Part shown: piece by piece, positions 1 through 43,189 of the stretch
Layout: the number at the start of each line of letters is the position of its first letter
Numbering within the stretch: the stretch's first letter is position 1
DNA from: Candidatus Kapaibacterium sp.
GTDB lineage: Bacteria; Patescibacteriota; Patescibacteriia; UBA9934
Length of the DNA stretch: 43,189 bases
Reading direction: 5' to 3'
NCBI GenBank assembly: GCA_044350705.1
Contig: JBILHA010000001.1
Location: 310,242 to 353,430, forward strand
Made by a program: the position numbers and the translations under genes
The notes under the pieces: model-generated
Told to the model about the DNA's origin: nothing
Seen by the model: the letters and a program-made list of their open reading frames with translations, nothing else
Databases searched by the model: none

Positions 1-1080
1 TATAAGCGAAACTTGGCTTCACGCGCGCAAAATAAGATCAAGCATATTGCTCGATTGCGATCTCAGATGCAGGTGATCGGCAAGGAGTTGGCTTCGGCGC
101 GCATTGTTATTCCTACGCCGCATATTACGGCGGGAACTGCAGTACGTGTTGAGAGGGCGTCGATTGGATATGGTGACCATGTATTAGCGTCTGATATTTC
201 CTTTGAGATTAAGCGGGGAGAGAAGGTGGTTATTGCTGGAGAAAATGGAAGAGGGAAGACAACGCTCTTAAAAGCACTTGCTGGCAAACATGATCCGCTT
301 TCAGGAAAGGTAAAGTGGTGGCATCATGCCAAAATCGGCTATTATGATCAGAAAACCGATGCGACGCTTATCCCTCATGAAACCGTGCTCGCATATTTGA
401 CGCGTCTTGCTCCTGCCGATGCTTCTGGGGAGCGCTTGCTCATGATGGCCGGAAATTTTTTGTTTAGAAATGATGATTTAGAGAAAACGACGAGTGTTCT
501 TTCGGGAGGTGAACGAGCGCGCCTGTGTTTGGCAGGAATTTTGCTCCATGAGTACAATGTACTCATTCTTGATGAACCTACGAACCATCTGGATGTGGAA
601 ACTGCAGAGAATCTTGCAGAGGCACTCAGGGAATATGGAGGAACGGTGATTATCGTTTCTCATGCACGTACGTTTGTGAATGCGCTTGTAGATCGAACGC
701 TTGAGTTGCGAGAAGGATCTCTCAAGGAATTTCCTGGATCGTACGAGGCGTATGTGCAAGATTTGGAAACACGAGCTGCGGAAGAGGCGTTGCGTGCGGT
801 ACGAGAGCAGCGGCCTGAGGTGCCTACGGCCCAGGCACTTTCTCATGCAGAGCGAAAGGCGCTTCTCAAACAAAAAGAGCGGGTGGTTGAGAAGACGCAA
901 GAAGAGATGGAGAAGCTTGATAAAGAGAAAAGTGCTATCCTTGCGTACTTCTTTGAATATCCGACCGACTATTCTCCTGAACGTTCTCAGCGTCTTCGAG
1001 AAATTGAAAGTGTGTTACCAGGATTAGAAATGCTCTGGTTAGAGGCCCAGAAAGATCTTGATGCATTAAAAGGACTATGA
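1..1080 (+). CDS. ABC-F family ATP-binding protein (5'-truncated; second ABC domain plus coiled-coil C-terminus)
   Basis: Frame open from base 1; Walker A GENGRGKTT, signature LSGGERARL, Walker B LILDEPTNHLD, H-loop IVSH; no TM segments; Uup/YheS-like C-terminal coil. Confidence 0.9.
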   Translation, partial: YKRNLASRAQNKIKHIARLRSQMQVIGKELASARIVIPTPHITAGTAVRVERASIGYGDHVLASDISFEIKRGEKVVIAGENGRGKTTLLKALAGKHDPLSGKVKWWHHAKIGYYDQKTDATLIPHETVLAYLTRLAPADASGERLLMMAGNFLFRNDDLEKTTSVLSGGERARLCLAGILLHEYNVLILDEPTNHLDVETAENLAEALREYGGTVIIVSHARTFVNALVDRTLELREGSLKEFPGSYEAYVQDLETRAAEEALRAVREQRPEVPTAQALSHAERKALLKQKERVVEKTQEEMEKLDKEKSAILAYFFEYPTDYSPERSQRLREIESVLPGLEMLWLEAQKDLDALKGL

Positions 1081-1979
1081 ATCTCGCGATAGAAATTATT
1101 GATTTACAAAAGACGTATAAGTCTGGAACAAAAGCTCTCCAGGGAGCTTCGCTTTCCGTAAAACAAGGAGAGTGCTTTGCGCTTTTGGGACCAAATGGCG
1201 CGGGGAAGTCGACTATTATTGGTATTTTGACCGGCTTGGTGAATCCCACGAGTGGGGAGGTCAAGGTTATGGGAGTTGATGCTTTGCAACACCCCTCTGA
1301 AGCGAAGGCTTGCATTGGTGTGGTTCCTCAAGAATTTAATTTTAATATTTTTGAGACCGTTGAAGATATTGTCCTGAGTCAGGCCGGTTATTACGGAGTC
1401 CCTCTTGATGTTGCTCGTCCTCGTTGTGAGCAGATTTTGAAAGATCTTGGACTTTGGGATAAGCGTAGCGCGAAGTCCATGACGCTTTCTGGAGGCATGA
1501 AGCGTCGTCTCATGATTGCTCGAGCGCTTTGTCATCAGCCGAAGATTCTCATTCTTGATGAACCTACTGCGGGGGTAGACGTTGAGCTTCGACGAGGGAT
1601 GTGGGATTACCTTCGTAAACTTCATGCGTCTGGAACGACCATTATTCTTACCTCGCATTATGTTGAAGATGTAGAGGCGCTTTGTTCTCGCATGGCTATT
1701 ATTAAAGACGGAAAAGTGCTTCGTGAAGATCGTGTGCAAAATGTACTGCAGACCGTAGGAAAAGAGCATTACACCCTCACCGTTGATCATGCTGTTCCTT
1801 CTCGGGAGTGGGAGGTAAAGGATGAGCGAACCATTGTCGTCGAAAATGATGAAAGACTCGGTCTTGATCCTATTCTCAAAAAAGTAAATGAGGCAGGTAT
1901 GCGTATTCTTGATGTTCGTCAGAACGCGAATCGTCTTGAAGAGCTTCTTCTCCAAGTAACTTCTTCTCGTACCGTATGA
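1077..1979 (+). CDS. ABC-2 type exporter ATP-binding subunit (YadG-like)
   Basis: GPNGAGKST, LSGGMKRR, LILDEPTAGVD, GVVPQEFNFN; ATGA overlap with upstream gene. Confidence 0.9.
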   Translation: MNLAIEIIDLQKTYKSGTKALQGASLSVKQGECFALLGPNGAGKSTIIGILTGLVNPTSGEVKVMGVDALQHPSEAKACIGVVPQEFNFNIFETVEDIVLSQAGYYGVPLDVARPRCEQILKDLGLWDKRSAKSMTLSGGMKRRLMIARALCHQPKILILDEPTAGVDVELRRGMWDYLRKLHASGTTIILTSHYVEDVEALCSRMAIIKDGKVLREDRVQNVLQTVGKEHYTLTVDHAVPSREWEVKDERTIVVENDERLGLDPILKKVNEAGMRILDVRQNANRLEELLLQVTSSRTV

Positions 1980-2749
1980 ACTCTACTCATGTCTGGATTC
2001 CTCTTTACACCATTGTTCGTAAAGAGATCATTCGTATTTTCCGCATTTGGAAACAAACGCTTCTTCCCCCGGTCATTACACAAACACTCTACTTTCTAGT
2101 ATTCGGTGCATTCATTGGATCGCGCATTTCTGATATTGATGGATTGCCGTATATTGCTTTCATTGTTCCGGGCCTCATCATGATGGTGGTGATTCAAAAT
2201 GCATTCGCGAATACCGTAAGTTCATTCTTTGGTGCGAAGTTCATGCATAACATAGATGAGATTCTCGTATCTCCTACGCCGAATAGCGTGATGCTTTCAG
2301 GGTATGTACTCGGAGGAGTGCTTCGAGGAGTCATAACCGGCTTCTTAGTTTTCCTGATTTCACTCTTTTTCGCTCATCCTACCGTTGAGCATGTATGGGC
2401 GATTATTGTTTTTACCTTCTTAACTTCACTTATCTTTTCGCTTCTCGGTTTCACGAACTCGCTCTTTGCAAAATCGTTTGATGATGTGGGAATATTTACG
2501 ACGTTTCTTATTGTTCCCTTGACGTATCTTGGAGGGGTCTTTTATACCATTGACCATCTCCCTGAACCTTGGAAGACTATATCGCTGTTTAATCCTATTG
2601 TGTATATGGTAGATGGATTGCGATATGGTTTCTTTGGGGCTTCAAGTACCAATCCTTGGTTGTCAGCAGTAGCGTTAACCGTACTTTGTATCGCGCTCTT
2701 TGTGTTTAATATGCATCTTTTGAAAAAGGGGAGCGGACTGAGAAATTAG
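1976..2749 (+). CDS. ABC-2 type permease (YadH-like)
   Basis: KEIIRIFRIWKQTLLPPVI, YIAFIVPGLIMM, PLTYLGGVFY, NPIVYMVDGLRYG; about 6 TM; ATGA-coupled to the ATPase. Confidence 0.9.
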   Translation: MNSTHVWIPLYTIVRKEIIRIFRIWKQTLLPPVITQTLYFLVFGAFIGSRISDIDGLPYIAFIVPGLIMMVVIQNAFANTVSSFFGAKFMHNIDEILVSPTPNSVMLSGYVLGGVLRGVITGFLVFLISLFFAHPTVEHVWAIIVFTFLTSLIFSLLGFTNSLFAKSFDDVGIFTTFLIVPLTYLGGVFYTIDHLPEPWKTISLFNPIVYMVDGLRYGFFGASSTNPWLSAVALTVLCIALFVFNMHLLKKGSGLRN

Positions 2750-2754
2750 TTTCT

Positions 2755-3168
2755 ATGAAGCATCGTCAACACGAATATCCTCGCATTCCTTTTTCTGGCA
2801 TTAAACTTCGTCGTGGTCTTTCGGGGTTTGGTATTTTTGCTACTGAACCTATAAAAAAAGGAACGTTCATCATTGAGTATTGGGGCCCTTTGCTCAATGA
2901 TGAAGAAACGACGAAAAAAGGAGGGAAGTATCTTTTTGAAGTGGCTAAAAATAAAACCATCGACGGATCATCCCGCAAGAATACTGCCCGTTACATTAAT
3001 CATGCGTGTAAACCTAATTGCGAGGTAACCATTACCCGGGGTCGCGTGTTTATCCATGCGATCAAGAATATCAAGGAGGGAGAAGAGCTGACCTATGATT
3101 ATGGGAAAGAATATGTCGATGAGTATATTAAGCCATATGGTTGTCGATGTAAGACGTGTAAGAAATAA
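2755..3168 (+). CDS. SET domain lysine methyltransferase with post-SET cysteines
   Basis: GFGIFA, RYINHACKPN, ELTYDYG, CRCKTC. Confidence 0.9.
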   Translation: MKHRQHEYPRIPFSGIKLRRGLSGFGIFATEPIKKGTFIIEYWGPLLNDEETTKKGGKYLFEVAKNKTIDGSSRKNTARYINHACKPNCEVTITRGRVFIHAIKNIKEGEELTYDYGKEYVDEYIKPYGCRCKTCKK

Positions 3169-3201
3169 AAAATCGTCCTGATTATCTCAGGACGATTTTT
3201 T
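3167..3201. terminator. Bidirectional intrinsic terminator
   Basis: AAAAAATCGTCCTGA-ttatc-TCAGGACGATTTTTT between convergent genes. Confidence 0.85.
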
Positions 3202-3203
3202 AT

Positions 3204-3734
3204 TTATTCAAGATTCAAATCTTCTAACGCTGGTGCTTCAGGCTTATTTTCTGAAAAAGATTCAGCCTTGTTTTCGCGAGCAATGCGACGGAGTTGAGAA
3301 AGGATGACATCGAGCTTTGCTTCAATGGACTGAAGACGCTCTTCGGTTGTCTTGCTTTCTGATCCCCGACTAAAGCGGTCTCCTCCAAAAGAGCGCTTTT
3401 CTCTAAAGGAAGGACGATCTCCGCCAAAGCGGTCGCTTCCAAAGTTGCGAGATCCGCGATCATTCCCCCCTTCTTCCTTACGGAAGCAGTTTGAGCAGAG
3501 AACTGGTTTTCGTCCATTTGGGCGGAAAGGCACTTGGCAATCATTGCCACATTCACCGCAGTTTGCGTCGAACATTTCGCGGTCTTCACCGTCATTAAAA
3601 CGGGGCTTAAAACCCCCACGTCCACCGCCGAATCCACCACGGGTTCCGCCGCCAAAACCGCCTCCAAAGCGATTTCCTCCTTTATTTCCTTTAAATCCGC
3701 CCCCGAACCCAGCTCCCTGAGAAAATTTATTCAT
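3204..3734 (-). CDS. CxxC-x17-CxxC zinc-ribbon protein with Gly/Phe/Arg-rich tails
   Basis: MFDANCGECGNDCQVPFRPNGRKPVLCSNCF flanked by GGF/RGG low-complexity sequence. Confidence 0.85.
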   Translation of the reverse strand: MNKFSQGAGFGGGFKGNKGGNRFGGGFGGGTRGGFGGGRGGFKPRFNDGEDREMFDANCGECGNDCQVPFRPNGRKPVLCSNCFRKEEGGNDRGSRNFGSDRFGGDRPSFREKRSFGGDRFSRGSESKTTEERLQSIEAKLDVILSQLRRIARENKAESFSENKPEAPALEDLNLE

Positions 3735-3793
3735 AAGAATTTACCTATAGTAAGCCATTTTTTGAAATAAAGCAAGTATTTCGTCGGGATGAA

Positions 3794-3821
3794 GAAAGCC
3801 ACCTTATGAAAGGTGGCTTTC
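3794..3821 (-). terminator. Hairpin terminator after trhO
   Basis: GAAAGCCACCTT-atga-AAGGTGGCTTTC. Confidence 0.6.
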
Positions 3822-3826
3822 CTGGT

Positions 3827-4825
3827 TTACGAGGAATGGATCTTGAATGCTGCTTTTCTGCCCTTGCGCAGCTTGCTGCGTTCTTCTGGTGTAAGGGCGG
3901 CGATTTTTTTACATGCTTCGGAACAGGTTCCGAGCATGGTTTCTCGACAGGTATTGCATTGAATGAAGAGTGCGTGGCAAAGATCGCTCTTGCAGTTGTC
4001 GTAAGTATCAGCAGGGGATTTGCAGGTAAAGCATTTTCCGAGAACTTCATCGGTGACTGCTTCCGCCATGCGTCCGTCAAAAACAAAGTTTTTGCCATGG
4101 AATTTACTTGAGAGTCCTTCGCGTTCAATTTCGTGTTTGTAGTTGATGATGCCGCCGTAGAGTTGGTTTACGTCGGTGAACCCTTCGTGTTTCAGAAAAG
4201 CGCTTGCCTTTTCGCAGCGAATTCCCCCGGTGCAATATAAGAGAATCTTTTCATCCTTTTTGTCCGCAAGTGTTTTGATGACTTCTTGAAGTTCGTCGCT
4301 AAATGTTTGCGAGAGAGGAGTGATGGCTCCCTCAAATTTTCCGATATCACTTTCGTATTTGTTTCTCATGTCAACGACAATTGCGCCTTTTTCAATTGCT
4401 TCGTTGAATGCCTTTGCATCAAGATGCGTTCCTACGTTGCTGATATCGTAGGTTCCTGCGGGAAGATTGTCGGCTACGATTTGTTTGCGTACTTTTATCG
4501 TGAGTTTCCAGAAAGAGAGATCGGGTTCTTCGATTGCGAACTTGAAAGGAATGCCGGTAAATTCGGGGACACTTTCAAGGTGTGTGCGAAATGCTTCGAG
4601 TTGTGGTTCGGGGACGTTGATTTGTGCATTTATTCCTTCGTGTGCGAGGTATACGCGACCGAGCACGCCCATTTCTGACCATGCGGCAAAAAGAGCATCA
4701 CGAAGACTTTCGGGATTTCGTATTGAAACATAACGATAAAACGAAAGTGTTTTTCTTGCGAAGGATTCTTGAGCAATATGCGCTTTCGCTTCTGCGGCAC
4801 TTAGGTTGTTTCGTAGTTTGTACAT
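3827..4825 (-). CDS. trhO: Rhodanese-related tRNA U34 hydroxylase (TrhO/YceA, UPF0176)
   Basis: LSFYRY, GRVYLAHEGINAQ, DMRNKYE, YCTGGIRCEKAS, QLYGGI, GKNFVFDGR, Cys-rich C-terminus. Confidence 0.88.
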   Translation of the reverse strand: MYKLRNNLSAAEAKAHIAQESFARKTLSFYRYVSIRNPESLRDALFAAWSEMGVLGRVYLAHEGINAQINVPEPQLEAFRTHLESVPEFTGIPFKFAIEEPDLSFWKLTIKVRKQIVADNLPAGTYDISNVGTHLDAKAFNEAIEKGAIVVDMRNKYESDIGKFEGAITPLSQTFSDELQEVIKTLADKKDEKILLYCTGGIRCEKASAFLKHEGFTDVNQLYGGIINYKHEIEREGLSSKFHGKNFVFDGRMAEAVTDEVLGKCFTCKSPADTYDNCKSDLCHALFIQCNTCRETMLGTCSEACKKIAALTPEERSKLRKGRKAAFKIHSS

Positions 4826-4829
4826 ATAC

Positions 4830-6287
4830 TTATTCGAGACTGCCTAAATCGAGCGTTTGGGTAAACGTTATTTCTTTTACGAAGTCAGGAACGTGACTCA
4901 CCATGATAATCGCGCCTTCGTAGTTTTCGAGGGCGCGGGCGATGACCGGGATGTGGCGGAAGTTGATGTGGTTGGTGGGTTCGTCGAGAATGAGAAGTCC
5001 TGGCTTTTGAAGGACGAAGCGTGCAAAGCAGAGAAGTCCTTTTTGCCCTTCGGAAAGAGATCCTACTTTCGTTGCGAGCTCATCGCCGCTTAAGAGAAAA
5101 TGTGCGCCTGTTGCTCGGATCGTTTGATTATCAGCGGGAGCTGGCATCATTTCCTCGAGTGCTTGATAGGCGGTTTTCTCAAAATCAAGGCCGCTGAAAT
5201 CTTGGCGGTAGTATCCAACTCGTACATCCTTCGCGATGACTGCGCCTTCGTCATCTCCTGCGGCGAGTGAGCGGAGGAAGGTGCTCTTGCCGATGCCGTT
5301 TGGTCCTTCGATGAGCAGGCGCTGACCTTTGCGAAGGAATACTTTAGCTTGTACGCGTTTTGGTTCGTGATTCTTGATAACGTTGAGCGAGGAGATGGTT
5401 ACTACGTTATCTGACCATGTTTGTGGAGGAATGGTGAAATCACGGATGGTGCGATCGTCGCGACGCACTTCGACCATGTTTTCTTCAGCTTCTTCAACTT
5501 GATCACGCAGTTTGCTTGCGAGCTTACGCATCTTTCCTCCCTTGTGCGCAAAGAAGTTAATTTTATCTTTACGATCTTGAATTTCTTTGAGCAAGCGTGC
5601 ATTTTTCATGCGATCGCGTTCAACCTGTGCTGAAATTTCTTCGACCACGTCGAGATAGTTCCCTTCATAGCGATTTACTTTTCCGGTATATACATCAAGA
5701 TGCAACACACCTTCGGTGAAGCTGTTTAAAAAGTCTGCATCGTGGGAGATGACCAAAACGGTTTTTGGATACATGATGAGGAATCCGGTGAGGTGTGCGA
5801 TACCGTCAGCGTCTAAGTTGTTTGTTGGCTCGTCGAGCAAGAGGATCTCTGGTTCTTGGATGAGTGCATAGGCAAGGAGTAGACGTGCGAGCTGTCCTCC
5901 GGAGAAATCTTTGATGATTTTCTCAAGCGGTGTAGAAAAGTTTACGGTTTCAAGAACATCGGCGATGCGTTTATCAAGGTCGTACATCTTTTCTTCAAAT
6001 GCGGTTGCAAAATACTCACGAACGGTTTTGTCCATGTGTTCTTTCGGCATGACCTGTTTTGCGATAGCAATTTTTGCTCCTTGTTTAATGTGGATTTCTC
6101 CTCGATCCGGCTTGAGGTCTCCGGTAAGAAGTTTAAAAAGGGTGCTTTTTCCCGCACCGTTTTGTCCCATAACGGTAAATTTTGCATCTTCTCGCATGGA
6201 GAAAGATGCTTCGTCGAGAATGGGATTTTCTGCATCGTATCCGAATGAAACGTTTTCAAAACGTAGAATGACATTGCCGTGATCCAT
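4830..6287 (-). CDS. ABC-F family ATP-binding protein
   Basis: Two ABC domains (GQNGAGKST...LLLDEPTNNLD; GPNGIGKST...LILDEPTNHI) with linker, no TM. Confidence 0.9.
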   Translation of the reverse strand: MDHGNVILRFENVSFGYDAENPILDEASFSMREDAKFTVMGQNGAGKSTLFKLLTGDLKPDRGEIHIKQGAKIAIAKQVMPKEHMDKTVREYFATAFEEKMYDLDKRIADVLETVNFSTPLEKIIKDFSGGQLARLLLAYALIQEPEILLLDEPTNNLDADGIAHLTGFLIMYPKTVLVISHDADFLNSFTEGVLHLDVYTGKVNRYEGNYLDVVEEISAQVERDRMKNARLLKEIQDRKDKINFFAHKGGKMRKLASKLRDQVEEAEENMVEVRRDDRTIRDFTIPPQTWSDNVVTISSLNVIKNHEPKRVQAKVFLRKGQRLLIEGPNGIGKSTFLRSLAAGDDEGAVIAKDVRVGYYRQDFSGLDFEKTAYQALEEMMPAPADNQTIRATGAHFLLSGDELATKVGSLSEGQKGLLCFARFVLQKPGLLILDEPTNHINFRHIPVIARALENYEGAIIMVSHVPDFVKEITFTQTLDLGSLE

Positions 6288-6417
6288 AGAAAAAATTTGG
6301 CCAAACTATGCCACAAATTGACAAGAAACACAAGTATGCTGTTACTATGGAAGTACTCTGACCAAAGAGCGCTTTCTTTCCCCTGAATTTTTTTCTGGAG
6401 ACGCAGTTTCTCGCGCG

Positions 6418-6588
6418 ATGACGGAGATTTCCGCGTTGCGCCAGGCAATGTCTGTTGAAGGGGCAATGGATGCAGAAGGTCCTGTCTTTGAGGCGATTTT
6501 GCGAGATTTGGAAGCGGGGAAGCTTTCTCCTGATGAAGCGCTCGCGCGAGCACATGCGATAAATACTTCTCGAGGGAGTTATCACTGA
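6418..6588 (+). CDS. Small helical hypothetical protein, absent from the ORF track (start uncertain: ATG 6418 or CTG 6358)
   Basis: Frame open 6322-6588: MTEISALRQAMSVEGAMDAEGPVFEAILRDLEAGKLSPDEALARAHAINTSRGSYH*; TTGACA at 6318 upstream and a terminator downstream. Confidence 0.6.
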   Translation: MTEISALRQAMSVEGAMDAEGPVFEAILRDLEAGKLSPDEALARAHAINTSRGSYH

Positions 6589-6602
6589 AGAAAAGATTTT
6601 AT

Positions 6603-6630
6603 AAAAAATCGAGCTATTCGCTCGATTTTT
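6603..6630. terminator. Intrinsic terminator
   Basis: AAAAATCGAGC-tattc-GCTCGATTTTT. Confidence 0.75.
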
Positions 6631-6702
6631 ATTTTTTCTTTCCGTTTTTTTTCGGTTTTTTCACTTCTTTCCGCATTCCTGTTCCTTTAGCCATATCTTC
6701 AC

Positions 6703-7950
6703 CTAAGATTTATGCGGTAAGTGTAGCATGGATCCGGCAAGATGACCTGCTGCCCAAGAGGCTTGCAAGTTAAAGCCTCCGGTGAAGCCGTCGACATTGA
6801 GAATCTCTCCTGCAAAGGAGAGACCGGGGCAGATTTTAGATTGCATGGTGCGTGGATCGACTTCATCAGTATGGACTCCACCTGCGGTAACAAATTCATC
6901 TCCTGCGCCACGCTGAATGACGGAAAGAGGAAGGGCTTTTAGCCACCCGCACACTTTATTAAGTTCTTTCTTTGAAATTTCATTGGCATGTTTCGTGCGG
7001 TTGATATGCATTTCTTCGAGTGCGATTTCTGCAAGTGAACTTGGCACACCCATGCTTATAACGTTTTCGAAAAGTTTCTTGGGATTTTGCTGTACAAGTT
7101 CTTCAAGATCTTTTTTGAGTTCGTCGAAGGAAGCATGAGGAAAGAGATCAATGGTGATGGCAAGCGGCTGTTCTTTTGTGTATGTCTCAAATGCAACAAG
7201 TGCAGAAAGCGCAAATACCGCTGGTCCGCTGATGCCTTTGTGAGTAAAGAGAAAAGGTCCTGAAAATGAATAGGTTTTCTCTCTTTTTGCGGTAATCGTT
7301 GCATGTTCAAAGGAGAGTCCCGAAATACGCGCCGTCCACGTTTCTTTCGTGAAGAAGGCATTGAGGCTCGGCGCGAGGGCGGTAATCGTATGTCCAAGTG
7401 ACGATGCGAATGCATAGCCGTCTCCCGTAGAGCCGGTTTGTCGGTAGGCTTGTCCGCCCGTGGTGAGGACGAGCTTGTCCACGATGACAGGGTCTGGATT
7501 TCCTTTGCAGTGAATGAAAAATTGTTCATTCTTTTTCTCAACGTGCGTAACTGCAGTTTTTAAAAATACACGTACTCCTGTTTGCTTGAAAAGATTTTCA
7601 AATATCCGAACAATATCTTTCCCGTCATCAGATTGAGGAAATACGCGATTGTCTTCTTGATTTTTGAGGGGGACTCCGCGTGACTCAAACCATGCGTAGG
7701 TAGCTTCAGGAGGAAATGCGTACATTGCTGAGGTGAGGAATTTTTCGCCGCGAGGATATTTTTTAAGCACGGTTTTTATGTCCTGTATTCCTGTCGTGAC
7801 ATTACATCGTCCCCCTCCTGAGATGATTACTTTTTTCCCAAGGCCATCATTTCTCTCAATAAGAAAAATTTCGGCATCAGGATGTTCCTGTTTTACGGTT
7901 GCGGCACACATCATTCCCGCTGCTCCTCCGCCAATAATTCCTACTCGCAT
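6703..7950 (-). CDS. HI0933/BaiN/YhiN-family flavoprotein oxidoreductase
   Basis: GGGAAG, GKKVIISGGGRCNVT, TGSTGDGY, LFTHKGISGPA, VTAGGV, GEILNVDGFTGGFNLQ. Confidence 0.92.
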   Translation of the reverse strand: MRVGIIGGGAAGMMCAATVKQEHPDAEIFLIERNDGLGKKVIISGGGRCNVTTGIQDIKTVLKKYPRGEKFLTSAMYAFPPEATYAWFESRGVPLKNQEDNRVFPQSDDGKDIVRIFENLFKQTGVRVFLKTAVTHVEKKNEQFFIHCKGNPDPVIVDKLVLTTGGQAYRQTGSTGDGYAFASSLGHTITALAPSLNAFFTKETWTARISGLSFEHATITAKREKTYSFSGPFLFTHKGISGPAVFALSALVAFETYTKEQPLAITIDLFPHASFDELKKDLEELVQQNPKKLFENVISMGVPSSLAEIALEEMHINRTKHANEISKKELNKVCGWLKALPLSVIQRGAGDEFVTAGGVHTDEVDPRTMQSKICPGLSFAGEILNVDGFTGGFNLQASWAAGHLAGSMLHLPHKS

Positions 7951-8055
7951 ATTGTAAGAAAGTTTAGCGTACCCTTGGTTTTTCCACTAGTCTTCCGAGA
8001 AGTCAAGTTGTCTTTTCTCTTTTCTTCATCTATCCTCAGAAAAATTTTTCTCTCT

Positions 8056-8862
8056 ATGTTTCTCACGATTATTACCGACTGTCAGGATGGTAACGCTCGC
8101 GCACGCCAGGAAACTCGTTATAGCGTTTTGTTTCCCGGGGTAAATACTAGCTTCATTGGTGTTTGTTCTGATACTGAAGCTGCCGGAAATCTTATTGACG
8201 TGCTCGATGCGGCAGGTGATGGGGAAGGGGTGATTGCGGTGAATGTTGCCCCTCGTCATAAGCAGGCAAAGAAATGGCCAAATGGAACGCCCTTTGGATA
8301 TTTTTGGCATAAGAAAATTTTGGTCGTATGTACCATTGACGGCGAAGTGCTTTCTTTGGTGAAGAAATTAGGGCTTGCTGATCATGTAAATGTCACTGAT
8401 ATTCGTACGGTACTTTCTTTTGCTGAATACTCTGCAGAGATCGTAGAGCACGCGGCACAATCACAGTTCCGAAGTTTTGATTACTTGCCTCGTTTGGCGC
8501 GTATTGCTTGGGATAAGCATGATGTACCTTCTGAGAAGCTCATGTTTACGGAAATTCCTGATGCATCTGCGGGAGTATGGTGGATTGATTCATTTGGAAA
8601 CTGTAAAACCACCCTTCTTGCGGATGAGATAGATTTTGTTCCTTATGAGAAGCGAGAGATTATTTTGAATGGTCTTGCAATTGAGGCAGCATGTTACCGT
8701 CAGCTCCGTGAAGTTCCTGATTATAAAACCGGGTTTACGTTGGGCAGTTCAGGATATGGTGATCGCCGATTTGTAGAATTGGTTGTACAAGGCACGAGCG
8801 CAGCAATGCATTACAACATTACAAAAAAAGATACGTTCCAAATTACTGAACACACCTCTTAA
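8056..8862 (+). CDS. SAM hydroxide adenosyltransferase / chlorinase-fluorinase-like (DUF62-related) protein
   Basis: N-terminal TIITD, VNVAPR, QFRSFD, WIDSFGNCKT, GSSG..VELVVQG.SAA; start moved to ATG 8056. Confidence 0.65.
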   Translation: MFLTIITDCQDGNARARQETRYSVLFPGVNTSFIGVCSDTEAAGNLIDVLDAAGDGEGVIAVNVAPRHKQAKKWPNGTPFGYFWHKKILVVCTIDGEVLSLVKKLGLADHVNVTDIRTVLSFAEYSAEIVEHAAQSQFRSFDYLPRLARIAWDKHDVPSEKLMFTEIPDASAGVWWIDSFGNCKTTLLADEIDFVPYEKREIILNGLAIEAACYRQLREVPDYKTGFTLGSSGYGDRRFVELVVQGTSAAMHYNITKKDTFQITEHTS

Positions 8863-8890
8863 AAGCAGCTTTGGTCAATAATGGAAATAT

Positions 8891-9514
8891 ATGCCAAGGA
8901 AGAAAGGGATTTCAAAACAAGAACAACTTGATGAAATTGCCCAGGCACTTGCTGCTTCTTCTTGTCCCTTGCGTGTTACGGCGACACGAGCCGTACCAGG
9001 AGAGGGGAATCCCGATGCAGATATTTTGTTTATTGGAGAAGCTCCAGGAAAAAATGAAGACCTTACCGGGAGGCCGTTTATCGGCGCAGCTGGGAAGGTG
9101 CTTTCCGGTCTTTTGGAGTCCATTCGGATGACTCGAGAAGAGGTGTTCATTACGAGTATTGAAAAGTTTCGTCCCCCTCAAAATCGTGATCCTAAACCCG
9201 AGGAGGTTGAGGCATGTTTCCCATTTCTAGAAAGACAAATTGAAGTGATACGTCCAAAGATTATTGTGCCTATGGGGCGTCATGCTTTGCGATGGATTTT
9301 AGAATGGGAGAAGGGCGAAAGGATTGCGGGGAATATTGCGATGGAAACCTTTCATGGCAAGGCGATTCGAGGAAAGAAGGGTTACCTCTATTTTCCTATC
9401 CATCACCCTGCTGCACTTCTCTATAGTCGGAGTTTAACTCCGATGGTTGAAAAAGAATTCGCAATGATTCCAAAGCTGCTGAAGAAAGAGAGGAGCTCGT
9501 CACCCCGGGCTTGA
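8891..9514 (+). CDS. Uracil-DNA glycosylase, family 4-like
   Basis: GEGNPDADILFIGEAPG, ED..GRPF.G.AG, RPP.NRDP, HPAALL. Confidence 0.9.
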   Translation: MPRKKGISKQEQLDEIAQALAASSCPLRVTATRAVPGEGNPDADILFIGEAPGKNEDLTGRPFIGAAGKVLSGLLESIRMTREEVFITSIEKFRPPQNRDPKPEEVEACFPFLERQIEVIRPKIIVPMGRHALRWILEWEKGERIAGNIAMETFHGKAIRGKKGYLYFPIHHPAALLYSRSLTPMVEKEFAMIPKLLKKERSSSPRA

Positions 9515-9526
9515 CCCGGGATCCAG
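9499..9526. repeat. REP/RPE-like short palindromic element
   Basis: GTCACCCCGGGCTTGACCCGGGATCCAG; related copy at 22050; supplies the UDG stop codon. Confidence 0.6.
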
Positions 9527-9589
9527 TGTCGTCGCTGTCGGTTTATAGGAGATTTGAAGTGGAAGGAGGGTAAAAATTTATATCAAATC

Positions 9590-9746
9590 GATGTAAAGCT
9601 GACTTTACATCTGTAAATTCATGTAAAAAATAGGTAAGTACCTCTTCTTTTTATTCCTTTTTATCACGTAAGTATACTTTACGTTTTGCATTTCACGACG
9701 CAATAAACATTTGGATTTTTGAAAGCCATGTAAAGCATACTTACGT
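9590..9746. repeat. Three related GTAA(A)G..CTT(T)AC palindromes
   Basis: GATGTAAAG-ctga-CTTTACATC (9590), ACGTAAGTATACTTTACGT (9666), ATGTAAAGCATACTTACGT (9728). Confidence 0.55.
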
Positions 9747-10022
9747 CAGTTTTTTACTCAAAAAAAGAAAAGGAATCCCATCCTTTCTCAGGATGAAAAG
9801 TTTCTCATTTCACTTTTCCTTAACCCGAAATCGGCAAGAGTTTTAAGAAGGTTGGTGATTGGCCGGCAGCTATTAAATGTTGCGAAGAGATTTTTTCAGG
9901 ATCGTTTTTTGCGGCAAAAGAAGATCCTTTTGACTTGCAAAATGTACGCATCTTGGATGTCTTGTGGAGTGGGACGGAAAAGGAGAGGACATGGGACTGT
10001 CCCTGTCATGGAAGCCGTTTTA

Positions 10023-10595
10023 CTAAAGAAGGTGAGGCGTTGAATGGACCTGCTGAGGGAGAGAAGACGCGGCTTGTTGTGCGTTTGTGATCAGTATTTT
10101 TCGCGTGCGTTCTATCTCTTTTTCAGGAAGTAATTTTTCTGTAAGCCTGAGAAAGAGGGGTACTTTCGTTTCGATCATGAATTTTCTGTTTTCTTTTGAG
10201 AGGCCGTGACATTGCGTGAGATTGTCTGCGATATCTGCGATTTTAATGTGCCATGCATCTTTATCTCCCGCTTCCGTGAGTTTTGCCATCATAAATAGCC
10301 ATCTTTCCGTGTTGTCTTCGATGTCCATGCGATGAGAGCAAAGTTCTATGAGGTCAATGATGCGGTCGGTGCATCCCAGGATGCGAAGTTCTTCAAAGCT
10401 TACCTCTCCATCTTCAATAATGTCATGAAGGAGGCCGGCAATGGCAACCTCCCGGTTTTCCGAATCGCTTGTTTCTTTGATGAGATCTCGTACGCGAAAA
10501 GAATGGCGATAATTCGGTTCGTCCGGCAATCCTTTCCGGTGTCCGGTAATTTTTTGTGTAACGAGTTGTTCGGCCTTCTTTTCCAATTCTTCCAT
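10023..10595 (-). CDS. HD-domain hydrolase, small alarmone hydrolase (Mesh1/SpoT-HD)-like
   Basis: HRKG..EPNYRH..RV, AGLLHDIIED, IKIADIADNL; no synthetase domain. Confidence 0.75.
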   Translation of the reverse strand: MEELEKKAEQLVTQKITGHRKGLPDEPNYRHSFRVRDLIKETSDSENREVAIAGLLHDIIEDGEVSFEELRILGCTDRIIDLIELCSHRMDIEDNTERWLFMMAKLTEAGDKDAWHIKIADIADNLTQCHGLSKENRKFMIETKVPLFLRLTEKLLPEKEIERTRKILITNAQQAASSLPQQVHSTPHLL

Positions 10596-10632
10596 ATAAG
10601 GCTTATTTTACTTTATTTTATGGTGTTTTTTA

Positions 10633-10660
10633 TTGACAAATTGAGGCAAGAGTGTATGCT
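10633..10660 (+). promoter_or_regulatory. Sigma70-type promoter of GC-rich cassette 1
   Basis: TTGACA-16-TATGCT; 7-bp inverted repeat AGGCAAG/CTTGCCT overlaps the -10. Confidence 0.6.
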
Positions 10661-10701
10661 TGCCTTCCGCTGCACTACTTTTGTCCTTCCATGAGGTGGA
10701 A

Positions 10702-11121
10702 ATGGCGCTGGTCGTATTGCCCGCGATGGGCATTGATCTCGGCTTCTGCGGGGCCGATGATCACATTCTGGTGGGCGTCGGGGGAAATCGCTTCGGCGTG
10801 TACCCTGAGTACTACACCAACGAGGAAGGTCTGTTCTTTAAGCTGGAGTTGTGGTGCAGTGAGGAGGATCTCTTCGCTGCCATCGACGCTCTGGTTGAGG
10901 ATCGTGACCCCGCTTCGCCCGATGTTCTGGAGGTCCTCCTCCGGGGCTGGAAGGGGGCTCGTGCGAAGGACGAGCTCAAGGGCGATCTCACTCTCCGCCA
11001 GGAGACGAAAAATCGTCTCGTGCGGGAGCTTCGTAGTTTCCGCAACGGTCCGTGGAGCGCCTATGTTGCTCAGCAGACCGATCATTTTCGTGGCCTTCGC
11101 AGGCCCGATCCCGTCAGTTAG
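10702..11121 (+). CDS. GC-rich orphan hypothetical protein (139 aa)
   Basis: GAGGTG SD before ATG 10702, promoter upstream, tandem hairpins downstream, G/C-ending codons in this frame. Confidence 0.7.
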   Translation: MALVVLPAMGIDLGFCGADDHILVGVGGNRFGVYPEYYTNEEGLFFKLELWCSEEDLFAAIDALVEDRDPASPDVLEVLLRGWKGARAKDELKGDLTLRQETKNRLVRELRSFRNGPWSAYVAQQTDHFRGLRRPDPVS

Positions 11122-11192
11122 CTCTTCTGAGCACTGACGGGGGGGGGTTCTGACCGGTGTCCCTCGTGGGGTGCCGGTCATTCTGTTTTTTT
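11110..11192 (+). terminator. Tandem hairpins and terminator of cassette 1
   Basis: CCCGTCAGT..GCTC-ttct-GAGC-ACTGACGGG, then TGACCGGTGTCCC-tcgt-GGGGTGCCGGTCA (G-U pairs only on +) followed by a T-rich tract. Confidence 0.7.
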
Positions 11193-11230
11193 CGTCTGTC
11201 TGATTTTTGTCACGAGCCGGGATGACTTTC

Positions 11231-12232
11231 TTATTCTGTAATTTCTCTGCCGAGAGTATATGCGGAGTAAAAGCTGTCTGGAAGATCTTTTACCTGTTTT
11301 GTCCAATCTGTTCCGTAGAGTTTTTTTGCGGTTTCTTCGCTTGCTATGCCTTGGAGAGTTCCATTTTCGGCAATGTGATACACCGTGGGTACGCTCTGGA
11401 GTTTGATCAAATAAGACCCAGGTTTTGGCATGACCGCGCCCTTCAAGGGAATGCGGCCCATTTCTTCTTTACTGATAAACTTTACTGATGAGAAGTTGGG
11501 GTACCAAGAGTAGAATGCATCTTCATTCTGGAAGACATATCTTCCCCCATCTTGTCCGCAGTAATAGACGGTTGAGAATTCTTCCGTACGAATGAGGCTG
11601 TTTGATGTGCAGAACGCTTCTTTTTCAGCAAGAGGAATTTCCTGGTTTTCATTAATCGTGAGTGAAGTTTGTGCGGCTTCGAGCTTTGGCGCAGAGAGAT
11701 AATTTGCGTATGCAGCCACGAGAGATTCGTACGGGTTGATCGGCGTACTTCCGTTATAAATTTGGAAGTGGAGGTGCGGCGCCGTGTTTTCGGCATTTCC
11801 GCTGTCGCCTACCCATCCGAGAAGCTGACCTTCGTTTACGTAAACTCCCTCTTTTACGCCAGGAGCATAGGCATTTTTTGCACCACCACGGCCATCATCA
11901 GTACCGGGGGTATCATTATTTAGGTGGATATAGTGATACGTTTTTTTGTCGTCTCCTGCGATCGTAATCATGTATCCGTAACTTGGCTCATTCATGGGAG
12001 CGAAGGTGATTACGCCGCTTGCTGCAGCGACCACGGGGGTCATTTTATCTGCCATGATATCTGTTGCGTGGTGCGTGCGTCCACCTCCGCGTGTGTGAAG
12101 AAAATCGTTGATAAACGTTACTTCACCTTGCACTGGGAAGGTGATGTCGCTTGTTGCTGCGTGAGTGATAAAAGGGAATGAGAACATTCCGACGCACAGG
12201 AATGTGAAAAATGAAAAAATGTAAAAATGCAT
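11231..12232 (-). CDS. Secreted M23 family peptidase with C-terminal surface domain
   Basis: Signal peptide ending THAA; HHATD, YIHL, VGDSGNA..TAPHLHF; C-terminal VYYCGQDGGRYVFQNEDAFYSWY domain. Confidence 0.88.
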   Translation of the reverse strand: MHFYIFSFFTFLCVGMFSFPFITHAATSDITFPVQGEVTFINDFLHTRGGGRTHHATDIMADKMTPVVAAASGVITFAPMNEPSYGYMITIAGDDKKTYHYIHLNNDTPGTDDGRGGAKNAYAPGVKEGVYVNEGQLLGWVGDSGNAENTAPHLHFQIYNGSTPINPYESLVAAYANYLSAPKLEAAQTSLTINENQEIPLAEKEAFCTSNSLIRTEEFSTVYYCGQDGGRYVFQNEDAFYSWYPNFSSVKFISKEEMGRIPLKGAVMPKPGSYLIKLQSVPTVYHIAENGTLQGIASEETAKKLYGTDWTKQVKDLPDSFYSAYTLGREITE

Positions 12233-12261
12233 AAAGCCCAAATAGCGTAGCAGATTTTCAA

Positions 12262-12291
12262 AAAAATCCCCAGTTTTCGTTGGGGATTTTT
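12262..12291 (-). terminator. Terminator after cruF-like gene
   Basis: AAAAATCCCCA...TGGGGATTTTT, followed by a T-run on the minus strand. Confidence 0.65.
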
Positions 12292-12292
12292 G

Positions 12293-13021
12293 CTAGTGGA
12301 AAAAAGGCCGCGCAAAGAATGGGAGCAATATTAATCCTATAAAGATGGGGAGAACGAAGAGAAAACCTCCGGCTGCTCCTGTCCAAAATCCTACAAGCAC
12401 CATTCCTCCCATGAGGAGCAATGAGATGTCCGTTTTTGGTTTCCAGATATATGCGCAGATGGTGTGCATGATGAGACCGCTCAGCACCCATCCGAAAAAA
12501 TTTTGTAAAGGAACGCCGTAATAAACCCCTGGCTTTTCCCATGACCAATACTTTAGTGCGGTAAGTGTTGGGTCGAGTACGAGGTCGATGCTTACAAGAA
12601 TGATGGTCGCGAGGATAATGCGGCTAAAGATGCTGTTTGTATATTTTTCTCCAAGCGCATGGGCTATAAAGAGTAGTGGAGGAAATGCGATACTTACGGT
12701 CCAGGGTACGAGATTTCCTATTTTTTCCCCAAGCGCATCTCCATAGGTGAATGAACTGTAAGGAAATCCTGTCGCGACCCCAATGCTTTCTATGATGAGC
12801 GCACTTATTCCGATTGCGGCCATGAGCAAGAAGGCACGAAAGGTTCCTTGGGCTTTTTGCAGTGCGAAAAATGTGCCTGCCGCAATAGCTCCTAAGCTCA
12901 TGATGGCGTAGAGAGGATGCTGCGTTGTTTGTGCTAGTTGGGGAAAGAAAAAACCTGCTATCATGCTTCCAAACACGATCATCCCACCTATGAACATGTC
13001 TTTTTCTCGGATTTTACGCAT
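12293..13021 (-). CDS. cruF: Carotenoid hydratase CruF (DUF422/bisanhydrobacterioruberin hydratase-like); start uncertain (13021, 12997 or 12982)
   Basis: IESIGVATGFPYSSFTYGDALG.K...VPW, DLVLDP......WSW...G.YYGVPLQNFFGW; multi-TM; crt context. Confidence 0.85.
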   Translation of the reverse strand: MRKIREKDMFIGGMIVFGSMIAGFFFPQLAQTTQHPLYAIMSLGAIAAGTFFALQKAQGTFRAFLLMAAIGISALIIESIGVATGFPYSSFTYGDALGEKIGNLVPWTVSIAFPPLLFIAHALGEKYTNSIFSRIILATIILVSIDLVLDPTLTALKYWSWEKPGVYYGVPLQNFFGWVLSGLIMHTICAYIWKPKTDISLLLMGGMVLVGFWTGAAGGFLFVLPIFIGLILLPFFARPFFH

Positions 13022-13841
13022 AAGTCGTCCTCGCTTTTGGATATATATTTTTGGTCCCTACCTTTTAGGCGCTTGTGCTGCGTTACTCGCAGCTGACACA
13101 TGGTCATTTTCTTGGCAAACGCTTCTTTTTGCAACTTACTTTCTTTTTTCCGCCAATCTTCTTATTTACGGCGTGAATGATATTTTTGATTATGAGACTG
13201 ATCGGTTAAATCCCAAGAAGCAAGGATATGAGGAGCTTGTGCGGCCGGAAGATCGTAAGCCACTTTGGTTTGCGATTGCCGTTTCCCACATACCCTATCT
13301 GCCCGCGCTCGTTTTCTTAGATTCTCGTGCCCTGCTCATGCTCGCGGGTTTTTGGTTCTTTTCTCTTGGATATTCTCTTCCACCGCTTCGTGCAAAAGCG
13401 CGACCATTTTTTGATTCTTTTTTTAATGTTCTTTACGTATTTCCTGCTTTTTTTTCGTATGTTCTTGGCGGGGGAGGAGCATTGTCCTGGCAGGTTGTTT
13501 TCGCGGCATGCTGTTGGGTTATGGCGATGCACGCATTTTCCGCAGTCCCCGATATCTCCGCGGATACGCATGCGGGCGTGCATACGATTGCTACGGTTCT
13601 TGGAAAAGGGCGCACGATTTTCTTATGCGGGTTTCTCTATGCTCTTTGCGCTTTTTTTGCGCTCCCCTCGCTCGAGTGGCTTGCCATTTATTTGGGGCTT
13701 GCGTACGTCCTCCTTATGATTTTTGCTTACTCTTCTTCCGATATCATGCGAATATATCGTCTATTTCCATGGGTGAATACGTTTGCAGGATTTTCCCTCT
13801 TTCTTTTCTTTGCTTTACAGCTGGTGCAGCGGCTCGGCTGA
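12990..13841 (+). CDS. lyeJ: UbiA-family prenyltransferase, lycopene elongase LyeJ/CrtEb-like
   Basis: SRPRFW.Y..GP, NLLIYGVNDIFDYETDRLNPKK, YSLPPLRAKARPFFDS..N.LY, MAMHAFSAVPDI..D; sits between crtI and cruF. Confidence 0.82.
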   Translation: MNMSFSRILRISRPRFWIYIFGPYLLGACAALLAADTWSFSWQTLLFATYFLFSANLLIYGVNDIFDYETDRLNPKKQGYEELVRPEDRKPLWFAIAVSHIPYLPALVFLDSRALLMLAGFWFFSLGYSLPPLRAKARPFFDSFFNVLYVFPAFFSYVLGGGGALSWQVVFAACCWVMAMHAFSAVPDISADTHAGVHTIATVLGKGRTIFLCGFLYALCAFFALPSLEWLAIYLGLAYVLLMIFAYSSSDIMRIYRLFPWVNTFAGFSLFLFFALQLVQRLG

Positions 13842-15329
13842 GGTGTCTCCGGTTAGTCGCTTATAGACGAGCTGAGCGCTAATGAGGCACATGGGCATGC
13901 CAATTCCTGGGTTGGTATTTCCCCCTACGTAAAAGAGGTTTTTTACTTTTTTGCTTTGTGTATCTGGTCGGAAGATCGCGGTTTGCCAGAGTGTGTGCGC
14001 GAGCCCAAGTGCGGTTCCTTGGTATGCGTTATACATGTCACGGAAGTCGCTTACGCAAAATGATTTTTCGTAGACGATGCGTTCGCGAAGATTGGGAATG
14101 TGCATTTCTTTTTCCATGGTAGCGAGCACTTGTTCCCGTGCCTTTTCCCGTTCTTTTGCGCCATCTTTAAGTCCTGCGGCAATAGGGACGAGCACGAACA
14201 AGTTTTCATGATGTTCAGGTGCTACGCTTGGATCGGTGACACTTGGCGCACATACGTAAAAAGAAGGATCTGTTGGCCATTGCGGGGTGTCGAAGATTTC
14301 TCCAAAGTTCTTTTTCCAATCTTGCGAGAAGAGAAGATTGTGATGGGTAAGGGAAGGGATGCGATCTTTTACCCCAAGATAGAGAATGAATGCGGAGGGT
14401 GCGAGTGTTCGTTTTTCCCAGTAGTCTTCACTGAATGAGCGTTCTTCTTTTGCGAGGAGTTTTTGTTCGGTGTGTGCGATGTCGGCGTTTGATACAACGA
14501 TATCCGCTTCAATAAATGATCCGTCTGTAAGCTCGACACCTATCGCTTCTTTATTTTTTGTACGAATGCGTGATGCAGTGGTTTGTGTTTTGCATACGAC
14601 ACCATGCTTTTCGCAGATGCGCACGAGTGTTTTGATGATTTCGTAAATACCACCTTGCGGGTAATACACACCCATGTTGAAATCGATGTGTGACATGATG
14701 CTGTAAAGTGCGGGAGTGTTGTAGGGGGAGCTTCCGAGAAATACCAAAGGATATTGCATGATTTTTTGTACTTCACTTGTTGCGAAATACTTTTTTACAT
14801 AGGTATCCATGGTTGAAAAAACGGAGAGTTTTATTCCGTCGGTCATGATTTCTCTTGTAAAGAAATCAAGAAGAGAATTGTAATTTTTATAAATAAAACG
14901 TGCTTTTGCAATGTCGTATTGCATTTTTGCACGTGAAAGATATTTTTCTAATTTTTCGCTCGATCCTGGTTCGAGTTTTTCGAATGTTTCTTTGTCTTTT
15001 GTGAGATCGGAATAGATGTCGACTTCTTTTCCGGTGTTTTTAAAGAAGATGCGATATGAAGGGGAGAGCTTTTTCAATGCAAGATGCTCCTCGACGCGTT
15101 CTCCGAGAAGTGAAAAATATTGTTCGAAAATATCGGGCATGAGATACCACGATGGTCCCATGTCAAAACGAAAACCTTCCGCTTCAAAGATGTTCGCGCG
15201 GCCTCCGAGATGTTCGTTCTTTTCGAGAACGGTTACATGAGCACCTTTTTTTGCAAGAAGCGCTGCGGTGCCTAAACCTCCGAATCCCGATCCAATGATG
15301 ACTACTTTTTTGTTTTTGATGTTGTCCAT
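13815..15329 (-). CDS. crtI: Phytoene desaturase family (CrtI; CrtD activity not excluded)
   Basis: GSGFGGL, LEKN...GGRA, FRFDMGPSWYLMPD, YYPQGG, GTALGLAHTL.QTA.FRP, PGIGMPMCLISA. Confidence 0.92.
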   Translation of the reverse strand: MDNIKNKKVVIIGSGFGGLGTAALLAKKGAHVTVLEKNEHLGGRANIFEAEGFRFDMGPSWYLMPDIFEQYFSLLGERVEEHLALKKLSPSYRIFFKNTGKEVDIYSDLTKDKETFEKLEPGSSEKLEKYLSRAKMQYDIAKARFIYKNYNSLLDFFTREIMTDGIKLSVFSTMDTYVKKYFATSEVQKIMQYPLVFLGSSPYNTPALYSIMSHIDFNMGVYYPQGGIYEIIKTLVRICEKHGVVCKTQTTASRIRTKNKEAIGVELTDGSFIEADIVVSNADIAHTEQKLLAKEERSFSEDYWEKRTLAPSAFILYLGVKDRIPSLTHHNLLFSQDWKKNFGEIFDTPQWPTDPSFYVCAPSVTDPSVAPEHHENLFVLVPIAAGLKDGAKEREKAREQVLATMEKEMHIPNLRERIVYEKSFCVSDFRDMYNAYQGTALGLAHTLWQTAIFRPDTQSKKVKNLFYVGGNTNPGIGMPMCLISAQLVYKRLTGDTSAEPLHQL

Positions 15330-16174
15330 AGTGAAATGAGGATGCGAATTTTTTCGGTGAATGAAGTTTTTGCTCGGGATGTGAAGATGTTGTAGTTTTG
15401 CTGTTCTATTTTTCGTAAAATTTCTTGATAGAGTCTGCTTGCGAGAAGGACCGCAAAGCGCCCACGTTTTTCAAGAAGTGCGATGCCGAGCGTGGCTTCT
15501 TGATACAGTGCATCGGCGCGTGCGATCTCTTCTTTGAGAAGTGCGGTCATGTTTTCTGACATTCGCTGATGAGCAATGTCGGACTCGGTAACGTGATGCT
15601 TGCGCAGATCTTCTAAAGGAAGATAAATGCGACCCCGTGTTTCAAAATCTTCCTTGATATCACGAAGAAAATTTGTGAGTTGCATGGCGTATCCGAGCTT
15701 CTTTGCGTATTCGAGCGCTGTCGGATCTTTGTATCCGATGACATATGTCATCATGAGGCCAACGACTGCCGCTGATCCATACATATACTGTTCAAGATCC
15801 GCATAGGTTTCGTATCGGCACACGCTGAGGTCTTGTTCCATGGCGTGTAAAAAATCTTCAGCGTATGTTTTTGGAATGTGATACGTATGAAAAACCGCGC
15901 TTGTTGCGCGAAGTACGGGATGCGATGAAGTTTGCTTTTCGTACGCGTCATCCCATTCTTTTATGAATGCATTCAGCGCCTTTTGCTTTTCTTGATGCGA
16001 TTGATTTGGTGATGAATCTACAATTTCGTCGGGAACTCTAAAAAATGCGTAGAGGACGTGCGTGGCATCACGGAGATGTTTTGGAAAAAGACGCGTGGCG
16101 AATGCATAACTTTTTCCATGATATTCATGGATTTTTTTGCATATGAGCACGTCTTCGGGTTGAAGCGTCTTCAT
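15302..16174 (-). CDS. crtB: Phytoene synthase
   Basis: HGKSYAFAT, LYAFFRVPDEIVD, MEQDL, YMYGSAAVVGLM, AMQLTNFLRDIKED, GRIYLP; ATGA overlap with crtE stop. Confidence 0.93.
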   Translation of the reverse strand: MKTLQPEDVLICKKIHEYHGKSYAFATRLFPKHLRDATHVLYAFFRVPDEIVDSSPNQSHQEKQKALNAFIKEWDDAYEKQTSSHPVLRATSAVFHTYHIPKTYAEDFLHAMEQDLSVCRYETYADLEQYMYGSAAVVGLMMTYVIGYKDPTALEYAKKLGYAMQLTNFLRDIKEDFETRGRIYLPLEDLRKHHVTESDIAHQRMSENMTALLKEEIARADALYQEATLGIALLEKRGRFAVLLASRLYQEILRKIEQQNYNIFTSRAKTSFTEKIRILISLWTTSKTKK

Positions 16175-17196
16175 ACGCGTCGGGATTCGAGGAGGGCGAT
16201 GAGCGTTTCCCATTCCTGTTTTATATCGTCATGAAAGGGCGCGTGCATAAGCGCTGTTCGAGCCTCGGCAAAAGCGTGATTGATTTCGCGCGTTGCGAAA
16301 TGGAGCGCTCCTGAATTTTGCAAGACTTTTCGGAGCGTTTCCTTTTCTTCGTTGGAGAGTTTTTTCCCTAGGCTCGTTCGAAGTATTTTTTGCTGTTCGG
16401 CGTTCCCTTTTTGAAAGACGTAGTGCGTGATAAGCGTCTGTTCGCCTTGTTCAATGTCACGCATGCTGTCTTTTTTAATTTCTTCTTCTTGCGCGGTAAC
16501 ATCAAAGAAATCATCTTGCATCTGAAAGGCTCTTCCGAGGGCAATGCCGATATCCTTTGCTGAAGCGAGTTCGTTTTCTGTTGCTCCTGCGATGTGCATG
16601 CCTAATTGCAGTGGGCGTACGAAGGTGTAGCTGCCGGTTTTCAAGTCGATTTTTTTTAGAATAGTCTCTTGCGTTACCGTTTCTTGTTTCATGCAGCCTA
16701 CGTCGATCATTTGCCCGGTCACTACTTCGTCAATCATGCTAAAAAAAGTTTCGTGGCATGCGATGGGAGCTTCTCTGAGGAGTTCCATTGACCAAGCGTA
16801 TACAAGATCGCCGACAAGAAGCGCTTGAGAAAGTGCGAGATGATCGCGTTCTTTTTCTTTCTGAAACTGTTCTTTGGCTTTTGTTTCAATCGTTGGAATT
16901 CCTCGACGTGTTTTTGCTTTGTCGATGATGTCGTCGTGAATAAGTGCAAAGCCATGAAAAAGCTCGATTGCTATGCCGAGTTTTGTTGCCATGGAGGAAT
17001 CTCCCTTTGTTGTTTGTGCGCCCAGAGAAATGATGTATGGACGTACCCGTTTTCCCCCGGAAAGGAGAGGAAGGAGATGGTCTATGAGTTCTTCTACGAT
17101 GGGTTCAGGAAATGTGTTTTTATACCGCATTATCCTTTCCTGGAGATGAGCGTTGAATGTTGGGCTAAATTGCGAGATGAAATGCGCGAGGTCCAT
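16171..17196 (-). CDS. crtE: Polyprenyl (geranylgeranyl) diphosphate synthase
   Basis: GGKRVRP, ELFHGFALIHDDIID...RRG, GQMID, KTGSYTF, FQMQDD. Confidence 0.88.
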   Translation of the reverse strand: MDLAHFISQFSPTFNAHLQERIMRYKNTFPEPIVEELIDHLLPLLSGGKRVRPYIISLGAQTTKGDSSMATKLGIAIELFHGFALIHDDIIDKAKTRRGIPTIETKAKEQFQKEKERDHLALSQALLVGDLVYAWSMELLREAPIACHETFFSMIDEVVTGQMIDVGCMKQETVTQETILKKIDLKTGSYTFVRPLQLGMHIAGATENELASAKDIGIALGRAFQMQDDFFDVTAQEEEIKKDSMRDIEQGEQTLITHYVFQKGNAEQQKILRTSLGKKLSNEEKETLRKVLQNSGALHFATREINHAFAEARTALMHAPFHDDIKQEWETLIALLESRRV

Positions 17197-17242
17197 ACTG
17201 CCCTAATAAGCGGCTTTAGTGTATCACGTTTGCCCTATTTCA

Positions 17243-17710
17243 TCAGGAATTGAGCAGGTATGCAACAAGAAGCATGAGTGCGCTCCACCAGCCGATATCC
17301 GAGATAATGAGACTTATTGCAATGCGCTTTTGCCAGGAGGGAGGAAGTATTTTGTGTGATTTCCCTTCTTTTTCTCGTTTGATCAGATACGGACTTACTG
17401 AGCAAGAGAGAAAACACCCGTTGAGAAGAAGAATACTCGCAATGCATGCGTGCATGAGGGGTATTCCTGAAAGCGTTTCGTTTCGATAGAAAAGAAGCCC
17501 TCCGAAGATTGCGAGGCAGATACCTGTCCAAATCATGGGTTTGGTGACTTTGTGCGTGCGCGTGGTAGCTTCCGTCCAATATTCCGATTTCATTCCGAGG
17601 AAACCATGAATGTCGATGACCGTTACCGCGCCAAGACCAATGACAAATCCTGCGAGCAAAAGAAAGAGCCCGAAGAAGTCGATGGGGTTAATTGAGAGTC
17701 CAAAAAGCAT
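17243..17710 (-). CDS. Four-TM membrane hypothetical protein
   Basis: Hydrophobic segments, GFVIGLGAVTVID.HG motif; co-directional between tspO and crtE; start moved to ATG 17710. Confidence 0.7.
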   Translation of the reverse strand: MLFGLSINPIDFFGLFLLLAGFVIGLGAVTVIDIHGFLGMKSEYWTEATTRTHKVTKPMIWTGICLAIFGGLLFYRNETLSGIPLMHACIASILLLNGCFLSCSVSPYLIKREKEGKSHKILPPSWQKRIAISLIISDIGWWSALMLLVAYLLNS

Positions 17711-18191
17711 AATTGAGATAGGTTGCGAATGATACCCAGAGAAGGTATGGCACAAGGAGCCATGCGGCCGTTTTTGAAATACGTGAAAAAAGTATGATGG
17801 TTGCTACGATTGCAAACCAAAGTACGATGATCTCACCAAGTGCCGCGGCGATATTTTGTGCGCCAAAGAAAAGAATTGACCAGAGGGCATTGAGGATGAG
17901 TTGTGTGAAGAATATCGTCAGGGTGATTTTGCCGTGTGTGGTATGTCGGGCCTTTTCCCATACGAGAAATGCCGCGTATCCCATGAGTGTGTAGAGCGTT
18001 ATCCATACAGGTCCAAAGAGCCATGATGGGGGAGTGATTGCTGGTTGCTCGAGGGTAACATACCAATTTTTTACCGAGTTAGCGGTGAACAACGATCCAA
18101 TGATTCCTGCGCTTTGTGAGAGGGCGATAAACAATGCGATGGGTTTCCATGCTTGTTTTCGTGCGTGCTGTTTTCTCGGAGCATTTCGCAT
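17688..18191 (-). CDS. tspO: TspO/MBR (CrtK) tryptophan-rich sensory protein
   Basis: WYVTL.QP..TPPSWLFGPVWITLY, QLILNALWSILFFG, LLVPYLLWVSFATYLN. Confidence 0.93.
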   Translation of the reverse strand: MRNAPRKQHARKQAWKPIALFIALSQSAGIIGSLFTANSVKNWYVTLEQPAITPPSWLFGPVWITLYTLMGYAAFLVWEKARHTTHGKITLTIFFTQLILNALWSILFFGAQNIAAALGEIIVLWFAIVATIILFSRISKTAAWLLVPYLLWVSFATYLNYAFWTLN

Positions 18192-18216
18192 ATGCCCTTA
18201 GTGTACCTTGCTCAAA

Positions 18217-19188
18217 CTATTTCAGCACTGCCATAGCCATGAGCGTGTCGCGATTTGCAAAACCTTCTCTTCGTTCTGATGAAAGAAGATCATTGTCAGC
18301 TATGGTAGAGAATGCGCTTATCTCAATATGTTCTGCAAGTACCCCCTTCTTTCTTAACAGTGCAGCAATTGCTTGTCCGTTGTCGAACAATATTTTTCCT
18401 CTTTCTTTATGCGTTTTAAAGAGCAATTTTTCCTCTTCTGCACTAAAGCGCGTTCCTTCTGCACCCATGAGGGATGATTTATCTCCTGCAGAGAGTTCAA
18501 AATTGTCTCCATCTGCATAGGGTCCGATCACGACGCGAAGCGCAGAAGGATTACTTCCAAAAGCTTTTTCCATTGCTTCTACGCCTTTGGTGGGCATCTC
18601 GAGCGCTGTTCCTCTCCATCCTATGTGGAATATTCCAATAGCCCTGTTTTCCGGATCGTAGATGAAGACGGGTGCACAATCTGCGGCAGCAGCGAGAAGG
18701 GGGATGTGTTTAAGGTTGGTGATGAGTCCATCCGCTTTTATTTCCACGAGTTCTTTTTTTGCTTGGGCAAGATAGGTTTCGTCGATGACTTTGATTTCAG
18801 TTCCGTGGACAAGGCGCGTTTTGATCATCTGGCGTGGATCTGCTTCAGGGTCGAGCTGCTCAAGGGTACGTGCGAGCTGGAGACCGGCGCTTACTTTTTT
18901 TCCGCGAAATTCTTCTATGGTCATTTTTCCTTCTAGCGCTTGTTCGAGTTCTTCTCGATCGTCAATCGCACGACGGGCATCTCCGGTGATACGCAAACGA
19001 GGCGTATGCCCTGCACCTTCTTTGCGTATCTCGGTGAGTTTTGTGGTAGTACCCACTGCTACTTCATTCCTAAATGCTTCAAGGCTTTTTGGTCGCCATA
19101 CTCCGTTTTCGATCCGTTGTCCTTCGCGTTCTATGGGCTCGTGTCTCATTCGTTGTGCTTCTGGGTTTCCTGTGCCTGGCTGTTTCAT
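18217..19188 (-). CDS. YfiH/PgeF (polyphenol oxidase/purine nucleoside phosphorylase) family protein with N-terminal extension
   Basis: VHG, ADGLIT, ADCAPV, HIGWRG, IGP, S.RR; start moved to ATG 19188. Confidence 0.78.
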   Translation of the reverse strand: MKQPGTGNPEAQRMRHEPIEREGQRIENGVWRPKSLEAFRNEVAVGTTTKLTEIRKEGAGHTPRLRITGDARRAIDDREELEQALEGKMTIEEFRGKKVSAGLQLARTLEQLDPEADPRQMIKTRLVHGTEIKVIDETYLAQAKKELVEIKADGLITNLKHIPLLAAAADCAPVFIYDPENRAIGIFHIGWRGTALEMPTKGVEAMEKAFGSNPSALRVVIGPYADGDNFELSAGDKSSLMGAEGTRFSAEEEKLLFKTHKERGKILFDNGQAIAALLRKKGVLAEHIEISAFSTIADNDLLSSERREGFANRDTLMAMAVLK

Positions 19189-19260
19189 AAAAAAAAGAAA
19201 AAAGTTCCCGGGTATGAAAACTTTTTTCTTACTCTTTCGCAAGATTTTTATCCGCTTATT

Positions 19261-20181
19261 TTATAGTGTAGATACTTTTGCTGGAGTTTCTGCAAGTTCT
19301 ATCGCTCCCTTCACGATAAGTTTCGCCACATCAATTCCTGTTGCTTTTTCGAGTTCGGTAAATCCCGGGTTGGCATTGATTTCAATGATCAGTGGACCGT
19401 TTTTGCTGCGGAGAATGTCGACACCTGCAAGATCGAGTCCAATGGTTTTGGTTGCCCGAAGTGCGAGTTCTTCCTCTTCTTTGGAGAGCTCCACGGGGAA
19501 TCCTTGTCCTCCAATGGATGCGTTAGCTCGTACGTCACCTGGTCGTGCTCTGCGTTCCATGGCCGCTGCAACTTTCCCGTTGAGTACGAGGACACGTATG
19601 TCGCATCGGTTTGCTTCCGCAATAAACTTTTCGATGATCAGGGGATTTCCGTCTCGAACATTTAAGTACTCTACGATAGGGCAAAATGTTTCAGTGTCAT
19701 GAGCAAAGAATACCCCCTTTCCTTGAGTACCAAAGGGAACTTTGATAATCACAGGGAATGAAATGCGCTTTGCTACGTCTACGGCATGCTTGGGGCTACG
19801 CACAATGGCCCATGGCGGCATGGGAATTCCTGCTCTTTTGAAGGCGAGATGTTGTGCAAGTTTTTCTTTAGAGATGAGTATTGCTGAAGCGTTCCCATTG
19901 AGAATAGGAGTCTGTAACTCTTGGAGTGCTTCGAGGGTCGCTCCGTGAGGCATGGGTTCTTCAATGAAGTTGGGTCGTGCAATCCATACGTCAGGTTTTT
20001 CCTCAAGCAAGATGCCTTCGTAGAATACTTTCAATCCCTCTTCGGTATGTTCGAAGGTAAAAAATGGTTCAAAAAAAATCTTTGCTGTATGGCCAAGATC
20101 AGTTGCGGTTTTCAAGAGTTCTTTTGAGGCGCTTCCAAAGTCCCGCTCAGCTTCGGAAAAAACGAGAATACCGATGTTCAT
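19261..20181 (-). CDS. RimK-family ATP-grasp ligase
   Basis: FPVIIK...GTQGKGV, EKFI.EA...DIRVLV, RANASIGG, AGVDILRS..GPLIIEINANPGF; leaderless-type start (TACTAT 6 nt before ATG). Confidence 0.88.
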   Translation of the reverse strand: MNIGILVFSEAERDFGSASKELLKTATDLGHTAKIFFEPFFTFEHTEEGLKVFYEGILLEEKPDVWIARPNFIEEPMPHGATLEALQELQTPILNGNASAILISKEKLAQHLAFKRAGIPMPPWAIVRSPKHAVDVAKRISFPVIIKVPFGTQGKGVFFAHDTETFCPIVEYLNVRDGNPLIIEKFIAEANRCDIRVLVLNGKVAAAMERRARPGDVRANASIGGQGFPVELSKEEEELALRATKTIGLDLAGVDILRSKNGPLIIEINANPGFTELEKATGIDVAKLIVKGAIELAETPAKVSTL

Positions 20182-20227
20182 GGGGCTATAGTAGAGAATT
20201 TTGTAAAAAAGGGAAGAGAGAAAGAAA

Positions 20228-21937
20228 TTATTGCATTTTTTCTTGTACACTTTCGTACAACCATTTGGCAATTTTGAGGTCATCGTAGGAATATTCTCCT
20301 TGAAAGAATTCGAAAATCGGACGGAGGATTTTTGGTCCGAGCTTTTTCATGATGGGATGGACTTCGGTCGTAAGGATGATGTGAGATTTTTGGATTTCCG
20401 CAAAGACATTTTCCGGAAGTTTTTTGAGCTCCTGGATTTCTATCAAGTGTTCAATGATCGTTCCTACGGTTCGTTCACGTGCCTTTGCAACTTCATGTAC
20501 ATTTTTCTTTTCGAGAATAAGTTCAAGAGTGGATTCCCACTTTGGCCCCTTCTTTTTCTTGGGAGGAGCCGAGAAGTAGACGGAGAATGCATCGAGGGTT
20601 TCTTTAGGAAGTGTTTCTTTTTTTCCTCCGCATGCTTTGATGAAGTTTTCTGTTTCTGCCAGGAGTTGTTCTTCTGATCTGTGGGCAAGGGCCTGCTCTG
20701 CTTCGAGTGAGAGCTCCCTGAACATTTCGTCTTTTGTAAGAACGGTAGGGTCGATTTCTAGGGCTCGGGTGTTTAATCCGCCAAGATACAGGCCGGAGAG
20801 CGATCGTACGCGTGAGAGCGCAACATACCCTTGTCCATAGGCAAATGCGCTTCCCAGGTCGATGAATGCGCCGTCGAGGGACATGCCTTGGCTTTTGTGC
20901 ACGGTAATGGCCCATGCAAGACGAAGCGGAATTTGTCGTACTGCAGCGAGCGCCGATCCATCCACGTCAATGCTCCACGTTTCTGGTTCTGTGCAAATGA
21001 CGCGACCACTTTTGAGTTGTACGACAGGATATTTTTTTTCTTTGTCAAAATCTACGACCTCTCCTAGTGATCCATTTACATATCCCTCGGAAGGATTGTT
21101 GCGTGTGAACATGACTCGTGCCCCAATTTTGAGAGTAAGCTTTTCGGGAGAGAGACAGCCGCGAATAATTTGTTCGATGAGTTTAGGATTTCCATGTGTT
21201 GACATGGAATAAGATTGTTCGTTTCCTTTGAGCGCGCGTAACCGATCGCTGTTCATGCGATCAACATCTGCGTTATGCGAATAGAGTTTTGTGATGTCGG
21301 TATCTTCTGCAGGGCGCTTTCTGTTGTGGAGATGAGAGAGGTGATCTTCGGTCAAGTTTGCGCGACGCATTGCGGAAAGAATATCCAGGAAGGTTTTATC
21401 TTCCTGTCGATGTTGTTCGGAAAGGTAGCAAACCGTAAAGCCTGCTGCGCGCCAGGCGTTTGATTCAAAAGCAAAATAGACTGGCGGTTCATCTGGACGG
21501 GAAATAGGAGGAAGCTGGAAGAAATCTCCTACGAAGACGACCTGAATGCCCCCAAATGGGAGATCGACATCTTTCATCACTCGGCAGATGAGATCGACGG
21601 AATCAAGCATCGCGGCATCGAGCATGGAGATTTCATCGATAATAAGCACCGATGTGTTTTTGATGCGACGTTTGAGATTTGCATTTTTTTCCAGATCTTT
21701 GCAGTCACGGCGAGTAACATGCTTGCGAATACCAAGGCCGCTCCAAGAATGAATAGTCATTCCTCCGATATGTGTAGCGGCAATGCCGGTTGATGCGGTG
21801 AGTGCAGGAGTAATTCCTCGAGAATATAAAAATTTTACGTACTCGCGTACGGTATAACTTTTTCCTGCACCTGGTTCTCCGGTGAGAAAAACATTTACGC
21901 CAGTTTTGAGGATTTTGAGCGCATCCGCTTGGGTCAT
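20228..21937 (-). CDS. PIF1-family SF1B DNA helicase with C-terminal HTH
   Basis: TGEPGAGKS, ASTGIAA, IDEISM, PFGGIQ...GDFFQLPP, QIPLRLAWAITVHKSQGMSL, GQGYVALSR. Confidence 0.92.
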   Translation of the reverse strand: MTQADALKILKTGVNVFLTGEPGAGKSYTVREYVKFLYSRGITPALTASTGIAATHIGGMTIHSWSGLGIRKHVTRRDCKDLEKNANLKRRIKNTSVLIIDEISMLDAAMLDSVDLICRVMKDVDLPFGGIQVVFVGDFFQLPPISRPDEPPVYFAFESNAWRAAGFTVCYLSEQHRQEDKTFLDILSAMRRANLTEDHLSHLHNRKRPAEDTDITKLYSHNADVDRMNSDRLRALKGNEQSYSMSTHGNPKLIEQIIRGCLSPEKLTLKIGARVMFTRNNPSEGYVNGSLGEVVDFDKEKKYPVVQLKSGRVICTEPETWSIDVDGSALAAVRQIPLRLAWAITVHKSQGMSLDGAFIDLGSAFAYGQGYVALSRVRSLSGLYLGGLNTRALEIDPTVLTKDEMFRELSLEAEQALAHRSEEQLLAETENFIKACGGKKETLPKETLDAFSVYFSAPPKKKKGPKWESTLELILEKKNVHEVAKARERTVGTIIEHLIEIQELKKLPENVFAEIQKSHIILTTEVHPIMKKLGPKILRPIFEFFQGEYSYDDLKIAKWLYESVQEKMQ

Positions 21938-22001
21938 AAGCGCATATATTCTACGTTGTTTAGGATCCTAAATAAAGGAATGTATCACCAGTTTTCCTTG
22001 T

Positions 22002-22078
22002 GTCATTCTGGGGGAGATTCCAGTCAGACCGAAGGATCTATGGGTTTTGGTCATTCCGGGCTCCTATCCGGAATCCAG
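22002..22078. repeat. Two adjacent REP/RPE-like elements
   Basis: GTCATTCTG...CGAAGGATCT (22002-22039) and GTCATTCCGGGCTCCTATCCGGAATCCAG (22050-22078); the second aligns with 9499-9526. Confidence 0.55.
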
Positions 22079-22328
22079 GGTTTTTATGATGATTTATTCA
22101 TCAATAAATGGGATTTTTTTCGGTTTTAAAAAGAAGGGAGGTGAGAATGTTTGTTTCTTTGGATGGGATAGGGTGTTTCTTATTTTTTTTCGGGAAGGGG
22201 AGAAAAGTGAAGTAAAGTTCACATTTGAGAAAAAGGAATGAAAAAAATGCTCTGGATTTTCTCAATTGACTTTTTGCCGGTTTTGGCCTGAAATCAGGGT
22301 ATCTCATTCTTTATGGAGGATTTATTTT

Positions 22329-24029
22329 ATGAAAACCCGTATTTTTTCGAAGGTTTTCGGTGTGGTCATGACGCTGAGCGTTTTATTTAGCGTCATTCCT
22401 GGAGTTGCTTTTGCGGCAACCTTGAGCGCACCTAGTAGCCTTTCTCTGAGCAGCGGTTACTCCAGTAATGATACGACACCTACATTCCGTTGGTCGCAGC
22501 CTTCTGGTGCTACGTGGTACAGCTATCATGTTGATCTTCAGGATTGGAAGAATTTAGGAAACGTGAGCTCTGTTACGGTTTCTGCCCTTGCGGATGGGTG
22601 GCATACGTTTTACGTTCGTGCACACGACAATTCGGGTAATGTAAGTGCGGCAACAGCATATACTTTTGAGATTGATACCCAGGGCCCTACAGTTCCTGCA
22701 GTGTCTCCTTCTTCAGCTGATGAAGATGAGGAAGTTACCTTTTCCGTTACTCCGTATGGAGAGAGTGTTGTCACGTTTTGCGACTTGTACGTCGGGGGTA
22801 ACAATGTGGGTACGATGACCAAGAGTGGAAGCACGTTTTCCAAGACGTACACGTTTGCCTGGGAAGGGAACTATACGGTGTATGCACGTTGTGCGGATGG
22901 TGACGGAAACTACACCACCGGTACTTCTCGTACGGTGTCTGTAGATAACAATGATTACAACGATGATGACAACGATGCGCCAACCGTTCCTGCCGTAACG
23001 CCTTCCACTGCAGTTGAAGATGAGGAGGTAACCATTTATGTTGAACCTTACAGCGATGAAGATGTTGCATGGTGCGATCTTTATGTAAACGATCGCAATG
23101 TAGGTGATATGGAACGTGACAGTGATGGTGAATTCTCTCTTGAATACACTTTCGCAAACGATGGCTTTTATACCGTTTACGCGACTTGTACTGATGAGTC
23201 ATACGATACGACTCGTGGTACCTCTCGTACCATTCGTGTCAGTGATGAAGATGGGGATGATGACTATGGAGCGCTTTCCGTTCCTCGTGTCAGTCCTTCC
23301 TCAACGTACGAGGACTCTCGTACTGAGTTCACGGTTCGTCCTTCAGGAAACTATAATGTTACGGATTGCTGGTTATATGTTGACGGCCGTCGTGTGGCAA
23401 CGATGACCGAGGAATCAACGAATGTGTTTACTGCTGACTATACGTTCCGAGAGAGCGGGTCGTATAGCGTATACGCCATGTGTGAAGATAGCCGGGACAA
23501 TCAAGATATCGGAGAAAAGCGAACGGTGACGGTGCAAGAGCAAGACGAAGATGACGATGGCGCACATCGTGGTTCGCTTCTCAAAATCCGTTGCGGAACT
23601 TCCCCTTCGGTAAATGATCCTTGCCGTGCGGTGTACTACTACGGTGAAGATGGAAAGCGCCATGCATTCCCTAATGAAAGCACCTTCAAGACGTGGTTTG
23701 CGGATTTCGATGACGTGGTTGAAATAAGTGCTTCTTCCATGGCTTCTCTTCCGCTTGGTTCGAATGTGACCTATCGTCCAGGGAGTGTGCTCATCAAGTT
23801 TGCAAGCTCTGCAAAGGTCTATGCTATTGAAGGAGAGCGCACCCTTCGTCACTATAAGACTATGGAGCTCTTGCGTGGCGATTATGGGTGGGATGGAGAG
23901 AAGTACATCGTTGTTCTTCCAGACTATCTGTATTCCAGCTATGAAATCGGCAGTGTGATTGATAGCTCGAATGATTTCGATCGCACGGAAGCATATTATT
24001 CGGTGGATAGTATTGATGACGTACTTTAA
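22329..24029 (+). CDS. Secreted acidic surface protein: Ig-like domain, three ~98-aa Cys-paired beta repeats and C-terminal surface domain
   Basis: GGAGGA SD; signal peptide ending AFAA; repeats P.VP.VSPS...CDLYV....G.M....F...YTF...G.Y.VYA.C.D; C-terminal VYYYGEDGKRHAFPNESTFKTWF. Confidence 0.8.
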   Translation: MKTRIFSKVFGVVMTLSVLFSVIPGVAFAATLSAPSSLSLSSGYSSNDTTPTFRWSQPSGATWYSYHVDLQDWKNLGNVSSVTVSALADGWHTFYVRAHDNSGNVSAATAYTFEIDTQGPTVPAVSPSSADEDEEVTFSVTPYGESVVTFCDLYVGGNNVGTMTKSGSTFSKTYTFAWEGNYTVYARCADGDGNYTTGTSRTVSVDNNDYNDDDNDAPTVPAVTPSTAVEDEEVTIYVEPYSDEDVAWCDLYVNDRNVGDMERDSDGEFSLEYTFANDGFYTVYATCTDESYDTTRGTSRTIRVSDEDGDDDYGALSVPRVSPSSTYEDSRTEFTVRPSGNYNVTDCWLYVDGRRVATMTEESTNVFTADYTFRESGSYSVYAMCEDSRDNQDIGEKRTVTVQEQDEDDDGAHRGSLLKIRCGTSPSVNDPCRAVYYYGEDGKRHAFPNESTFKTWFADFDDVVEISASSMASLPLGSNVTYRPGSVLIKFASSAKVYAIEGERTLRHYKTMELLRGDYGWDGEKYIVVLPDYLYSSYEIGSVIDSSNDFDRTEAYYSVDSIDDVL

Positions 24030-24032
24030 GAG

Positions 24033-24067
24033 AAAAACACCTTCCTCAGCAGGAAGGTGTTTTTTTT
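24033..24067. terminator. Bidirectional terminator
   Basis: AAAAACACCTTCCT-cagc-AGGAAGGTGTTTTT between convergent genes. Confidence 0.85.
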
Positions 24068-24074
24068 ATTGCCT

Positions 24075-26060
24075 TTATATGATACGGATCTCGTTTTCTA
24101 CTCCCAAGAAGTGCAGATATGCCTTTTCGTTTGGCTCTCTTCCGAGAAAGTTTTTTACCAATTTTTCTTCATCTTCGGTTGAGCCTTTTTCAAGAATTTC
24201 GTGAAGATATTCTTGTGCGGTTTGAGGATTCATCAGGCCCTCATTTTCGAAGCGTGTGAAGATGTCGTACGCAAGTGAGAGTGCCCACTGATAACTGTAG
24301 TAGGCGGCGCTGTACCCCATGAGGTGGCCAAAGGTTGCAGGGAAGCGGGTGCCAGGGAGGCGCTCAAAGGAGCTGTAGTTCGGATAGAGTTCAAGCACCA
24401 GCTGTTCTGGATTAACGTTTGCATCTCTTGTATGGAGTTCCATATCAAGATTTGCGAGGAAGAGCTGACGTTCAGTGGCGATTGCTTGTCCAAATGCGCG
24501 AGCGGTCGTCATCGCATCGTAAAGATCGTTGGGGAGTATTTCTCCGGTTTGATAATGTCTTGCAAAGGTTGCAAGAACGTCTTTGTTCCAAGCCCAGTTT
24601 TCAAAGATTTGTGAAGGTGTTTCTACAAAGTCTCGTGCGACATTTGTACCTGCAAAGCTTGCTAATGATGCTTGGCTGAGTATGTGATGCAGGAGGTGTC
24701 CAAATTCATGAAAAAATGTCGTGACATCGTCATGGCTCATGAGGGCGGGTGAGGCGCCTGGCTTCGGGAAATTGCAGACCAGTGCGCACATGGGTACGAT
24801 GCGCGTTCCATCCTCAAGATGTTTCGTGTTACGAATATCGAACATGGCCGCGTGCTTGTATTTTCCCTCACGAGGATAGAGGTCTAGATAGATGCGACCT
24901 ATGTGCGTATCTCTGCGCATGACGTCGAATACTTGCACCTCTTCATGCCAGGTGCGAGCCTCGATTTGGCGGTATTGAATATTGAATAACTGTGAAGAGA
25001 TGTCCATGATTCCTTTGAGCACCTTTGTGCCCTCGAAGTACTCAGAAAGAACTTGAGAATTGAGAGAGAATTTTTCTTTTTGGTACTCTTCTTCGAGGTA
25101 CTTTACGTCAGAGACGGGGATCTTTTTAAGGGAAGGAGAGATGCGCTTTTTGCCCATTTCAAAAAGTATTTTTGCTTCTTCTTCTCGCTTGGCAGAAAGT
25201 TTTTCGTGAAGATGTTTTAAAAATGTTTTTACTTTTTCAGGATTCTTTGCCATGCGTGTTTCCAGGACAAAATCAGCCCAGGTGGTATATCCGAGCAGCT
25301 TCGCCTTTTCTTCACGGAGTTTTAGTACCTTTTTGAGGGTAGGGATATTTGATTCTGCACCTCGATTTTCAGAAAGAATGTAGAGCTCTCGTGCGGCATT
25401 ACGATCTTTGGCGTAGCGCAGAAAAGGAACGAGATCTGGGTAATCTGTGGTAAGACGAATCATGCCGTTTTCTTGGACCGGGTGATTGGCGATGAAGGCT
25501 TCTGGGAGTCCTTTGAGTTGCGCTGGTTGTACTTCTAATGAGAGGGTGGTTTCTGCGAGAACGCGATCAAAGTCTTGGGAAAGTTTTGTGAGCTCTTCAT
25601 TAAGTTCACGGAGTTTTTGCTGTCCTTCTTCGTTGAGCTCGAGGCCATTACGGCGATATTCACGAAGTACTTCATCTAAGAATTTTTGTTGTGTGGAGGT
25701 GAGAGAAGGTTTTTGTTGTGCAAAACGACGGATAACTTCCGCGATTGTGGGATTCAGATAGAGTTCAGAAATGAATTGGTCGACTTTTGGTTCGCAGGAC
25801 ATGGCAGCTTTGCGTACCTCCGGATCTTTATGTGTTACCCCGAGGAGCGCAGGAAGACTGATGGATTCTTGCACGGCGTGTAGAAGATCATCAAAAACTT
25901 CCATGGTGTTCTGCCAAGTCAGCTGTTCAGCGTCTTTTAATGATGCAATTTCTTGTGCAAGTTGTTGCGCGTTTTTCAAGGCATCGTCTGAAATTTTCAC
26001 AATGCCTTCTGCGGTAAGACCTGCTGAGACGATATCTTCGGGAATGGGAAGGGTGTTCAT
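24075..26060 (-). CDS. M3 family metallopeptidase (thimet/oligopeptidase A-like)
   Basis: YLDLYPREGKYKHAA, TFFHEFGHLLH, DFVETPSQIFENW, FGHLMGYSAAYYSYQWA. Confidence 0.93.
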   Translation of the reverse strand: MNTLPIPEDIVSAGLTAEGIVKISDDALKNAQQLAQEIASLKDAEQLTWQNTMEVFDDLLHAVQESISLPALLGVTHKDPEVRKAAMSCEPKVDQFISELYLNPTIAEVIRRFAQQKPSLTSTQQKFLDEVLREYRRNGLELNEEGQQKLRELNEELTKLSQDFDRVLAETTLSLEVQPAQLKGLPEAFIANHPVQENGMIRLTTDYPDLVPFLRYAKDRNAARELYILSENRGAESNIPTLKKVLKLREEKAKLLGYTTWADFVLETRMAKNPEKVKTFLKHLHEKLSAKREEEAKILFEMGKKRISPSLKKIPVSDVKYLEEEYQKEKFSLNSQVLSEYFEGTKVLKGIMDISSQLFNIQYRQIEARTWHEEVQVFDVMRRDTHIGRIYLDLYPREGKYKHAAMFDIRNTKHLEDGTRIVPMCALVCNFPKPGASPALMSHDDVTTFFHEFGHLLHHILSQASLASFAGTNVARDFVETPSQIFENWAWNKDVLATFARHYQTGEILPNDLYDAMTTARAFGQAIATERQLFLANLDMELHTRDANVNPEQLVLELYPNYSSFERLPGTRFPATFGHLMGYSAAYYSYQWALSLAYDIFTRFENEGLMNPQTAQEYLHEILEKGSTEDEEKLVKNFLGREPNEKAYLHFLGVENEIRII

Positions 26061-26800
26061 ATACTTCCTTGTACCACATGTTGCTGCTCAGGAGGAGGCC
26101 CCCTTTTTTCTGCAACAAATATCGGGAAGTATTTTGCTGCGAAAACGTCAGCGCAGTTTTCTTTGGGGAGTGCGCGGTAAGCGAGCTCTTGGAGCTGATA
26201 AAGCTTTTCTCCTGAGGTGATATTTTCTTTCTCGCATTTTTCTTTTATTTGAGGATTGGCCTCGAGCCATTGGGAAAATCCTCCTGCAAGATCAAGGGCA
26301 CGTTGGAGTTTGCGTGGGGTAAGACAGGGAACGGGGAGTGTTTCAAATTGCAGGGAAGAGTTGTGTTTCCATGCGACGTTTGCTATGTCCTCATCTTCTT
26401 TAAGAGGAAAATAGAAATGCTCGAAATAATCTAACGCATGTCCTGCTTCATGAAAGATGATAAAGCTGCGAATGATTTCTCCAGTCATTTCTTCGAAAGA
26501 AAGATGGAGTAGATTTGCCATTGAAGTAATCGCAGTTTTTCTCACTTTTTTCATCGTGAGGAATTGTTCAGGTGTGCTTTGTGCGAGGAGAATGGTTGCT
26601 TGGGGAGGTCGGTTGTTTCTATCAGGGACGAGAAATCTTCCCCCGATGAAAGTGTCATCCAGGGAAATAAGAAAGGCTACTTTACGAAGCGAGGGAAAGT
26701 GGTGTTGAAGCCATTGTGCTTCAGGAAAGTGCGAGAAACTTTCGAGCGGTTTGAGATGTCTTCGTTCAGGTAGATTTGCGGGTGCATCAGCGGCTTGCAT
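26057..26800 (-). CDS. Hypothetical protein with HExxH motif (putative zincin); start 26800-26842
   Basis: FIIFHEAGHALD...YRALPKE..AD.FA; ATGA overlap with the M3 peptidase. Confidence 0.6.
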   Translation of the reverse strand: MQAADAPANLPERRHLKPLESFSHFPEAQWLQHHFPSLRKVAFLISLDDTFIGGRFLVPDRNNRPPQATILLAQSTPEQFLTMKKVRKTAITSMANLLHLSFEEMTGEIIRSFIIFHEAGHALDYFEHFYFPLKEDEDIANVAWKHNSSLQFETLPVPCLTPRKLQRALDLAGGFSQWLEANPQIKEKCEKENITSGEKLYQLQELAYRALPKENCADVFAAKYFPIFVAEKRGPPPEQQHVVQGSI

Positions 26801-26848
26801 AGGATACTTTTTGCATCCTAGCATGCTGAGATTTTGTGACAAGGAAAT

Positions 26849-26880
26849 AAAAAAACACCCTTTTAAAAGGGTGTTTTTTT
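26849..26880. terminator. Terminator, perfect 32-bp palindrome
   Basis: AAAAAAACACCCTTTTAAAAGGGTGTTTTTTT. Confidence 0.75.
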
Positions 26881-27754
26881 AGAGTACTTGTGCAAGAAAA
26901 CACACCGGTGATCCTTCCTTCCAATGCTCGGGAATTTTTGGAAACATAATTACTCCGTCATGCGTTGCGATAAGCGGGACAGTTCCATGGGTGCCAAGTA
27001 CATCTCCGGCTTTGAAAGCTTCAAATGAGCCTTCTCCTCGTGCCGGTGCGAAGGTAAAACCTTCTTGAGTGAGTAGAATGGTCTCTGTAAGACGATAACG
27101 TTTTCGGGTGGTTCGGTCGCGCGTTTGTTGCTCATGAGTTTCTTCGTGAACCCCGTTTTTTTCTTTGATCATATAGAGAACGCTGCGCATCATCTCAGGA
27201 ATGCGACTAAGGTCTTCGACCCATCCACTTTCATAACAAACGCTTTGTGCGCCGTGCGCGTTTGCATAGCCGATGGTTGTTCCTGCGATAACATCATTTG
27301 GTACAACGAGTTCTTTTTCGCAGGTAAAATAGGTGCAAAGTGCCTGCTGTGCTTGATCATCGGTGGCGATAACGAGAAATGGTTCTGACGGCTTATTGGT
27401 TGCGTGAAGATCAATAACGAGGTCGGCGCTTTTGAGAAGTGGAGCGAGGATTCGTGCGCGTTCTATTTCATAATCCGTTCGATCGCCTTCGAGCAGCGCA
27501 TCGATAAAGACACGATTGATGTCGGCGTGCGGCTCTGAGCCGCGCGTATTTTTTTCTATTGCGCGTGGGTTACCTAATGCAAGGATGAGCTTTCCTTTTT
27601 CTATGGTTATTTCTCTTTTTTCGCATTTTTCCTTGAGTTGCTTTACAACGGTGATACCTGTTTTTTCATTTCCGTGAATACCCCCCAGGAGTACGGTCGT
27701 TGGTCCAGGATTTTTTCCGGTGATTTCCCAGATGGCTTCTGCGATTTCTTGCAT
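26879..27754 (-). CDS. Succinylglutamate desuccinylase/aspartoacylase (M14-like) family protein
   Basis: GGIHGNE, GNPRA, DINRVF, IDLH, YESG; start set at ATG 27754 (the track's extension overlaps the GNAT). Confidence 0.85.
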   Translation of the reverse strand: MQEIAEAIWEITGKNPGPTTVLLGGIHGNEKTGITVVKQLKEKCEKREITIEKGKLILALGNPRAIEKNTRGSEPHADINRVFIDALLEGDRTDYEIERARILAPLLKSADLVIDLHATNKPSEPFLVIATDDQAQQALCTYFTCEKELVVPNDVIAGTTIGYANAHGAQSVCYESGWVEDLSRIPEMMRSVLYMIKEKNGVHEETHEQQTRDRTTRKRYRLTETILLTQEGFTFAPARGEGSFEAFKAGDVLGTHGTVPLIATHDGVIMFPKIPEHWKEGSPVCFLAQVL

Positions 27755-27801
27755 AAGATGTGAGAATAGTATGACAAAAGGTTTTTTGTTGGGAAGGGTT
27801 A

Positions 27802-27827
27802 CCCCTCCGGTCGCGGGACCGGAGGGG
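27802..27827 (-). terminator. GC-rich hairpin directly after the GNAT stop
   Basis: CCCCTCCGGTC-4nt-GACCGGAGGGG; no immediate U-tract. Confidence 0.5.
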
Positions 27828-27831
27828 ACGA

Positions 27832-28719
27832 TTACGCACGGCGGGCCATGAGCCAGTTCTTGAGTGGCGTGAGCCGCTCGGTGACGTGAATCACGTTCCA
27901 GTTGATGTCGAGGCCGGGCGCGGCCTTGTACATCCGGATCTGGTCGTACGTGTGGCCGTGGGTTTCTCCGAGACCAGGCAGGACTCCGCAGAACGTGTAG
28001 CCCTGTGCGCGCCACTGCCGGATTTCTTCGATCGCGTCGGGCCAGTTGATGGGCAGATCGACGAAGGTCGACCCGATCGCATGCTTCCCGATGTACGGGT
28101 TGTGGAGATGGGGATCGGGGCAGGGCGGAGGAAGATCCTCGTTCCATCCGCGCTCCATCACCATGCTCGGCACGATCGCGGCGATTACTTGGGCGATGTC
28201 ATCGGGGAGGTAGACGCGACGACGTCCGAAGCCGGTATCTCCCTGTAGCGCCCGCATGGCGAACGTCACGGTCTCAGGCTGACCGATGTGCTGCTTGATC
28301 CCTGGGTACTTCGTCACACTGATGCCCAGCGGCACGAATCCCTCGTGTTCGAGATTCAGCTGCGATGCGAGGTCTGGGCGGTTGCAGACCGGCTCAGAGA
28401 TGGCCGCGATCATGCCCTGGGCGATGGCGGCATCCAGCCGTGCATGCGTGAGGCGCTTAGCCACGCCGTTCCCGCGCTTTTCGGGGTCAATGATGATCCC
28501 CCCGAGCTCAACTACGCCATTGTGGTTGGGCACGGGCTTCGCTCGCGCGAAGCCGCGGATCTTGCCTTCCTTGCACTCGGCGACGACTTGGATGCCGATG
28601 CGAATGCCATCTTCCGTCAGCTGGTACGGGTAGTCCCCATACTCCTGCTGGTAAAGGTCATTGATGGCACCGATGTCGCGGGTGGTGACGGGGCGGACGA
28701 TGATTTCGGTGGTGCTCAT
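27832..28719 (-). CDS. GC-rich GNAT-family N-acetyltransferase with extra C-terminal domain
   Basis: IIVRPVT..D, ELGGIIIDPEKRGNGVAKRL (acetyl-CoA motif A), SQ.NLE..GF.P.G; GGAGG SD at 28725-28729. Confidence 0.78.
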   Translation of the reverse strand: MSTTEIIVRPVTTRDIGAINDLYQQEYGDYPYQLTEDGIRIGIQVVAECKEGKIRGFARAKPVPNHNGVVELGGIIIDPEKRGNGVAKRLTHARLDAAIAQGMIAAISEPVCNRPDLASQLNLEHEGFVPLGISVTKYPGIKQHIGQPETVTFAMRALQGDTGFGRRRVYLPDDIAQVIAAIVPSMVMERGWNEDLPPPCPDPHLHNPYIGKHAIGSTFVDLPINWPDAIEEIRQWRAQGYTFCGVLPGLGETHGHTYDQIRMYKAAPGLDINWNVIHVTERLTPLKNWLMARRA

Positions 28720-28798
28720 GGGTTCCTCCAGGGTTTTCCTGTGCGGGATTCGCCCTCTCTCGACATGAGCGAGGGCGAAGGAGGCACAGGAAGGCAAG

Positions 28799-28834
28799 AA
28801 AAAAACACCGCGTTTTATACGCGGTGTTTTTTTT
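28799..28834 (-). terminator. Attenuator terminator (segments 3:4)
   Basis: Minus strand AAAAAAAACACCGCGT-ataaa-ACGCGGTGTTTTTTT, between leader ORF and GNAT. Confidence 0.8.
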
Positions 28835-28863
28835 CATGAAGGTGAATTATTCGTTCATTATCT

Positions 28864-28944
28864 TCATGTTAAAGCAACACCGCGTTGCGGAGTAAAGAGG
28901 ACCACGAGAATAATGTGCATTGCGGTGTTGCGCACGGAATTCAT
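28864..28944 (-). CDS. Attenuator leader peptide MNSVRNTAMHIILVVLFTPQRGVALT
   Basis: 26-aa ORF just after a TTGACA/TATCGT promoter; Ile-Ile-Leu-Val-Val-Leu run; contains segments 1 and 2 of mutually exclusive hairpins. Confidence 0.72.
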   Translation of the reverse strand: MNSVRNTAMHIILVVLFTPQRGVALT

Positions 28945-28953
28945 ATTGGTTTT

Positions 28954-28983
28954 ACGATAACCTTAGATCTCCTTTATTGTCAA
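28954..28983 (-). promoter_or_regulatory. Sigma70-type promoter for leader/GNAT
   Basis: TTGACA (28983-28978), 18-nt spacer, TATCGT (28959-28954). Confidence 0.6.
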
Positions 28984-29087
28984 ATCATCTTAAAAATGGG
29001 AAGTATCGGTCATGAATTTTTCGATATTTTGGGCGTGATACTATGAGCGGGTTGTTCTACAAGCATTATTATTTTTGAAATACTTCT

Positions 29088-29732
29088 ATGTCAAAGCAAA
29101 TGGTTATGGCTTCGTTAGGGGTTTTGGTACTTCTTGGTGCGGGATGCGTCGAGAAGTCTCGGGAATATCGTGATGCTTCTGGTGAAACGCCGGAGAACAT
29201 GAAATATCGCGACCTCATTTGTGGAGCAGGTTTTAAAGAATTTGTCAGCGATCGTCATAATATTGAATTCTGTTATCCTGAGGACAATGATGAAGGAGAA
29301 GTGGTGACTGTTCGTGAAGATGGCGATGGGGTTATTCTTTCCGTTGATGGAGAGCCGAAGCGAAAGATCGAAATCGTAGAAATCGATCCTGATCAGTCTC
29401 GTGAAGAGATTGTGCTTGGATATGCCCTTGCACCAGAAGATGCTGAGGTAACTTGTGGAACGCTCAGCTTGGAGACGCTTTCTGAAGGCCAAGCGAACAT
29501 TATTCTTACCGGTGAAAAAAATGGAGAACAGACGCTTGAAGCTACGACGCAGTGTACGTTTGATGAACGAGAAGGGGATGCTCCGTTCAATGGTGGGGTG
29601 ATGCGCTCAGGAACGTTTATTTTCTATGATCGAGAGCCTGAGATCATGTATATCTTGTCTGGCGAGCAATATCCTTCATTAGGTATCGGTACTGATGCTT
29701 TCGTGCATTCCATCCAGCCTCAGAGGCCATAA
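29088..29732 (+). CDS. Acidic lipoprotein
   Basis: Lipobox VLLGAGC after a hydrophobic stretch. Confidence 0.75.
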   Translation: MSKQMVMASLGVLVLLGAGCVEKSREYRDASGETPENMKYRDLICGAGFKEFVSDRHNIEFCYPEDNDEGEVVTVREDGDGVILSVDGEPKRKIEIVEIDPDQSREEIVLGYALAPEDAEVTCGTLSLETLSEGQANIILTGEKNGEQTLEATTQCTFDEREGDAPFNGGVMRSGTFIFYDREPEIMYILSGEQYPSLGIGTDAFVHSIQPQRP

Positions 29733-29767
29733 CAAAAAGAGCTGCATTTCGGTGCAGCTCTTTTGTT
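29731..29767. terminator. Bidirectional terminator
   Basis: ACAAAAAGAGCTGCA-tttcgg-TGCAGCTCTTTTGT. Confidence 0.85.
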
Positions 29768-30222
29768 TATATTCTTTCACAAAGTTCTTTTAACTTTTCA
29801 AGCGCTTTTTTCCACGCTTCTTCCATGTATGCTTTTTCAGATTCAAGAATATCCATATCTACATGAAGTTCAGTACCGCCATCTTTTCCAATGAACGTGT
29901 AATTTTCATGGATTCCTATCCAATTTTTTGCAAAGTCACTTGTACGATCTTCCACGCCGTTCTTTATAATTCCCTGATGTTCAAGTGACACAAATTCGTA
30001 TGGACGGTTTTCTTTTACAAAACTGACCATGCCACCTTCTCCGTCTCCTGTGGGATCAGGCCCGAGGAAAAGTATCTGAGAGCCTTGTTCCCACGAACCA
30101 GAAAAGTACGAACCAGGATTAAAGGCAGAGGTCCATTCGCGATACGTTGCATTTGACAACATGATGTCCCACACTTTTTCACGAGGCGCTTTGATAAACG
30201 TTTTTAGTTCAATTTTTTCCAT
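29767..30222 (-). CDS. SRPBCC/AHSA1-domain protein
   Basis: IKAPREKVW, TYREWTSAF, ENYTF...GGT, W..AL..LK..CE. Confidence 0.85.
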   Translation of the reverse strand: MEKIELKTFIKAPREKVWDIMLSNATYREWTSAFNPGSYFSGSWEQGSQILFLGPDPTGDGEGGMVSFVKENRPYEFVSLEHQGIIKNGVEDRTSDFAKNWIGIHENYTFIGKDGGTELHVDMDILESEKAYMEEAWKKALEKLKELCERI

Positions 30223-30236
30223 ACGTAGAAATGATT

Positions 30237-30731
30237 TTACGGATTTCCATTCATGTACTCAGACATCCTCTGAAAAGGGAAAGGACATGCTTGTTCATAC
30301 TCTGCACGTTTCTCGTTTACCGCATTGTCGAGTTCAATGTGCTCAATGCGTATTGCTCCGCTATTTTCACTTTTTGTGAATCCGGTTACTAATACCGCTT
30401 TTCCTACAAAAGGTTCTAAATCAACTTCAGAGCTCTCAATTGAGACCCCTGAAAATGAAGGACAGATCATTTCTGGCGTTCCTCGCTGAATGGTAAAGAG
30501 GGAGTATTCATGTTCACCCATATCCCACTCCTCAGTATTTGCCGGCTGTTTTAGTACGAATGCAAAACTGTTTGCAAGATATTGATACGTGTTTGGTCCT
30601 TGTGCTGAAGAGAAGTTCCAATTAGGAACAAGTTCAGAACTTTTTTCTTCGTTTTTATTTTCGAAGAAGAGATATGTCGTAGAAGCGGCGAGAAGAAAAA
30701 TAATGAGTGGCTGAATCCATTTTGAGATCAT
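30237..30731 (-). CDS. Membrane-anchored hypothetical protein
   Basis: N-terminal hydrophobic helix; tightly packed co-directional ORF. Confidence 0.6.
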   Translation of the reverse strand: MISKWIQPLIIFLLAASTTYLFFENKNEEKSSELVPNWNFSSAQGPNTYQYLANSFAFVLKQPANTEEWDMGEHEYSLFTIQRGTPEMICPSFSGVSIESSEVDLEPFVGKAVLVTGFTKSENSGAIRIEHIELDNAVNEKRAEYEQACPFPFQRMSEYMNGNP

Positions 30732-30734
30732 ATT

Positions 30735-31001
30735 CTAGAAGTCAAAGAGTTCTCCCAAAAAAGATTCCTTACGATGTTTCTTTTGTTTGTAGTAATCGTC
30801 GGAGTGGGAAGAGGAATGAGAGGATTGATGGGATTGAGGGGGTGGTGTTTGTTGAAGAGAAGATTGTGGTGAGCTAGCAGCGATGAGCTTGTCGAGTTCG
30901 CCACGGTCAAGCCATACACCACGGCAGGTAGGACAGTAGTCAATTTCAATTCCTTGGCGTTCCATCATTGCGAGAGTTGTCTGATCGTTTGGGCATTTCA
31001 T
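30735..31001 (-). CDS. zf-TFIIB domain protein
   Basis: MKCP.....ERQGIEIDYCPTCRGVWLDRGELDKLI...SFLGELFDF. Confidence 0.88.
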   Translation of the reverse strand: MKCPNDQTTLAMMERQGIEIDYCPTCRGVWLDRGELDKLIAASSPQSSLQQTPPPQSHQSSHSSSHSDDYYKQKKHRKESFLGELFDF

Positions 31002-31119
31002 AGGGTGACGCATTATTTTTACTCAAGATGTACTGTGAATATAGCAAGCTAAGAAAAAATAGCCAGAGATTGGGTGTGAGAAGAATGGAATATGCATATT
31101 TTTTGTTCACGATGAATAG

Positions 31120-31128
31120 TTATCCACA
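31120..31128 (+). promoter_or_regulatory. DnaA box
   Basis: Perfect TTATCCACA in a divergent intergenic region; degenerate TTGTTCACG at 31103. Confidence 0.45.
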
Positions 31129-31411
31129 TATCATTAAAAAAGTGCGAAATCGTTCGAAAATTTTCATGCTTTAAGCGGCAATGACCTGAGAAAATCATTG
31201 TGTGTTTTTTGTTAAAACGGTAAAATCTCTATTAGACCAGTATTGTTTTCTCCCTCACGTTTTGGCCTTCAAAAGCTACCTGAGCGGAGTTCAAAAAGGA
31301 GGCATGAAAAGGGTGTGCACGATAGGTAATCGCGTTCGACGCGATACTCTTTTCTATTCCGGACGCGGAATCTTTTCCTAAAATATTGGGTTTATTCTTA
31401 TCCTTCTCAGT

Positions 31412-32230
31412 ATGTCCAAAGAAATCGTGCAAGAGCGGACGGAGATGGAAATAACCTCTCTCCCGGTTCTTACGCCGGCGCATTTGAAGAAACAGTTATC
31501 TGTTGAAACAGAGCGTCGACATTTGTTACAGAAATTTATTCAAGAGAACTTAACGGAAGGCGTTGATTACGGTCGTATTCATCTGGCAACGAAAGATCGT
31601 TGTGCAAAGCCACGTGAGTGCAAGAACGAATATCACCTTTCTAAGCCTTGTCTCTTTAAGCCAGGTGCAGAAAAGTTTTGTTCACTTCTTCAGCTTCGTG
31701 CTGAATTTGCTGCTGACAAAGAAACGCTTGAAATGATGGGTGGAAACAGTGGAGTTATTGCATTCCGCTGTCAGCTTACGCACATTCCGAGCGGTCGTGT
31801 TATGGCAGAAGGTCGTGGTACCTGTTCGCTTAGTGAAAAGGGTGGACTTGCAAATACGGCGGTAAAGATTGCGGAAAAGCGCGCGCATATTGATGCGGTC
31901 TTGCGTCTTGGACTTTCCGACAGCTTCACGCAAGATATTGAAGATATGAAGGAGGTCGCTGATGCGGTCGATATCCTTACTCCTGTCGTCGTTCCTCAAA
32001 AAGTTACGCTCAGTCCTCAACAGTTCCGTGACATTCGCACATACGCTTTTGTGAAGCGCGCTGACATGAACAGTATCCGCGAGTACGTGCTCAAGGCCTT
32101 TGATTCACCGCTTGAGGAGATTACTCCTGAGCAAGCAGGGAAGGTGATGGCAATGCTTCGTAAGAAGTATGGTAAGCTCGAGAATATTGAACAGTTTGTT
32201 ACCGAAAAGAAAGAAAAGCAGACCGTATAA
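31412..32230 (+). CDS. Phage-type putative single-strand annealing/recombination protein (Rad52-like fold)
   Basis: GVDYG.I, KPCLFKPGAEK, AEGRGTCS..E, NTAVKIAEKRAHIDAVL...SDSFTQDIED; helical C-terminal tail. Confidence 0.55.
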   Translation: MSKEIVQERTEMEITSLPVLTPAHLKKQLSVETERRHLLQKFIQENLTEGVDYGRIHLATKDRCAKPRECKNEYHLSKPCLFKPGAEKFCSLLQLRAEFAADKETLEMMGGNSGVIAFRCQLTHIPSGRVMAEGRGTCSLSEKGGLANTAVKIAEKRAHIDAVLRLGLSDSFTQDIEDMKEVADAVDILTPVVVPQKVTLSPQQFRDIRTYAFVKRADMNSIREYVLKAFDSPLEEITPEQAGKVMAMLRKKYGKLENIEQFVTEKKEKQTV

Positions 32231-32247
32231 TGGTCTGTTTTTCTTTT
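32211..32247 (+). terminator. Terminator
   Basis: AAAAGCAGACC-gtataat-GGTCTGTTTTT plus T-rich tail. Confidence 0.6.
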
Positions 32248-32288
32248 GCGGAATTTGCTATGGTTGGTATGAAATTTTTTTCATTTCT

Positions 32289-32918
32289 ATGCAAAATATT
32301 CTTGATGCGTTGCAATGGCGTTATGCGGTGAAGGTGTTTGATTCTACGAAAAAAGTTGCCGAGCAAGATGTGCAGACTATTCTTGAAGCTGGGCGTTTGT
32401 CGCCGAGCGCGCTCGGTGTTGAGCCATGGCAGTTTTTGTTGATCACGAACGCTGAACTTCGTACAAAATTGCGTGAGGTGGGCTATGATCAGCCGAAAAT
32501 TACCGATGCATCGCATCTCATTGTTATCGCTCGTCGTACTCATGCTCGTGAGACTCTTGTGTCAGAACTTCTTTCGCGAACAGCCCTTCAACAAGGGGTT
32601 GATGTTTCGGCGCTTGAAGGTTTGTGTGCGATGGTACAGGGAAATATTGATCGCATGGATGATGTTGCGCTTGATGCGTGGGTACGTGCACAGTGTTACA
32701 TTCCTCTTGGTGTGATGGTTGAAACTGCGGCGCTTCTTGGTGTTGATGCATGCCCTATGGAAGGTTTCGATCCGCAGGGTGTAGATGCCGTTCTTGGTCT
32801 TGCGGAGAAGCATTTGCATGCAACAACGATGCTTGCACTGGGTTATCGTGGCGATGATCCTGCGGCAGCACGAGCGAAAGTCCGTCGGCTTCCTTCTGAA
32901 GTCATTACCGTTATTTAA
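32289..32918 (+). CDS. Nitroreductase family NAD(P)H-dependent oxidoreductase
   Basis: LQWRYAVKVFD, LSPSALGVEPW, QPKITDASHL, DACPMEGFD, LALGYR. Confidence 0.92.
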   Translation: MQNILDALQWRYAVKVFDSTKKVAEQDVQTILEAGRLSPSALGVEPWQFLLITNAELRTKLREVGYDQPKITDASHLIVIARRTHARETLVSELLSRTALQQGVDVSALEGLCAMVQGNIDRMDDVALDAWVRAQCYIPLGVMVETAALLGVDACPMEGFDPQGVDAVLGLAEKHLHATTMLALGYRGDDPAAARAKVRRLPSEVITVI

Positions 32919-32950
32919 AAAAAACACCCGACATGCTCGGGTGTTTTTTT
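32917..32950. terminator. Bidirectional terminator
   Basis: AAAAAAACACCCG-acatgct-CGGGTGTTTTTTT. Confidence 0.85.
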
Positions 32951-33872
32951 ATGCGGCGCATTCTGCAAATGCTTTCTCGAACTGCTCTTTATTTATGTCG
33001 TGTCCAATGATGACGAGCTTGCTTGCCCGTGGTTCATTTGGTTCCCATGGGCGATCGGGCAGATTTTCATACGTGTACCCGCCTCCTTGGAAAACGAAGC
33101 GCTCCTCCTTTCCTTCCAGGGCAAAGATGCCTTTATACCGGAGCAGTTTGTCGCCGTTCAGGACAAGATGTTCTCCAATGAATCGTCCGATTTTTTCTGC
33201 GGAAAGAGGCTTGTTGCTCGTGAGAAAAATTGAGGTGATGCCTGAGCTGTGTGCGTGTGTATTTGGTGCTGATTGCACGTGAGCCTGTACGGCTTCTGGT
33301 GCGGAGAACGAGAGTATGTCGGCATGGGTAACGAGGGGAGCATGTGCGTTGAGCGCGTGCATGCGTTTCTCGAGGTCTTCCGGAATGCGATTTTGTGTAA
33401 GGTCGGTTTTTGTGACGATGATGAGTTGTGCATTTTTTATTTGGCTCTCCCATTCCGGATAGTGCGCGTGTTCTTCGGCATGTTTTGCATCTACGAGCGT
33501 AATAACTGCGTTGAGTGAAAAATGCTTTGCAAGGGTAGGGCGGTTGAAGAACGACTTCATGAGCGGAAGGGGATCTGCAAGGCCGGTTGTTTCAATGATG
33601 ATGAGATCAAGCTGCTCTTGGGTGAGCGAAAGGAGATTTGCAAGTGCTTGATGAGTATCGCCAAGTGCGGCGCAGCAGAGCGCTCCCCCGGGAAGTTCCA
33701 CGATATTTTTTGCTTTTTCTTTGAGCAGCGCTCCATCAATGCCTACTTCGCCAAATTCGTTTACGATGAGCGCGATGCGTTTTTTGTTTTGTTCGCCCAG
33801 CGTTTTTTGCAGCAGGGTAGTTTTTCCGGCGCCGAGGAATCCGGTGAGTATGGTAACGGGGATGGGTGTCAT
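32949..33872 (-). CDS. CobW/COG0523 GTPase (metallochaperone)
   Basis: [22 protein letters not shown] (variant of GCxCC), [17 protein letters not shown]. Confidence 0.9.
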
Positions 33873-33905
33873 ATCGTTCAGCGATGTACGTTTTTTTGTC
33901 CTTTG

Positions 33906-34319
33906 TTATGTTTTCTCTACGTATTTTTTAAAATTTTCAAGAATTGCCTGCCAACCTTGGCGCTGCATCTCTTCGGAATTTTCTTCTTCGGGATCAAAGG
34001 TCTCAATTACTTTGACGCCGTCCTCGTCTTTTACGAACGAGATATTCACTCGGCGACCATCATCCATTGCATAGCTTATCGTATGCAGATGGGATACCTC
34101 AGTATATTTTCCTGTGAAGTCAAAGCTCGCATTACCGTCTTTGGCGGCCATCACGGTTTTGAAGCTTCCCCCCGTGCGAAGATCGTTTTCTGCGCTGGGA
34201 GCTTCCCAGTCATCAGAAGCGTGGCACCATTTGGTGATGTGTTGCGGTTCTGTCCAGTATTCCCATACTTTTTCAATGGGGGCATTAATGATCGTTTCTA
34301 CGGTTATTTTTTTGTTCAT
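33906..34319 (-). CDS. SRPBCC/AHSA1-domain protein
   Basis: KITVET.INAPIEKVW..WT.P.HI.KW..ASDDW, QRQGWQAILENFKKYVE; start ATG 34319. Confidence 0.88.
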   Translation of the reverse strand: MNKKITVETIINAPIEKVWEYWTEPQHITKWCHASDDWEAPSAENDLRTGGSFKTVMAAKDGNASFDFTGKYTEVSHLHTISYAMDDGRRVNISFVKDEDGVKVIETFDPEEENSEEMQRQGWQAILENFKKYVEKT

Positions 34320-34366
34320 AGTTCGCATGACTATAGCAATTTTTTTTCGCATCAGCATTTTTTTGA

Positions 34367-34389
34367 CATATATCCGTTGCGGATATATG
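34367..34389. promoter_or_regulatory. Probable PadR operator overlapping the -35
   Basis: Perfect 10-bp inverted repeat CATATATCCG-ttg-CGGATATATG overlapping TTGACA (34363-34368) just upstream of padR. Confidence 0.7.
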
Positions 34390-34409
34390 GTTCTTTTATA
34401 ACCTGATAT

Positions 34410-34760
34410 ATGAGCAGTACTTCTCTTACTCCCGCAGTGCTTCACATTCTCCTCGCGCTCTCCACTGAAGAGCGCCATGGGTACGGAATTATGAAGCAAG
34501 TTGAACTGGATTCAGACGGAAAGATTAAAATGGGTCCCGGTACGCTGTATGGGTCTCTTGGTCGTATGCTGGAAGCAGGACTTATTCGCGAAAGCGAAAA
34601 GAGAGTTGATCCTGTGATGAATGATGAACGACGTATTTACTATCGCATTACGGCACATGGGCAAAAGGCATTAGCTCATGAAATTGAACGATATCGTGCG
34701 GTAGTTTCGGTTGCTCAGCAAAAGCATCTTTCACCTTTTAGCTTCGTGTATGTCGCGTAA
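34410..34760 (+). CDS. PadR family transcriptional regulator (short type)
   Basis: HILLAL...RHGYGIM..V, GPGTLYGSL.RM...GLI, RRIYYRIT..G. Confidence 0.92.
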   Translation: MSSTSLTPAVLHILLALSTEERHGYGIMKQVELDSDGKIKMGPGTLYGSLGRMLEAGLIRESEKRVDPVMNDERRIYYRITAHGQKALAHEIERYRAVVSVAQQKHLSPFSFVYVA

Positions 34761-35541
34761 CGTATCAGAACGTTATCGCTTGTGGTACGCGTGTTTTCTG
34801 CGCTTGTATCCTCGATCGTATTATGATCGCTTTGGTGAAGCAATGGAGCAAACGTTCCACGACTTGTATTGTGAATATCAGAAGACATCTTGCCACACAC
34901 TTTGGTTTGTAGGAGGAATATTTTGTGAAACATTTTTGGGAATTTTAAAAGAACATCTTGTCTCTTTCTTTATGGAAAATACGGTGAAAAGACTTCTCGT
35001 GTGGGCAGGGGGCGTAGCGCTCTTATTGATGATTCCTTTGGTGCTCACGCTTACCGGAAGCGGAAAAGAAGGTGAGGGATGGTATTGGACTGCGAGTGAT
35101 TTTGTTTTCGCGTTTGTGCTCATGTTCGGAGCGGGAGCTACATATGAAGTGATAAGTAAAAAGATGACAAATAATACTTGGTACAAAATGGCAGTTGGAT
35201 TGGCGGTGCTTACGGGTTTTCTGCTGCTCTGGGTAAATGCTGCGGTAGGTATTATTGGAAGCGAAGATAATCTTGCGAATGTGCTGTACTTTGGTGTGAT
35301 CGCGATCGGATTTTTGGGAGCGATCATTGCTCGTTTAGAAGCAAAAGCAATGGCAAAAGTGCTGTTTACGGTTGCCGCTGTACAGATGGCTGTTCCAGCG
35401 TTTGCGTTTGCTCTCTGGCAACCTCCTTTTACGTTGGGTGTTGTGAGGGTATTTATGCTCAATGCATTCTTTGCCATGTTCTGGGTAGGATCTGGTTTAT
35501 TGTTCCGTCAGGCGGGCAAGGCGGGAATAAAGAAAGCGTAA
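34750..35541 (+). CDS. PadR-associated membrane protein
   Basis: N-terminal LRLYP..Y.DRFG.AM..TF.D sensor-like motif followed by about 6 TM. Confidence 0.75.
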   Translation: MSRNVSERYRLWYACFLRLYPRSYYDRFGEAMEQTFHDLYCEYQKTSCHTLWFVGGIFCETFLGILKEHLVSFFMENTVKRLLVWAGGVALLLMIPLVLTLTGSGKEGEGWYWTASDFVFAFVLMFGAGATYEVISKKMTNNTWYKMAVGLAVLTGFLLLWVNAAVGIIGSEDNLANVLYFGVIAIGFLGAIIARLEAKAMAKVLFTVAAVQMAVPAFAFALWQPPFTLGVVRVFMLNAFFAMFWVGSGLLFRQAGKAGIKKA

Positions 35542-35591
35542 AAAATCCCCACGAAGTTCCAAAGGAGCGACGTGGGGATGTTCTTTGCAAA

Positions 35592-35993
35592 TTATTTTTT
35601 AGGCATGAGCAATGGGCGATACATTGCGCGCTGTTGCCAGAGGAAATAGATATTGATGAGTGCAAGAATGTTACCCATGACTGCTCCTGCGGTGAAGAGG
35701 CCGCCATCTAAGAAGAGATGAAATGCAACGATATTTACTGTCAGCGGGAGGATGAGGAGTGCGGTCAGTGCTTCACGTTTCGTCCAAAGGGCTACGAGGG
35801 CTAAGATAAAGATCATTGCCATGATCGCGTTGATATATCCTGCGCTCATGAGTGTTTGGATGAAAGTGAAAGCTTCCGGAGTGTTGTACAGATCTGCGGT
35901 GGGAGCGGGGAAGAAGCCCAGTGCACCGAAGATAGGCATGATCATGATGAGACTGAGAACAATTTTGAGCACGATATCGATGGCTTTTTTCAT
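35592..35993 (-). CDS. DoxX-like membrane protein
   Basis: Four TM; LPLTVNIVAFHLFLD. Confidence 0.6.
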   Translation of the reverse strand: MKKAIDIVLKIVLSLIMIMPIFGALGFFPAPTADLYNTPEAFTFIQTLMSAGYINAIMAMIFILALVALWTKREALTALLILPLTVNIVAFHLFLDGGLFTAGAVMGNILALINIYFLWQQRAMYRPLLMPKK

Positions 35994-36027
35994 ATTTTTT
36001 TACCTGTTATAGGCGAAGTATACTTCA

Positions 36028-36333
36028 TTATTTTTTCGTTCGTTTTTTGAGTATTCCTTGTACTGACGGACTGATCTTTTTGTCGGTTCGATGAATACAT
36101 CCGATCCAGCAACATGGTCGACGCTTTCCTTTTCCTAGATCCTCGAGGAGTCGGATGACGTGCTCCTTTCTTGTCTTCTCTTGCTTCACATACGTCACCC
36201 AGCAAATCCATTCATTACGTGCGAGGGGAGTGAGGCTCTCCCAAGTGGCAAGTACTGCTTTATTCGATGCTAAGGCTTTTTGCATGTCCGATGGAAGCTG
36301 GTGGACGGTGCCGCTCGAGATGTTTACACTCAT
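36028..36333 (-). CDS. YdeI/OmpD-associated family protein
   Basis: [21 protein letters not shown]...[16 protein letters not shown]. Confidence 0.85.
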
Positions 36334-36689
36334 ATTTTTTCTTTCCGCAAAATTTTTTCCATGGATTTTCCTTTTGCTAATTCGTCGATAAGTTTATCGA
36401 GATAGCGAATTTCACGCATAAGGGGATCTTTAATCTCTTGTACCTTTACGCCGCAGATGATGCCGGAAATGAGTTTTCGGGAGGGGTTTGGTTTTGGAGC
36501 TTTGGCAAAAAAGGTTTCAAAGTTCGTTTGCTTCTGTAGATGAGATTCTAATCCTTTTTGCGTGTATCCCGTAAGCCATCGGATGATTTTATCAACTTCT
36601 GCTTTTGCGCGTCCTTTTTTCTCCGCCTTTGCCACGTATAAAGGATAAACCTTCGCAAAACTCATGGTGTAAATACGATGATTGGTCAT
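36330..36689 (-). CDS. DUF2200 family protein
   Basis: [52 protein letters not shown]. Confidence 0.9.
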
Positions 36690-36690
36690 A

Positions 36691-37122
36691 TCAGCATCCG
36701 TACTGGCCGTTCGCAGTCTTTTTCTTCATATATTGGTACGTTTGCTTGATGAGCTGCGACAGTATCTTCTGATCAACATCCGCCAACTTATTGATATATA
36801 AACATGCTACGCTCGTTTTATGCTTACCTAGCTTTTTGAGAAGTGCGGTATTATCACCGGCAAGAACGTACAGCGTGAGATTCTGCTTGCGCGGAGAGAA
36901 ACCAACGAGAGGCCAGTCGCCTTCTTGTGCGCTTCTCTCTGATGTATAGTGATACATTCCAAATCCTACAATGCTCGTACCCCACATTGTACCTTTCTCT
37001 CCTGTTGCCTTTTGAAACATTTCTAAAAGCGCAAATGCGTCCTTTCGCTTCTGCTCTGGCTCAATCGTCCTTAAAAAATCTTCTGGTTTCTGTTTTGTGG
37101 GTTTTGTTTTGAGTTCTGCCAT
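36691..37122 (-). CDS. DUF1801 (YdhG-like) domain protein
   Basis: [51 protein letters not shown]. Confidence 0.88.
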
Positions 37123-37232
37123 AAACTTCTTTTCTTTGGAGTGCATACCATTTTCATAACAAAAGAACCAGCTGTCTCGAGCTTACCGCAGCGGATCGTA
37201 TCGAGCGTCGTTTTTCTTTCTTGATAGCACGA

Positions 37233-37256
37233 GGCACGCCCCAGACGGAGCGTGCC
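37233..37256 (-). terminator. GC-rich hairpin after cassette 3
   Basis: Minus strand GGCACGCTCC-gtct-GGGGCGTGCC shortly after the stop; no immediate U-tract. Confidence 0.5.
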
Positions 37257-37265
37257 CACGACGTG

Positions 37266-37616
37266 TCAGTCCTCGAATTCGAGGGCGACACGTTTGATCC
37301 GCCGAAAGCGGACGAATCGGAATCCTTGGTTGCGAGCCCCGTAGAAGTCGATCTTTTTCGGATCGTTTTCTTCGACGCTCTCTGACCAGAGCATCCGAAT
37401 GCCCTCGGTGCACAGGACGGCGATCACTGATAGTGGCGCCACAACGACCATCGTATCGAATCTTCCCTCGCGGAATCGATGCGCGATTTCATGCGCGTCG
37501 TCGAATGGACGAGGTTCCCGCTTGATTATGACATCGTCCCCGTATAACGCCTGCAGGGCGCTGATCTGACGGGGGTGGGGGCGGTGGCGCGACATCCAGA
37601 GAACCTTTTTCGCCAT
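37266..37616 (-). CDS. GC-rich small alpha/beta hypothetical protein (116 aa)
   Basis: AAGGAG SD 7 nt before ATG 37616; promoter TTGCTC-17-TATTCT upstream; N-terminal VLWMSRH motif. Confidence 0.75.
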   Translation of the reverse strand: MAKKVLWMSRHRPHPRQISALQALYGDDVIIKREPRPFDDAHEIAHRFREGRFDTMVVVAPLSVIAVLCTEGIRMLWSESVEENDPKKIDFYGARNQGFRFVRFRRIKRVALEFED

Positions 37617-37881
37617 CGTTTGTCTCCTTGGCGGTGGCTCGACCAAACAATTGATCGACGGAGGAGAATACCATTTTTTTAGGACATGAGCAAGAAATCG
37701 AGTGGCTTACGAAGATGATTTTAAGCTTGGGTGGTCATGTGGCAACGGCAAAAATTGCCGAAATTATGTTTGAAAAGATAAGGTAAATTTGTGAATTCTC
37801 AATTTTGAGGATTTTTGCGTTCCAGGTGCTTGGGTTTTCAGGGCGAGCTGCCAAGGGTCGTAATTTGCTCAAGCTTTAAAC

Positions 37882-37945
37882 AAAAAAACCGCCATTTTTC
37901 AATGACGATTTTTTGACAAGGCATGTGGGTCACCTCACACGCCTT
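37882..37945 (-). terminator. Orphan hairpin plus intrinsic terminator following a tRNA-like 3' end
   Basis: Minus strand AAGGCGTGTG..CACATGCCTT then AAAAAATCGTCATT-gaaa-AATGGCGGTTTTTT; G-U pairs form only on the minus strand. Confidence 0.65.
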
Positions 37946-38065
37946 CTCATGGCTCCGATTGCTGGACGGGTTCAGAACGGTGAATTGGCAGATCATTACT
38001 CAGCAACTATCCCAAATAGAGCTTAATGTATATCATTGATCAGAGAAGTCACCTAAATCAAGCAT

Positions 38066-41000
38066 ATGAACACTCCTAAAGAAAATGAAAGCTTAGAGGC
38101 CTCACCCATTCCATCGCCTCGCGAACTTTATAAATCTTTCCACCCAGATTTATTTTCTGACTCAGTAAAGAATACCGAACCTCAGCTGAATAGCATCAGC
38201 CTTGAAAACCACCTTTCAACTCTTGGAAACCGAAGGCAGGAAACGGATTTTGAAAATTTTGCAAAAGCCCTTATTCAAAAAACAATTTGTCCTAATTTAC
38301 TCCCCCAAACAGGATCTACTGGTGGTGGAGATGGCAAGGTAGATTCAGAAACCTTTCCTGTTGCAAGTCAGCTTTCTTTGGCCTGGTGGACGGGGGTTAA
38401 TAGCGAAGCGGACTCCGAACGCTGGGCGTTTGCCTTTAGTACACAGAAAACCTGGAAACCAAAGTTGGGTGCCGATATTAACAAGATCCACGAAACAGGG
38501 CGTGGCTATAAAAAAGCTATTTTCGTGACGAGTGAATACGTTCGTGCCGCAGAACAAAAGGATCTAGAAGACAAGCTTAGCAAAAAATACGGTCTAGAGG
38601 TGAGGATTCTTGATAGAAACTTCATTATTGAAAAGGCTCTTTCCACCGAAAAGTTACGTGAAATTACTGTAAAAGAGCTAAAGATGGATATCCCTAGTAC
38701 GGAATACTTCAAAAAAGGTCCTTTGGATTACAAGCGGGAGCAGGAGCTTGAAGAGCTAAATGAACAAATTGAAGATACTCTTCAAAAAGGAGTGGTTAAC
38801 AATACTGTTGTTGAAGATAGTCTAAAGGCTGCGTTACTGGCTTCTCGGCTTGAGCGGCCTAAATACGAAGTAGATGGTTTTTTTGCAAGAGCGCAGCAAA
38901 TAGCAGAAAAATACGGTTCGACTCACAAAGTTCTTCTGGCCTACTATCAACACGCATGGATCTCCTTTTGGTGGCAAGAGGACTTTATGCAGTTCAACCA
39001 ACACTACGTAAAACTAGAGGCTCTCGCCAAAGGAACGATGAATGTGTATGAACTTGAACTTTTAAACAACCTTAATTCAGTTTTTGAGACAGCAGTATAC
39101 CAAGAGAAGGTGGTTCATGATGTAGATGATCTCAAAGCTCGGTTTACTTTTTTAGCTAATGAGCTAAATCGCATAGCGCAAGATGAGTCTATGTCGAGTG
39201 CCTCCCTGCACGCCAAGACAATATTGGCAGTTCGGGGGCTTATGCACAATCCAGAAGATGCAACAAAGTATCTTAAACATCTTCAGGAATTTATCAAACA
39301 ATCCGAAGGTTTGGCTGGCTATCCATTTGGAACATTCGCCGAGCTAATAATGGGGATGGGTAATGTATTCAGTACACTTCCGGCGTACCAAGAACTTTTG
39401 GATCAATTAACCGCTGCGGTTACTAAACGCGATGGAGATCTTGCGGGTGCAAAAATTTCAATTGAAAGAGCCGCACAGTTCATGAGCGCAGGTAAACCCT
39501 ATGAAGTCATACGTACCGCAGGCAGAGCGCTGCCTAAACTGTATAAAGAAGAAACTATGGAGGAGATGGTAAGGGCTCTATTTTTATGCGCAGTAGCATA
39601 TGAAGAAATAGGCTTATTTTGGGCGGCCAGAGGGACAATGCTTGCAGCAGCATCGCTAGCTCTGAGTGAATTCTGGAATCATCACCGGGTCTTTTCGTAC
39701 CAAAGTTTATGCTGCAACTTCATTAAATGGATTGAATTGCGGCTAGGAAGAGTACCACAAATACTGGCTTGGCATGAGGTAGATTCGTTGATTAAACAAG
39801 CCCTTCTACACGAAGGGTATCCAGAAACAATTTTAAGTGGTGAAGATAACTTTGACGCCATTGTTGGCATGCATTTTTTGAACGCCGACATTGATCAACT
39901 CAAGAAACTTACCAAAGTACCAGATACACTCGATCACTTAGGGCTAGAAAGATCTGGCATGGCCTTGCGTTTCGCCCTTGGTAACAAAGAGGAATTAGAA
40001 ATAATAAAGACCTCATTAGGAGATGAAGACCTGGTAGAATTTATCGCGAAATGGAGAAATCAGCCCGCAAGTGAGGACATCGTACAAAGGCCCACATTTT
40101 ATGAGGGTGATACCGTGACCCTTGAGGCTACCGTTCTTGGATGCCAAATTTCGATCGAGGCAGAAAATTCTCCGGCATGCATCGCATTATCCGAATCAAT
40201 TCTTGCGGCGCTAGAGGCATTCTTAGCCACCGGTTTTAATGATGGTGTTATAGCCAAGACTCCTCTCGTAAAGGTCACGGTACAAAGGGGAGAGGTTGAC
40301 CTTATAGAATCTGAAATCATTGAAACAGCATCGTCGGTATCAGTATCGATTGCCTGTGAAAACTTTGAGTTGAGAAAAATTCCACGTGCTAGACAGGGCG
40401 AGATCCAGGACAAGGTTTTCGGGGCTGTAGCTAATATTTCAGCAACGGGTTTCATTTTTAGTGACACGGAAAAGACCTTGGAAAAACTCTTTGGAGAGGA
40501 TCGGGTGTGTGATCGTGCCTTGGGTTTCACCTCCAGCTTTATCACAGTCGGAAACGTCTTCGGGGATGAGCAAAAGCTCTCAATGAATGATTGGTATTCC
40601 GACAAAGAAGTGATACTTGAACGTACAGAGAAGTGGGACGCTGAGTTGCCTAAAAATGCAGGCAAACCCAAAGAGGTTTTATCGGATAAAAAAGAGGTTG
40701 ACCGTACTCAGATGAAGCATACGGATATAAAACTCATTAGCCTGATCAGCGCTTCTGATTGGGACAGGGCTGGCTGGGTGGGAGTGGGATATTTAACGGC
40801 CCCATCTAGACCCCCCGTGATGATTTTACTCTTTAGTAGCGTAGCAGCTGCCAATGCTATTTTTCAAGAATGGAGAAAGCAAATTGGAGATGATGATACT
40901 GATGACAGGCTGGCAATCACCATTTTAAAAGGTATAGACACTAGGCATCCTAATTATTACCGTGTCTCCATAGGCGCAATGCCACAAGAGAAAGATGGCC

Positions 41001-41332
41001 TTGTAGTAACAATGACCAGAAACCACTTGATGACCCCGACATCAACAAGTAATTTGGATCGTTTCCTGACGAGCTATAAAGCGTATAAAGGATTTCTTTT
41101 AACGTTCGCAGTCTGTGCTGATCCAGCCGCGCTTAATCTCTCAGAGGTTCATTTTAATGAGGGCATTGTTAAACGTCATATTCACGCAAAGGAAGCCTGG
41201 GAGGTAGCGGACGGTGACATTGAAGCTCTTGGGATTTTTCCCGACGATCGGCCACATATACCCTCGGTCCACATTACTGATGCACCTGTATTGGAGCTGT
41301 TGAAGAAGCGAAAAAAACGGGGGGCTAAATAA
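38066..41332 (+). CDS. 1088-aa protein: N-terminal restriction-endonuclease-like (PD-(D/E)xK/Mrr-type) domain plus helical/TPR-like repeats; candidate defence protein
   Basis: FENFAKAL...PQTGSTGGGDGKVDSET...WAFAFS...W..K...D..KI...IFVTS, then long amphipathic helical region; no clear Walker A. Confidence 0.6.
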   Translation: MNTPKENESLEASPIPSPRELYKSFHPDLFSDSVKNTEPQLNSISLENHLSTLGNRRQETDFENFAKALIQKTICPNLLPQTGSTGGGDGKVDSETFPVASQLSLAWWTGVNSEADSERWAFAFSTQKTWKPKLGADINKIHETGRGYKKAIFVTSEYVRAAEQKDLEDKLSKKYGLEVRILDRNFIIEKALSTEKLREITVKELKMDIPSTEYFKKGPLDYKREQELEELNEQIEDTLQKGVVNNTVVEDSLKAALLASRLERPKYEVDGFFARAQQIAEKYGSTHKVLLAYYQHAWISFWWQEDFMQFNQHYVKLEALAKGTMNVYELELLNNLNSVFETAVYQEKVVHDVDDLKARFTFLANELNRIAQDESMSSASLHAKTILAVRGLMHNPEDATKYLKHLQEFIKQSEGLAGYPFGTFAELIMGMGNVFSTLPAYQELLDQLTAAVTKRDGDLAGAKISIERAAQFMSAGKPYEVIRTAGRALPKLYKEETMEEMVRALFLCAVAYEEIGLFWAARGTMLAAASLALSEFWNHHRVFSYQSLCCNFIKWIELRLGRVPQILAWHEVDSLIKQALLHEGYPETILSGEDNFDAIVGMHFLNADIDQLKKLTKVPDTLDHLGLERSGMALRFALGNKEELEIIKTSLGDEDLVEFIAKWRNQPASEDIVQRPTFYEGDTVTLEATVLGCQISIEAENSPACIALSESILAALEAFLATGFNDGVIAKTPLVKVTVQRGEVDLIESEIIETASSVSVSIACENFELRKIPRARQGEIQDKVFGAVANISATGFIFSDTEKTLEKLFGEDRVCDRALGFTSSFITVGNVFGDEQKLSMNDWYSDKEVILERTEKWDAELPKNAGKPKEVLSDKKEVDRTQMKHTDIKLISLISASDWDRAGWVGVGYLTAPSRPPVMILLFSSVAAANAIFQEWRKQIGDDDTDDRLAITILKGIDTRHPNYYRVSIGAMPQEKDGLVVTMTRNHLMTPTSTSNLDRFLTSYKAYKGFLLTFAVCADPAALNLSEVHFNEGIVKRHIHAKEAWEVADGDIEALGIFPDDRPHIPSVHITDAPVLELLKKRKKRGAK

Positions 41333-41333
41333 C

Positions 41334-41362
41334 TTGATTCTTTACCTATTTAGGAATATCAT
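41334..41362 (+). promoter_or_regulatory. Sigma70-type promoter for the structured leader RNA
   Basis: TTGATT-17-TATCAT. Confidence 0.6.
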
Positions 41363-41425
41363 TTTCCTACAACACCTAACCCCAGCATTGCGCTGGGCAC
41401 GGTGTTCACTCCTACGCAAATATTG

Positions 41426-41522
41426 AAGGTCTCTCGACCGGCACTTATTTGCGTAGGGTCGCGTTCCGTAAGGGCGCGGGGTTGTTGCCGAAAGGCGCAG
41501 CCGTCGGTTCGGGGGACCTTTT
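41426..41522 (+). ncRNA. Structured multi-branch RNA, c4/CI-antisense-like
   Basis: Closing stem 41426-41442/41503-41520 (G-U pairs on + only); two GNRA-capped hairpins (GTAA, GAAA); unpaired TATTTGCGTAGGG complementary to sites up- and downstream. Confidence 0.65.
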
Positions 41523-41562
41523 GTGTTCCTCGGATTTTTACTCATAAATCCCTACGCAAAAT

Positions 41563-42066
41563 ATGTCACAAGACAAAAAGCCCATTTTCAAAAAATGGTG
41601 GTTCTGGCTAGGTGCCTTTTTCCTTATCACCTTTGTAGCCGCAGCGGCGAGCGGACCAAGCGAAACGCAGACTTCAAAGGATAATTCACAACAAGAACAG
41701 AACCAAGCCGTATTCAATGGTCCCCACATCCTGTCGCTCACGATTGACGAAGTTCGAGACGAATACGGAATGCCAAACGAAACCTCTTTCGTCGATCCAA
41801 CACAGGAGCAAATTGATCTCGGAACGATTTCTTGGTCAAACAAATATACTCTCGACGGTTATAGCATCCTGATCGACTGGGATGTCGCATCAAGAGAGGT
41901 CACGGGCTTCTTTGTCTCCACAGACGACTCATCGGGCAAGACAAAGGATTGGGAACGCCTTGCTGCCGTTGCGGGCCTTGTGAGAGGTGTCAGCGACTAC
42001 TCGATCGAACCGATTGAAGCAAACAAGTATCCCGGCTATTACACCGGGATCAATGTGAAGGAATAA
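41563..42066 (+). CDS. Membrane-anchored protein with KKPIFKKWWFW N-terminus (prophage surface/exclusion-type architecture)
   Basis: Basic/aromatic N-terminus, TM helix, polar linker and acidic globular domain. Confidence 0.65.
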   Translation: MSQDKKPIFKKWWFWLGAFFLITFVAAAASGPSETQTSKDNSQQEQNQAVFNGPHILSLTIDEVRDEYGMPNETSFVDPTQEQIDLGTISWSNKYTLDGYSILIDWDVASREVTGFFVSTDDSSGKTKDWERLAAVAGLVRGVSDYSIEPIEANKYPGYYTGINVKE

Positions 42067-42199
42067 ACAAAAAACGCTACGCAGGTATCCGCTCTTATTT
42101 TCTGCGGCCCATGTGTGAGGTGTCCGCAATCAGGTCGAGTCTGGATAGCGAATATCTAGATCTTTGGATTATAGACGCCGTTATTGCACTTGTGGCTTT

Positions 42200-43189
42200 C
42201 TAATTCACAAGAAAATCACAAAATCGTAAATAACGCCTGAATAGCTTTATGCTCATTTCTCGGTTTCCAATAATTTCATAACTTTTCATTACATTCACAA
42301 ATCCACCATGACCAGTTGTTTTGTCGAACAAATAATTTATCATTTCTTCTTTTGTATTTATATTTTCTAGTGCGACACCAAGCCCCAAATGAAAATATTT
42401 TGAATTAGATGTGAACCGATCGGTGTGGGGAAAACTGTTTCTCTTTAGTAATTCAAGAAATGACTTAATATTTTTATTTACTGAATATGTTTTTTCAACA
42501 AGTAGCCTCCATGATTCAGGGTCGGTTAGCACAATGCCGTTATTATAGTTATTAAGTTTTTTGTATAAACCAGCGATTTTTTGTTTGGTTTTTGCTTTCT
42601 TTAATTCTTTTATAAAATCCATCTCTGAAATCTTTGTTTTCTGGCGATAATCTTCTTTTTCATCGAAAGTTATATTTACTTCCTTATTATATTTTTCACA
42701 AAGTTTTACAAACTTCTGCTTAATTTCTTTAAAATCAATATCTCTCAAAAAATAATCCAACCCCTGTTTTTTCATTTCTTCAACTTGCTGATATGCGTTT
42801 TCAAACGCCTTTTTTCTTTCGGCCTTAGTGTAAAAGTCACTTTGCGCGATGGCTAAGTAAATTTTAAACTTTTGTTCATAATAATCAGGGTCTGGTTTAC
42901 TATCGTATCTGTAATCCTGTTTGTACTCATTCATATCTCCTTCAATTTCTTCAACCGGTAGCCCTTGTTTTACTTTTCCGCTAAGTATTGAAGATATTGC
43001 TGAATTGGAAAAATTTCTCTCGCCTTTTTTCTTTTTCAAATCATTTTTCAATTCAATAGCAAGGTCAATGTCATATTTAGACGCAAGATCAATAACATTG
43101 TAGGGACCTCGCCACGTTCCTTTGCCATCCGTAATTTCGCTTACACGAAACGCGAGTTCAAAAATTCTCTTTGTGTATTCTTTAAGCTC
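42200..43189 (-). CDS. C-terminal part of a large low-GC helical protein (runs off the window)
   Basis: Frame open to 43189 (ELKEYTKRIFELAFRVSEITDGKGTW...); 15/60 GC in sampled line 42601. Confidence 0.7.
   Translation of the reverse strand, partial: ELKEYTKRIFELAFRVSEITDGKGTWRGPYNVIDLASKYDIDLAIELKNDLKKKKGERNFSNSAISSILSGKVKQGLPVEEIEGDMNEYKQDYRYDSKPDPDYYEQKFKIYLAIAQSDFYTKAERKKAFENAYQQVEEMKKQGLDYFLRDIDFKEIKQKFVKLCEKYNKEVNITFDEKEDYRQKTKISEMDFIKELKKAKTKQKIAGLYKKLNNYNNGIVLTDPESWRLLVEKTYSVNKNIKSFLELLKRNSFPHTDRFTSNSKYFHLGLGVALENINTKEEMINYLFDKTTGHGGFVNVMKSYEIIGNREMSIKLFRRYLRFCDFLVN

Follow-up and report, generated by a model that had tools for sequence, protein, structure and literature searches.

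Three small genes in this stretch of DNA are far richer in GC than all that surrounds them, and the question that they raise is whether such genes are ordinary acquisitions, messages captured as DNA, or members of a gene class that keeps a composition of its own. The window referred to below is the whole stretch analysed, 43,189 nt of Candidatus Kapaibacterium sp. (GCA_044350705.1, JBILHA010000001.1:310242-353430).

Three GC-rich islets in an SD-poor window

On a 240-nt scale, GC content rises above the window median of 0.45 by at least 0.11 in only three stretches (10661-11220, 27721-28820 and 37181-37660), where the best-fit GC-rich segments are 10704-11177 (0.61 versus 0.44), 27791-28795 (0.63 versus 0.43) and 37168-37644 (0.58 versus 0.42). 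Distances of 17 kb and 9 kb separate these islets, which are set among housekeeping or metabolic genes (Pfam scan of 47 ORFs) and carry one gene each, g1, g2 and g3, with the following features.

10633..10660, plus strand: promoter-like site of islet 1, TTGACA-16-TATGCT, 10/12 matches
10659..10701, plus strand: g1 leader, with the 10-mer CTTGCCTTCC at 10659-10668 and SD GAGGTG at 10693-10698
10702..11121, plus strand: g1, 139-aa protein, GC 0.60, GC3 0.69
11151..11192, plus strand: intrinsic-terminator-like hairpin (13 pairs, 8 of them G-C), then a T run
27802..27827, minus strand: perfect 11-bp GC-rich hairpin after the g2 stop, without a U run
27832..28719, minus strand: g2, 295-aa two-lobed GNAT-type N-acetyltransferase, GC 0.62, GC3 0.80
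28720..28798, minus strand: GC-rich g2 leader, with the 10-mer at 28798-28789, a hairpin at 28792-28736 and SD GGAGG at 28729-28725
28799..28947, minus strand: AT-rich structured leader, with a near-leaderless 26-codon ORF at 28944-28864 (MNSVRNTAMHIILVVLFTPQRGVALT) and three hairpins
28954..28983, minus strand: promoter-like site upstream of islet 2, TTGACA-18-TATCGT, 10/12, in AT-rich host-like DNA
37145..37154: downstream copy of the 10-nt direct repeat ATACCATTTT, overlapping the start codon of the next gene
37168..37265, minus strand: GC-rich tail after the g3 stop, with hairpin arms 37256-37247 and 37242-37233
37266..37616, minus strand: g3, 116-aa protein, GC 0.57, GC3 0.69
37617..37644, minus strand: GC-rich part of the g3 leader, with SD AAGGAG at 37629-37624
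37665..37693, minus strand: candidate g3 promoter, read by eye, TTGCTC-17-TATTCT, 8/12, under the scan threshold
37668..37677: upstream copy of ATACCATTTT, overlapping the candidate -10 of g3
37745-37718, minus strand: promoter-like site further upstream of g3, 10/12 matches

The GC3 values of g1, g2 and g3 (0.693, 0.801 and 0.692) stand at z-scores of 5.1, 7.2 and 5.1 against the 43 other ORFs of the window (0.429 ± 0.052, maximum 0.567), and by both GC3 and the island filter the three genes deviate from host codon and base composition, as islets do. Their anti-SD duplex energies (-10.1, -9.3 and -8.5 kcal/mol) rank first, second and tied third to fourth of 44 genes; a pairing of -6 kcal/mol is attained by 3 of the 41 other genes, 38 of which are without an SD, and the chance of strong SDs in all three islet genes is 20/13244 = 0.0015 (hypergeometric). 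Folding energies of the 70 nt after the stop rank first, third and fourth of 44. The earlier note, which had described three unrelated GC-rich genes in an AT-richer chromosome, each with a strong SD in SD-poor surroundings and a GC-rich hairpin after its stop, is borne out on all these points: the three genes have no sequence in common, and their third-position bases differ as well (A3 0.03 and T3 0.28 in g1; C3 0.49 and T3 0.11 in g2).

The g1 family is sparse and uncharacterised, with 14 proteins, g1 itself included, among 1.84 billion representatives and with conserved residues C16, D20, H21, E49 and W51. The GARP/FYMINK ratio of g1, 1.72, is the highest of 46 window proteins (0.87 ± 0.23), and those of its 13 distant relatives (1.28 to 2.65) are typical of GC-rich genomes. 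The assignment of g2 to the GNAT acetyltransferases follows from its score of 34.7 bits against PF00583 (Pfam cut-off 20.7), and its Atlas model matches ~300-aa two-lobed GNAT clusters (TM 0.79-0.82); all NCBIfam equivalogs fall far below their cut-offs. It has one close relative, P0002, whose amino-acid make-up is of the AT type. The g3 family is highly conserved and uncharacterised, with 158 relatives detected, mostly in Patescibacteria (CPR), and 60-80% identity across phylum-level CPR lineages. It has no match in Pfam, NCBIfam, PADLOC or PDB, and a confident structure model predicts an alpha/beta fold whose C-terminal hairpin is basic.

An AT-rich sigma70 promoter had been claimed for each gene. 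This stands for g1, with its 10/12 site directly upstream, and is represented at g3 by the 8/12 candidate, but no promoter adjoins g2, and between g2 and the nearest promoter-like site (28983-28954) lie the 26-codon ORF and a terminator hairpin. That terminator (28833-28799, minus strand), which has a U run, is the last hairpin of an AT-rich leader that is far more stable than its shuffles (z -5.3; 0 of 200 equal it), and since the arms of the first and last leader hairpins are near-identical, an anti-terminator pairing is possible. The ORF is rich in Ile, Leu and Val, and the Rfam Leu_leader match to this leader is weak (E 0.025; 30 bits against a gathering score of 50). The GC-rich g2 leader folds at -39.1 kcal/mol (z -4.4); the g1 leader is not GC-rich and folds ordinarily (z +0.6).

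Borders of the islets

The GC rise of islet 1 begins at the g1 start codon, not at the transcript start, and its GC-rich segment ends at 11177; the GC-rich segment of islet 2 starts directly after the upstream terminator and ends at 27791; and the excess of islet 3 continues ~100 nt beyond the g3 stop. The claim that the GC shift follows the transcript boundaries is contradicted by these positions, which track the coding sequence at islet 1 and overrun it at islet 3. The GC boundaries fall within a few tens of bases of the coding sequence and not at transcript ends. Hence mRNA-sized capture, whereby a transcript is copied into DNA and then inserted, is unsupported as well, even though one gene per islet with its SD and post-stop hairpin is the form that it would be expected to leave. 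The missing g2 promoter, the differing third-position bases and a shared 10-mer that is not enriched (see below) speak against it, as do the scan of 47 ORFs, in which neither a reverse transcriptase nor a retron-like gene nor an integrase appears, the lack of an A-rich tail at the islets, and the g3 relatives, in which promoter, leader and terminator are AT-rich and the GC-rich part is the coding sequence only. We regard such capture as highly improbable.

The two cassettes said to begin with the same 10-mer do carry it at the sites claimed, but a third exact copy lies inside g2 (28561-28570), and the four matches in the window with at most one mismatch compare with 2.94 expected, a number that 34 of 100 shuffles equal. 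The 10-mer is absent from 30 g3-related loci, and the three islets have no common border motif beyond it. The window contains no tRNA and, among the 47 ORFs of the Pfam scan, no integrase, IS or recombinase, as the earlier note had said of integrase and IS; the accompanying statement that there is no target duplication does not strictly hold at islet 3, which is bracketed by the direct repeat ATACCATTTT at a spacing of 523 nt, an arrangement found in 1.0% of random placements. No such repeat flanks islet 1 or islet 2.

Each islet consists of one ORF with an imperfect inverted repeat behind it, and two open with the same 10-mer, features that might be expected of site-specific recombination cassettes, integron-like or other, whose integrase neighbourhood has been lost. 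However, no GTTRRRY or RYYYAAC core site occurs at any cassette end (within ~190 nt around the 3' ends and ~105-115 nt around the 5' ends), the window holds neither a tyrosine recombinase nor arrays, the hairpins are short terminator-type stems, and the 10-mer has the distribution given above; we give this origin very little credence. Abrupt shifts of composition in what is probably a metagenome assembly could likewise suggest foreign reads joined into the contig during assembly or binning. Such an artefact is extremely doubtful, in that the protein records of g1, g2 and g3 agree over 4 contigs each (the longest of 509,231 bases), the junctions lie in intergenic DNA with host-type signals intact on both sides, and a gene-sized GC step surrounds g3 relatives in 14 independent assemblies.

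The near-identical donor homologue that the earlier note had named as the sign of ordinary transfer was not found for any islet: the best non-self identities are 49% (g1), 61% (g2) and 81% (g3), and thus no islet is demonstrably a recent transfer. Phage and plasmid records gave no match for any of the three genes.

Lasting GC excess in the g3 family

Loci of g3 relatives with fetched DNA number 30, and their organism labels include several CPR lineages as well as Nanoarchaeota, Planctomycetota, Chloroflexota and others. The g3 gene tree crosses these labels, as in the near-identical pair of L003 (Parcubacteria) and L004 (Komeilibacteria). Distribution is accordingly patchy for g3 by its tree, and for g1 and g2 by counts only (14 proteins and one close relative). 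Mobile-element hallmarks adjoin g3 relatives in the form of serine recombinases (L007 and L011) and AbiEii with RadC (L004 and L011); tRNA genes lie within ~600 nt in L006, L009 and L014, and in L016 and L020 g3 sits inside a multi-gene GC-rich island of an AT-richer contig. A bpMoxR-type MoxR ATPase and a vWA protein stand beside g3 in 8 of the 30 loci (L013, L015, L016, L017, L018, L020, L024 and L026), together with a third large protein and, nearby, Csx3-like and HD-domain genes; no MoxR or vWA domain is found among the 47 ORFs of the window, where g3 is without that context.

The g3 coding sequence exceeds its flanks by at least 0.10 GC in 14 of the 30 loci and, where the flanks are below 0.48 GC, in 13 of 17; of the remaining four, L011 shows an excess of 0.095 and the other three form a distant subfamily. 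In the core clade, gene GC stays between 0.53 and 0.65 in 20 of 20 rows despite flanks of 0.39 to 0.59. Within a conserved block, C2-C3-g3, the three genes diverge in parallel, with synonymous sites saturated in most pairs, and yet GC3 is 0.26-0.44 in the neighbours and 0.58-0.77 in g3, whose coding sequence remains ~0.15 GC above its surroundings after synonymous saturation. The synonymous difference pS is somewhat lower in g3 (0.57-0.67) than in its neighbours (0.73-0.79) in 6 of 8 saturated pairs. An excess that persists at saturated sites beside co-diverging AT-rich neighbours points to GC-richness that is kept, not merely left over.

The g3-family data are not accounted for by a simple scar of transfer, and a gene class tuned differently appears to suit them better than a scar that fades. 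That part of the earlier note's proposal is favoured by the lasting GC-richness of this family, and the high-GC host given there as an example of another translation context would be a putative link; a single class with one mechanism is at odds with the differing codon signatures of g1, g2 and g3. GC-richness might then be a selected, heritable gene property and not a mark of transfer, with highly self-paired transcripts, a strong SD and a hairpin, possibly because the transcripts are long-lived or nuclease-resistant or because strong expression is favoured amid leaderless AT-rich messages; the three islets would belong to such a gene set whatever their origin. The near-consensus promoters, AAAGGAGG SD and terminators carried by g3 relatives are consistent with this. 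Persistence is shown for g3, the one islet gene for which DNA of relatives was compared, however, and we consider selection possible but unlikely as the explanation of all three.

RNA folding of the coding sequences

Folding was scored as the z of the native coding sequence against synonymous-codon shuffles, few in number (20-25 per z-score). All 10 of 10 g3 homologues fold beyond their shuffles (mean z -2.55), as does g1 (z -4.8), while segments of g2 give -1.8, -0.95 and -2.2. Controls average -0.80 among AT-rich genes (n=13) and -0.61 among 9 GC-rich genes from loci without a CPR label (L025, L028, L030 and L012), which show no folding excess; AT-rich neighbours show none either, and dinucleotide shuffles agree. 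These results argue for selection on self-pairing. Against it, an ordinary AT-rich gene of the window (2755-3168) reaches z -3.2, 20 g3 coding sequences yield no conserved RNA structure (consensus -16 kcal/mol, covariation term -0.66), and since the excess occurs in 8 of 8 genes tested from L013, L015 and L017, all GC-rich CPR loci, it may simply mark a donor lineage. It is possible, though less likely than not, that small accessory genes circulating among CPR, g3 most clearly and possibly g1 and g2, are selected for a GC-rich, self-paired coding sequence with strong SD and hairpin in whatever genome they reside.

The folding excess of g1 and g3 is one that they have in common with GC-rich CPR genes, and in this respect it speaks for transfer as well.

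Origin and meaning of the islets

There is reason to think that each of the three GC-rich stretches is a gene, or genomic islet, acquired horizontally and independently of the others and trimmed to a minimal unit, and this is the account that we find probable. Transfers of single genes are reportedly frequent among Patescibacteria, with 83% occurring inside the phylum (PMC12455944). Each gene would have settled in an intergenic position of a genome of ~45% GC that mostly initiates translation without an SD, and would have retained the signals of a GC-richer donor pool, namely its SD, GC-rich codons and the GC-rich hairpin after its stop. The remaining acquired DNA would have been trimmed off, as a result of which each islet now resembles a one-gene cassette. 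Transcription of the islets may be driven by host-type AT-rich promoters, and g2 may be transcribed by polymerase that reads through a leader and terminator of host type. The contrasts in composition, SD and hairpins, the patchy occurrence of g3 near mobile elements and the differing codon signatures are shown by the data, whereas we infer the transfer of all three genes, a GC-rich CPR-type donor pool and a cassette shape produced by trimming; differing third-position bases and the absence of common sequence are what separate sources would be expected to give. The direct repeat at islet 3, the GARP/FYMINK ratio of g1, the sparse relatives of g1 and g2 and the mobile-element neighbours of g3 relatives also count for this account. 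Against it count the failure to find a donor, the window's lack of a recombinase, IS or tRNA, islets 1 and 2 without flanking repeats, the missing phage and plasmid matches, the AT-type make-up of P0002 and the persistent GC excess of g3.

At the level of the window this outcome is an ordinary one, of small foreign genes in a reduced genome. Deviant GC content is commonly read as a clock-like mark of recent transfer, an assumption that does not hold for a gene whose composition never drifts; with g3, selection on GC content and on mRNA folding could be tested in a definite example. The folding excess in GC-rich CPR loci, absent from GC-rich controls with other phylum labels, is a second lead. 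If the selected gene set were real, it would amount to a gene-level compositional identity that resists host mutational bias, and its messages might be long-lived or nuclease-resistant in cells that otherwise make leaderless AT-rich messages, or during conflict-system activity.

Comparison with known systems

A phage moron is an autonomous unit of promoter, gene and terminator, inserted between genes whose GC content it does not match, and the islets resemble morons in having a single gene, a promoter-like site of their own, a ribosome-binding site, a terminator and deviant GC. They differ in location, as no prophage genes surround the islets, and in PHROGs g1 and g3 went unmatched and g2 hit only a generic acetyltransferase. 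Integron cassettes are likewise compact single ORFs with an inverted repeat and are at times promoterless, as g2 is; the islets differ from them in lacking attC core sites, an array and an integrase (no IntI in the Pfam scan of 47 ORFs).

The leader-peptide attenuators of trp, leu and ilv work through a short ORF, alternative hairpins and a terminator, and the region upstream of g2 is similar in its Ile/Leu/Val-rich short ORF, putatively alternative hairpins and U-run terminator. It differs in that the Leu_leader match is below the Rfam threshold and the downstream gene is a foreign-looking acetyltransferase, not an amino-acid biosynthesis operon.

The g3 relatives that adjoin a bpMoxR-type ATPase, a vWA protein and a third large protein recall the MoxR-vWA ternary conflict systems (PMC7159879), which that paper reports mainly from multicellular bacteria, not CPR. 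The window lacks MoxR and vWA, and g3 is a small extra gene outside the three defining components; a putative link to these systems is suggested by gene neighbourhood in its relatives.

The genomic islets described for Patescibacteria (PMC12455944), which are genes transferred one by one, are like the present islets in that they deviate in composition, occur sparsely or patchily and lie between genes. Transfers are given there as mostly within CPR, with Patescibacteria-DPANN exchange also reported, and this CPR/DPANN exchange matches the labels of the g3 loci. Relative to those islets, the ones here have no donor found and no mobility gene in the window, and the atypical composition of the g3 family is undecayed over saturated synonymous divergence.

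GC-rich islets and their expression signals

The window has a GC content of 45.5 per cent, and a sliding profile together with an island filter (median GC + 0.11 over 240 nt) picks out exactly three GC-rich stretches, with one ORF in each. The borders listed here were set by a two-state likelihood fit, and GC3 denotes third-position GC.

GC-rich islets and their genes
10704–11177: islet 1, GC 0.61 inside vs 0.44 outside
10702–11121 (+): g1, 139 aa, GC3 0.69
27791–28795: islet 2, GC 0.63 inside vs 0.43 outside
27832–28719 (−): g2, 295 aa, GC3 0.80
37168–37644: islet 3, GC 0.58 inside vs 0.42 outside
37266–37616 (−): g3, 116 aa, GC3 0.69

The 43 other ORFs of the window have a mean GC3 of 0.429 ± 0.052 and a maximum of 0.567, and the high GC that an earlier note had attributed to these three genes is thus borne out; the islets are genuine, and their statistical contrast is striking. 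The same note had given each gene a strong Shine–Dalgarno (SD) sequence and a hairpin directly after the stop, and both are present. When a generic anti-SD sequence was folded against the 20-nt sequences 5′ of 44 starts, the energies were −10.1 kcal/mol for g1 (rank 1), −9.3 for g2 (rank 2) and −8.5 for g3 (tied 3–4 of 44). An energy of −6 is attained by just three of the other 41; with six SD-bearing genes in all, the hypergeometric probability of their including each of the three GC-rich ones is 20/13244 = 0.0015 (calculated by hand). A TAnnnT element stands 6–12 nt upstream of the ATG in many of the remaining genes of the window, and the description of the chromosome as SD-poor and partly leaderless therefore holds. 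By folding energy, the 70 nt 3′ of the three stops rank 1st, 3rd and 4th of 44; g1 is followed by a classical terminator with a T run, g2 by a perfect 11-bp stem that lacks a U run and g3 by a 10-bp stem.

The remainder of the window is ordinary cellular DNA in a Pfam scan (ABC transporters, a carotenoid cluster, TspO, a RimK-like ligase, a Pif1-like helicase, an M3 peptidase, CobW and small DUF proteins). The carotenoid genes would be an unexpected metabolic trait in a bacterium of the Patescibacteria (CPR), should the organism be one. An AT-rich stretch at one end shows that the window also has an island deviating in the AT direction.

Other features of the window
12293–18191: carotenoid gene cluster (cyclase-domain protein, UbiA prenyltransferase, desaturase, phytoene synthase, polyprenyl synthase), adjoining TspO
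20228–21937: Pif1-like helicase gene
41373–41502 (+): full-length match to Rfam LOOT RNA (RF03000) at 52 bits (gathering cut-off 46.4; E 4.5e-07), lying between the 1088-aa ORF and the one at 41563
42151–43189: AT-rich stretch, GC 0.26–0.34
42200–43189 (−): open-ended ORF, GC3 0.29, with only a weak PADLOC match, to CARF_2OG (E 0.0023)

Islet borders and leaders

It had been proposed that the GC shift follows transcript boundaries, as might be expected of mRNA-sized gene capture. Islet 1, however, steps at the start codon and not at the transcript start, and islet 3 stays GC-rich until about 100 nt past the stop, so the step does not follow transcript boundaries and mRNA-sized capture is left unsupported. 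No tRNA, integrase or IS was found in the window, as the earlier note had said of integrases and IS elements, but its statement that target duplications are absent is at odds with a 10-nt direct repeat that brackets islet 3 (37145–37154 and 37668–37677). Such a repeat arises in 1.0 per cent of random placements, or about 3 per cent over three tries, and is suggestive only; no flanking repeats of at least 8 nt were found around islets 1 and 2. An integron-like mechanism is likewise unsupported, attC cores not having been found, and Rfam gave only sub-threshold matches in or near the islets.

A promoter had been proposed for each gene, and here g2 departs from expectation, in that it has none of its own and is separated from the upstream promoter-like site by a terminator; its transcription would thus occur by read-through only.

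Features upstream of g2
28799–28983 (−): attenuator-like leader in which a TTGACA-18-TATCGT promoter-like site is followed by a 26-codon ORF that is near-leaderless and has a high content of Ile, Leu and Val
28833–28799: terminator hairpin closing this strongly folded AT-rich leader (z −5.3)
28560–28571 and 28788–28799: perfect 12-nt inverted repeat

The GC-rich DNA of islet 2 starts one base past the U run of the terminator hairpin. The upstream leader contains three hairpins, the arms of the first and last of which are near-identical and could possibly form an anti-terminator pairing; its match to the Rfam Leu_leader is sub-threshold. One arm of the inverted repeat forms the first 12 nt of the GC-rich leader of g2 and the other lies within its coding sequence, so that the two could pair over a long range. 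Because of this repeat, the 10-mer CTTGCCTTCC, which is indeed shared by the leaders of g1 and g2, is found in a third exact copy within the g2 gene. If up to one mismatch is allowed, it has 4 matches against 2.94 expected, and it has no copy in 30 related loci; as a border or recombination motif it can be set aside. The 10-mer may pair with the SD in these leaders, leader folding being significant for g2 only.

Three unrelated genes

On comparison of their sequences, g1, g2 and g3 are unrelated to each other, and their third-position base use differs sharply.

Third-position base use (A3, C3, T3)
g1: 0.03, 0.37, 0.28
g2: 0.09, 0.49, 0.11
g3: 0.18, 0.42, 0.12
other window genes: 0.28, 0.25, 0.29

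The GARP/FYMINK ratio of g1 (1.72) is the highest in the window (0.87 ± 0.23), and its relatives are likewise of GC type. These differences in codon and amino-acid composition argue for separate sources and against the single class or mechanism that the earlier note had envisaged.

A word-indexed search with g1 returned only itself, and an exhaustive HMMER search gave 14 proteins including g1, the 13 others being 26–49 per cent identical, with C16, D20, H21 and E49 invariant and W51 near-invariant in the family. The g1 structure is predicted with confidence (pLDDT 95.1), and by fold it has no match in the PDB (best E 1.6) and no Atlas score reaching 0.9. g2 is a GNAT acetyltransferase (PF00583, 34.7 bits), of the two-lobed type of about 300 aa that its predicted structure matches in the Atlas (TM about 0.8); its one relative, 61 per cent identical over 75 per cent of its length, lies on a 1.4-kb contig. 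Neither g1 nor g3 matches a Pfam, NCBIfam, PADLOC or PHROGs family, the last three resources giving nothing useful for g2 either; phage and plasmid records hold no tblastn match to any of the three, and a PDB search by sequence found nothing for g2 or g3. By fold g3 has no PDB match at E 0.001 or better, and the two unnamed phage proteins that its model matches in a viral fold library (E 3.4e-5 and 4.6e-4) are a lead only.

Distribution and context of the g3 family

g3 has 158 relatives, the best 120 of which are 57–81 per cent identical and about 116 aa long; those with names are Patescibacteria (e.g. Magasanikbacteria, Uhrbacteria). A profile scan of species-representative genomes yielded 30 loci (L001–L030), most of them CPR (Paceibacteria, Komeilibacteria, Saccharibacteria, Doudnabacteria, Uhrbacteria) and some from MAGs labelled Nanoarchaeota, Gammaproteobacteria, Planctomycetota, Chloroflexota and Marsarchaeota; no locus came from the window's own genome. 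The gene exceeds the rest of its locus by at least 0.10 GC in 14 of the 30, and in 13 of the 17 loci with a GC content under 0.48 outside the gene; L011 reaches 0.095, and the exceptions L021, L022 and L026 belong to a distant subfamily (43–46 per cent identity) in which the gene has the same GC as its flanks. Viewed at 60-nt resolution, the GC step around g3 matches the coding sequence, and in six loci (L003, L004, L005, L007, L009, L011) g3 has its own near-consensus promoter, AAAGGAGG SD and terminator, all in AT-rich DNA. A maximum-likelihood tree places the window copy in a core clade of 20 rows (98/97 support), where g3 GC is 0.53–0.65 regardless of a flank GC of 0.39–0.59. The groups of the tree do not follow organism labels: a pN of 0.004 separates L003 'Parcubacteria' from L004 'Komeilibacteria', and L001 'Nanoarchaeota' pairs with L002 'Paceibacterota'.

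ORF clustering and Pfam show a block of a giant protein (C2, about 1400 aa), a 158-aa protein (C3) and g3 at six loci (L003 1250–6351, L004 3–3256, and likewise L005, L007, L009 and L010). The block, with g3 nearly identical (pN 0.004), is common to MAGs labelled as different CPR phyla and is probably a mobile element or plasmid binned into several genomes. The giant protein has a MIDAS-like DNSGS motif and the 158-aa protein is LRV-like. At eight loci g3 stands beside bpMoxR-type ATPases, vWA proteins and a third large protein, with Csx3-like and HD genes in the vicinity. L007 and L011 encode large serine recombinases, L004 and L011 have AbiEii with RadC, and L006, L009 and L014 have tRNA genes within about 600 nt of g3. 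By this context g3 is accessory cargo of mobile elements and conflict-type neighbourhoods; MoxR–vWA ternary systems have been described (PMC7159879). None of these neighbours is in the window, which shares only g3 and generic ABC ATPases with the g3 loci, and a phmmer search gave no match of its 1088-aa protein (38066–41332) to the giants flanking g3 elsewhere.

Another giant neighbour, of about 1235–1275 aa (L001 406–4110, L002 479–4180, L006 6640–10464), ends in a GNAT domain without detectable similarity to g2 and is preceded by an HTH_3 regulator gene. A second small GC-rich ORF without a Pfam match follows g3 directly in L004 (3345–3695; 116 aa, GC 0.56, own SD) and L011 (about 6440–6820), upstream of the AT-rich AbiEii and RadC genes, so GC-rich small genes can be paired in these elements. 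Long antisense ORFs over g3 (cluster C6, five loci) were taken as a by-product of GC-richness, because the window has none of at least 80 aa.

Persistence of composition and excess RNA folding

By the standard amelioration argument, a scar of transfer would be expected to decay with synonymous change, and such change is extensive here: comparison of the window g3 with 14 relatives gives a proportion of synonymous differences of 0.67–0.83, a saturated level. Within the conserved block C2, C3 and g3 diverge in parallel (dS between L005 and L009 of 0.55, 0.57 and 0.42; in all other pairs at least 1.06 for g3 and at least 2.7 for the neighbours), yet GC3 is 0.58–0.77 in g3 against 0.26–0.44 in C2 and C3, and four-fold-site GC 0.49–0.79 in g3 against 0.25–0.40 in C3. 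We infer from this gap that something maintains the composition of g3, its GC-richness being kept and not fading; this could be due to selection acting on the message, to biased repair in frequent recombination or to repeated replacement from a GC-rich pool.

Native coding sequences were also folded against within-gene synonymous-codon permutations (20–25 shuffles each); dinucleotide-preserving shuffles gave the same picture.

Folding z by gene group
g3 homologues (n = 10): all below 0, mean −2.55; window copy −3.6
g1 (n = 1): −4.8
g2 segments (n = 3): −1.8, −0.95, −2.2
AT-rich controls (n = 13; 9 window genes, 4 C3 genes): mean −0.80, sd 1.08
segments of AT-rich giant neighbours (n = 8): mean −0.49
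GC-rich genes of L025 (Chloroflexota), L028 (Planctomycetota), L030 (Parcubacteria label) and L012 (n = 9): mean −0.61
GC-rich MoxR/vWA-type genes beside g3 (16 segments, five loci): all −1.98 or below, mean −4.56
other genes of GC-rich CPR loci L013, L015 and L017 (n = 8): −2.2 to −5.6
AT-rich genes flanking GC-rich blocks in L016 and L020 (n = 4): about 0

All eight tested genes of L013, L015 and L017 and the 16 MoxR/vWA segments lie at about −2 to −10, a folding excess that GC-rich genes of contigs labelled Chloroflexota or Planctomycetota do not show. The sole outlier among the AT-rich controls is a SET-domain gene of ordinary AT-type composition (2755–3168, +; z −3.2 with both kinds of shuffle). 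No conserved RNA structure was found across 20 g3 coding sequences, so that the excess is one of general self-pairing and not an embedded RNA element. The signature connects g1 and g3, and more weakly g2, with a pool of GC-rich genes of CPR type, and it fits either a mark of the donor lineage or a selected property; in GC-rich CPR contigs the excess may reflect lineage-wide selection for mRNA self-pairing.

Plain transfer leaves unexplained the lasting GC-richness and folding excess of the g3 family, whose composition stays apart from that of C2 and C3 despite parallel divergence and saturated synonymous sites; a reading in which these are properties kept by the genes, and not a scar of transfer, is regarded as unlikely. 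The simplest account of the islets is that of three separate single-gene acquisitions from GC-richer sources, which would have been cut down to the smallest working units in a compact genome and connected to host promoters, in the case of g2 by way of a leader and terminator of the host. In Patescibacteria, transfers of single genes have already been reported, most of them between members of the phylum (PMC12455944).

Follow-up and report, generated by a model that had tools for sequence, protein, structure and literature searches.

The window, a stretch of 43,189 nucleotides from the genome of a lake bacterium, contains a gene cluster that probably encodes a pathway, self-contained and maintained by selection, to an acyclic carotenoid of extended chain length in a freshwater Uhrbacteria-like CPR bacterium, which would import the C5 units. 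A tiny, host-dependent organism would in this case carry a complete and uninterrupted set of genes for a long red membrane pigment of the bacterioruberin type and yet have no known route to the C5 units from which such pigments are made. Our reading draws directly on gene content, family assignments by profile scores, synteny, phylogeny, genome-wide absences and the integrity of the contig. The genome comprises 910 kb in 2 contigs and is 100% complete. Seven ORFs were recovered at 12293-18191, each at the coordinates reported in the first-pass annotation, and their families could be matched except for the 4-TM protein, which matched no Pfam or NCBIfam family in profile searches:

12293..13021, minus strand: cruF-like carotenoid 1,2-hydratase, 242 aa (PF04240, Caroten_synth/CruF)
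12963..13841, plus strand: lyeJ, LyeJ-type UbiA prenyltransferase, putative lycopene elongase/hydratase (NF009516)
13815..15329, minus strand: CrtI-family desaturase, predicted bifunctional CrtID, 504 aa (NF058655)
15302..16213, minus strand: crtB, SQS_PSY-family head-to-head synthase, presumptive phytoene synthase, 303 aa (PF00494)
16171..17196, minus strand: crtE, short-chain trans-prenyl diphosphate synthase, presumptive GGPP synthase, 341 aa (PF00348)
17243..17755, minus strand: conserved 4-TM membrane protein without assigned function (likely start 17710, giving 155 aa)
17688..18191, minus strand: tspO, tryptophan-rich sensory protein, 167 aa (PF03073)

The cruF and lyeJ genes are divergent, with cruF overlapping the 5' end of lyeJ. 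The start of lyeJ is probably at 12990, yielding a 283-aa form that is matched letter for letter in the Atlas, and that of cruF may lie a few codons further downstream. Sequence inspection showed the five pathway ORFs to be uninterrupted with their motifs present, including intact Asp-rich catalytic motifs in LyeJ, CrtE and CrtB. From these genes, presumably expressed, we infer the following activities and product: CrtE would form GGPP, two molecules of which would be coupled by CrtB to phytoene; the single CrtI-family enzyme would perform the four phytoene desaturations as well as the later 3,4-desaturations; the LyeJ-type UbiA protein would add a DMAPP-derived C5 unit to each psi-end, with 1,2-hydration; and CruF would hydrate the C5 units thus attached. 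The pathway would end in C45/C50 membrane pigments of the bisanhydrobacterioruberin to bacterioruberin type, which may serve a membrane or photoprotective role. Overall, our results confirm what the first-pass annotation had observed and support, in the direction it had taken, its interpretation of the cluster as a source of acyclic hydroxylated C45/C50 carotenoids.

To place the cluster in context we collected 91 lyeJ loci, of which 80 were titled, including 18 of CPR size and 51 from Acidobacteriota. The arrangement cruF(-) lyeJ(+) crtID(-) crtB(-) recurs in CPR-size, Acidobacteriota and Abditibacteria loci. In CPR-size and Acidobacteriota loci respectively, crtID lies beside lyeJ in 16/18 and 49/51, cruF beside lyeJ in 8/18 and 47/51, crtB after crtID in 14/18 and 47/51, and crtE inside the cluster in 14/18 and 0/51. 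Within the phylum lyeJ is carried by 14 of 401 sampled genomes, and of the 31 small genomes with LyeJ only 15 also encode CruF, suggesting that the end products may differ between lineages. A tree of concatenated LyeJ, CrtID and CrtB (35 rows, 1097 columns) grouped this cluster with Patescibacteria/Uhrbacteria loci (98/96, then 96/99) and recovered Acidobacteriota as a separate clade (100/100), a placement that agrees with the RecA affinities of the genome. The cluster is kept over the Uhrbacteria-like clade at 50-66% identity, and its closest relatives are bacterial, namely other CPR, Abditibacteria and Acidobacteriota, rather than haloarchaeal or actinobacterial.

In profile searches the UbiA-family protein scored 251 bits against NF009516 (equivalog cut-off 205; the description of the model reads only 'prenyltransferase') and 17-21 bits against the MenA/UbiA models (17-29 bits with MqnP included). 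A grouping with MenA/UbiA, which the first-pass annotation had singled out as evidence against its reading, is disfavored by these scores; together with the cruF/lyeJ/crtD arrangement they set the protein apart as putatively not MenA/UbiA-like. In an alignment of 24 homologues its motifs NDIFDYETD and DISAD fall in invariant columns, and we know of no characterized member of the bacterial LyeJ clade found here. The PF04240 gene is present in a single copy in the whole genome, and its product, which at about 245 aa is unfused as in other CPR loci, matched that family with 146.5 bits (E 1.3e-42). It scored 132 bits against the TIGR03460 CruF model (cut-off 154.7) and was under all three NCBIfam CruF cut-offs (including 96 bits versus 300), while a gamma-carotene hydroxylase model matches it at 86 bits. 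This last match, the bare label of NF009516, the absence from the genome of an IDI for DMAPP, and the fact that CruF-family enzymes in other bacteria are 1,2-hydratases of C40 psi-ends would suit a purely C40 outcome, in which CrtID and CruF yield acyclic hydroxy-carotenoids of the rhodopin or 3,4-didehydrorhodopin type and the UbiA protein prenylates another substrate or merely hydrates. We consider this unlikely, as no other gene of the cluster is as constant as that for the UbiA protein, which is always situated between cruF and crtID, and the MenA, UbiA and MqnP models score far below NF009516. Moreover, in 47/91 loci cruF is either fused to an IPP isomerase gene or has one next to it, which fits a DMAPP-using reaction and ties the cluster to DMAPP supply. 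The IDI-1 fused to cruF in Acidobacteriota is genuine (NF002995, 210 bits versus 127), and a Saccharimonas locus has IPK and IDI directly adjoining crtID-cruF-lyeJ.

The desaturase exceeded the cut-off of NF058655, 'bifunctional phytoene desaturase/3,4-desaturase CrtID' (669 bits versus 640), and scored 528 bits against TIGR02734. It is the one CrtI-family gene genome-wide, as had been noted for the window, and the profile score is consistent with the earlier proposal that it may be bifunctional. The available text of one study describes knock-outs demonstrating bifunctional CrtI/CrtD activity in Haloarcula japonica (PMC11946383). The lack of a cyclase noted in the window likewise holds for the genome, where a search that covered the CrtY type, as distinct from the heterodimeric CrtYcd/CrtYef type, returned nothing over cut-off. 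CrtB matched PF00494 (SQS_PSY) with 251.8 bits and was under every NCBIfam equivalog cut-off (HpnD 204 versus 278.6 bits, HpnC 178, CrtB models 146-173). CrtE, the only polyprenyl_synt protein encoded in the whole genome, matched PF00348 (polyprenyl synthase) with 182.5 bits, was also under every equivalog cut-off, and had best NCBIfam matches that are not GGPP synthase equivalogs. It contains the motifs DDIID and DDFFD, with a bulky residue five positions before the former that we take to fit short-chain C20 enzymes. Gene context and such motif rules suggest the C40 backbone and the GGPP chain length. The higher scores of the SQS_PSY protein against HpnD and HpnC than against the CrtB models, together with the top matches of CrtE, could instead point to a C30 backbone, with CrtE producing FPP and a CrtM- or HpnD-like enzyme leading to elongated diapocarotenoids. 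This is quite improbable: the HpnD, HpnC and CrtB-model cut-offs are all unreached, HpnC/HpnE partners were not found in the cluster, and both the CrtID equivalog, a C40 desaturase, and the presumed C20 signature of CrtE argue against it.

The precursors of the proposed C45/C50 pigment pose a separate question. Whole-genome searches recovered no HMG-CoA reductase, GHMP kinase, DXR or IspH, no IDI-2 or IPK, and no fatty-acid synthase (ketoacyl synthase), and the best IDI-1 match reached 26 bits against a cut-off of 105.8. The absence of IDI, MEP and MVA genes first noted in the window thus extends to the complete genome, and the IDI found with the cluster in 47/91 loci is missing here as well. 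In the sole IDI-like Nudix protein the aligned Cys and Glu positions are absent. Among 31 LyeJ-bearing small genomes, IspH, HMGR and GHMP kinase are all under cut-off in 27. As the genome has no known IPP/DMAPP route, the cell must obtain all ten C5 units of each molecule externally, most likely, we infer, by import from a host or neighbor, in keeping with the host supply suggested earlier. Were IPP and DMAPP unobtainable, the cluster would be an intact but inactive relic, a notion favored by the missing C5 route, IDI and IPK. However, the genome retains UppS, which also requires IPP, and hence IPP must be obtainable. Further, none of the five ORFs is disrupted and their motifs are preserved, the cluster is kept in the Uhrbacteria-like clade with a tree matching host affinity, and a strain variant with about 3.9% DNA divergence has a LyeJ identical at 278/283 positions (5 residues changed). 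Such a relic therefore has only a slim chance of being the correct explanation.

The CPR origin assumed in the first-pass annotation is borne out by the GTDB phylum of the genome, which is that of a genome titled Ca. Saccharibacteria, and by its RecA, whose organism-named relatives belong in 10/11 cases to the Patescibacteria group, Uhrbacteria or Magasanikbacteria, the eleventh being labelled 'bacterium'. The genome is thus that of a freshwater-lake Patescibacteria/CPR organism near Uhrbacteria. The cluster is located within a 509-kb contig that also bears a 16S rRNA gene; colinearity over the cluster borders is seen in contigs from two other studies, one of 44.6 kb (spanning both borders) and one of 10.4 kb, and two further runs contain 100%-identical pieces. 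The recurrence of cluster and context in independent lake assemblies indicates that the contig, whose integrity had been flagged for checking, is not chimeric. None of the listed runs containing the cluster stretch was an RNA run. Mis-binned or chimeric non-CPR DNA, to which the nearest organism-named LyeJ homologues in protein searches (Acidobacteriota, Armatimonadota, Abditibacteria) and a cluster GC of 0.456, slightly under the genome mean of 0.486, might point, can be practically dismissed given these contigs, a GC within 1.1 SD, a tetranucleotide distance that ranks at the 91st percentile among 300 windows of the genome, the 14/401 phylum members with the gene and the position of the cluster among CPR loci in the tree.

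Compared with known systems, the cluster shares with haloarchaea three enzyme families side by side, a desaturase over the bifunctional CrtI/CrtD cut-off and the expected chemistry, in which lycopene is extended to C50 by adding DMAPP twice and is also 3,4-desaturated and hydrated. It differs in that the CPR CruF is under the archaeal cut-offs (132 versus 154.7 and 96 versus 300 bits), lyeJ sits between cruF and crtID and is read from the other strand, and crtB and crtE are in the cluster. The CPR host also has no mevalonate pathway, unlike haloarchaea, which produce IPP themselves, and no rhodopsin gene was found in its whole genome. The haloarchaeal lyeJ and cruF are presumably c0506 and c0505. 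In the available text on Haloarcula japonica and Halobacterium salinarum, the bacterioruberin genes crtD (c0507), lyeJ and cruF are adjacent (PMC11946383). The pigment idea in lake Patescibacteria was already published in 2023: Haro-Moreno et al. described lyeJ, crtD and cruF in Lake Baikal Ca. Patescibacteria, likewise freshwater-lake CPR, with the same proposed product and a suggested membrane-adaptation role, as far as the available text goes (PMC9948471). There the genes are not clustered, cruF being distant from lyeJ/crtD or the genes falling on different reads, and bins are pangenomic, whereas here crtE-crtB-crtID-lyeJ-cruF are contiguous in a complete two-contig genome; no mention of crtE, crtB, a bifunctional desaturase or missing C5 supply was found in the available portion of that paper (PMC9948471). 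Pink Arthrobacter (A. agilis, A. bussei) offer a bacterial, non-archaeal precedent, the available texts describing bacterioruberin, the same gene set and a membrane-fluidity role at low temperature (PMC8709818, PMC9122864). These are free-living actinobacteria with their own isoprenoid and lipid synthesis, and no Actinobacteria occur among the 80 best loci, implying that the CPR genes are not closely related to theirs. Gene order and strands are shared with Acidobacteriota (Pyrinomonadaceae/Blastocatellia), Abditibacteria and Armatimonadaceae at 45-66% protein identity, but in Acidobacteriota CruF is mostly IDI-1-fused and crtE is elsewhere. We found no literature on the products of the cruF-lyeJ-crtID-crtB clusters of these three groups.

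The Rhodobacter crt cluster contains crtK/tspO, and here too a TspO gene (PF03073, 174.8 bits) adjoins carotenoid genes on the same strand. Unlike in Rhodobacter, no photosynthesis genes were seen in the CPR organism, and the adjacency is unconserved: tspO adjoins lyeJ in 0/91 other loci, the 4-TM gene is missing from all 91, and TspO is common in the phylum with or without lyeJ (139/401 genomes). Hence, the tspO and 4-TM genes, which had been counted into the carotenoid cluster, are indeed present in it but probably form a separate module outside the pigment pathway. The Atlas model of the 4-TM protein has a pLDDT of 0.85, and its nearest clusters there are mostly from Minisyncoccota, with a DUF2269/DUF4149-like fold. 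It has 153 representatives at E<=1e-3, and one homologue, P0255, is a fusion of TspO with the 4-TM protein, which is probably paired with tspO rather than belonging to the pathway.

All genes that the first-pass annotation had named in this carotenoid cluster are present according to the ORF listing and the profile scans, in the following order:

12293-13021, minus strand: cruF-like gene (PF04240, 146.5 bits; cut-off 25)
12963-13841, plus strand: lyeJ, UbiA-family prenyltransferase gene (NF009516 equivalog, 251 bits; cut-off 205)
13815-15329, minus strand: crtID, CrtI-family desaturase gene (NF058655, 669.2 bits; cut-off 640)
15302-16213, minus strand: crtB, SQS_PSY synthase gene (PF00494, 251.8 bits)
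16171-17196, minus strand: crtE, trans-prenyl diphosphate synthase gene (PF00348, 182.5 bits)
17243-17755, minus strand: ORF with four trans-membrane segments (4-TM ORF), without a family
17688-18191, minus strand: tspO (174.8 bits)

With the exception of lyeJ, the genes are all minus-strand and belong to a long co-directional series that extends into unrelated genes for an M23 peptidase, PgeF, RimK and a Pif1-like helicase, and lyeJ overlaps both the 5' end of cruF and the 3' end of crtID. A consensus scan of window 11000-22500 recovered 7 promoter-like sites against 13.4 expected, and as the terminator-like sites that it recovered are mostly intragenic, it is silent on operon structure.

The most likely mechanism, which we regard as probable, is a five-enzyme route predicted from these families. 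CrtE would supply GGPP, which CrtB would convert to phytoene; the single CrtID would take this to lycopene and carry out the later 3,4-desaturations; LyeJ would make two C5 additions from DMAPP, together with hydration, and CruF would perform the final hydrations. The predicted products are C45/C50 bacterioruberin-type pigments, which would reside in a membrane of scavenged acyl lipids. For such pigments from Arthrobacter, a three-peak spectrum near 490 nm and an [M+H]+ of about 742 are reported (PMC11773480).

Residues 9-488 of CrtID align to positions 1-477 of the 478 in NF058655, the NCBIfam model for 'bifunctional phytoene desaturase/3,4-desaturase CrtID', and a family search of the genome returned this protein as the one CrtI-family match over the cut-off. 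A second match (17 bits) proved to be the FAD motif of a pyridine-nucleotide disulphide oxidoreductase. According to the available text of PMC11946383, knock-outs and complementation of Haloarcula japonica C0507 and D1086 revealed both CrtI and CrtD activity in each, a result that is probably the basis of the NF058655 model. Because the cut-off of this model is passed and the Haloarcula enzymes are bifunctional, a bifunctional CrtID, as had been suggested at the outset to account for a lone desaturase, is the best-supported reading of the sequence. CruF is, by its profile score, a PF04240 family member to which we assign no particular substrate; it stays below the cut-offs of three CruF equivalogs (TIGR03460, 132 vs 154.7 bits; NF041333, 96 vs 300; NF045693, 86 vs 400). 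The initial remark that the window lacks a cyclase holds for the whole genome, in which no CrtY-type cyclase is found over the cut-off.

The identity of the UbiA-family protein decides between this route and one ending in C40 products only, which we consider improbable. LyeJ has the UbiA fold (PF01040, 76 bits) with intact Asp-rich motifs NDIFDYETD and DISAD, and 24 homologues show no variation, or almost none, at N72, D73, D76, D80, D197 and D201. After NF009516 its next-best models are NF010119 (154 bits) and NF009608 (145 bits), and it scores just 17-29 bits against the MenA, UbiA, MqnP and ChlG models. The NF009516 description reads merely 'prenyltransferase', and its cut-off was passed in 1 of 14 control genomes. 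LyeJ has 1,351 homologues at E<=1e-3; among the matches listed, one is 98% and one 65% identical and the remainder 47-57%, the organism-named ones come from Pyrinomonadaceae (2), Blastocatellia, Armatimonadetes, Abditibacteriaceae and a 'bacterium', and the JGI names are 'lycopene elongase/hydratase' for 4 and '4-hydroxybenzoate polyprenyltransferase' for 14. The nearest named Atlas clusters, which we use as a lead only, are one that is mostly archaeal (Methanobacteriota), one of Actinomycetota and a 580-member, mostly Minisyncoccota cluster. In the window, as in most of the 80 titled loci of our survey, lyeJ sits between cruF and crtID.

Further evidence on this step comes from the recruitment of IPP isomerase (IDI). 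Most Acidobacteriota loci encode a longer CruF, of about 435 aa versus about 245, whose additional C-terminal domain is a true type-1 IPP isomerase (NF002995, 210 vs cut-off 127 bits; TIGR02150, 137 vs 105.8). This CruF-IDI fusion, of which we found no description in the literature, is seen at L027:6632-8032(-), where PF04240 covers residues 79-269 and NUDIX 312-437, and in 45 other Acidobacteriota-labelled loci. A tblastn search with IDI found it fused to cruF or adjoining in 47 of 91 loci, which indirectly points to a DMAPP-using UbiA step, the predicted acceptor being lycopene and the predicted donor of the C5 unit DMAPP. Repeated recruitment of an IPP-to-DMAPP isomerase fits C5 prenylation of lycopene better than quinone-type prenyltransfer. 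At L075:3697-8849, in a 0.6-Mb Ca. Saccharimonas genome (G416), an IPK (142.5 vs 120 bits), a 228-aa gene and an IDI-1 (216 vs 127 bits) abut crtID-cruF-lyeJ, and family searches of that genome found no HMG-CoA reductase (HMGR), GHMP kinase or IspH; the IPK and IDI-1 look like a pair that salvages C5 units for pigment synthesis. A heliorhodopsin gene lies about 13 kb off on the same contig.

A C30 backbone, which would arise if CrtE made FPP and CrtB acted like CrtM or HpnD, has a slim chance of being correct. Both enzymes retain their signature motifs, DEIVD and DIKED in CrtB and the FARM DDIID and SARM DDFFD in CrtE. CrtB scores 146-173 bits against CrtB equivalog models with cut-offs of 480-550, and likewise falls below the HpnD cut-off (204 vs 278.6 bits). 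CrtE reaches no equivalog cut-off, its best GGPP model giving 140 bits against 500, and it has a Phe five residues ahead of the FARM, which we take to fit the rule for short-chain enzymes.

The NF009516 cut-off is passed in 14 of 401 sampled genomes of the phylum (the window's own included), over ten family codes. We also surveyed the best 80 loci from species-representative genomes, leaving out the window's own genome: by label, 51 are Acidobacteriota, 6 Abditibacteria or Armatimonadaceae, 14 CPR (9 Saccharibacteria, 2 Uhrbacteria, 2 Peribacteria and 1 Patescibacteria group), 4 'uncultured Gammaproteobacteria' and 5 unlabelled. The 4 loci labelled Gammaproteobacteria were counted with the 14 CPR loci as CPR-size (n=18) because their genomes are only 0.8-1.0 Mb. 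The clusters of these four (L014, L022, L045 and L085) are of CPR type and group with loci of Uhrbacteria or Peribacteria, and the genome labels look wrong. By tblastn with the window proteins the common layout is cruF(-) lyeJ(+) crtID(-) crtB(-). Several of the loci end at contig edges. In the counts, crtID adjoins lyeJ in 16/18 CPR-size and 49/51 Acidobacteriota loci, cruF adjoins it in 8/18 and 47/51, crtB follows in 14/18 and 47/51, and crtE lies within the cluster in 14/18 and 0/51, respectively. Overall, the Ca. Uhrbacteria locus L015 matches best, with identities of 66% for CrtID, 59% for CrtB, 52% for LyeJ, 45% for CruF and 36% for CrtE.

We built a tree from concatenated LyeJ, CrtID and CrtB (35 rows, 1,097 columns), using only loci with all three genes at full length and thinning Acidobacteriota from 42 to 19. 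The window groups with one locus of the Patescibacteria group and one of Uhrbacteria (98/96); another Uhrbacteria locus and two CPR-size loci join next (96/99), and Acidobacteriota form a single clade (100/100) on the opposite side. As this tree agrees with the affinities of the organism, it argues for inheritance of the cluster within the lineage rather than recent capture. A single-gene LyeJ tree of 86 rows gives the broad picture only, its Abditibacteria rows L019, L039 and L081 being in the wrong frame. The phylum also holds a second, more distant LyeJ group (L002-L005 and L007-L009, from genomes G092, G173, G066, G170, G315, G090 and G015), 34-39% identical to the window LyeJ and scoring higher against NF009516 (268-297 bits), with layouts crtB/crtE-lyeJ or crtID-crtB-lyeJ; cruF is absent from 6 of these 7 genomes.

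That the cluster is an idle relic, making no pigment, seems about as unlikely as a C30 backbone. A strain variant with about 3.9% DNA divergence (201 differences in 12255-17424) has only 5 of 283 LyeJ residues changed, in a rough comparison that assumes the protein to come from a 10,389-base contig, whose length matches that listed for the homologue. Because the ORFs and motifs are intact, the Uhrbacteria-like clade keeps the cluster and LyeJ has changed so little at that divergence, selection on the cluster is indicated. No RNA run is among those listed for the stretch.

Mis-binning, by which the cluster would belong to some other organism, is scarcely credible given the following evidence on contig and host. 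The genome comprises 910,158 bp in two contigs, at 100% completeness and 1.1% contamination, and the window lies within a 509-kb contig on which the 16S rRNA gene is also found. Genome sizes in the 401-genome sample of the same GTDB phylum run from about 0.4 to 2.1 Mb, and a locus of one of these genomes (L006 of G345) shares 3,834 bases at 100% identity with a public 'uncultured Candidatus Saccharibacteria' sequence. Among the best 120 RecA relatives 11 are organism-named, 7 as 'Patescibacteria group', 2 as Ca. Uhrbacteria (77% and 80% identity), 1 as Ca. Magasanikbacteria and 1 as 'bacterium'. On its phylum company and RecA relatives the organism is thus placed in the CPR, near Uhrbacteria, and the CPR origin that the first-pass annotation had called probable is borne out, the reduced 910-kb genome included. 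The cluster is ordinary in composition for this genome: its tetranucleotide distance falls at the 91st percentile of 300 six-kb genome windows and its GC is 0.456 against 0.486 +/- 0.027.

The stretch or part of it is present in 20 public runs, with at least half of its words in 5, 2 of which may be its source; the organism labels, absent from 3 runs, all name lake, freshwater or aquatic metagenomes. The initial call for a check of contig integrity was answered by aligning four runs other than possible sources to window 9000-22500. A single 44.6-kb contig of one run follows the window colinearly from the M23 gene to the helicase, the whole cluster included, with 231 differences in 10687-17424 (about 96.6% identity), a 10.4-kb contig of another spans 12255-21439, and two further runs gave 100%-identical fragments in all 30 bins. 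Since contigs from other runs are colinear across the cluster, the contig is not chimeric. The only segment exchanged in the two variant strains is the 5' half of tspO (17894-18212), in whose place lies diverged sequence of similar length.

The source of the C5 units (IPP and DMAPP) was addressed by family searches over the complete 910,158-bp genome. These found no IDI-2, HMG-CoA reductase, IspH, DXR or IPK, and no GHMP kinase, a family that covers MVK, PMK, MDD and IspE. The sole IDI-1-like match is a 215-aa Nudix protein outside the window (G000 C1:463101-463523; L096:1345-1989(-)), for which IDI-1 is the best family. Its scores lie under the cut-offs (TIGR02150, 26 vs 105.8 bits; NF002995, 49 vs 127), and in alignment with true IDI it has THLGGH for NSCCGH and HHD for ENE, presumably the positions of the catalytic Cys and Glu of E. 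coli Idi. With the aligned Cys and Glu absent, it is unlikely to be the missing isomerase. The earlier statement that the window holds no IDI, MEP or MVA genes therefore extends genome-wide, the searches for IDI-1, IDI-2, HMGR, IspH, GHMP kinase and DXR giving no genuine match. Type-1 rhodopsin and heliorhodopsin searches of the genome also gave none, the named controls being equally silent and other CPR genomes matching. The genome keeps UppS (265 bits) and a PlsC-type acyltransferase (26 vs 23 bits), and a ketoacyl synthase family search found no fatty-acid synthase. CrtE is its only trans-prenyl synthase. A housekeeping role in which CrtE also primes UppS is weakened by the class sample: with the window CrtE as query, a homologue at E<=1e-10 occurs in just 11 of 61 genomes, so crtE is not a housekeeping gene of the class.

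Comparable gaps recur in 31 LyeJ-bearing small genomes, picked for lyeJ, 14 by genome and 17 through their loci, the latter without a completeness figure: IspH was found in 1/31, HMG-CoA reductase in 2/31, and GHMP kinase, IPK and rhodopsin over their cut-offs in 2/31, 1/31 and 1/31, respectively, with cruF in 15/31. IspH, HMGR and GHMP kinase over cut-off are all missing from 27 of the 31. Published surveys agree with the absence of C5 and fatty-acid synthesis genes. In the available text of PMC9166423, C5 synthesis in freshwater CPR is confined to Gracilibacteria, other classes having just the C10-C20 steps, and fatty-acid synthesis is encoded by none; in that of PMC6107057, the loss of MVA genes in Parcubacteria was mostly early, and CPR genomes often have IPK in synteny with IDI-1. 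Carotenoids go unmentioned in the available text of both.

CPR bacteria are thought to make almost no lipids themselves. A complete pathway apparently under selection in a 0.9-Mb genome would mean that some of them spend on a costly membrane isoprenoid. We tentatively propose, as a possibility still short of even chances, that a CPR lineage builds a C50 pigment wholly from imported C5 units, ten per molecule, with neither IDI nor IPK, and that this bilayer-spanning carotenoid tunes and protects the scavenged membrane of cells unable to make or tailor acyl chains. If so, IPP and DMAPP would cross the symbiont-host interface by an uptake route that has gone unrecognised, or the C5 units would have a non-canonical source there, and the cluster would report, visibly and by Raman signal, on the metabolites that flow from host to CPR cell. 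With no C5 route, IDI or IPK, the question of what CPR cells take from their hosts, and how, becomes testable: host-labelled C5 units would be expected in the coloured, Raman-active product. The same cluster type appears in at least ten families of the phylum; Acidobacteriota and Abditibacteria are a second home for it, with CruF fused there to IPP isomerase, and one Saccharimonas genome has the putative IPK-IDI salvage pair attached to it.

That Patescibacteria have bacterioruberin genes is, as a basic observation, already in print: according to the available text of Haro-Moreno et al. 2023 (PMC9948471), lyeJ, crtD and cruF are known from Lake Baikal Patescibacteria, with bacterioruberin proposed as a cold-membrane adaptation. 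In that text the genes are unclustered, whereas here five are contiguous in a complete genome. What our analysis adds is this contiguous cluster, a lone desaturase of the bifunctional type, the absence of a C5 supply across the genome, the distribution of the cluster type in the phylum and its IDI and IPK associations. A search that left most subscription journals outside found no other literature on CPR carotenoid genes beyond PMC9948471, and nothing else relevant to the product of the cluster in Acidobacteriota, Abditibacterium or CPR; two recent Patescibacteria reviews do not contain the words carotenoid, isoprenoid, mevalonate or undecaprenyl.

The cluster had first been listed with tspO and the 4-TM ORF; both genes are present, and their membership of the cluster is unsupported, as neither lies beside lyeJ in any of 91 loci (tblastn). 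The 4-TM ORF is real: a 155-aa form is in the Atlas (pLDDT 0.85), where its nearest clusters are mostly Minisyncoccota with a DUF2269/DUF4149-like fold, and a full HMMER search found 153 representative homologues at E<=1e-3. Many of these (P0242 and similar) are about 360 aa long, with a signal peptide and a roughly 200-aa N-terminal domain without a Pfam family, and the 4-TM domain has a strongly conserved His-containing motif. A fusion of TspO with the 4-TM domain (P0255) links the two genes to each other. TspO occurs in 139 of the 401 phylum genomes, in 8 of 14 LyeJ-positive ones (one copy with in-frame stops) and 131 of 387 others, a comparison from which, as related genomes are not independent, nothing is drawn. 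A pathway role for tspO is unsupported, given the 91 loci and its common presence in the phylum, and in our reading tspO and the 4-TM gene form a membrane module of their own that abuts the cluster by chance.

Elsewhere in the window, a LOOT RNA (Rfam RF03000; 41373-41502, plus strand; 52 bits vs gathering score 46.4) lies directly downstream of a 1088-aa ORF (38066-41332, plus strand) that has no Pfam family at E<=1e-5, and several ORFs near the latter (41563-42066, 42200-43189) are likewise without a family. At 27000-29000 GC rises to as much as 0.54, against about 0.45 nearby, over two ORFs, one for an AstE/AspA-like deacylase and one for a GNAT acetyltransferase, which overlap in different frames. 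A 137-aa SET-domain protein (2755-3168, plus strand; 93 bits), with a lysine-methyltransferase fold unusual in bacteria, adjoins an ABC-2 transporter operon.

What the first reader, a model, noticed from the sequence alone, without database searches (positions are those of the whole stretch)
28799..28983. Complete ilv-type ribosome-mediated attenuator controlling an acetyltransferase rather than a biosynthetic operon
Seen on the minus strand: promoter, then a 26-aa leader with the run I-I-L-V-V-L (28914-28897). Segment 1 GCAACACCGC (28931-28922) pairs perfectly with segment 2 (within 28885-28874). Segment 2 ACGCGGTGTT pairs perfectly with segment 3 AACACCGCGT (28828-28819). Segments 3:4 form a U-tailed terminator. 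A ribosome stalled on the control codons would mask 1 and free 2 (antitermination); one reaching the stop at 28864 masks 2 (termination). Known: same logic as the E. coli ilvGMEDA/ilvBN leaders. Inference: a likely auxotroph uses branched-chain tRNA charging, or drug-induced stalling, as a nutrient sensor to induce a GC-rich GNAT. I know of no described case in CPR.
Basis: partly seen in the sequence, partly recalled or inferred. Interest (0 to 1): 0.8.

Follow-up and report, generated by a model that had tools for sequence, protein, structure and literature searches.

The report
Leader-peptide attenuator before an acetyltransferase
A short upstream reading frame and a set of competing RNA hairpins appear to let this tiny-genome, amino-acid-dependent bacterium switch on an acetyltransferase gene when ribosomes slow down at isoleucine, leucine and valine codons, and close relatives carry sister switches built around histidine and phenylalanine codons.

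Summary
On the minus strand lie a promoter, a 26-codon ORF with the run I-I-L-V-V-L, four segments able to pair 1:2, 2:3 or 3:4, and a U-tailed terminator 80 nt before a GNAT gene.

It is not chance. 0 of 20,000 shuffles gave both complements. It is the only one of 128 terminators in the genome with this arrangement.

The whole leader recurs before a 61%-identical GNAT on an unrelated metagenome contig. There the stems are invariant and the loops have diverged.

Covariance models built from the leader found 10 further leaders in the same bacterial family. Eight are His-type, seven of them with tandem His codons: four precede a HisRS paralogue (a fifth probably does), two a SLOG gene and one an AstE-like gene. 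Two carry FFFFF.

All 13 leaders have a -10 box 7-11 nt before the ATG and a T at -1, the genome's native start context. They are probably leaderless.

ilvD, ilvC and leuB were not found in the genome.

Verdict: a real ribosome-mediated attenuator and a new lineage-specific family. That it senses Ile/Leu/Val is inferred, not shown. The GNAT's substrate is unknown. No RNA data were available.

The parts
28978..28983 (-). -35 box TTGACA of the leader promoter
   Evidence: It is conserved on L016 and in G011. A -35-like hexamer lies 37-40 nt before the ATG in 10 of 13 family leaders.
28954..28959 (-). -10 box TATCGT (TAnnnT), ending 9 nt before the leader ATG. The transcript would start about 0-3 nt before the ATG, so it is leaderless or nearly so.
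   Evidence: a TAnnnT box ends 7-11 nt before the ATG in 13 of 13 leaders. TAnnnT is enriched at -14 and -12 before genes genome-wide.
28864..28944 (-). Leader ORF of 26 codons plus stop: MNSVRNTAMHIILVVLFTPQRGVALT*
   Evidence: A 26-codon ORF is kept on L016, and a 30-codon ORF in G011 is kept in frame through a 3-nt deletion. The base before the ATG is T, and the start-context score sits at the 60th percentile of real starts and the 97th of internal ATGs.
28897..28914 (-). Candidate control codons ATT ATT CTC GTG GTC CTC (I-I-L-V-V-L), unpaired in all three alternative folds
   Evidence: The unpaired stretch ACATTATTCTC is identical on L016, while neutral parts there are 26-36% identical.
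28922..28931 (-). Segment 1 (anti-antiterminator 5' arm), GCAACACCGC
28874..28888 (-). Segment 2. It pairs with segment 1 through 28883-28874 (plus a 3-bp extension at 28888-28886) or with segment 3 through 28885-28876.
28835..28868 (-). Middle hairpin (CAUGAAG/CUUCAUG stem), nested inside and stacking on the 2:3 antiterminator. Its 5' arm holds the leader stop codon.
   Evidence: On L016 the stem is invariant and the loop is 26% identical with a 7-nt length difference. An equivalent nested hairpin occurs in the His-type leaders.
28799..28833 (-). Intrinsic terminator (segments 3:4): 15-bp stem, 5-nt loop, T-run of 7
   Evidence: -20.6 kcal/mol.
28736..28792 (-). Second, G+C-rich hairpin between the terminator and the GNAT ribosome-binding site. 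Its role is unknown.
   Evidence: 26-nt arms, 81% complementary. (z = -4.5). The core is conserved on L016.
28724..28729 (-). Shine-Dalgarno-like GGAGGA before the GNAT start. This is unusual in a genome that shows no SD enrichment.
27832..28719 (-). GNAT N-acetyltransferase gene, 295 aa: an N-terminal GNAT fold plus a C-terminal domain of about 125 aa. GC is 62% and GC3 80%, against GC3 of 39-40% in the flanking genes.
   Evidence: PF00583, 34.7 bits, cut-off 20.7. (model pLDDT 94.9). (generic GNAT matches, Z up to 15.5). (composition).
27802..27827 (-). G+C-rich hairpin after the GNAT stop, with no T-run
   Evidence: read by eye.
26879..27754 (-). AstE/AspA-family deacylase-like gene on the same strand, 77 nt after the GNAT. 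It may be co-transcribed.
   Evidence: (PF24827, E 6e-23). The same family follows a His-type leader directly in G001 and sits just upstream of one in G825.

Best explanation
This is a ribosome-mediated (leader-peptide) transcription attenuator. It is one member of a lineage-specific family of such switches.

Proposed mechanism:
- Transcription starts a few bases before, or at, the leader ATG, so the 26-codon leader is translated without a Shine-Dalgarno site.
- If no ribosome is on the leader, or the ribosome runs to the stop codon and covers segment 2, segments 3 and 4 form the terminator. Transcription then ends 80 nt before the GNAT gene.
- If the ribosome lingers on codons of roughly 9-16 (Met-His-Ile-Ile-Leu-Val-Val-Leu), it masks segment 1 or keeps it apart from segment 2. 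Segment 2 is left free to pair with segment 3, the terminator cannot form, and the GNAT is transcribed. The AstE-like deacylase behind it may be transcribed too.
- The most likely physiological signal is a shortage of charged tRNA-Ile, tRNA-Leu and tRNA-Val in an organism that cannot make these amino acids.

Shown here: the anatomy, its non-randomness, its conservation with the GNAT, the family with matched codon runs, the native start context and the lack of ilv/leu genes.

Inferred: translation of the leader, termination and read-through, which codons matter, and what the GNAT does.
For: (1) Architecture and statistics: as given in the observation check.

(2) Geometry: with a 28-nt footprint, ribosomes whose P site is on codons 11-16 leave segment 2 free. 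A ribosome with the stop in the A site covers 28881-28854, which is most of segment 2, all but its first bases. This is my model, not a measurement.

(3) Conservation on L016, a 1,414-bp metagenome contig:
- The order is the same: promoter, 26-codon ORF, 1:2, middle hairpin, 3:4, second hairpin, GNAT.
- The leader ORF is 70 of 81 nt identical.
- By contrast the GNAT is 62% identical in nucleotides, its third positions 36%, and the middle-hairpin loop 5 of 19.
- All three pairings are kept, at -16.9, -20.8 and -18.0 kcal/mol.

(4) Family: model R1 and model R2 were each run over 68 genomes of the family. Together with a search for the HisRS paralogue they gave 10 leaders beyond the window, L016 and G011.
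- Eight are His-type. Seven of the eight carry HH plus a third His, for example MESMRNAFNVSHHTRHA*.
- Four of the eight precede a HisRS paralogue (PF13393, E 1e-43). A fifth probably does, but its contig ends.
- Two of the eight precede a SLOG gene and one an AstE-like gene.
- Two further leaders carry FFFFF.
- The five leaders found by R2 (G007b, G832, G011b, G001, G022) were not in that model.
- The N-termini are alike (window MNSVRN..., G010 MESMRN...). The four-segment design with a nested hairpin is the same.
- Two pairs show compensatory changes, for example G-C in 6 and A-U in 2.

(5) Start context:
- 13 of 13 leaders have T at -1 and a TAnnnT box ending 7-11 nt before the ATG.
- Genome-wide, T at -1 occurs at 77% of 107 clean starts against 15-17% of other ATGs, and there is no SD enrichment.

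(6) Auxotrophy: ilvD, ilvC and leuB were each not found in G000, which is 100% complete by marker genes. Controls were positive in 14 of 14 genomes.

(7) The GNAT depends on read-through: no promoter-like site lies in 28720-28798, and the gene upstream is divergent.

(8) It is not an assembly chimera: a contig from another sample (run X3) runs unbroken across 27600-28840. Contigs of X4 and X5 bridge the left junction.
Against: - No RNA evidence exists. No holder of this DNA is on record as RNA, so the start site, termination and induction are unobserved.
- The ILV run is short and not strictly kept. L016 has I-I-L-A-V-L. The syntenic G011 leader (MSSVPNSMCVYFTLHITPLLGVILMMDHKK*) has no run, and its segments 1 and 2 are degraded.
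- The control codons are common ones: ATT 53%, CTC 28%, GTG 27%, GTC 17% of their families.
- Keeping the frame open between the window and L016 is not significant by itself. Random placement of the same 11 substitutions keeps it open in 40% of trials, and 5 codons changed their amino acid against 2 silent changes.
- Before segment 4 exists, 2:3 is already the thermodynamic optimum without any ribosome (-35.0 kcal/mol). Default termination therefore depends on folding kinetics that I cannot compute.
- The GNAT has no known link to branched-chain amino acids. A full-length homologue in G176 has no leader.
- Only two ILV-type loci are known.
Confidence: 0.55

Rival explanations
1. The hardware is the same, but the physiological trigger is general translation stress. 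The main candidate is ribosome-targeting antibiotics from neighbouring microbes, with the GNAT acting as a drug-modifying resistance enzyme, as with the erm, cat, ABC-F and whiB7-type leaders.
For: - Many GNATs inactivate ribosome-targeting drugs. The structural neighbours include AAC(6') enzymes, streptothricin acetyltransferases and phosphinothricin acetyltransferases.
- The gene is compositionally foreign (GC3 0.80) and carries an SD, unlike native genes.
- The central peptide HIIL.VLF and the tail PQRGVALT are kept between the two loci.
- Recalled, not tested: hydrophobic I/V-rich arrest motifs such as IFVI and IAVV in macrolide-sensing leaders.
- The whiB7 uORF shows that one attenuator can answer both to amino-acid starvation and to drugs (PMC10274678, abstract read).
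Against: - Sister leaders carry textbook single-amino-acid runs, and the His type precedes a HisRS paralogue. That points to tRNA charging as the family's input.
- The best resistance-family match is far below cut-off: AAC(6')-If at 19.7 bits against a cut-off of 300.
- The structural matches are generic, covering residues 3-171 only.
- No resistance context is seen.
Confidence: 0.2
2. The antitermination decision is made without a ribosome. A protein, a small ligand or an uncharged tRNA would bind the conserved unpaired stretch ACAUUAUUCUC in the loop of the 1:2 hairpin, and the ORF would be incidental.
For: - The 11 unpaired bases are identical on L016, including the third codon positions. 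That is nucleotide-level constraint rather than peptide-level constraint.
- The open frame alone is not significant (40%).
Against: - An ORF with the same promoter-to-ATG spacing and a T at -1 is present in 13 of 13 family leaders. In G011 it is kept in frame through a 3-nt deletion.
- What changes between subfamilies is the codon run itself: HH, FFFFF or IILVVL.
- No T-box, riboswitch or other Rfam family reaches threshold.
- The stop codon sits where a terminating ribosome covers segment 2.
Confidence: 0.1
3. There is no switch. The hairpin is simply a terminator, or the end of a small independent transcript or peptide gene. On this view the GNAT is a poorly expressed foreign gene and the repeated segments are leftovers of duplication.
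For: - Terminator stems of the same ACACCGC/GCGGTGT kind are common gene-end terminators across the phylum.
- The G011 copy looks decayed.
- In G011 a different G+C-rich gene follows the homologous leader.
Against: - The gene upstream is divergent, so this terminator ends no gene.
- Segments 1 and 2 are kept exactly on L016 while neutral sequence has diverged to 26-36% identity.
- 0 of 20,000 shuffles reproduce the arrangement, and it is unique among 128 terminators.
- The design recurs with other stem sequences in 10 further leaders.
Confidence: 0.08

Closest known systems
E. coli ilvGMEDA (ilvL) and ilvBN (ivbL) leader-peptide attenuators, and the trp/his/leu/thr/phe class in general (recalled textbook knowledge; the modelling paper PMC1183508 was seen only in a search listing)
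   Same: - A short leader ORF with a run of regulatory codons.
- Segments that pair 1:2, 2:3 or 3:4.
- A U-tailed terminator before the regulated gene.
- A ribosome at the control codons favours 2:3, and a ribosome at the stop codon favours 3:4.
   Different: - It is not homologous. The best Rfam hit is Leu_leader at 30 bits against a gathering score of 50, found on both strands, so it is the terminator only.
- The leader has no Shine-Dalgarno site and is probably leaderless.
- The control codons lie in the loop between segments 1 and 2, not inside segment 1.
- An extra hairpin is nested in 2:3.
- The regulated gene is a GNAT in an organism with no ilv or leu pathway.
E. coli pheST attenuator (pheM leader), an aminoacyl-tRNA synthetase operon under leader-peptide attenuation (recalled)
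   Same: The sister His-type leaders control a tRNA-synthetase (HisRS) paralogue through a run of cognate codons.
   Different: - The amino acid, the lineage and the sequences all differ.
- Here the synthetase is an extra paralogue, about 29% identical to the canonical HisRS of the same genome.
Mycobacterial polycysteine leaderless short-ORF attenuators (bioRxiv 10.1101/834739, abstract read)
   Same: Leaderless sensory short ORFs with a run of one amino acid's codons, with several loci forming a ribosome-directed regulon.
   Different: By that abstract, those ORFs free a sequestered ribosome-binding site, which is translational control. This one carries a canonical intrinsic terminator, which is transcriptional control.
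whiB7 uORF attenuator of mycobacteria (PMC10274678, abstract read)
   Same: A stall in a uORF gives antitermination. The amino-acid make-up of the uORF sets which starvation is sensed. The regulated functions are not biosynthetic.
   Different: The whiB7 uORF controls a transcription factor. It is Ala-enriched and variable rather than a tight run. There is no sequence relation.
Drug-inducible leader-peptide attenuators: bmrB-bmrCD, mef/msr, yxjB, erm (PMC4191407, PMC4335068, PMC6851288; seen in a search listing only)
   Same: A leader ORF plus a terminator/antiterminator choice upstream of a non-biosynthetic, possibly protective gene.
   Different: There the stall is caused by a drug acting on a specific nascent peptide. 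No evidence for that exists here, and the sister leaders point to amino-acid sensing.

Membership tests
Ribosome-mediated leader-peptide transcription attenuators (functional class) | A short ORF in the 5' leader with a credible start | tested here: met
   - The 26-codon ORF is kept on L016, and an ORF is kept in frame in G011.
- T at -1 and the promoter spacing match native starts.
- Translation itself was not observed.
Ribosome-mediated leader-peptide transcription attenuators (functional class) | A cluster of regulatory codons for the sensed amino acid(s) | tested here: met
   - I-I-L-V-V-L in the window and I-I-L-A-V-L on L016.
- The sister leaders carry HH(+H) or FFFFF.
- Weaker than classical cases: the run is lost in G011.
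Ribosome-mediated leader-peptide transcription attenuators (functional class) | An intrinsic terminator between the leader and the regulated gene, with no promoter in between | tested here: met
Ribosome-mediated leader-peptide transcription attenuators (functional class) | Mutually exclusive 1:2, 2:3 and 3:4 pairings | tested here: met
   The pairings are kept on L016.
Ribosome-mediated leader-peptide transcription attenuators (functional class) | Read-through depends on translation of the leader and on the supply of charged tRNA | not testable with these tools
   No RNA run was listed. This needs a reporter, a coupled in-vitro system or Term-seq.
Ribosome-mediated leader-peptide transcription attenuators (functional class) | The regulated gene serves the supply or use of the sensed amino acid | tested here: inconclusive
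   - The GNAT's substrate is unknown.
- Among the sister His-type leaders the feature is met for the HisRS paralogue.
- It is unclear for the SLOG, AstE-like and small-ORF targets.
E. coli ilv, leu or thr leader RNA families (homology) | A match to the curated covariance model at its gathering score | tested here: not met
   - No family is matched in this region at the gathering score.
- Leu_leader scores 30 against 50 bits and Thr_leader 23 against 55 bits. Leu_leader matches both strands alike, so it reads the terminator hairpin only.
T-box and riboswitch leaders | A match to a known aptamer or T-box model | tested here: not met
   nothing relevant appears even at E up to 10.
Drug-sensing arrest-peptide leaders (erm, cat or ABC-F type) | A known arrest motif in the leader and a cognate resistance gene downstream | tested here: inconclusive
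   - There is only a recalled resemblance of ILVV/LAVL to I/V-rich macrolide arrest motifs.
- The GNAT's best resistance-family hit is far below cut-off, 19.7 against 300 bits.
GNAT acetyltransferases (PF00583), for the regulated gene | A Pfam match above the gathering score, and the GNAT fold | tested here: met
   - 34.7 bits against a cut-off of 20.7.
- The model has pLDDT 94.9.
- Z reaches 15.5 to many GNAT structures over residues 3-171.

The most novel reading that the evidence does not exclude
This reduced-genome lineage may run a set of ribosome-read nutrient gauges: one modular, leaderless leader-peptide attenuator that has been duplicated and re-coded, with HH for histidine, FFFFF for phenylalanine and IILVVL for branched-chain amino acids. 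Each copy is wired to salvage or coping genes rather than biosynthesis. The targets seen are an extra HisRS, AstE-like deacylases, a SLOG protein, a GNAT and small proteins. Several of these genes are G+C-rich, carry a Shine-Dalgarno site and look newly acquired, as if foreign genes were plugged in behind resident attenuators. An obligate auxotroph would then read, amino acid by amino acid, what its surroundings or host supply.
Probability: 0.35. Interest if true: 0.8.

Novelty: new variant of a known kind. Interest (0 to 1): 0.62.

Why it matters
Leader-peptide attenuation is a classical mechanism, known mainly from amino-acid biosynthetic operons of organisms that make their own amino acids. 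Here the same logic appears in a 0.9-Mb genome without the pathway, on probably leaderless transcripts, and as a small family re-coded for different amino acids and attached to non-biosynthetic genes.

If it works as read:
- It implies that transcription and translation are coupled in this lineage.
- It gives a direct handle on how ultra-small auxotrophs sense nutrient supply.
- It flags a rare two-domain GNAT (62 clusters among 1.84 billion representatives), a HisRS paralogue and AstE-like deacylases as starvation-response genes worth characterising.

I found no paper on attenuation in this group:
- 'Patescibacteria' + 'attenuator' gave 3 hits, all off-topic by title and abstract.
- 'Candidate Phyla Radiation' + 'transcription attenuation' gave 0.
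- 'Patescibacteria' + 'leader peptide' gave 2 hits, seen in the listing only.

Tried and rejected
- Assembly chimera at the GC jump: rejected. A contig of run X3 spans 27600-28840, contigs of X4 and X5 bridge the left junction, and L016 shows the same leader-GNAT join.
- RNA evidence: no RNA holder was listed. All runs laid were DNA contigs.
- Leader by DNA similarity:
  - Among 40 relatives only the G011 terminator part matched. I first passed over it and later recognised it as a diverged homologue.
  - In the phylum sample, 21 of 401 genomes matched, G000 itself counted. All matches outside G000 are short pieces of 18-44 nt. The thirteen I printed, twelve of them from this search, are ordinary gene-end terminators, except the G011 locus carried over.
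- Pattern scan of species-representative genomes for segments 1-2-3: 18 stretches, all unrelated (a Pseudomonas coding region, actinobacterial repeats). The viral contigs gave 0.
- GNAT homologues with genomic context:
  - As a result the contexts of P0003-P0035 could not be seen.
  - The HMM search found full-length homologues in 2 of 401 phylum genomes and 2 of 401 class genomes, namely G000 and G176 in both.
  - G176 has no leader.
- Substrate of the GNAT: Pfam, NCBIfam, Foldseek, VIA-align and the Atlas give only generic GNAT neighbours.
- Other attenuators in G000: a scan for short ORF plus terminator upstream of 1,215 ORFs gave only this one as convincing.
- L016's flanking ORF matched nothing in 61 relatives.
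- The weak R1 and R2 hits L076-L079, L120 and L121 look like plain terminators or gene ends. R2 hits with E above 1e-3 (L122-L130, L133-L139) were not inspected.
- No supplementary files of papers were consulted.
Full report
**1. What is in the window**

Read on the minus strand, the 289-bp gap between a divergent lipoprotein-like gene (29088-29732, + strand) and a GNAT gene (28719-27832) holds these parts in order:
- TTGACA (28983-28978), an 18-nt spacer, then TATCGT (28959-28954), then 9 nt.
- A 26-codon ORF (28944-28864): MNSVRNTAMHIILVVLFTPQRGVALT*.
- A hairpin at 28868-28835.
- A perfect 15-bp hairpin at 28833-28799, with an A-run before it and seven T after it.
- A G+C-rich hairpin at 28792-28736.
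- GGAGGA (28729-28724) and the GNAT start codon.

Every coordinate in the finding is right:
- Segment 1 (28931-28922) is a perfect 10-nt complement of 28883-28874.
- Segment 2 (28885-28876) is a perfect 10-nt complement of segment 3 (28828-28819).
- Segments 3 and 4 form the terminator.

**2. More than chance**

- The RNA folds into 1:2 + middle hairpin + 3:4 at -47.9 kcal/mol, z = -5.35. None of 200 shuffles folds as well.
- In 20,000 dinucleotide shuffles of the 117 nt upstream of the terminator, a 10-nt complement to segment 3 arose once. That together with a second upstream complement never arose.
- The genome has 128 perfect-stem terminators. Two have an upstream complement of 8 nt or more, and only this one also has an anti-antiterminator.
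- A looser scan upstream of 1,215 ORFs found no second convincing case in this genome.
- The three pairings are balanced: 1:2 -19.0, 2:3 with its nested hairpin -23.5, 3:4 -20.6 kcal/mol.

With a 28-nt footprint:
- A ribosome with its P site on codons 11-16 leaves segment 2 free.
- A ribosome with the stop codon in its A site covers 28881-28854, which is most of segment 2, all but its first bases.

One point cuts the other way. Before segment 4 is made, 2:3 is already the optimum without any ribosome (-35.0 kcal/mol). Default termination must therefore rest on 1:2 forming first, which I cannot compute.

**3. The regulated gene and its surroundings**

- The gene is a 295-aa GNAT (PF00583, 34.7 bits). 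The model has pLDDT 94.9. Only generic GNAT neighbours match, over residues 3-171, and no NCBIfam match comes near its cut-off.
- The family is small: 62 clusters at E up to 1e-3 among 1.84 billion representatives.
- Its composition is foreign. GC3 is 0.80, against 0.39-0.40 in the flanking genes. However, the genome has dozens of such G+C-rich islands.
- It is not a chimera. A contig from another sample spans 27600-28840, and two further samples bridge the left junction.
- No promoter-like site lies between the terminator and the GNAT.
- An AstE/AspA-like deacylase gene follows 77 nt later on the same strand, after a hairpin without a T-run.
- ilvD, ilvC and leuB were not found in the genome, which is 100% complete by marker genes. 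The auxotrophy guess therefore holds.

**4. A second locus**

The only close GNAT relative in the metagenome collection (61% identity, contig L016) has the same leader in the same order.
- The -35 box is identical.
- The ORF again has 26 codons: MQSAYNTAMHIILAVLFIPQRGVALT*.
- All stems are unchanged, and all three pairings are kept.

The leader ORF is 86% identical (70 of 81 nt). By contrast, the GNAT's third codon positions are 36% identical and the middle-hairpin loop is 5 of 19. Neutral sequence has therefore saturated, and the leader is under strong constraint.

The 11 unpaired bases that cover the His-Ile-Ile-Leu codons are identical in both loci.

Against a peptide-level reading:
- 5 codons changed their amino acid and only 2 changes were silent.
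- Random substitutions keep the frame open 40% of the time.

**5. A family of such leaders**

This is the decisive evidence.

*The syntenic copy in G011.* G011 belongs to the same genus. Next to its homologue of the lipoprotein gene (42% identity) lies a diverged copy of the leader.
- It has the same -35 box, the same terminator stem and an ORF kept in frame through a 3-nt deletion.
- Segments 1 and 2 are degraded and there is no codon run.
- It is followed by a different G+C-rich gene of 381 aa with no family match.

*Model R1.* A covariance model of the three leaders, run on 68 genomes of the family, found:
- In G825, a leader MTFSRDTMNVFHHLRFA* before a HisRS paralogue (PF13393, E 1e-43).
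- In G047, a leader MRYLSTASFFFFFSHSDGDALI* before a 58-codon ORF that carries an SD.

*The HisRS paralogue.* It occurs in 5 of 68 genomes. The 4 with upstream sequence all carry the leader: MECIRNIFNVSHHTRHA*, MESMRNAFNVSHHTRHA* and MSDMKSMCQTKIVLRHTRFA*, besides G825's.

*Model R2.* A sequence-only model of 8 leaders found five more that were not in it:
- Two His-type leaders before a SLOG cluster-4 gene.
- One His-type leader before what looks like the paralogue, at a contig end.
- One His-type leader before an AstE/AspA-like gene.
- A second FFFFF leader.

*Shared design.*
- All share the four-segment plan with a hairpin nested in 2:3, but with different stem sequences.
- RNAalifold finds 2 pairs with compensatory changes.
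- The N-termini of the window leader (MNSVRN...) and of the G010 leader (MESMRN...) are alike, so these leaders are paralogues.
- The codon run sits at about codons 9-16 in every type.

A family in which the run is HH(+H) before a HisRS gene and FFFFF elsewhere is the hallmark of amino-acid-sensing attenuation. It makes the I-I-L-V-V-L run of the window credible as control codons.

**6. Is the leader translated?**

There is no Shine-Dalgarno site, but this genome hardly uses one.
- GGAG-type motifs precede 13.5% of 650 long ORFs, the same as background. They show no positional peak before 107 clean starts.
- This holds although the 16S 3' end carries the usual anti-SD.
- Instead, 77% of clean starts have T at -1, against 15-17% of other ATGs.
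- TAnnnT boxes peak at -14 and -12, which suggests frequent leaderless or very short 5' ends.

The leader fits this native pattern.
- Its ATG has T at -1 and scores at the 60th percentile of real starts.
- In 13 of 13 family leaders the -10 box ends 7-11 nt before the ATG and the base at -1 is T.
- The GNAT start has the opposite pattern, an SD and no T at -1, which fits a foreign origin.

**7. Mechanism and rivals**

Best reading (0.55): a leaderless leader-peptide transcription attenuator. Slow decoding of the Ile/Leu/Val codons, caused by scarce charged tRNA in an auxotroph, frees segment 2. The 2:3 antiterminator then forms and the GNAT is transcribed, perhaps with the AstE-like gene.

Rivals:
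- The same device answering to general translation stress or antibiotics, with the GNAT as a drug-modifying enzyme (0.2).
- A ribosome-independent factor binding the conserved loop (0.1).
- No switch at all (0.08).

The sister leaders argue for charging as the input. The unknown GNAT substrate and the missing RNA data keep the rivals alive.

**8. Comparison with known systems**

- It works like the E. coli ilv, leu, his and phe leaders but is not a member of any curated family.
- Leaderless sensory short ORFs are known from mycobacteria, where by the abstract they act on translation (10.1101/834739).
- The whiB7 uORF shows amino-acid-dependent antitermination of a non-biosynthetic gene (PMC10274678, abstract).
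- I found nothing in print on attenuation in this bacterial group.
'CPR' is consistent with the 0.91-Mb genome, but I could not verify it.

**9. Verdict**

The feature is real, correctly described and correctly interpreted in its logic. It is a new, lineage-specific family of a classical mechanism, with unusual targets. Ile/Leu/Val specificity and the GNAT's role remain to be shown.

Noticed in passing
Relatives: L074:1501-1665(-), L081:2725-2902(-), L082:1322-1488(+), L083:2722-2889(-), L131:1501-1662(-), L117:1203-1362(-), L132:1501-1655(+), L118:1501-1657(+): Eight His-type leader-peptide attenuators, mostly ending ...SHHTRHA*. Four precede a HisRS paralogue of about 404 aa (a fifth probably does). 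That paralogue is only about 29% identical to the canonical HisRS of the same genomes. Two precede a SLOG cluster-4 gene and one an AstE/AspA-like gene.
   Followed up: partly
L075:1501-1661(-) in G047 and L119:1501-1635(+) in G022: Two leaders with five consecutive Phe codons and the same four-segment design. They are followed by small ORFs of 58 and 102 codons that match no family. The G047 ORF has an SD-like GAGGAG and its own terminator. A HAD hydrolase gene and another GNAT lie further downstream in G047.
   Followed up: partly
Whole genome G000 (window included): Start codons show no Shine-Dalgarno enrichment, although the 16S 3' end carries a canonical anti-SD. Instead, 77% of 107 clean starts have T at -1 (background 15-17%). 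TAnnnT boxes peak 12-14 nt upstream, which suggests widespread leaderless or near-leaderless mRNAs.
   Followed up: partly
window 27800-28797, and dozens of other places in G000: The genome averages 48-50% GC but holds many islands of 0.5-3 kb at 58-80% GC. The GNAT (GC3 0.80) is one of them. The gene behind the homologous leader in G011 is also G+C-rich (GC3 0.77) and is preceded by an SD-like GAGGGA. Whether foreign genes are placed behind resident attenuators is open.
   Followed up: no
window 28736-28792 (-): A conserved G+C-rich hairpin lies between the terminator and the GNAT start. In the MFE folds of both the window and L016, the Shine-Dalgarno bases are partly paired with upstream C-rich bases (UUCUU.CC with GGAGGAA, GCCCC with GGGG). 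This may be a second, translational layer of control, or chance.
   Followed up: partly
window 26879-27754 (-); G000:C1:165951-166799 and 446427-447164: G000 has three AstE/AspA-family paralogues (43% and 30% identity to the window's copy). Members of this family sit next to attenuators in three genomes (window, G001, G825). In G176 the GNAT homologue follows an M20 peptidase gene. This hints at a link between these GNATs and N-acyl-amino-acid hydrolases.
   Followed up: partly
window 41373-41502 (+): A match to the Rfam LOOT RNA (RF03000) at 52 bits, above its gathering score of 46.4. It is the only Rfam family found in the window at threshold.
   Followed up: no
window 26848-26881 (-): A symmetric A-run/stem/T-run terminator (TAAAAAAACACCC...GGGTGTTTTTTTA) lies between the AstE-like gene and the next gene. 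Terminators with ACACC(G)C/G(C)GGTGT stems recur at gene ends in many genomes of the phylum.
   Followed up: no

Follow-up and report, generated by a model that had tools for sequence, protein, structure and literature searches.

A LOOT-family RNA leader in Patescibacteria as a candidate two-state switch of the downstream gene

The structured RNA located upstream of a short membrane-protein gene in the 43,189-nt stretch of patescibacterial DNA analysed here (the window) is a full-length member of the catalogued LOOT family (RF03000) and not a new kind of RNA. The best reading of the locus, to which we give a probability of roughly 0.6, is that the LOOT leader acts in cis as a two-state switch of the next gene's mRNA. 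One strand of the RNA, here called A', appears able to pair with either of two partners, of which one (A) lies within the LOOT fold and the other (B) just before the start codon. An initial annotation of the locus had proposed a new RNA-based immunity or expression switch; control of the next gene's expression is the part of that proposal that we retain, while "new" and "immunity" are unsupported.

The family assignment comes from a scan with the Rfam 15 covariance models, in which RF03000 was the sole above-threshold match in the entire window. Positions 41373-41502 (+) scored 52.0 bits (gathering score 46.4; E 4.5e-7) and matched the model from end to end, positions 1-121 of 121. The four-helix architecture of LOOT, consisting of P1 with an internal loop, a long P2, P3 and P4, was reproduced by the energy-minimum fold of the region (41365-41575; -86.6 kcal/mol, z -5.35), and none of 200 shuffled sequences was equally stable. 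LOOT is carried by small Patescibacteria genomes (0.7-1.3 Mb): it occurs in 29 of the 151 genomes from the window's order and in 30 of 151 in a sample of the whole phylum. After one locus truncated by a contig end had been dropped, the order-level set comprised 30 loci; the phylum sample comprised 28. Independent folding gave four top-level helices in 30/30 full-length loci of the former and 27/28 of the latter.

P1 spans 41373-41404 and is the 5' hairpin that had already been recognized at this place; all features described here lie on the plus strand. According to the Rfam alignment and the folds, it contains the internal loop CCUAA/CACGG. Across 58 aligned loci CCTAA is invariant and ATGG nearly so, and the window differs from the consensus CCUAA ... 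(C/U)AUGG by one substitution at the nearly invariant U, which it has in common with locus L028. The internal loop resembles, we assume, the 11-nt receptor of GAAA tetraloops. P2 is formed by A (41410-41422) as its 5' arm and A' (41446-41458) as its 3' arm. Segment 41446-41458 had been annotated as unpaired, but both the Rfam consensus and the energy-minimum fold pair it with A as the lower stem of P2, so that A' is one strand of a 13-bp stem with its intramolecular partner 23 nt away. P3 (41459-41479) and P4 (41480-41502, at the end of the Rfam model) were placed by the Rfam alignment and constrained folds, and carry the two GNRA loops as annotated, GUAA at 41468-41471 and GAAA at 41490-41493. 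Conservation among the 58 loci resides mostly in the helices, the GNRA loops and the CCUAA/AUGG loop, with few conserved unpaired nucleotides available for a ligand pocket.

Rfam types LOOT as 'Gene; sRNA', and its model stops at P4. A figure legend in the Rfam 14 paper presents LOOT as a metagenomic-based RNA; the passage on LOOT in the CaCoFold paper gives approximately 43 base pairs, six helices and 28 cross-covariations; and an excerpt of the Rfam 15 paper records two covarying pairs added for the family. In the main text of the 2017 paper on 224 motifs (PMC5737381), 'LOOT' occurs only as an author name in the reference list. Among the papers that could be searched (for LOOT/RF03000, LOOT with ROOL or GOLLD, and Patescibacteria with riboswitch), none was a functional study of LOOT. 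The pseudoknot, U tract and start-site copy described below may already stand in the original motif description.

A promoter-like site occupies 41334-41362, with a -35 hexamer TTGATT, a 17-nt spacer and a -10 hexamer TATCAT, in agreement with the promoter annotated previously. It is followed by a conserved ACAA at 41369-41372. This motif occurs within 16 nt before the start of the LOOT model in 41/58 loci, compared with 7.9% of random positions, and a TANNNT hexamer is found 5-8 nt (mostly 6 nt) upstream of ACAA in 32/58 loci, compared with 0.4% of 9,993 random positions. Because of the spacing between ACAA and the -10 hexamer, transcription likely starts at the A of ACAA, 41369 in the window. 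Judged by these patterns, LOOT has a promoter of its own and forms the extreme 5' end of the mRNAs.

The RNA does not end with P4. A G-rich strand located 6-11 nt past the end of the Rfam model can pair with the apical part of P2, through at least 9 contiguous pairs in 29/30 order-level and 24/28 phylum-sample loci. In the window there are 13 contiguous Watson-Crick or GU pairs between 41425-41437 and 41509-41521. The 5' strand, L2 (41425-41437), overlaps a small apical hairpin of P2 (41428-41439), and the 3' strand, L2' (41509-41518), is outside the Rfam model. The L2:L2' pairing crosses P2 and is therefore a pseudoknot. In the 58-sequence alignment 85.8% of cells are paired (73.5% in shuffles; 0/500), all 11 pairs have changed on both sides, and the covariation score is 0.505, compared with 0.267 in shuffles (0/500) and at most 0.175 in slid controls. 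The pseudoknot competes both with the small apical hairpin and with P5, a hairpin predicted by constrained folds at 41506-41536, for which L2' also serves as the 5' arm. The separation for P5 is weak, in that a duplex energy of -12 kcal/mol or below was reached with the own partner in 22/30 loci and in 368/870 mismatched pairs.

Directly after the pseudoknot strand is a U-rich tract, UUUUGUGUU (41519-41527), whose base count suggests a terminator. At least 6 T are present within the 9 nt after L2' in 50/58 loci, against a background of 3.5%. The pseudoknot helix and the adjoining U tract therefore resemble an intrinsic terminator with an unusually long "loop": the helix is long-range, enclosing A', P3 and P4, and both helix and tract are conserved. 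Together they may act as a transcription terminator or attenuator. We note separately that the 5' ACAA and the UUGU of the U-rich motif are both conserved and could pair; inspection by eye revealed no compensatory change for ACAA:UUGU, and loci without ACAA keep the UUGU.

The complementarities that drew attention to the locus, and their coordinates, were correct by sequence reading and by pattern search. CCTACGCAAATA at 41411-41422 has its exact complement in TATTTGCGTAGGG at 41446-41458, and CCCTACGCAAA at 41550-41560, 2 nt upstream of the ATG at 41563, is a second copy of the P2 5' arm and an alternative partner of A' (site B). The layout of a target, a complementary segment and a second target at the initiation region of the next gene is thus real. 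The exact 10-mer CCTACGCAAA has three copies in the window, at 41411 (+), 41448 (-) and 41551 (+), all within the locus; with one mismatch allowed there are 9 matches, compared with 2.51 +/- 1.39 in shuffles, and 0/100 shuffles reach 9. A partial further copy, CTACGCA at 42077, had also been listed; it is one of four unlinked matches to this 7-mer, which occurs 7 times in the window including 3 within the locus, a number at chance level (2.98 +/- 1.91 expected). The A-rich bases that precede A also resemble those that precede B, a likeness that pairing with A' does not need.

Two other origins of the repeat were considered. Chance is ruled out by the 10-mer pattern search together with the comparison of own and mismatched loci described below. 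A target-site duplication or att core was rejected because P1 lies outside the repeat and yet is part of the conserved RNA, because A', the inverted copy inside it, changes together with the repeat, and because loci lacking B are otherwise intact.

The same 910-kb genome (2 contigs) holds a second LOOT copy, scoring 52.3 bits, in which the P2 arms are altered to CCTACACGA and TTCGTGTAGGG. Its B is altered likewise, to CCCTACACGAATA, and is located 3 nt before its ATG. In this copy A' pairs with B along 13 nt, and its pairing with A comprises 9 nt and a further, shifted 4 nt. A trans-target search found the cis site only, with no other start-site target of A' in the 910-kb genome. A stray 12-mer is present at G000:C1:128579 (-), away from any start codon, and 11-mers matching the second LOOT copy are likewise unlinked to starts.

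The presence of B in other loci was assessed with an alignment-free test, in which the last 16 nt of each locus's own P2 3' arm were compared with the region from +15 to +100 nt downstream; a run of at least 9 Watson-Crick pairs was scored as positive, and all mismatched pairs, with the arm from one locus and the region from another, were used as the control. In the order-level set, B was found in 22/30 loci but only in 19/870 mismatched pairs, most of these 19 having near-identical P2 arms. When sites of at least 8 nt are considered, there are 23 in this set, ending between -1 and +16 nt from the ATG that opens the ORF, and 22/23 are within 7 nt. The set contains approximately 15 distinct sequence variants of A/A'/B, and there are more in the other sets.

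The remaining two sets consist of loci that had not been used in forming the hypothesis. B was found in 4/28 loci of the phylum sample, compared with 1/756 mismatched pairs. For the third set, named genome records were scanned with a pattern, and nhmmer identified 103 of the 120 hits as LOOT; once 8 duplicates, 2 loci whose flank was too short and 9 that were partial or folded poorly had been excluded, 84 loci were left, and B was found in 19/84, compared with 46/6972 mismatched pairs. The check that had been proposed at the outset, covariation of the segment with its targets, thus came out positive in three sets. With all sets pooled, B is present in 45/142 LOOT loci and absent by the 9-nt test from 97/142, with the proviso that related loci are not independent and the counts overstate the number of evolutionary events. 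Loci of the window's order commonly have B, which is facultative outside that order. The core function of LOOT cannot depend on B because it is absent from these 97 loci.

An alignment-based count gave a more ambiguous result. In a MAFFT alignment of 28 B-bearing loci, 71.6% of A':B cells were paired compared with 58.4% in shuffles (0/500), and the covariation score hardly changed when the partners were slid by -2 columns (0.261 against 0.268). The slid score is nearly equal because MAFFT puts two subtypes in different registers. The conclusion therefore rests on the test of own against mismatched loci. By that comparison of sequences, A' covaries with both A and B across homologues, as one strand with two alternative partners.

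LOOT is also linked to the gene that follows it. A same-strand ORF starts 15-135 nt after the LOOT model in 134/142 loci (median 50 nt), compared with 71/142 in a divergent-ORF control. In the window this ORF (41563-42066, +) encodes a protein of 167 aa with an N-terminal hydrophobic helix, KKWWFWLGAFFLITFVAAAA. It had no match in Pfam, PADLOC or NCBIfam, and its five homologues (48-72% identity) are not informatively named. The proteins downstream of other LOOT RNAs are diverse: they include membrane-anchored DUF4352 proteins, membrane proteins with an N-terminal zinc ribbon, D12 and N6_N4 DNA methyltransferases, SNase nucleases, GIY-YIG/DUF4357 proteins, a TnsA-like endonuclease and DUF3267, with many lacking a family. 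Envelope-anchored proteins (DUF4352, zinc-ribbon), nucleases and DNA methyltransferases recur, and 28 of the 53 scanned proteins have no Pfam family. A leader 77% identical to that of the window, with the same A/A'/B, is present in a genome of another family, where an unrelated gene follows. An immunity role, and the reading of the 167-aa product as an exclusion protein, are unsupported: LOOT precedes many unrelated genes, and the protein has no family. As far as the protein families indicate, the lack of a single downstream function would be unusual for a metabolite riboswitch and points to no clear ligand.

The window consists mostly of ordinary chromosomal functions. The LOOT gene, however, is flanked by ORFs of 1088 aa and 1412 aa without a family match, and a large serine recombinase gene is located approximately 7 kb beyond it, across family-less ORFs, after which housekeeping genes resume. 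For three neighbouring proteins, PADLOC and NCBIfam gave nothing except one weak CARF_2OG match (E 0.0023). LOOT is patchy within the genus, being present in 4/16 other genomes. It is plausible that the LOOT gene lies within an integrated island, because of the family-less flanking ORFs, the serine recombinase gene and the patchy distribution. The earlier placement in a mobile element of the candidate phyla radiation is accordingly plausible as to context, in view of the recombinase and the 4/16 genomes. Among the named records with LOOT, the titles are mostly of Patescibacteria groups, with some records labelled as Bdellovibrionales, Gammaproteobacteria or archaeal metagenome-assembled genomes. 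Viral contigs gave 21 pattern hits, of which 4/21 were LOOT by nhmmer. Six lake-water metagenome DNA runs and no RNA run are listed for 41250-42150.

How might such a leader work? We propose that the mRNA of the 167-aa membrane-anchored protein begins with a 5' leader, 41369-41565, which has LOOT (41373-41502) as its core and can adopt two mutually exclusive folds. In fold X, A' (41446-41458) would pair with A (41410-41422) and complete the four-helix LOOT fold, leaving B and the start codon single-stranded, so that translation could start. In fold Y, A' would instead pair with B (41550-41560), closing a multiloop around P3, P4 and P5 and burying the initiation region, so that translation would be blocked. 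A 10-13 bp duplex ending 0-7 nt before an AUG would block 30S binding. A would then be a decoy copy of the initiation region that makes the two folds nearly equal in energy, and any weakening of the LOOT fold would free A' to capture B and turn translation off. The calculated energies are compatible with such a balance: in the window, fold X (with B kept single-stranded) has -80.5 and fold Y (with A blocked) -79.9 kcal/mol, and across B-bearing loci the difference between the two folds ranges from -4.8 to +5.1 kcal/mol, all values being for nested folds with pseudoknot energy excluded. In the second copy, fold Y is the energy minimum.

A second competition would be superimposed on the first, in which L2' (41509-41518) pairs either with the apical region of P2 or within P5; through the pseudoknot and U tract, transcription may be controlled as well. 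Control of ribosome access, termination at the U tract and a signal that shifts the balance are what we infer from this arrangement. Candidates for the trigger are a ligand, an ion, a protein, temperature or 5' processing.

Other explanations have to be weighed against a cis-acting switch. The leader could be a constitutive structural element without any switch, whose fold protects the 5' end or insulates translation, and in which B either tunes initiation statically or is kept A-like by local recombination. The paucity of conserved unpaired nucleotides for a ligand pocket, the diversity of downstream genes and the A-rich bases shared by the sequences before A and B would all fit such a leader. 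Static tuning, however, needs no decoy arm that keeps two folds within a few kcal/mol of each other. In addition, A and B are not always identical, and yet both keep their pairing with A', as in the second copy (13 nt for B, and 9 nt plus a shifted 4 nt for A). The presence of a second, independent set of three partners (L2, L2' and the P5 arm) points to designed competition. A static leader is less likely because the two folds are so close in energy, because a second set of partners competes and because of the downstream-ORF linkage, and we regard it as unlikely.

The mechanism implied by the initial annotation was an antisense RNA acting in trans in the manner of c4/CI. LOOT would be set free, either by processing or because transcription terminates at the U tract, and A' would pair with B on read-through or incoming transcripts, giving a mobile element sequence-specific repression or immunity. 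Several features are in keeping with this: targets and RNA follow one another in the same linear order as in P1 c4, the second target falling in the ribosome-binding region; a terminator-like U tract separates the LOOT RNA from B; the two copies in one genome differ in A'/B and would be orthogonal; a large serine recombinase gene is approximately 7 kb away; and four of the 21 pattern hits in viral contigs are LOOT. When the proposed comparison with Rfam C4 models was made, however, the only matches at E <= 10 in 41200-42300 besides LOOT were symR, mir-242_2 and mir-4875, all far below their cut-offs, with no C4-type model among them; the RNA is LOOT, and neither new nor related to C4/CI. In a review passage (PMC12197685), c4 is described as binding around the ribosome-binding site of its target and as presenting its antisense in loops, whereas A' belongs to a 13-bp stem whose other strand is 23 nt away. 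Within the genome A' has no start-site target other than the one in cis, the genes that follow LOOT are of many kinds, none of them regulators, and 97/142 loci have no B. If the RNA came free at the U tract it could still act in trans; overall we consider such action quite unlikely, below even a static leader. Least probable of all is an independent small RNA with a function unrelated to the neighbouring gene and an incidental downstream repeat, which would suit the Rfam type 'Gene; sRNA' and the RNA's own promoter and terminator-like end, but which is disfavoured because of the same fold energies, competing partners and linkage to the downstream ORF in orientation and distance (134/142 versus 71/142), and by B covarying with A' and sitting at the start codon.

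Returning to the cis-acting switch, we suggest a more general role for LOOT, which is offered as a tentative idea and carries well under even odds. LOOT may be an orphan riboswitch-like sensor specific to Patescibacteria (the candidate phyla radiation), in the form of a portable promoter and leader whose domain is compact, apparently through docking of a tetraloop into its receptor. It would read a cellular signal and gate accessory genes for envelope and DNA-handling functions by means of a pseudoknotted terminator, to which many lineages would add a decoy of the translation start region; the window would contain one such unit in a probable integrated island.

To our knowledge, few regulatory RNAs have been described in Patescibacteria. 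To a family lacking an assigned function, the present analysis adds a patescibacterial host range, a position at the 5' end behind its own promoter and a three-way covariation, and an orphan "sRNA" becomes a testable candidate for a cis-regulatory switch. Inclusion of the pseudoknot, U tract and start-site copy would improve the LOOT family model. If a signal were found, it would hint at what these reduced cells, most of them uncultured, are sensing as they make their surface proteins, nucleases and methyltransferases.

Finally, we compare the locus with known systems. With the LOOT model itself (RF03000) it shares a full-length match, the four helices, the two GNRA-capped hairpins and the CCUAA / (C/U)AUGG loop, while the partner strand of the window's pseudoknot, the U tract, P5 and B are all outside the Rfam model. 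The c4 RNAs of phages P1 and P7 and the CI RNA of P4 (C4, RF01695) carry target, RNA and target in a single transcript and owe their specificity to a few covarying bases. LOOT has the same succession of target, complementary RNA and target, with the downstream target at the ribosome-binding region. It differs in that its complementary segment is in a stem, in contrast to the loops that the review passage describes for c4 antisense; in that it precedes diverse membrane proteins, methyltransferases and nucleases unrelated to antirepressors; and in its fold of four helices with a pseudoknot and the lack of a trans target in the genome.

LOOT can also be compared with translational riboswitches and attenuators that have a sequestor and an anti-sequestor. 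As in these, there is a 5' leader with a structured domain and a strand that could pair either internally or with the initiation region, and LOOT also has a terminator-like helix with a U tract. Features expected of a riboswitch were found in the same-strand leader close to an ORF (134/142 loci) and in the mutually exclusive pairings A/A'/B and L2/L2' with the U tract. LOOT differs in having no known ligand and no clearly coherent set of regulated genes, and in that its terminator-like helix is a pseudoknot spanning P3 and P4. Its decoy and target are near-identical copies of 9-18 nt, which is longer than usual for such platforms. A further parallel is offered by the mRNAs of the hok family, with their tac, fbi and dcs elements, in which one segment has two alternative partners and the coupled covariation is taken to reveal successive folds, a programmed refolding that gates translation and is triggered by 3' processing. 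The RNA, its context and the partners are different in LOOT, but here too one segment has two partners, and all three covary.

The LOOT RNA (Rfam RF03000) lies at 41373-41502 on the forward strand of the window, in the leader of a gene for a 167-aa protein (41563-42066). At its probable 5′ end is a conserved tetranucleotide, ACAA (41369-41372), which occupies the same place in 41 of the 58 aligned loci. ACAA could pair with the UUGU of the conserved UUUGUGUU motif; no compensatory change was seen for this pairing. Two segments are complementary to A′ (41446-41458), namely A (41410-41422), its partner in P2, and B (41550-41560), which ends 2 nt before the ATG. The bases directly 5′ of A (41405-41409) and of B (41544-41549) resemble each other and are rich in adenine (AAAACC... 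and AUAAAUCC... are examples), and the same is found in other loci, with exact repeats as long as 16-18 nt in L013 and L014. This likeness is not needed for the pairing of A′ with either segment.

The LOOT gene stands between two long ORFs. On one side is a 1088-aa ORF (38066-41332, forward strand), for which no match was found in Pfam, PADLOC or NCBIfam. On the other is a 1412-aa ORF on the reverse strand, extending from 42200 past the window's end to position 4280 of L060, a stretch of the same genome; it has no Pfam match, and the 329 aa inside the window gave a single weak PADLOC match, to CARF_2OG (E 0.0023). Its DNA is markedly AT-rich (GC 0.31-0.36, compared with ~0.44-0.49 nearby). About 7 kb past the LOOT gene there is a gene for a large serine recombinase of 522 aa with Resolvase, Recombinase and Zn_ribbon_recom domains (L060 6965-8533; G000:C1:359364-360932 in contig coordinates), beyond which lie housekeeping genes (M17 aminopeptidase and Met-tRNA synthetase). 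The recombinase gene, the unannotatable ORFs ahead of it and the housekeeping genes after it together suggest that the LOOT unit belongs to an integrated island about 13 kb long.

Elsewhere in the window, a carotenoid-type cluster within this 0.9-Mb genome (12293-17196) encodes Caroten_synth, UbiA prenyltransferase, a phytoene desaturase-like flavin amine oxidase, squalene/phytoene synthase and polyprenyl synthetase. A gene that immediately follows an ABC-2 transporter operon (2755-3168, forward strand, for the gene) encodes a protein of 137 aa with a SET domain (PF00856, E 1.4e-26).

Genuine LOOT matches (nhmmer) also occur on MAG records titled Methanofastidiosum, Bdellovibrionales, Gammaproteobacteria, Nanoarchaeia, Pacearchaeota and Acetobacterium (L061, L063, L068, L070, L071, L095, L102, L121 and others); these records may be mislabelled or mis-binned Patescibacteria contigs. 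Among 21 pattern matches on viral-classed IMG/VR contigs there are four LOOT copies (L182, L184, L196 and L198), on contigs of 15-41 kb.

Finally, the window leader (41328-41564) shares 77% identity across 157 nt with that of L027, a locus from the genome of a different family; the A, A′ and B sequences of the two are identical. The proteins encoded behind them, the 167-aa protein and a DUF4352 protein, are unrelated; the L027 protein instead resembles the DUF4352 protein behind the second LOOT copy of the window's genome, with 69% identity. Leaders and genes therefore appear to have been shuffled relative to each other.
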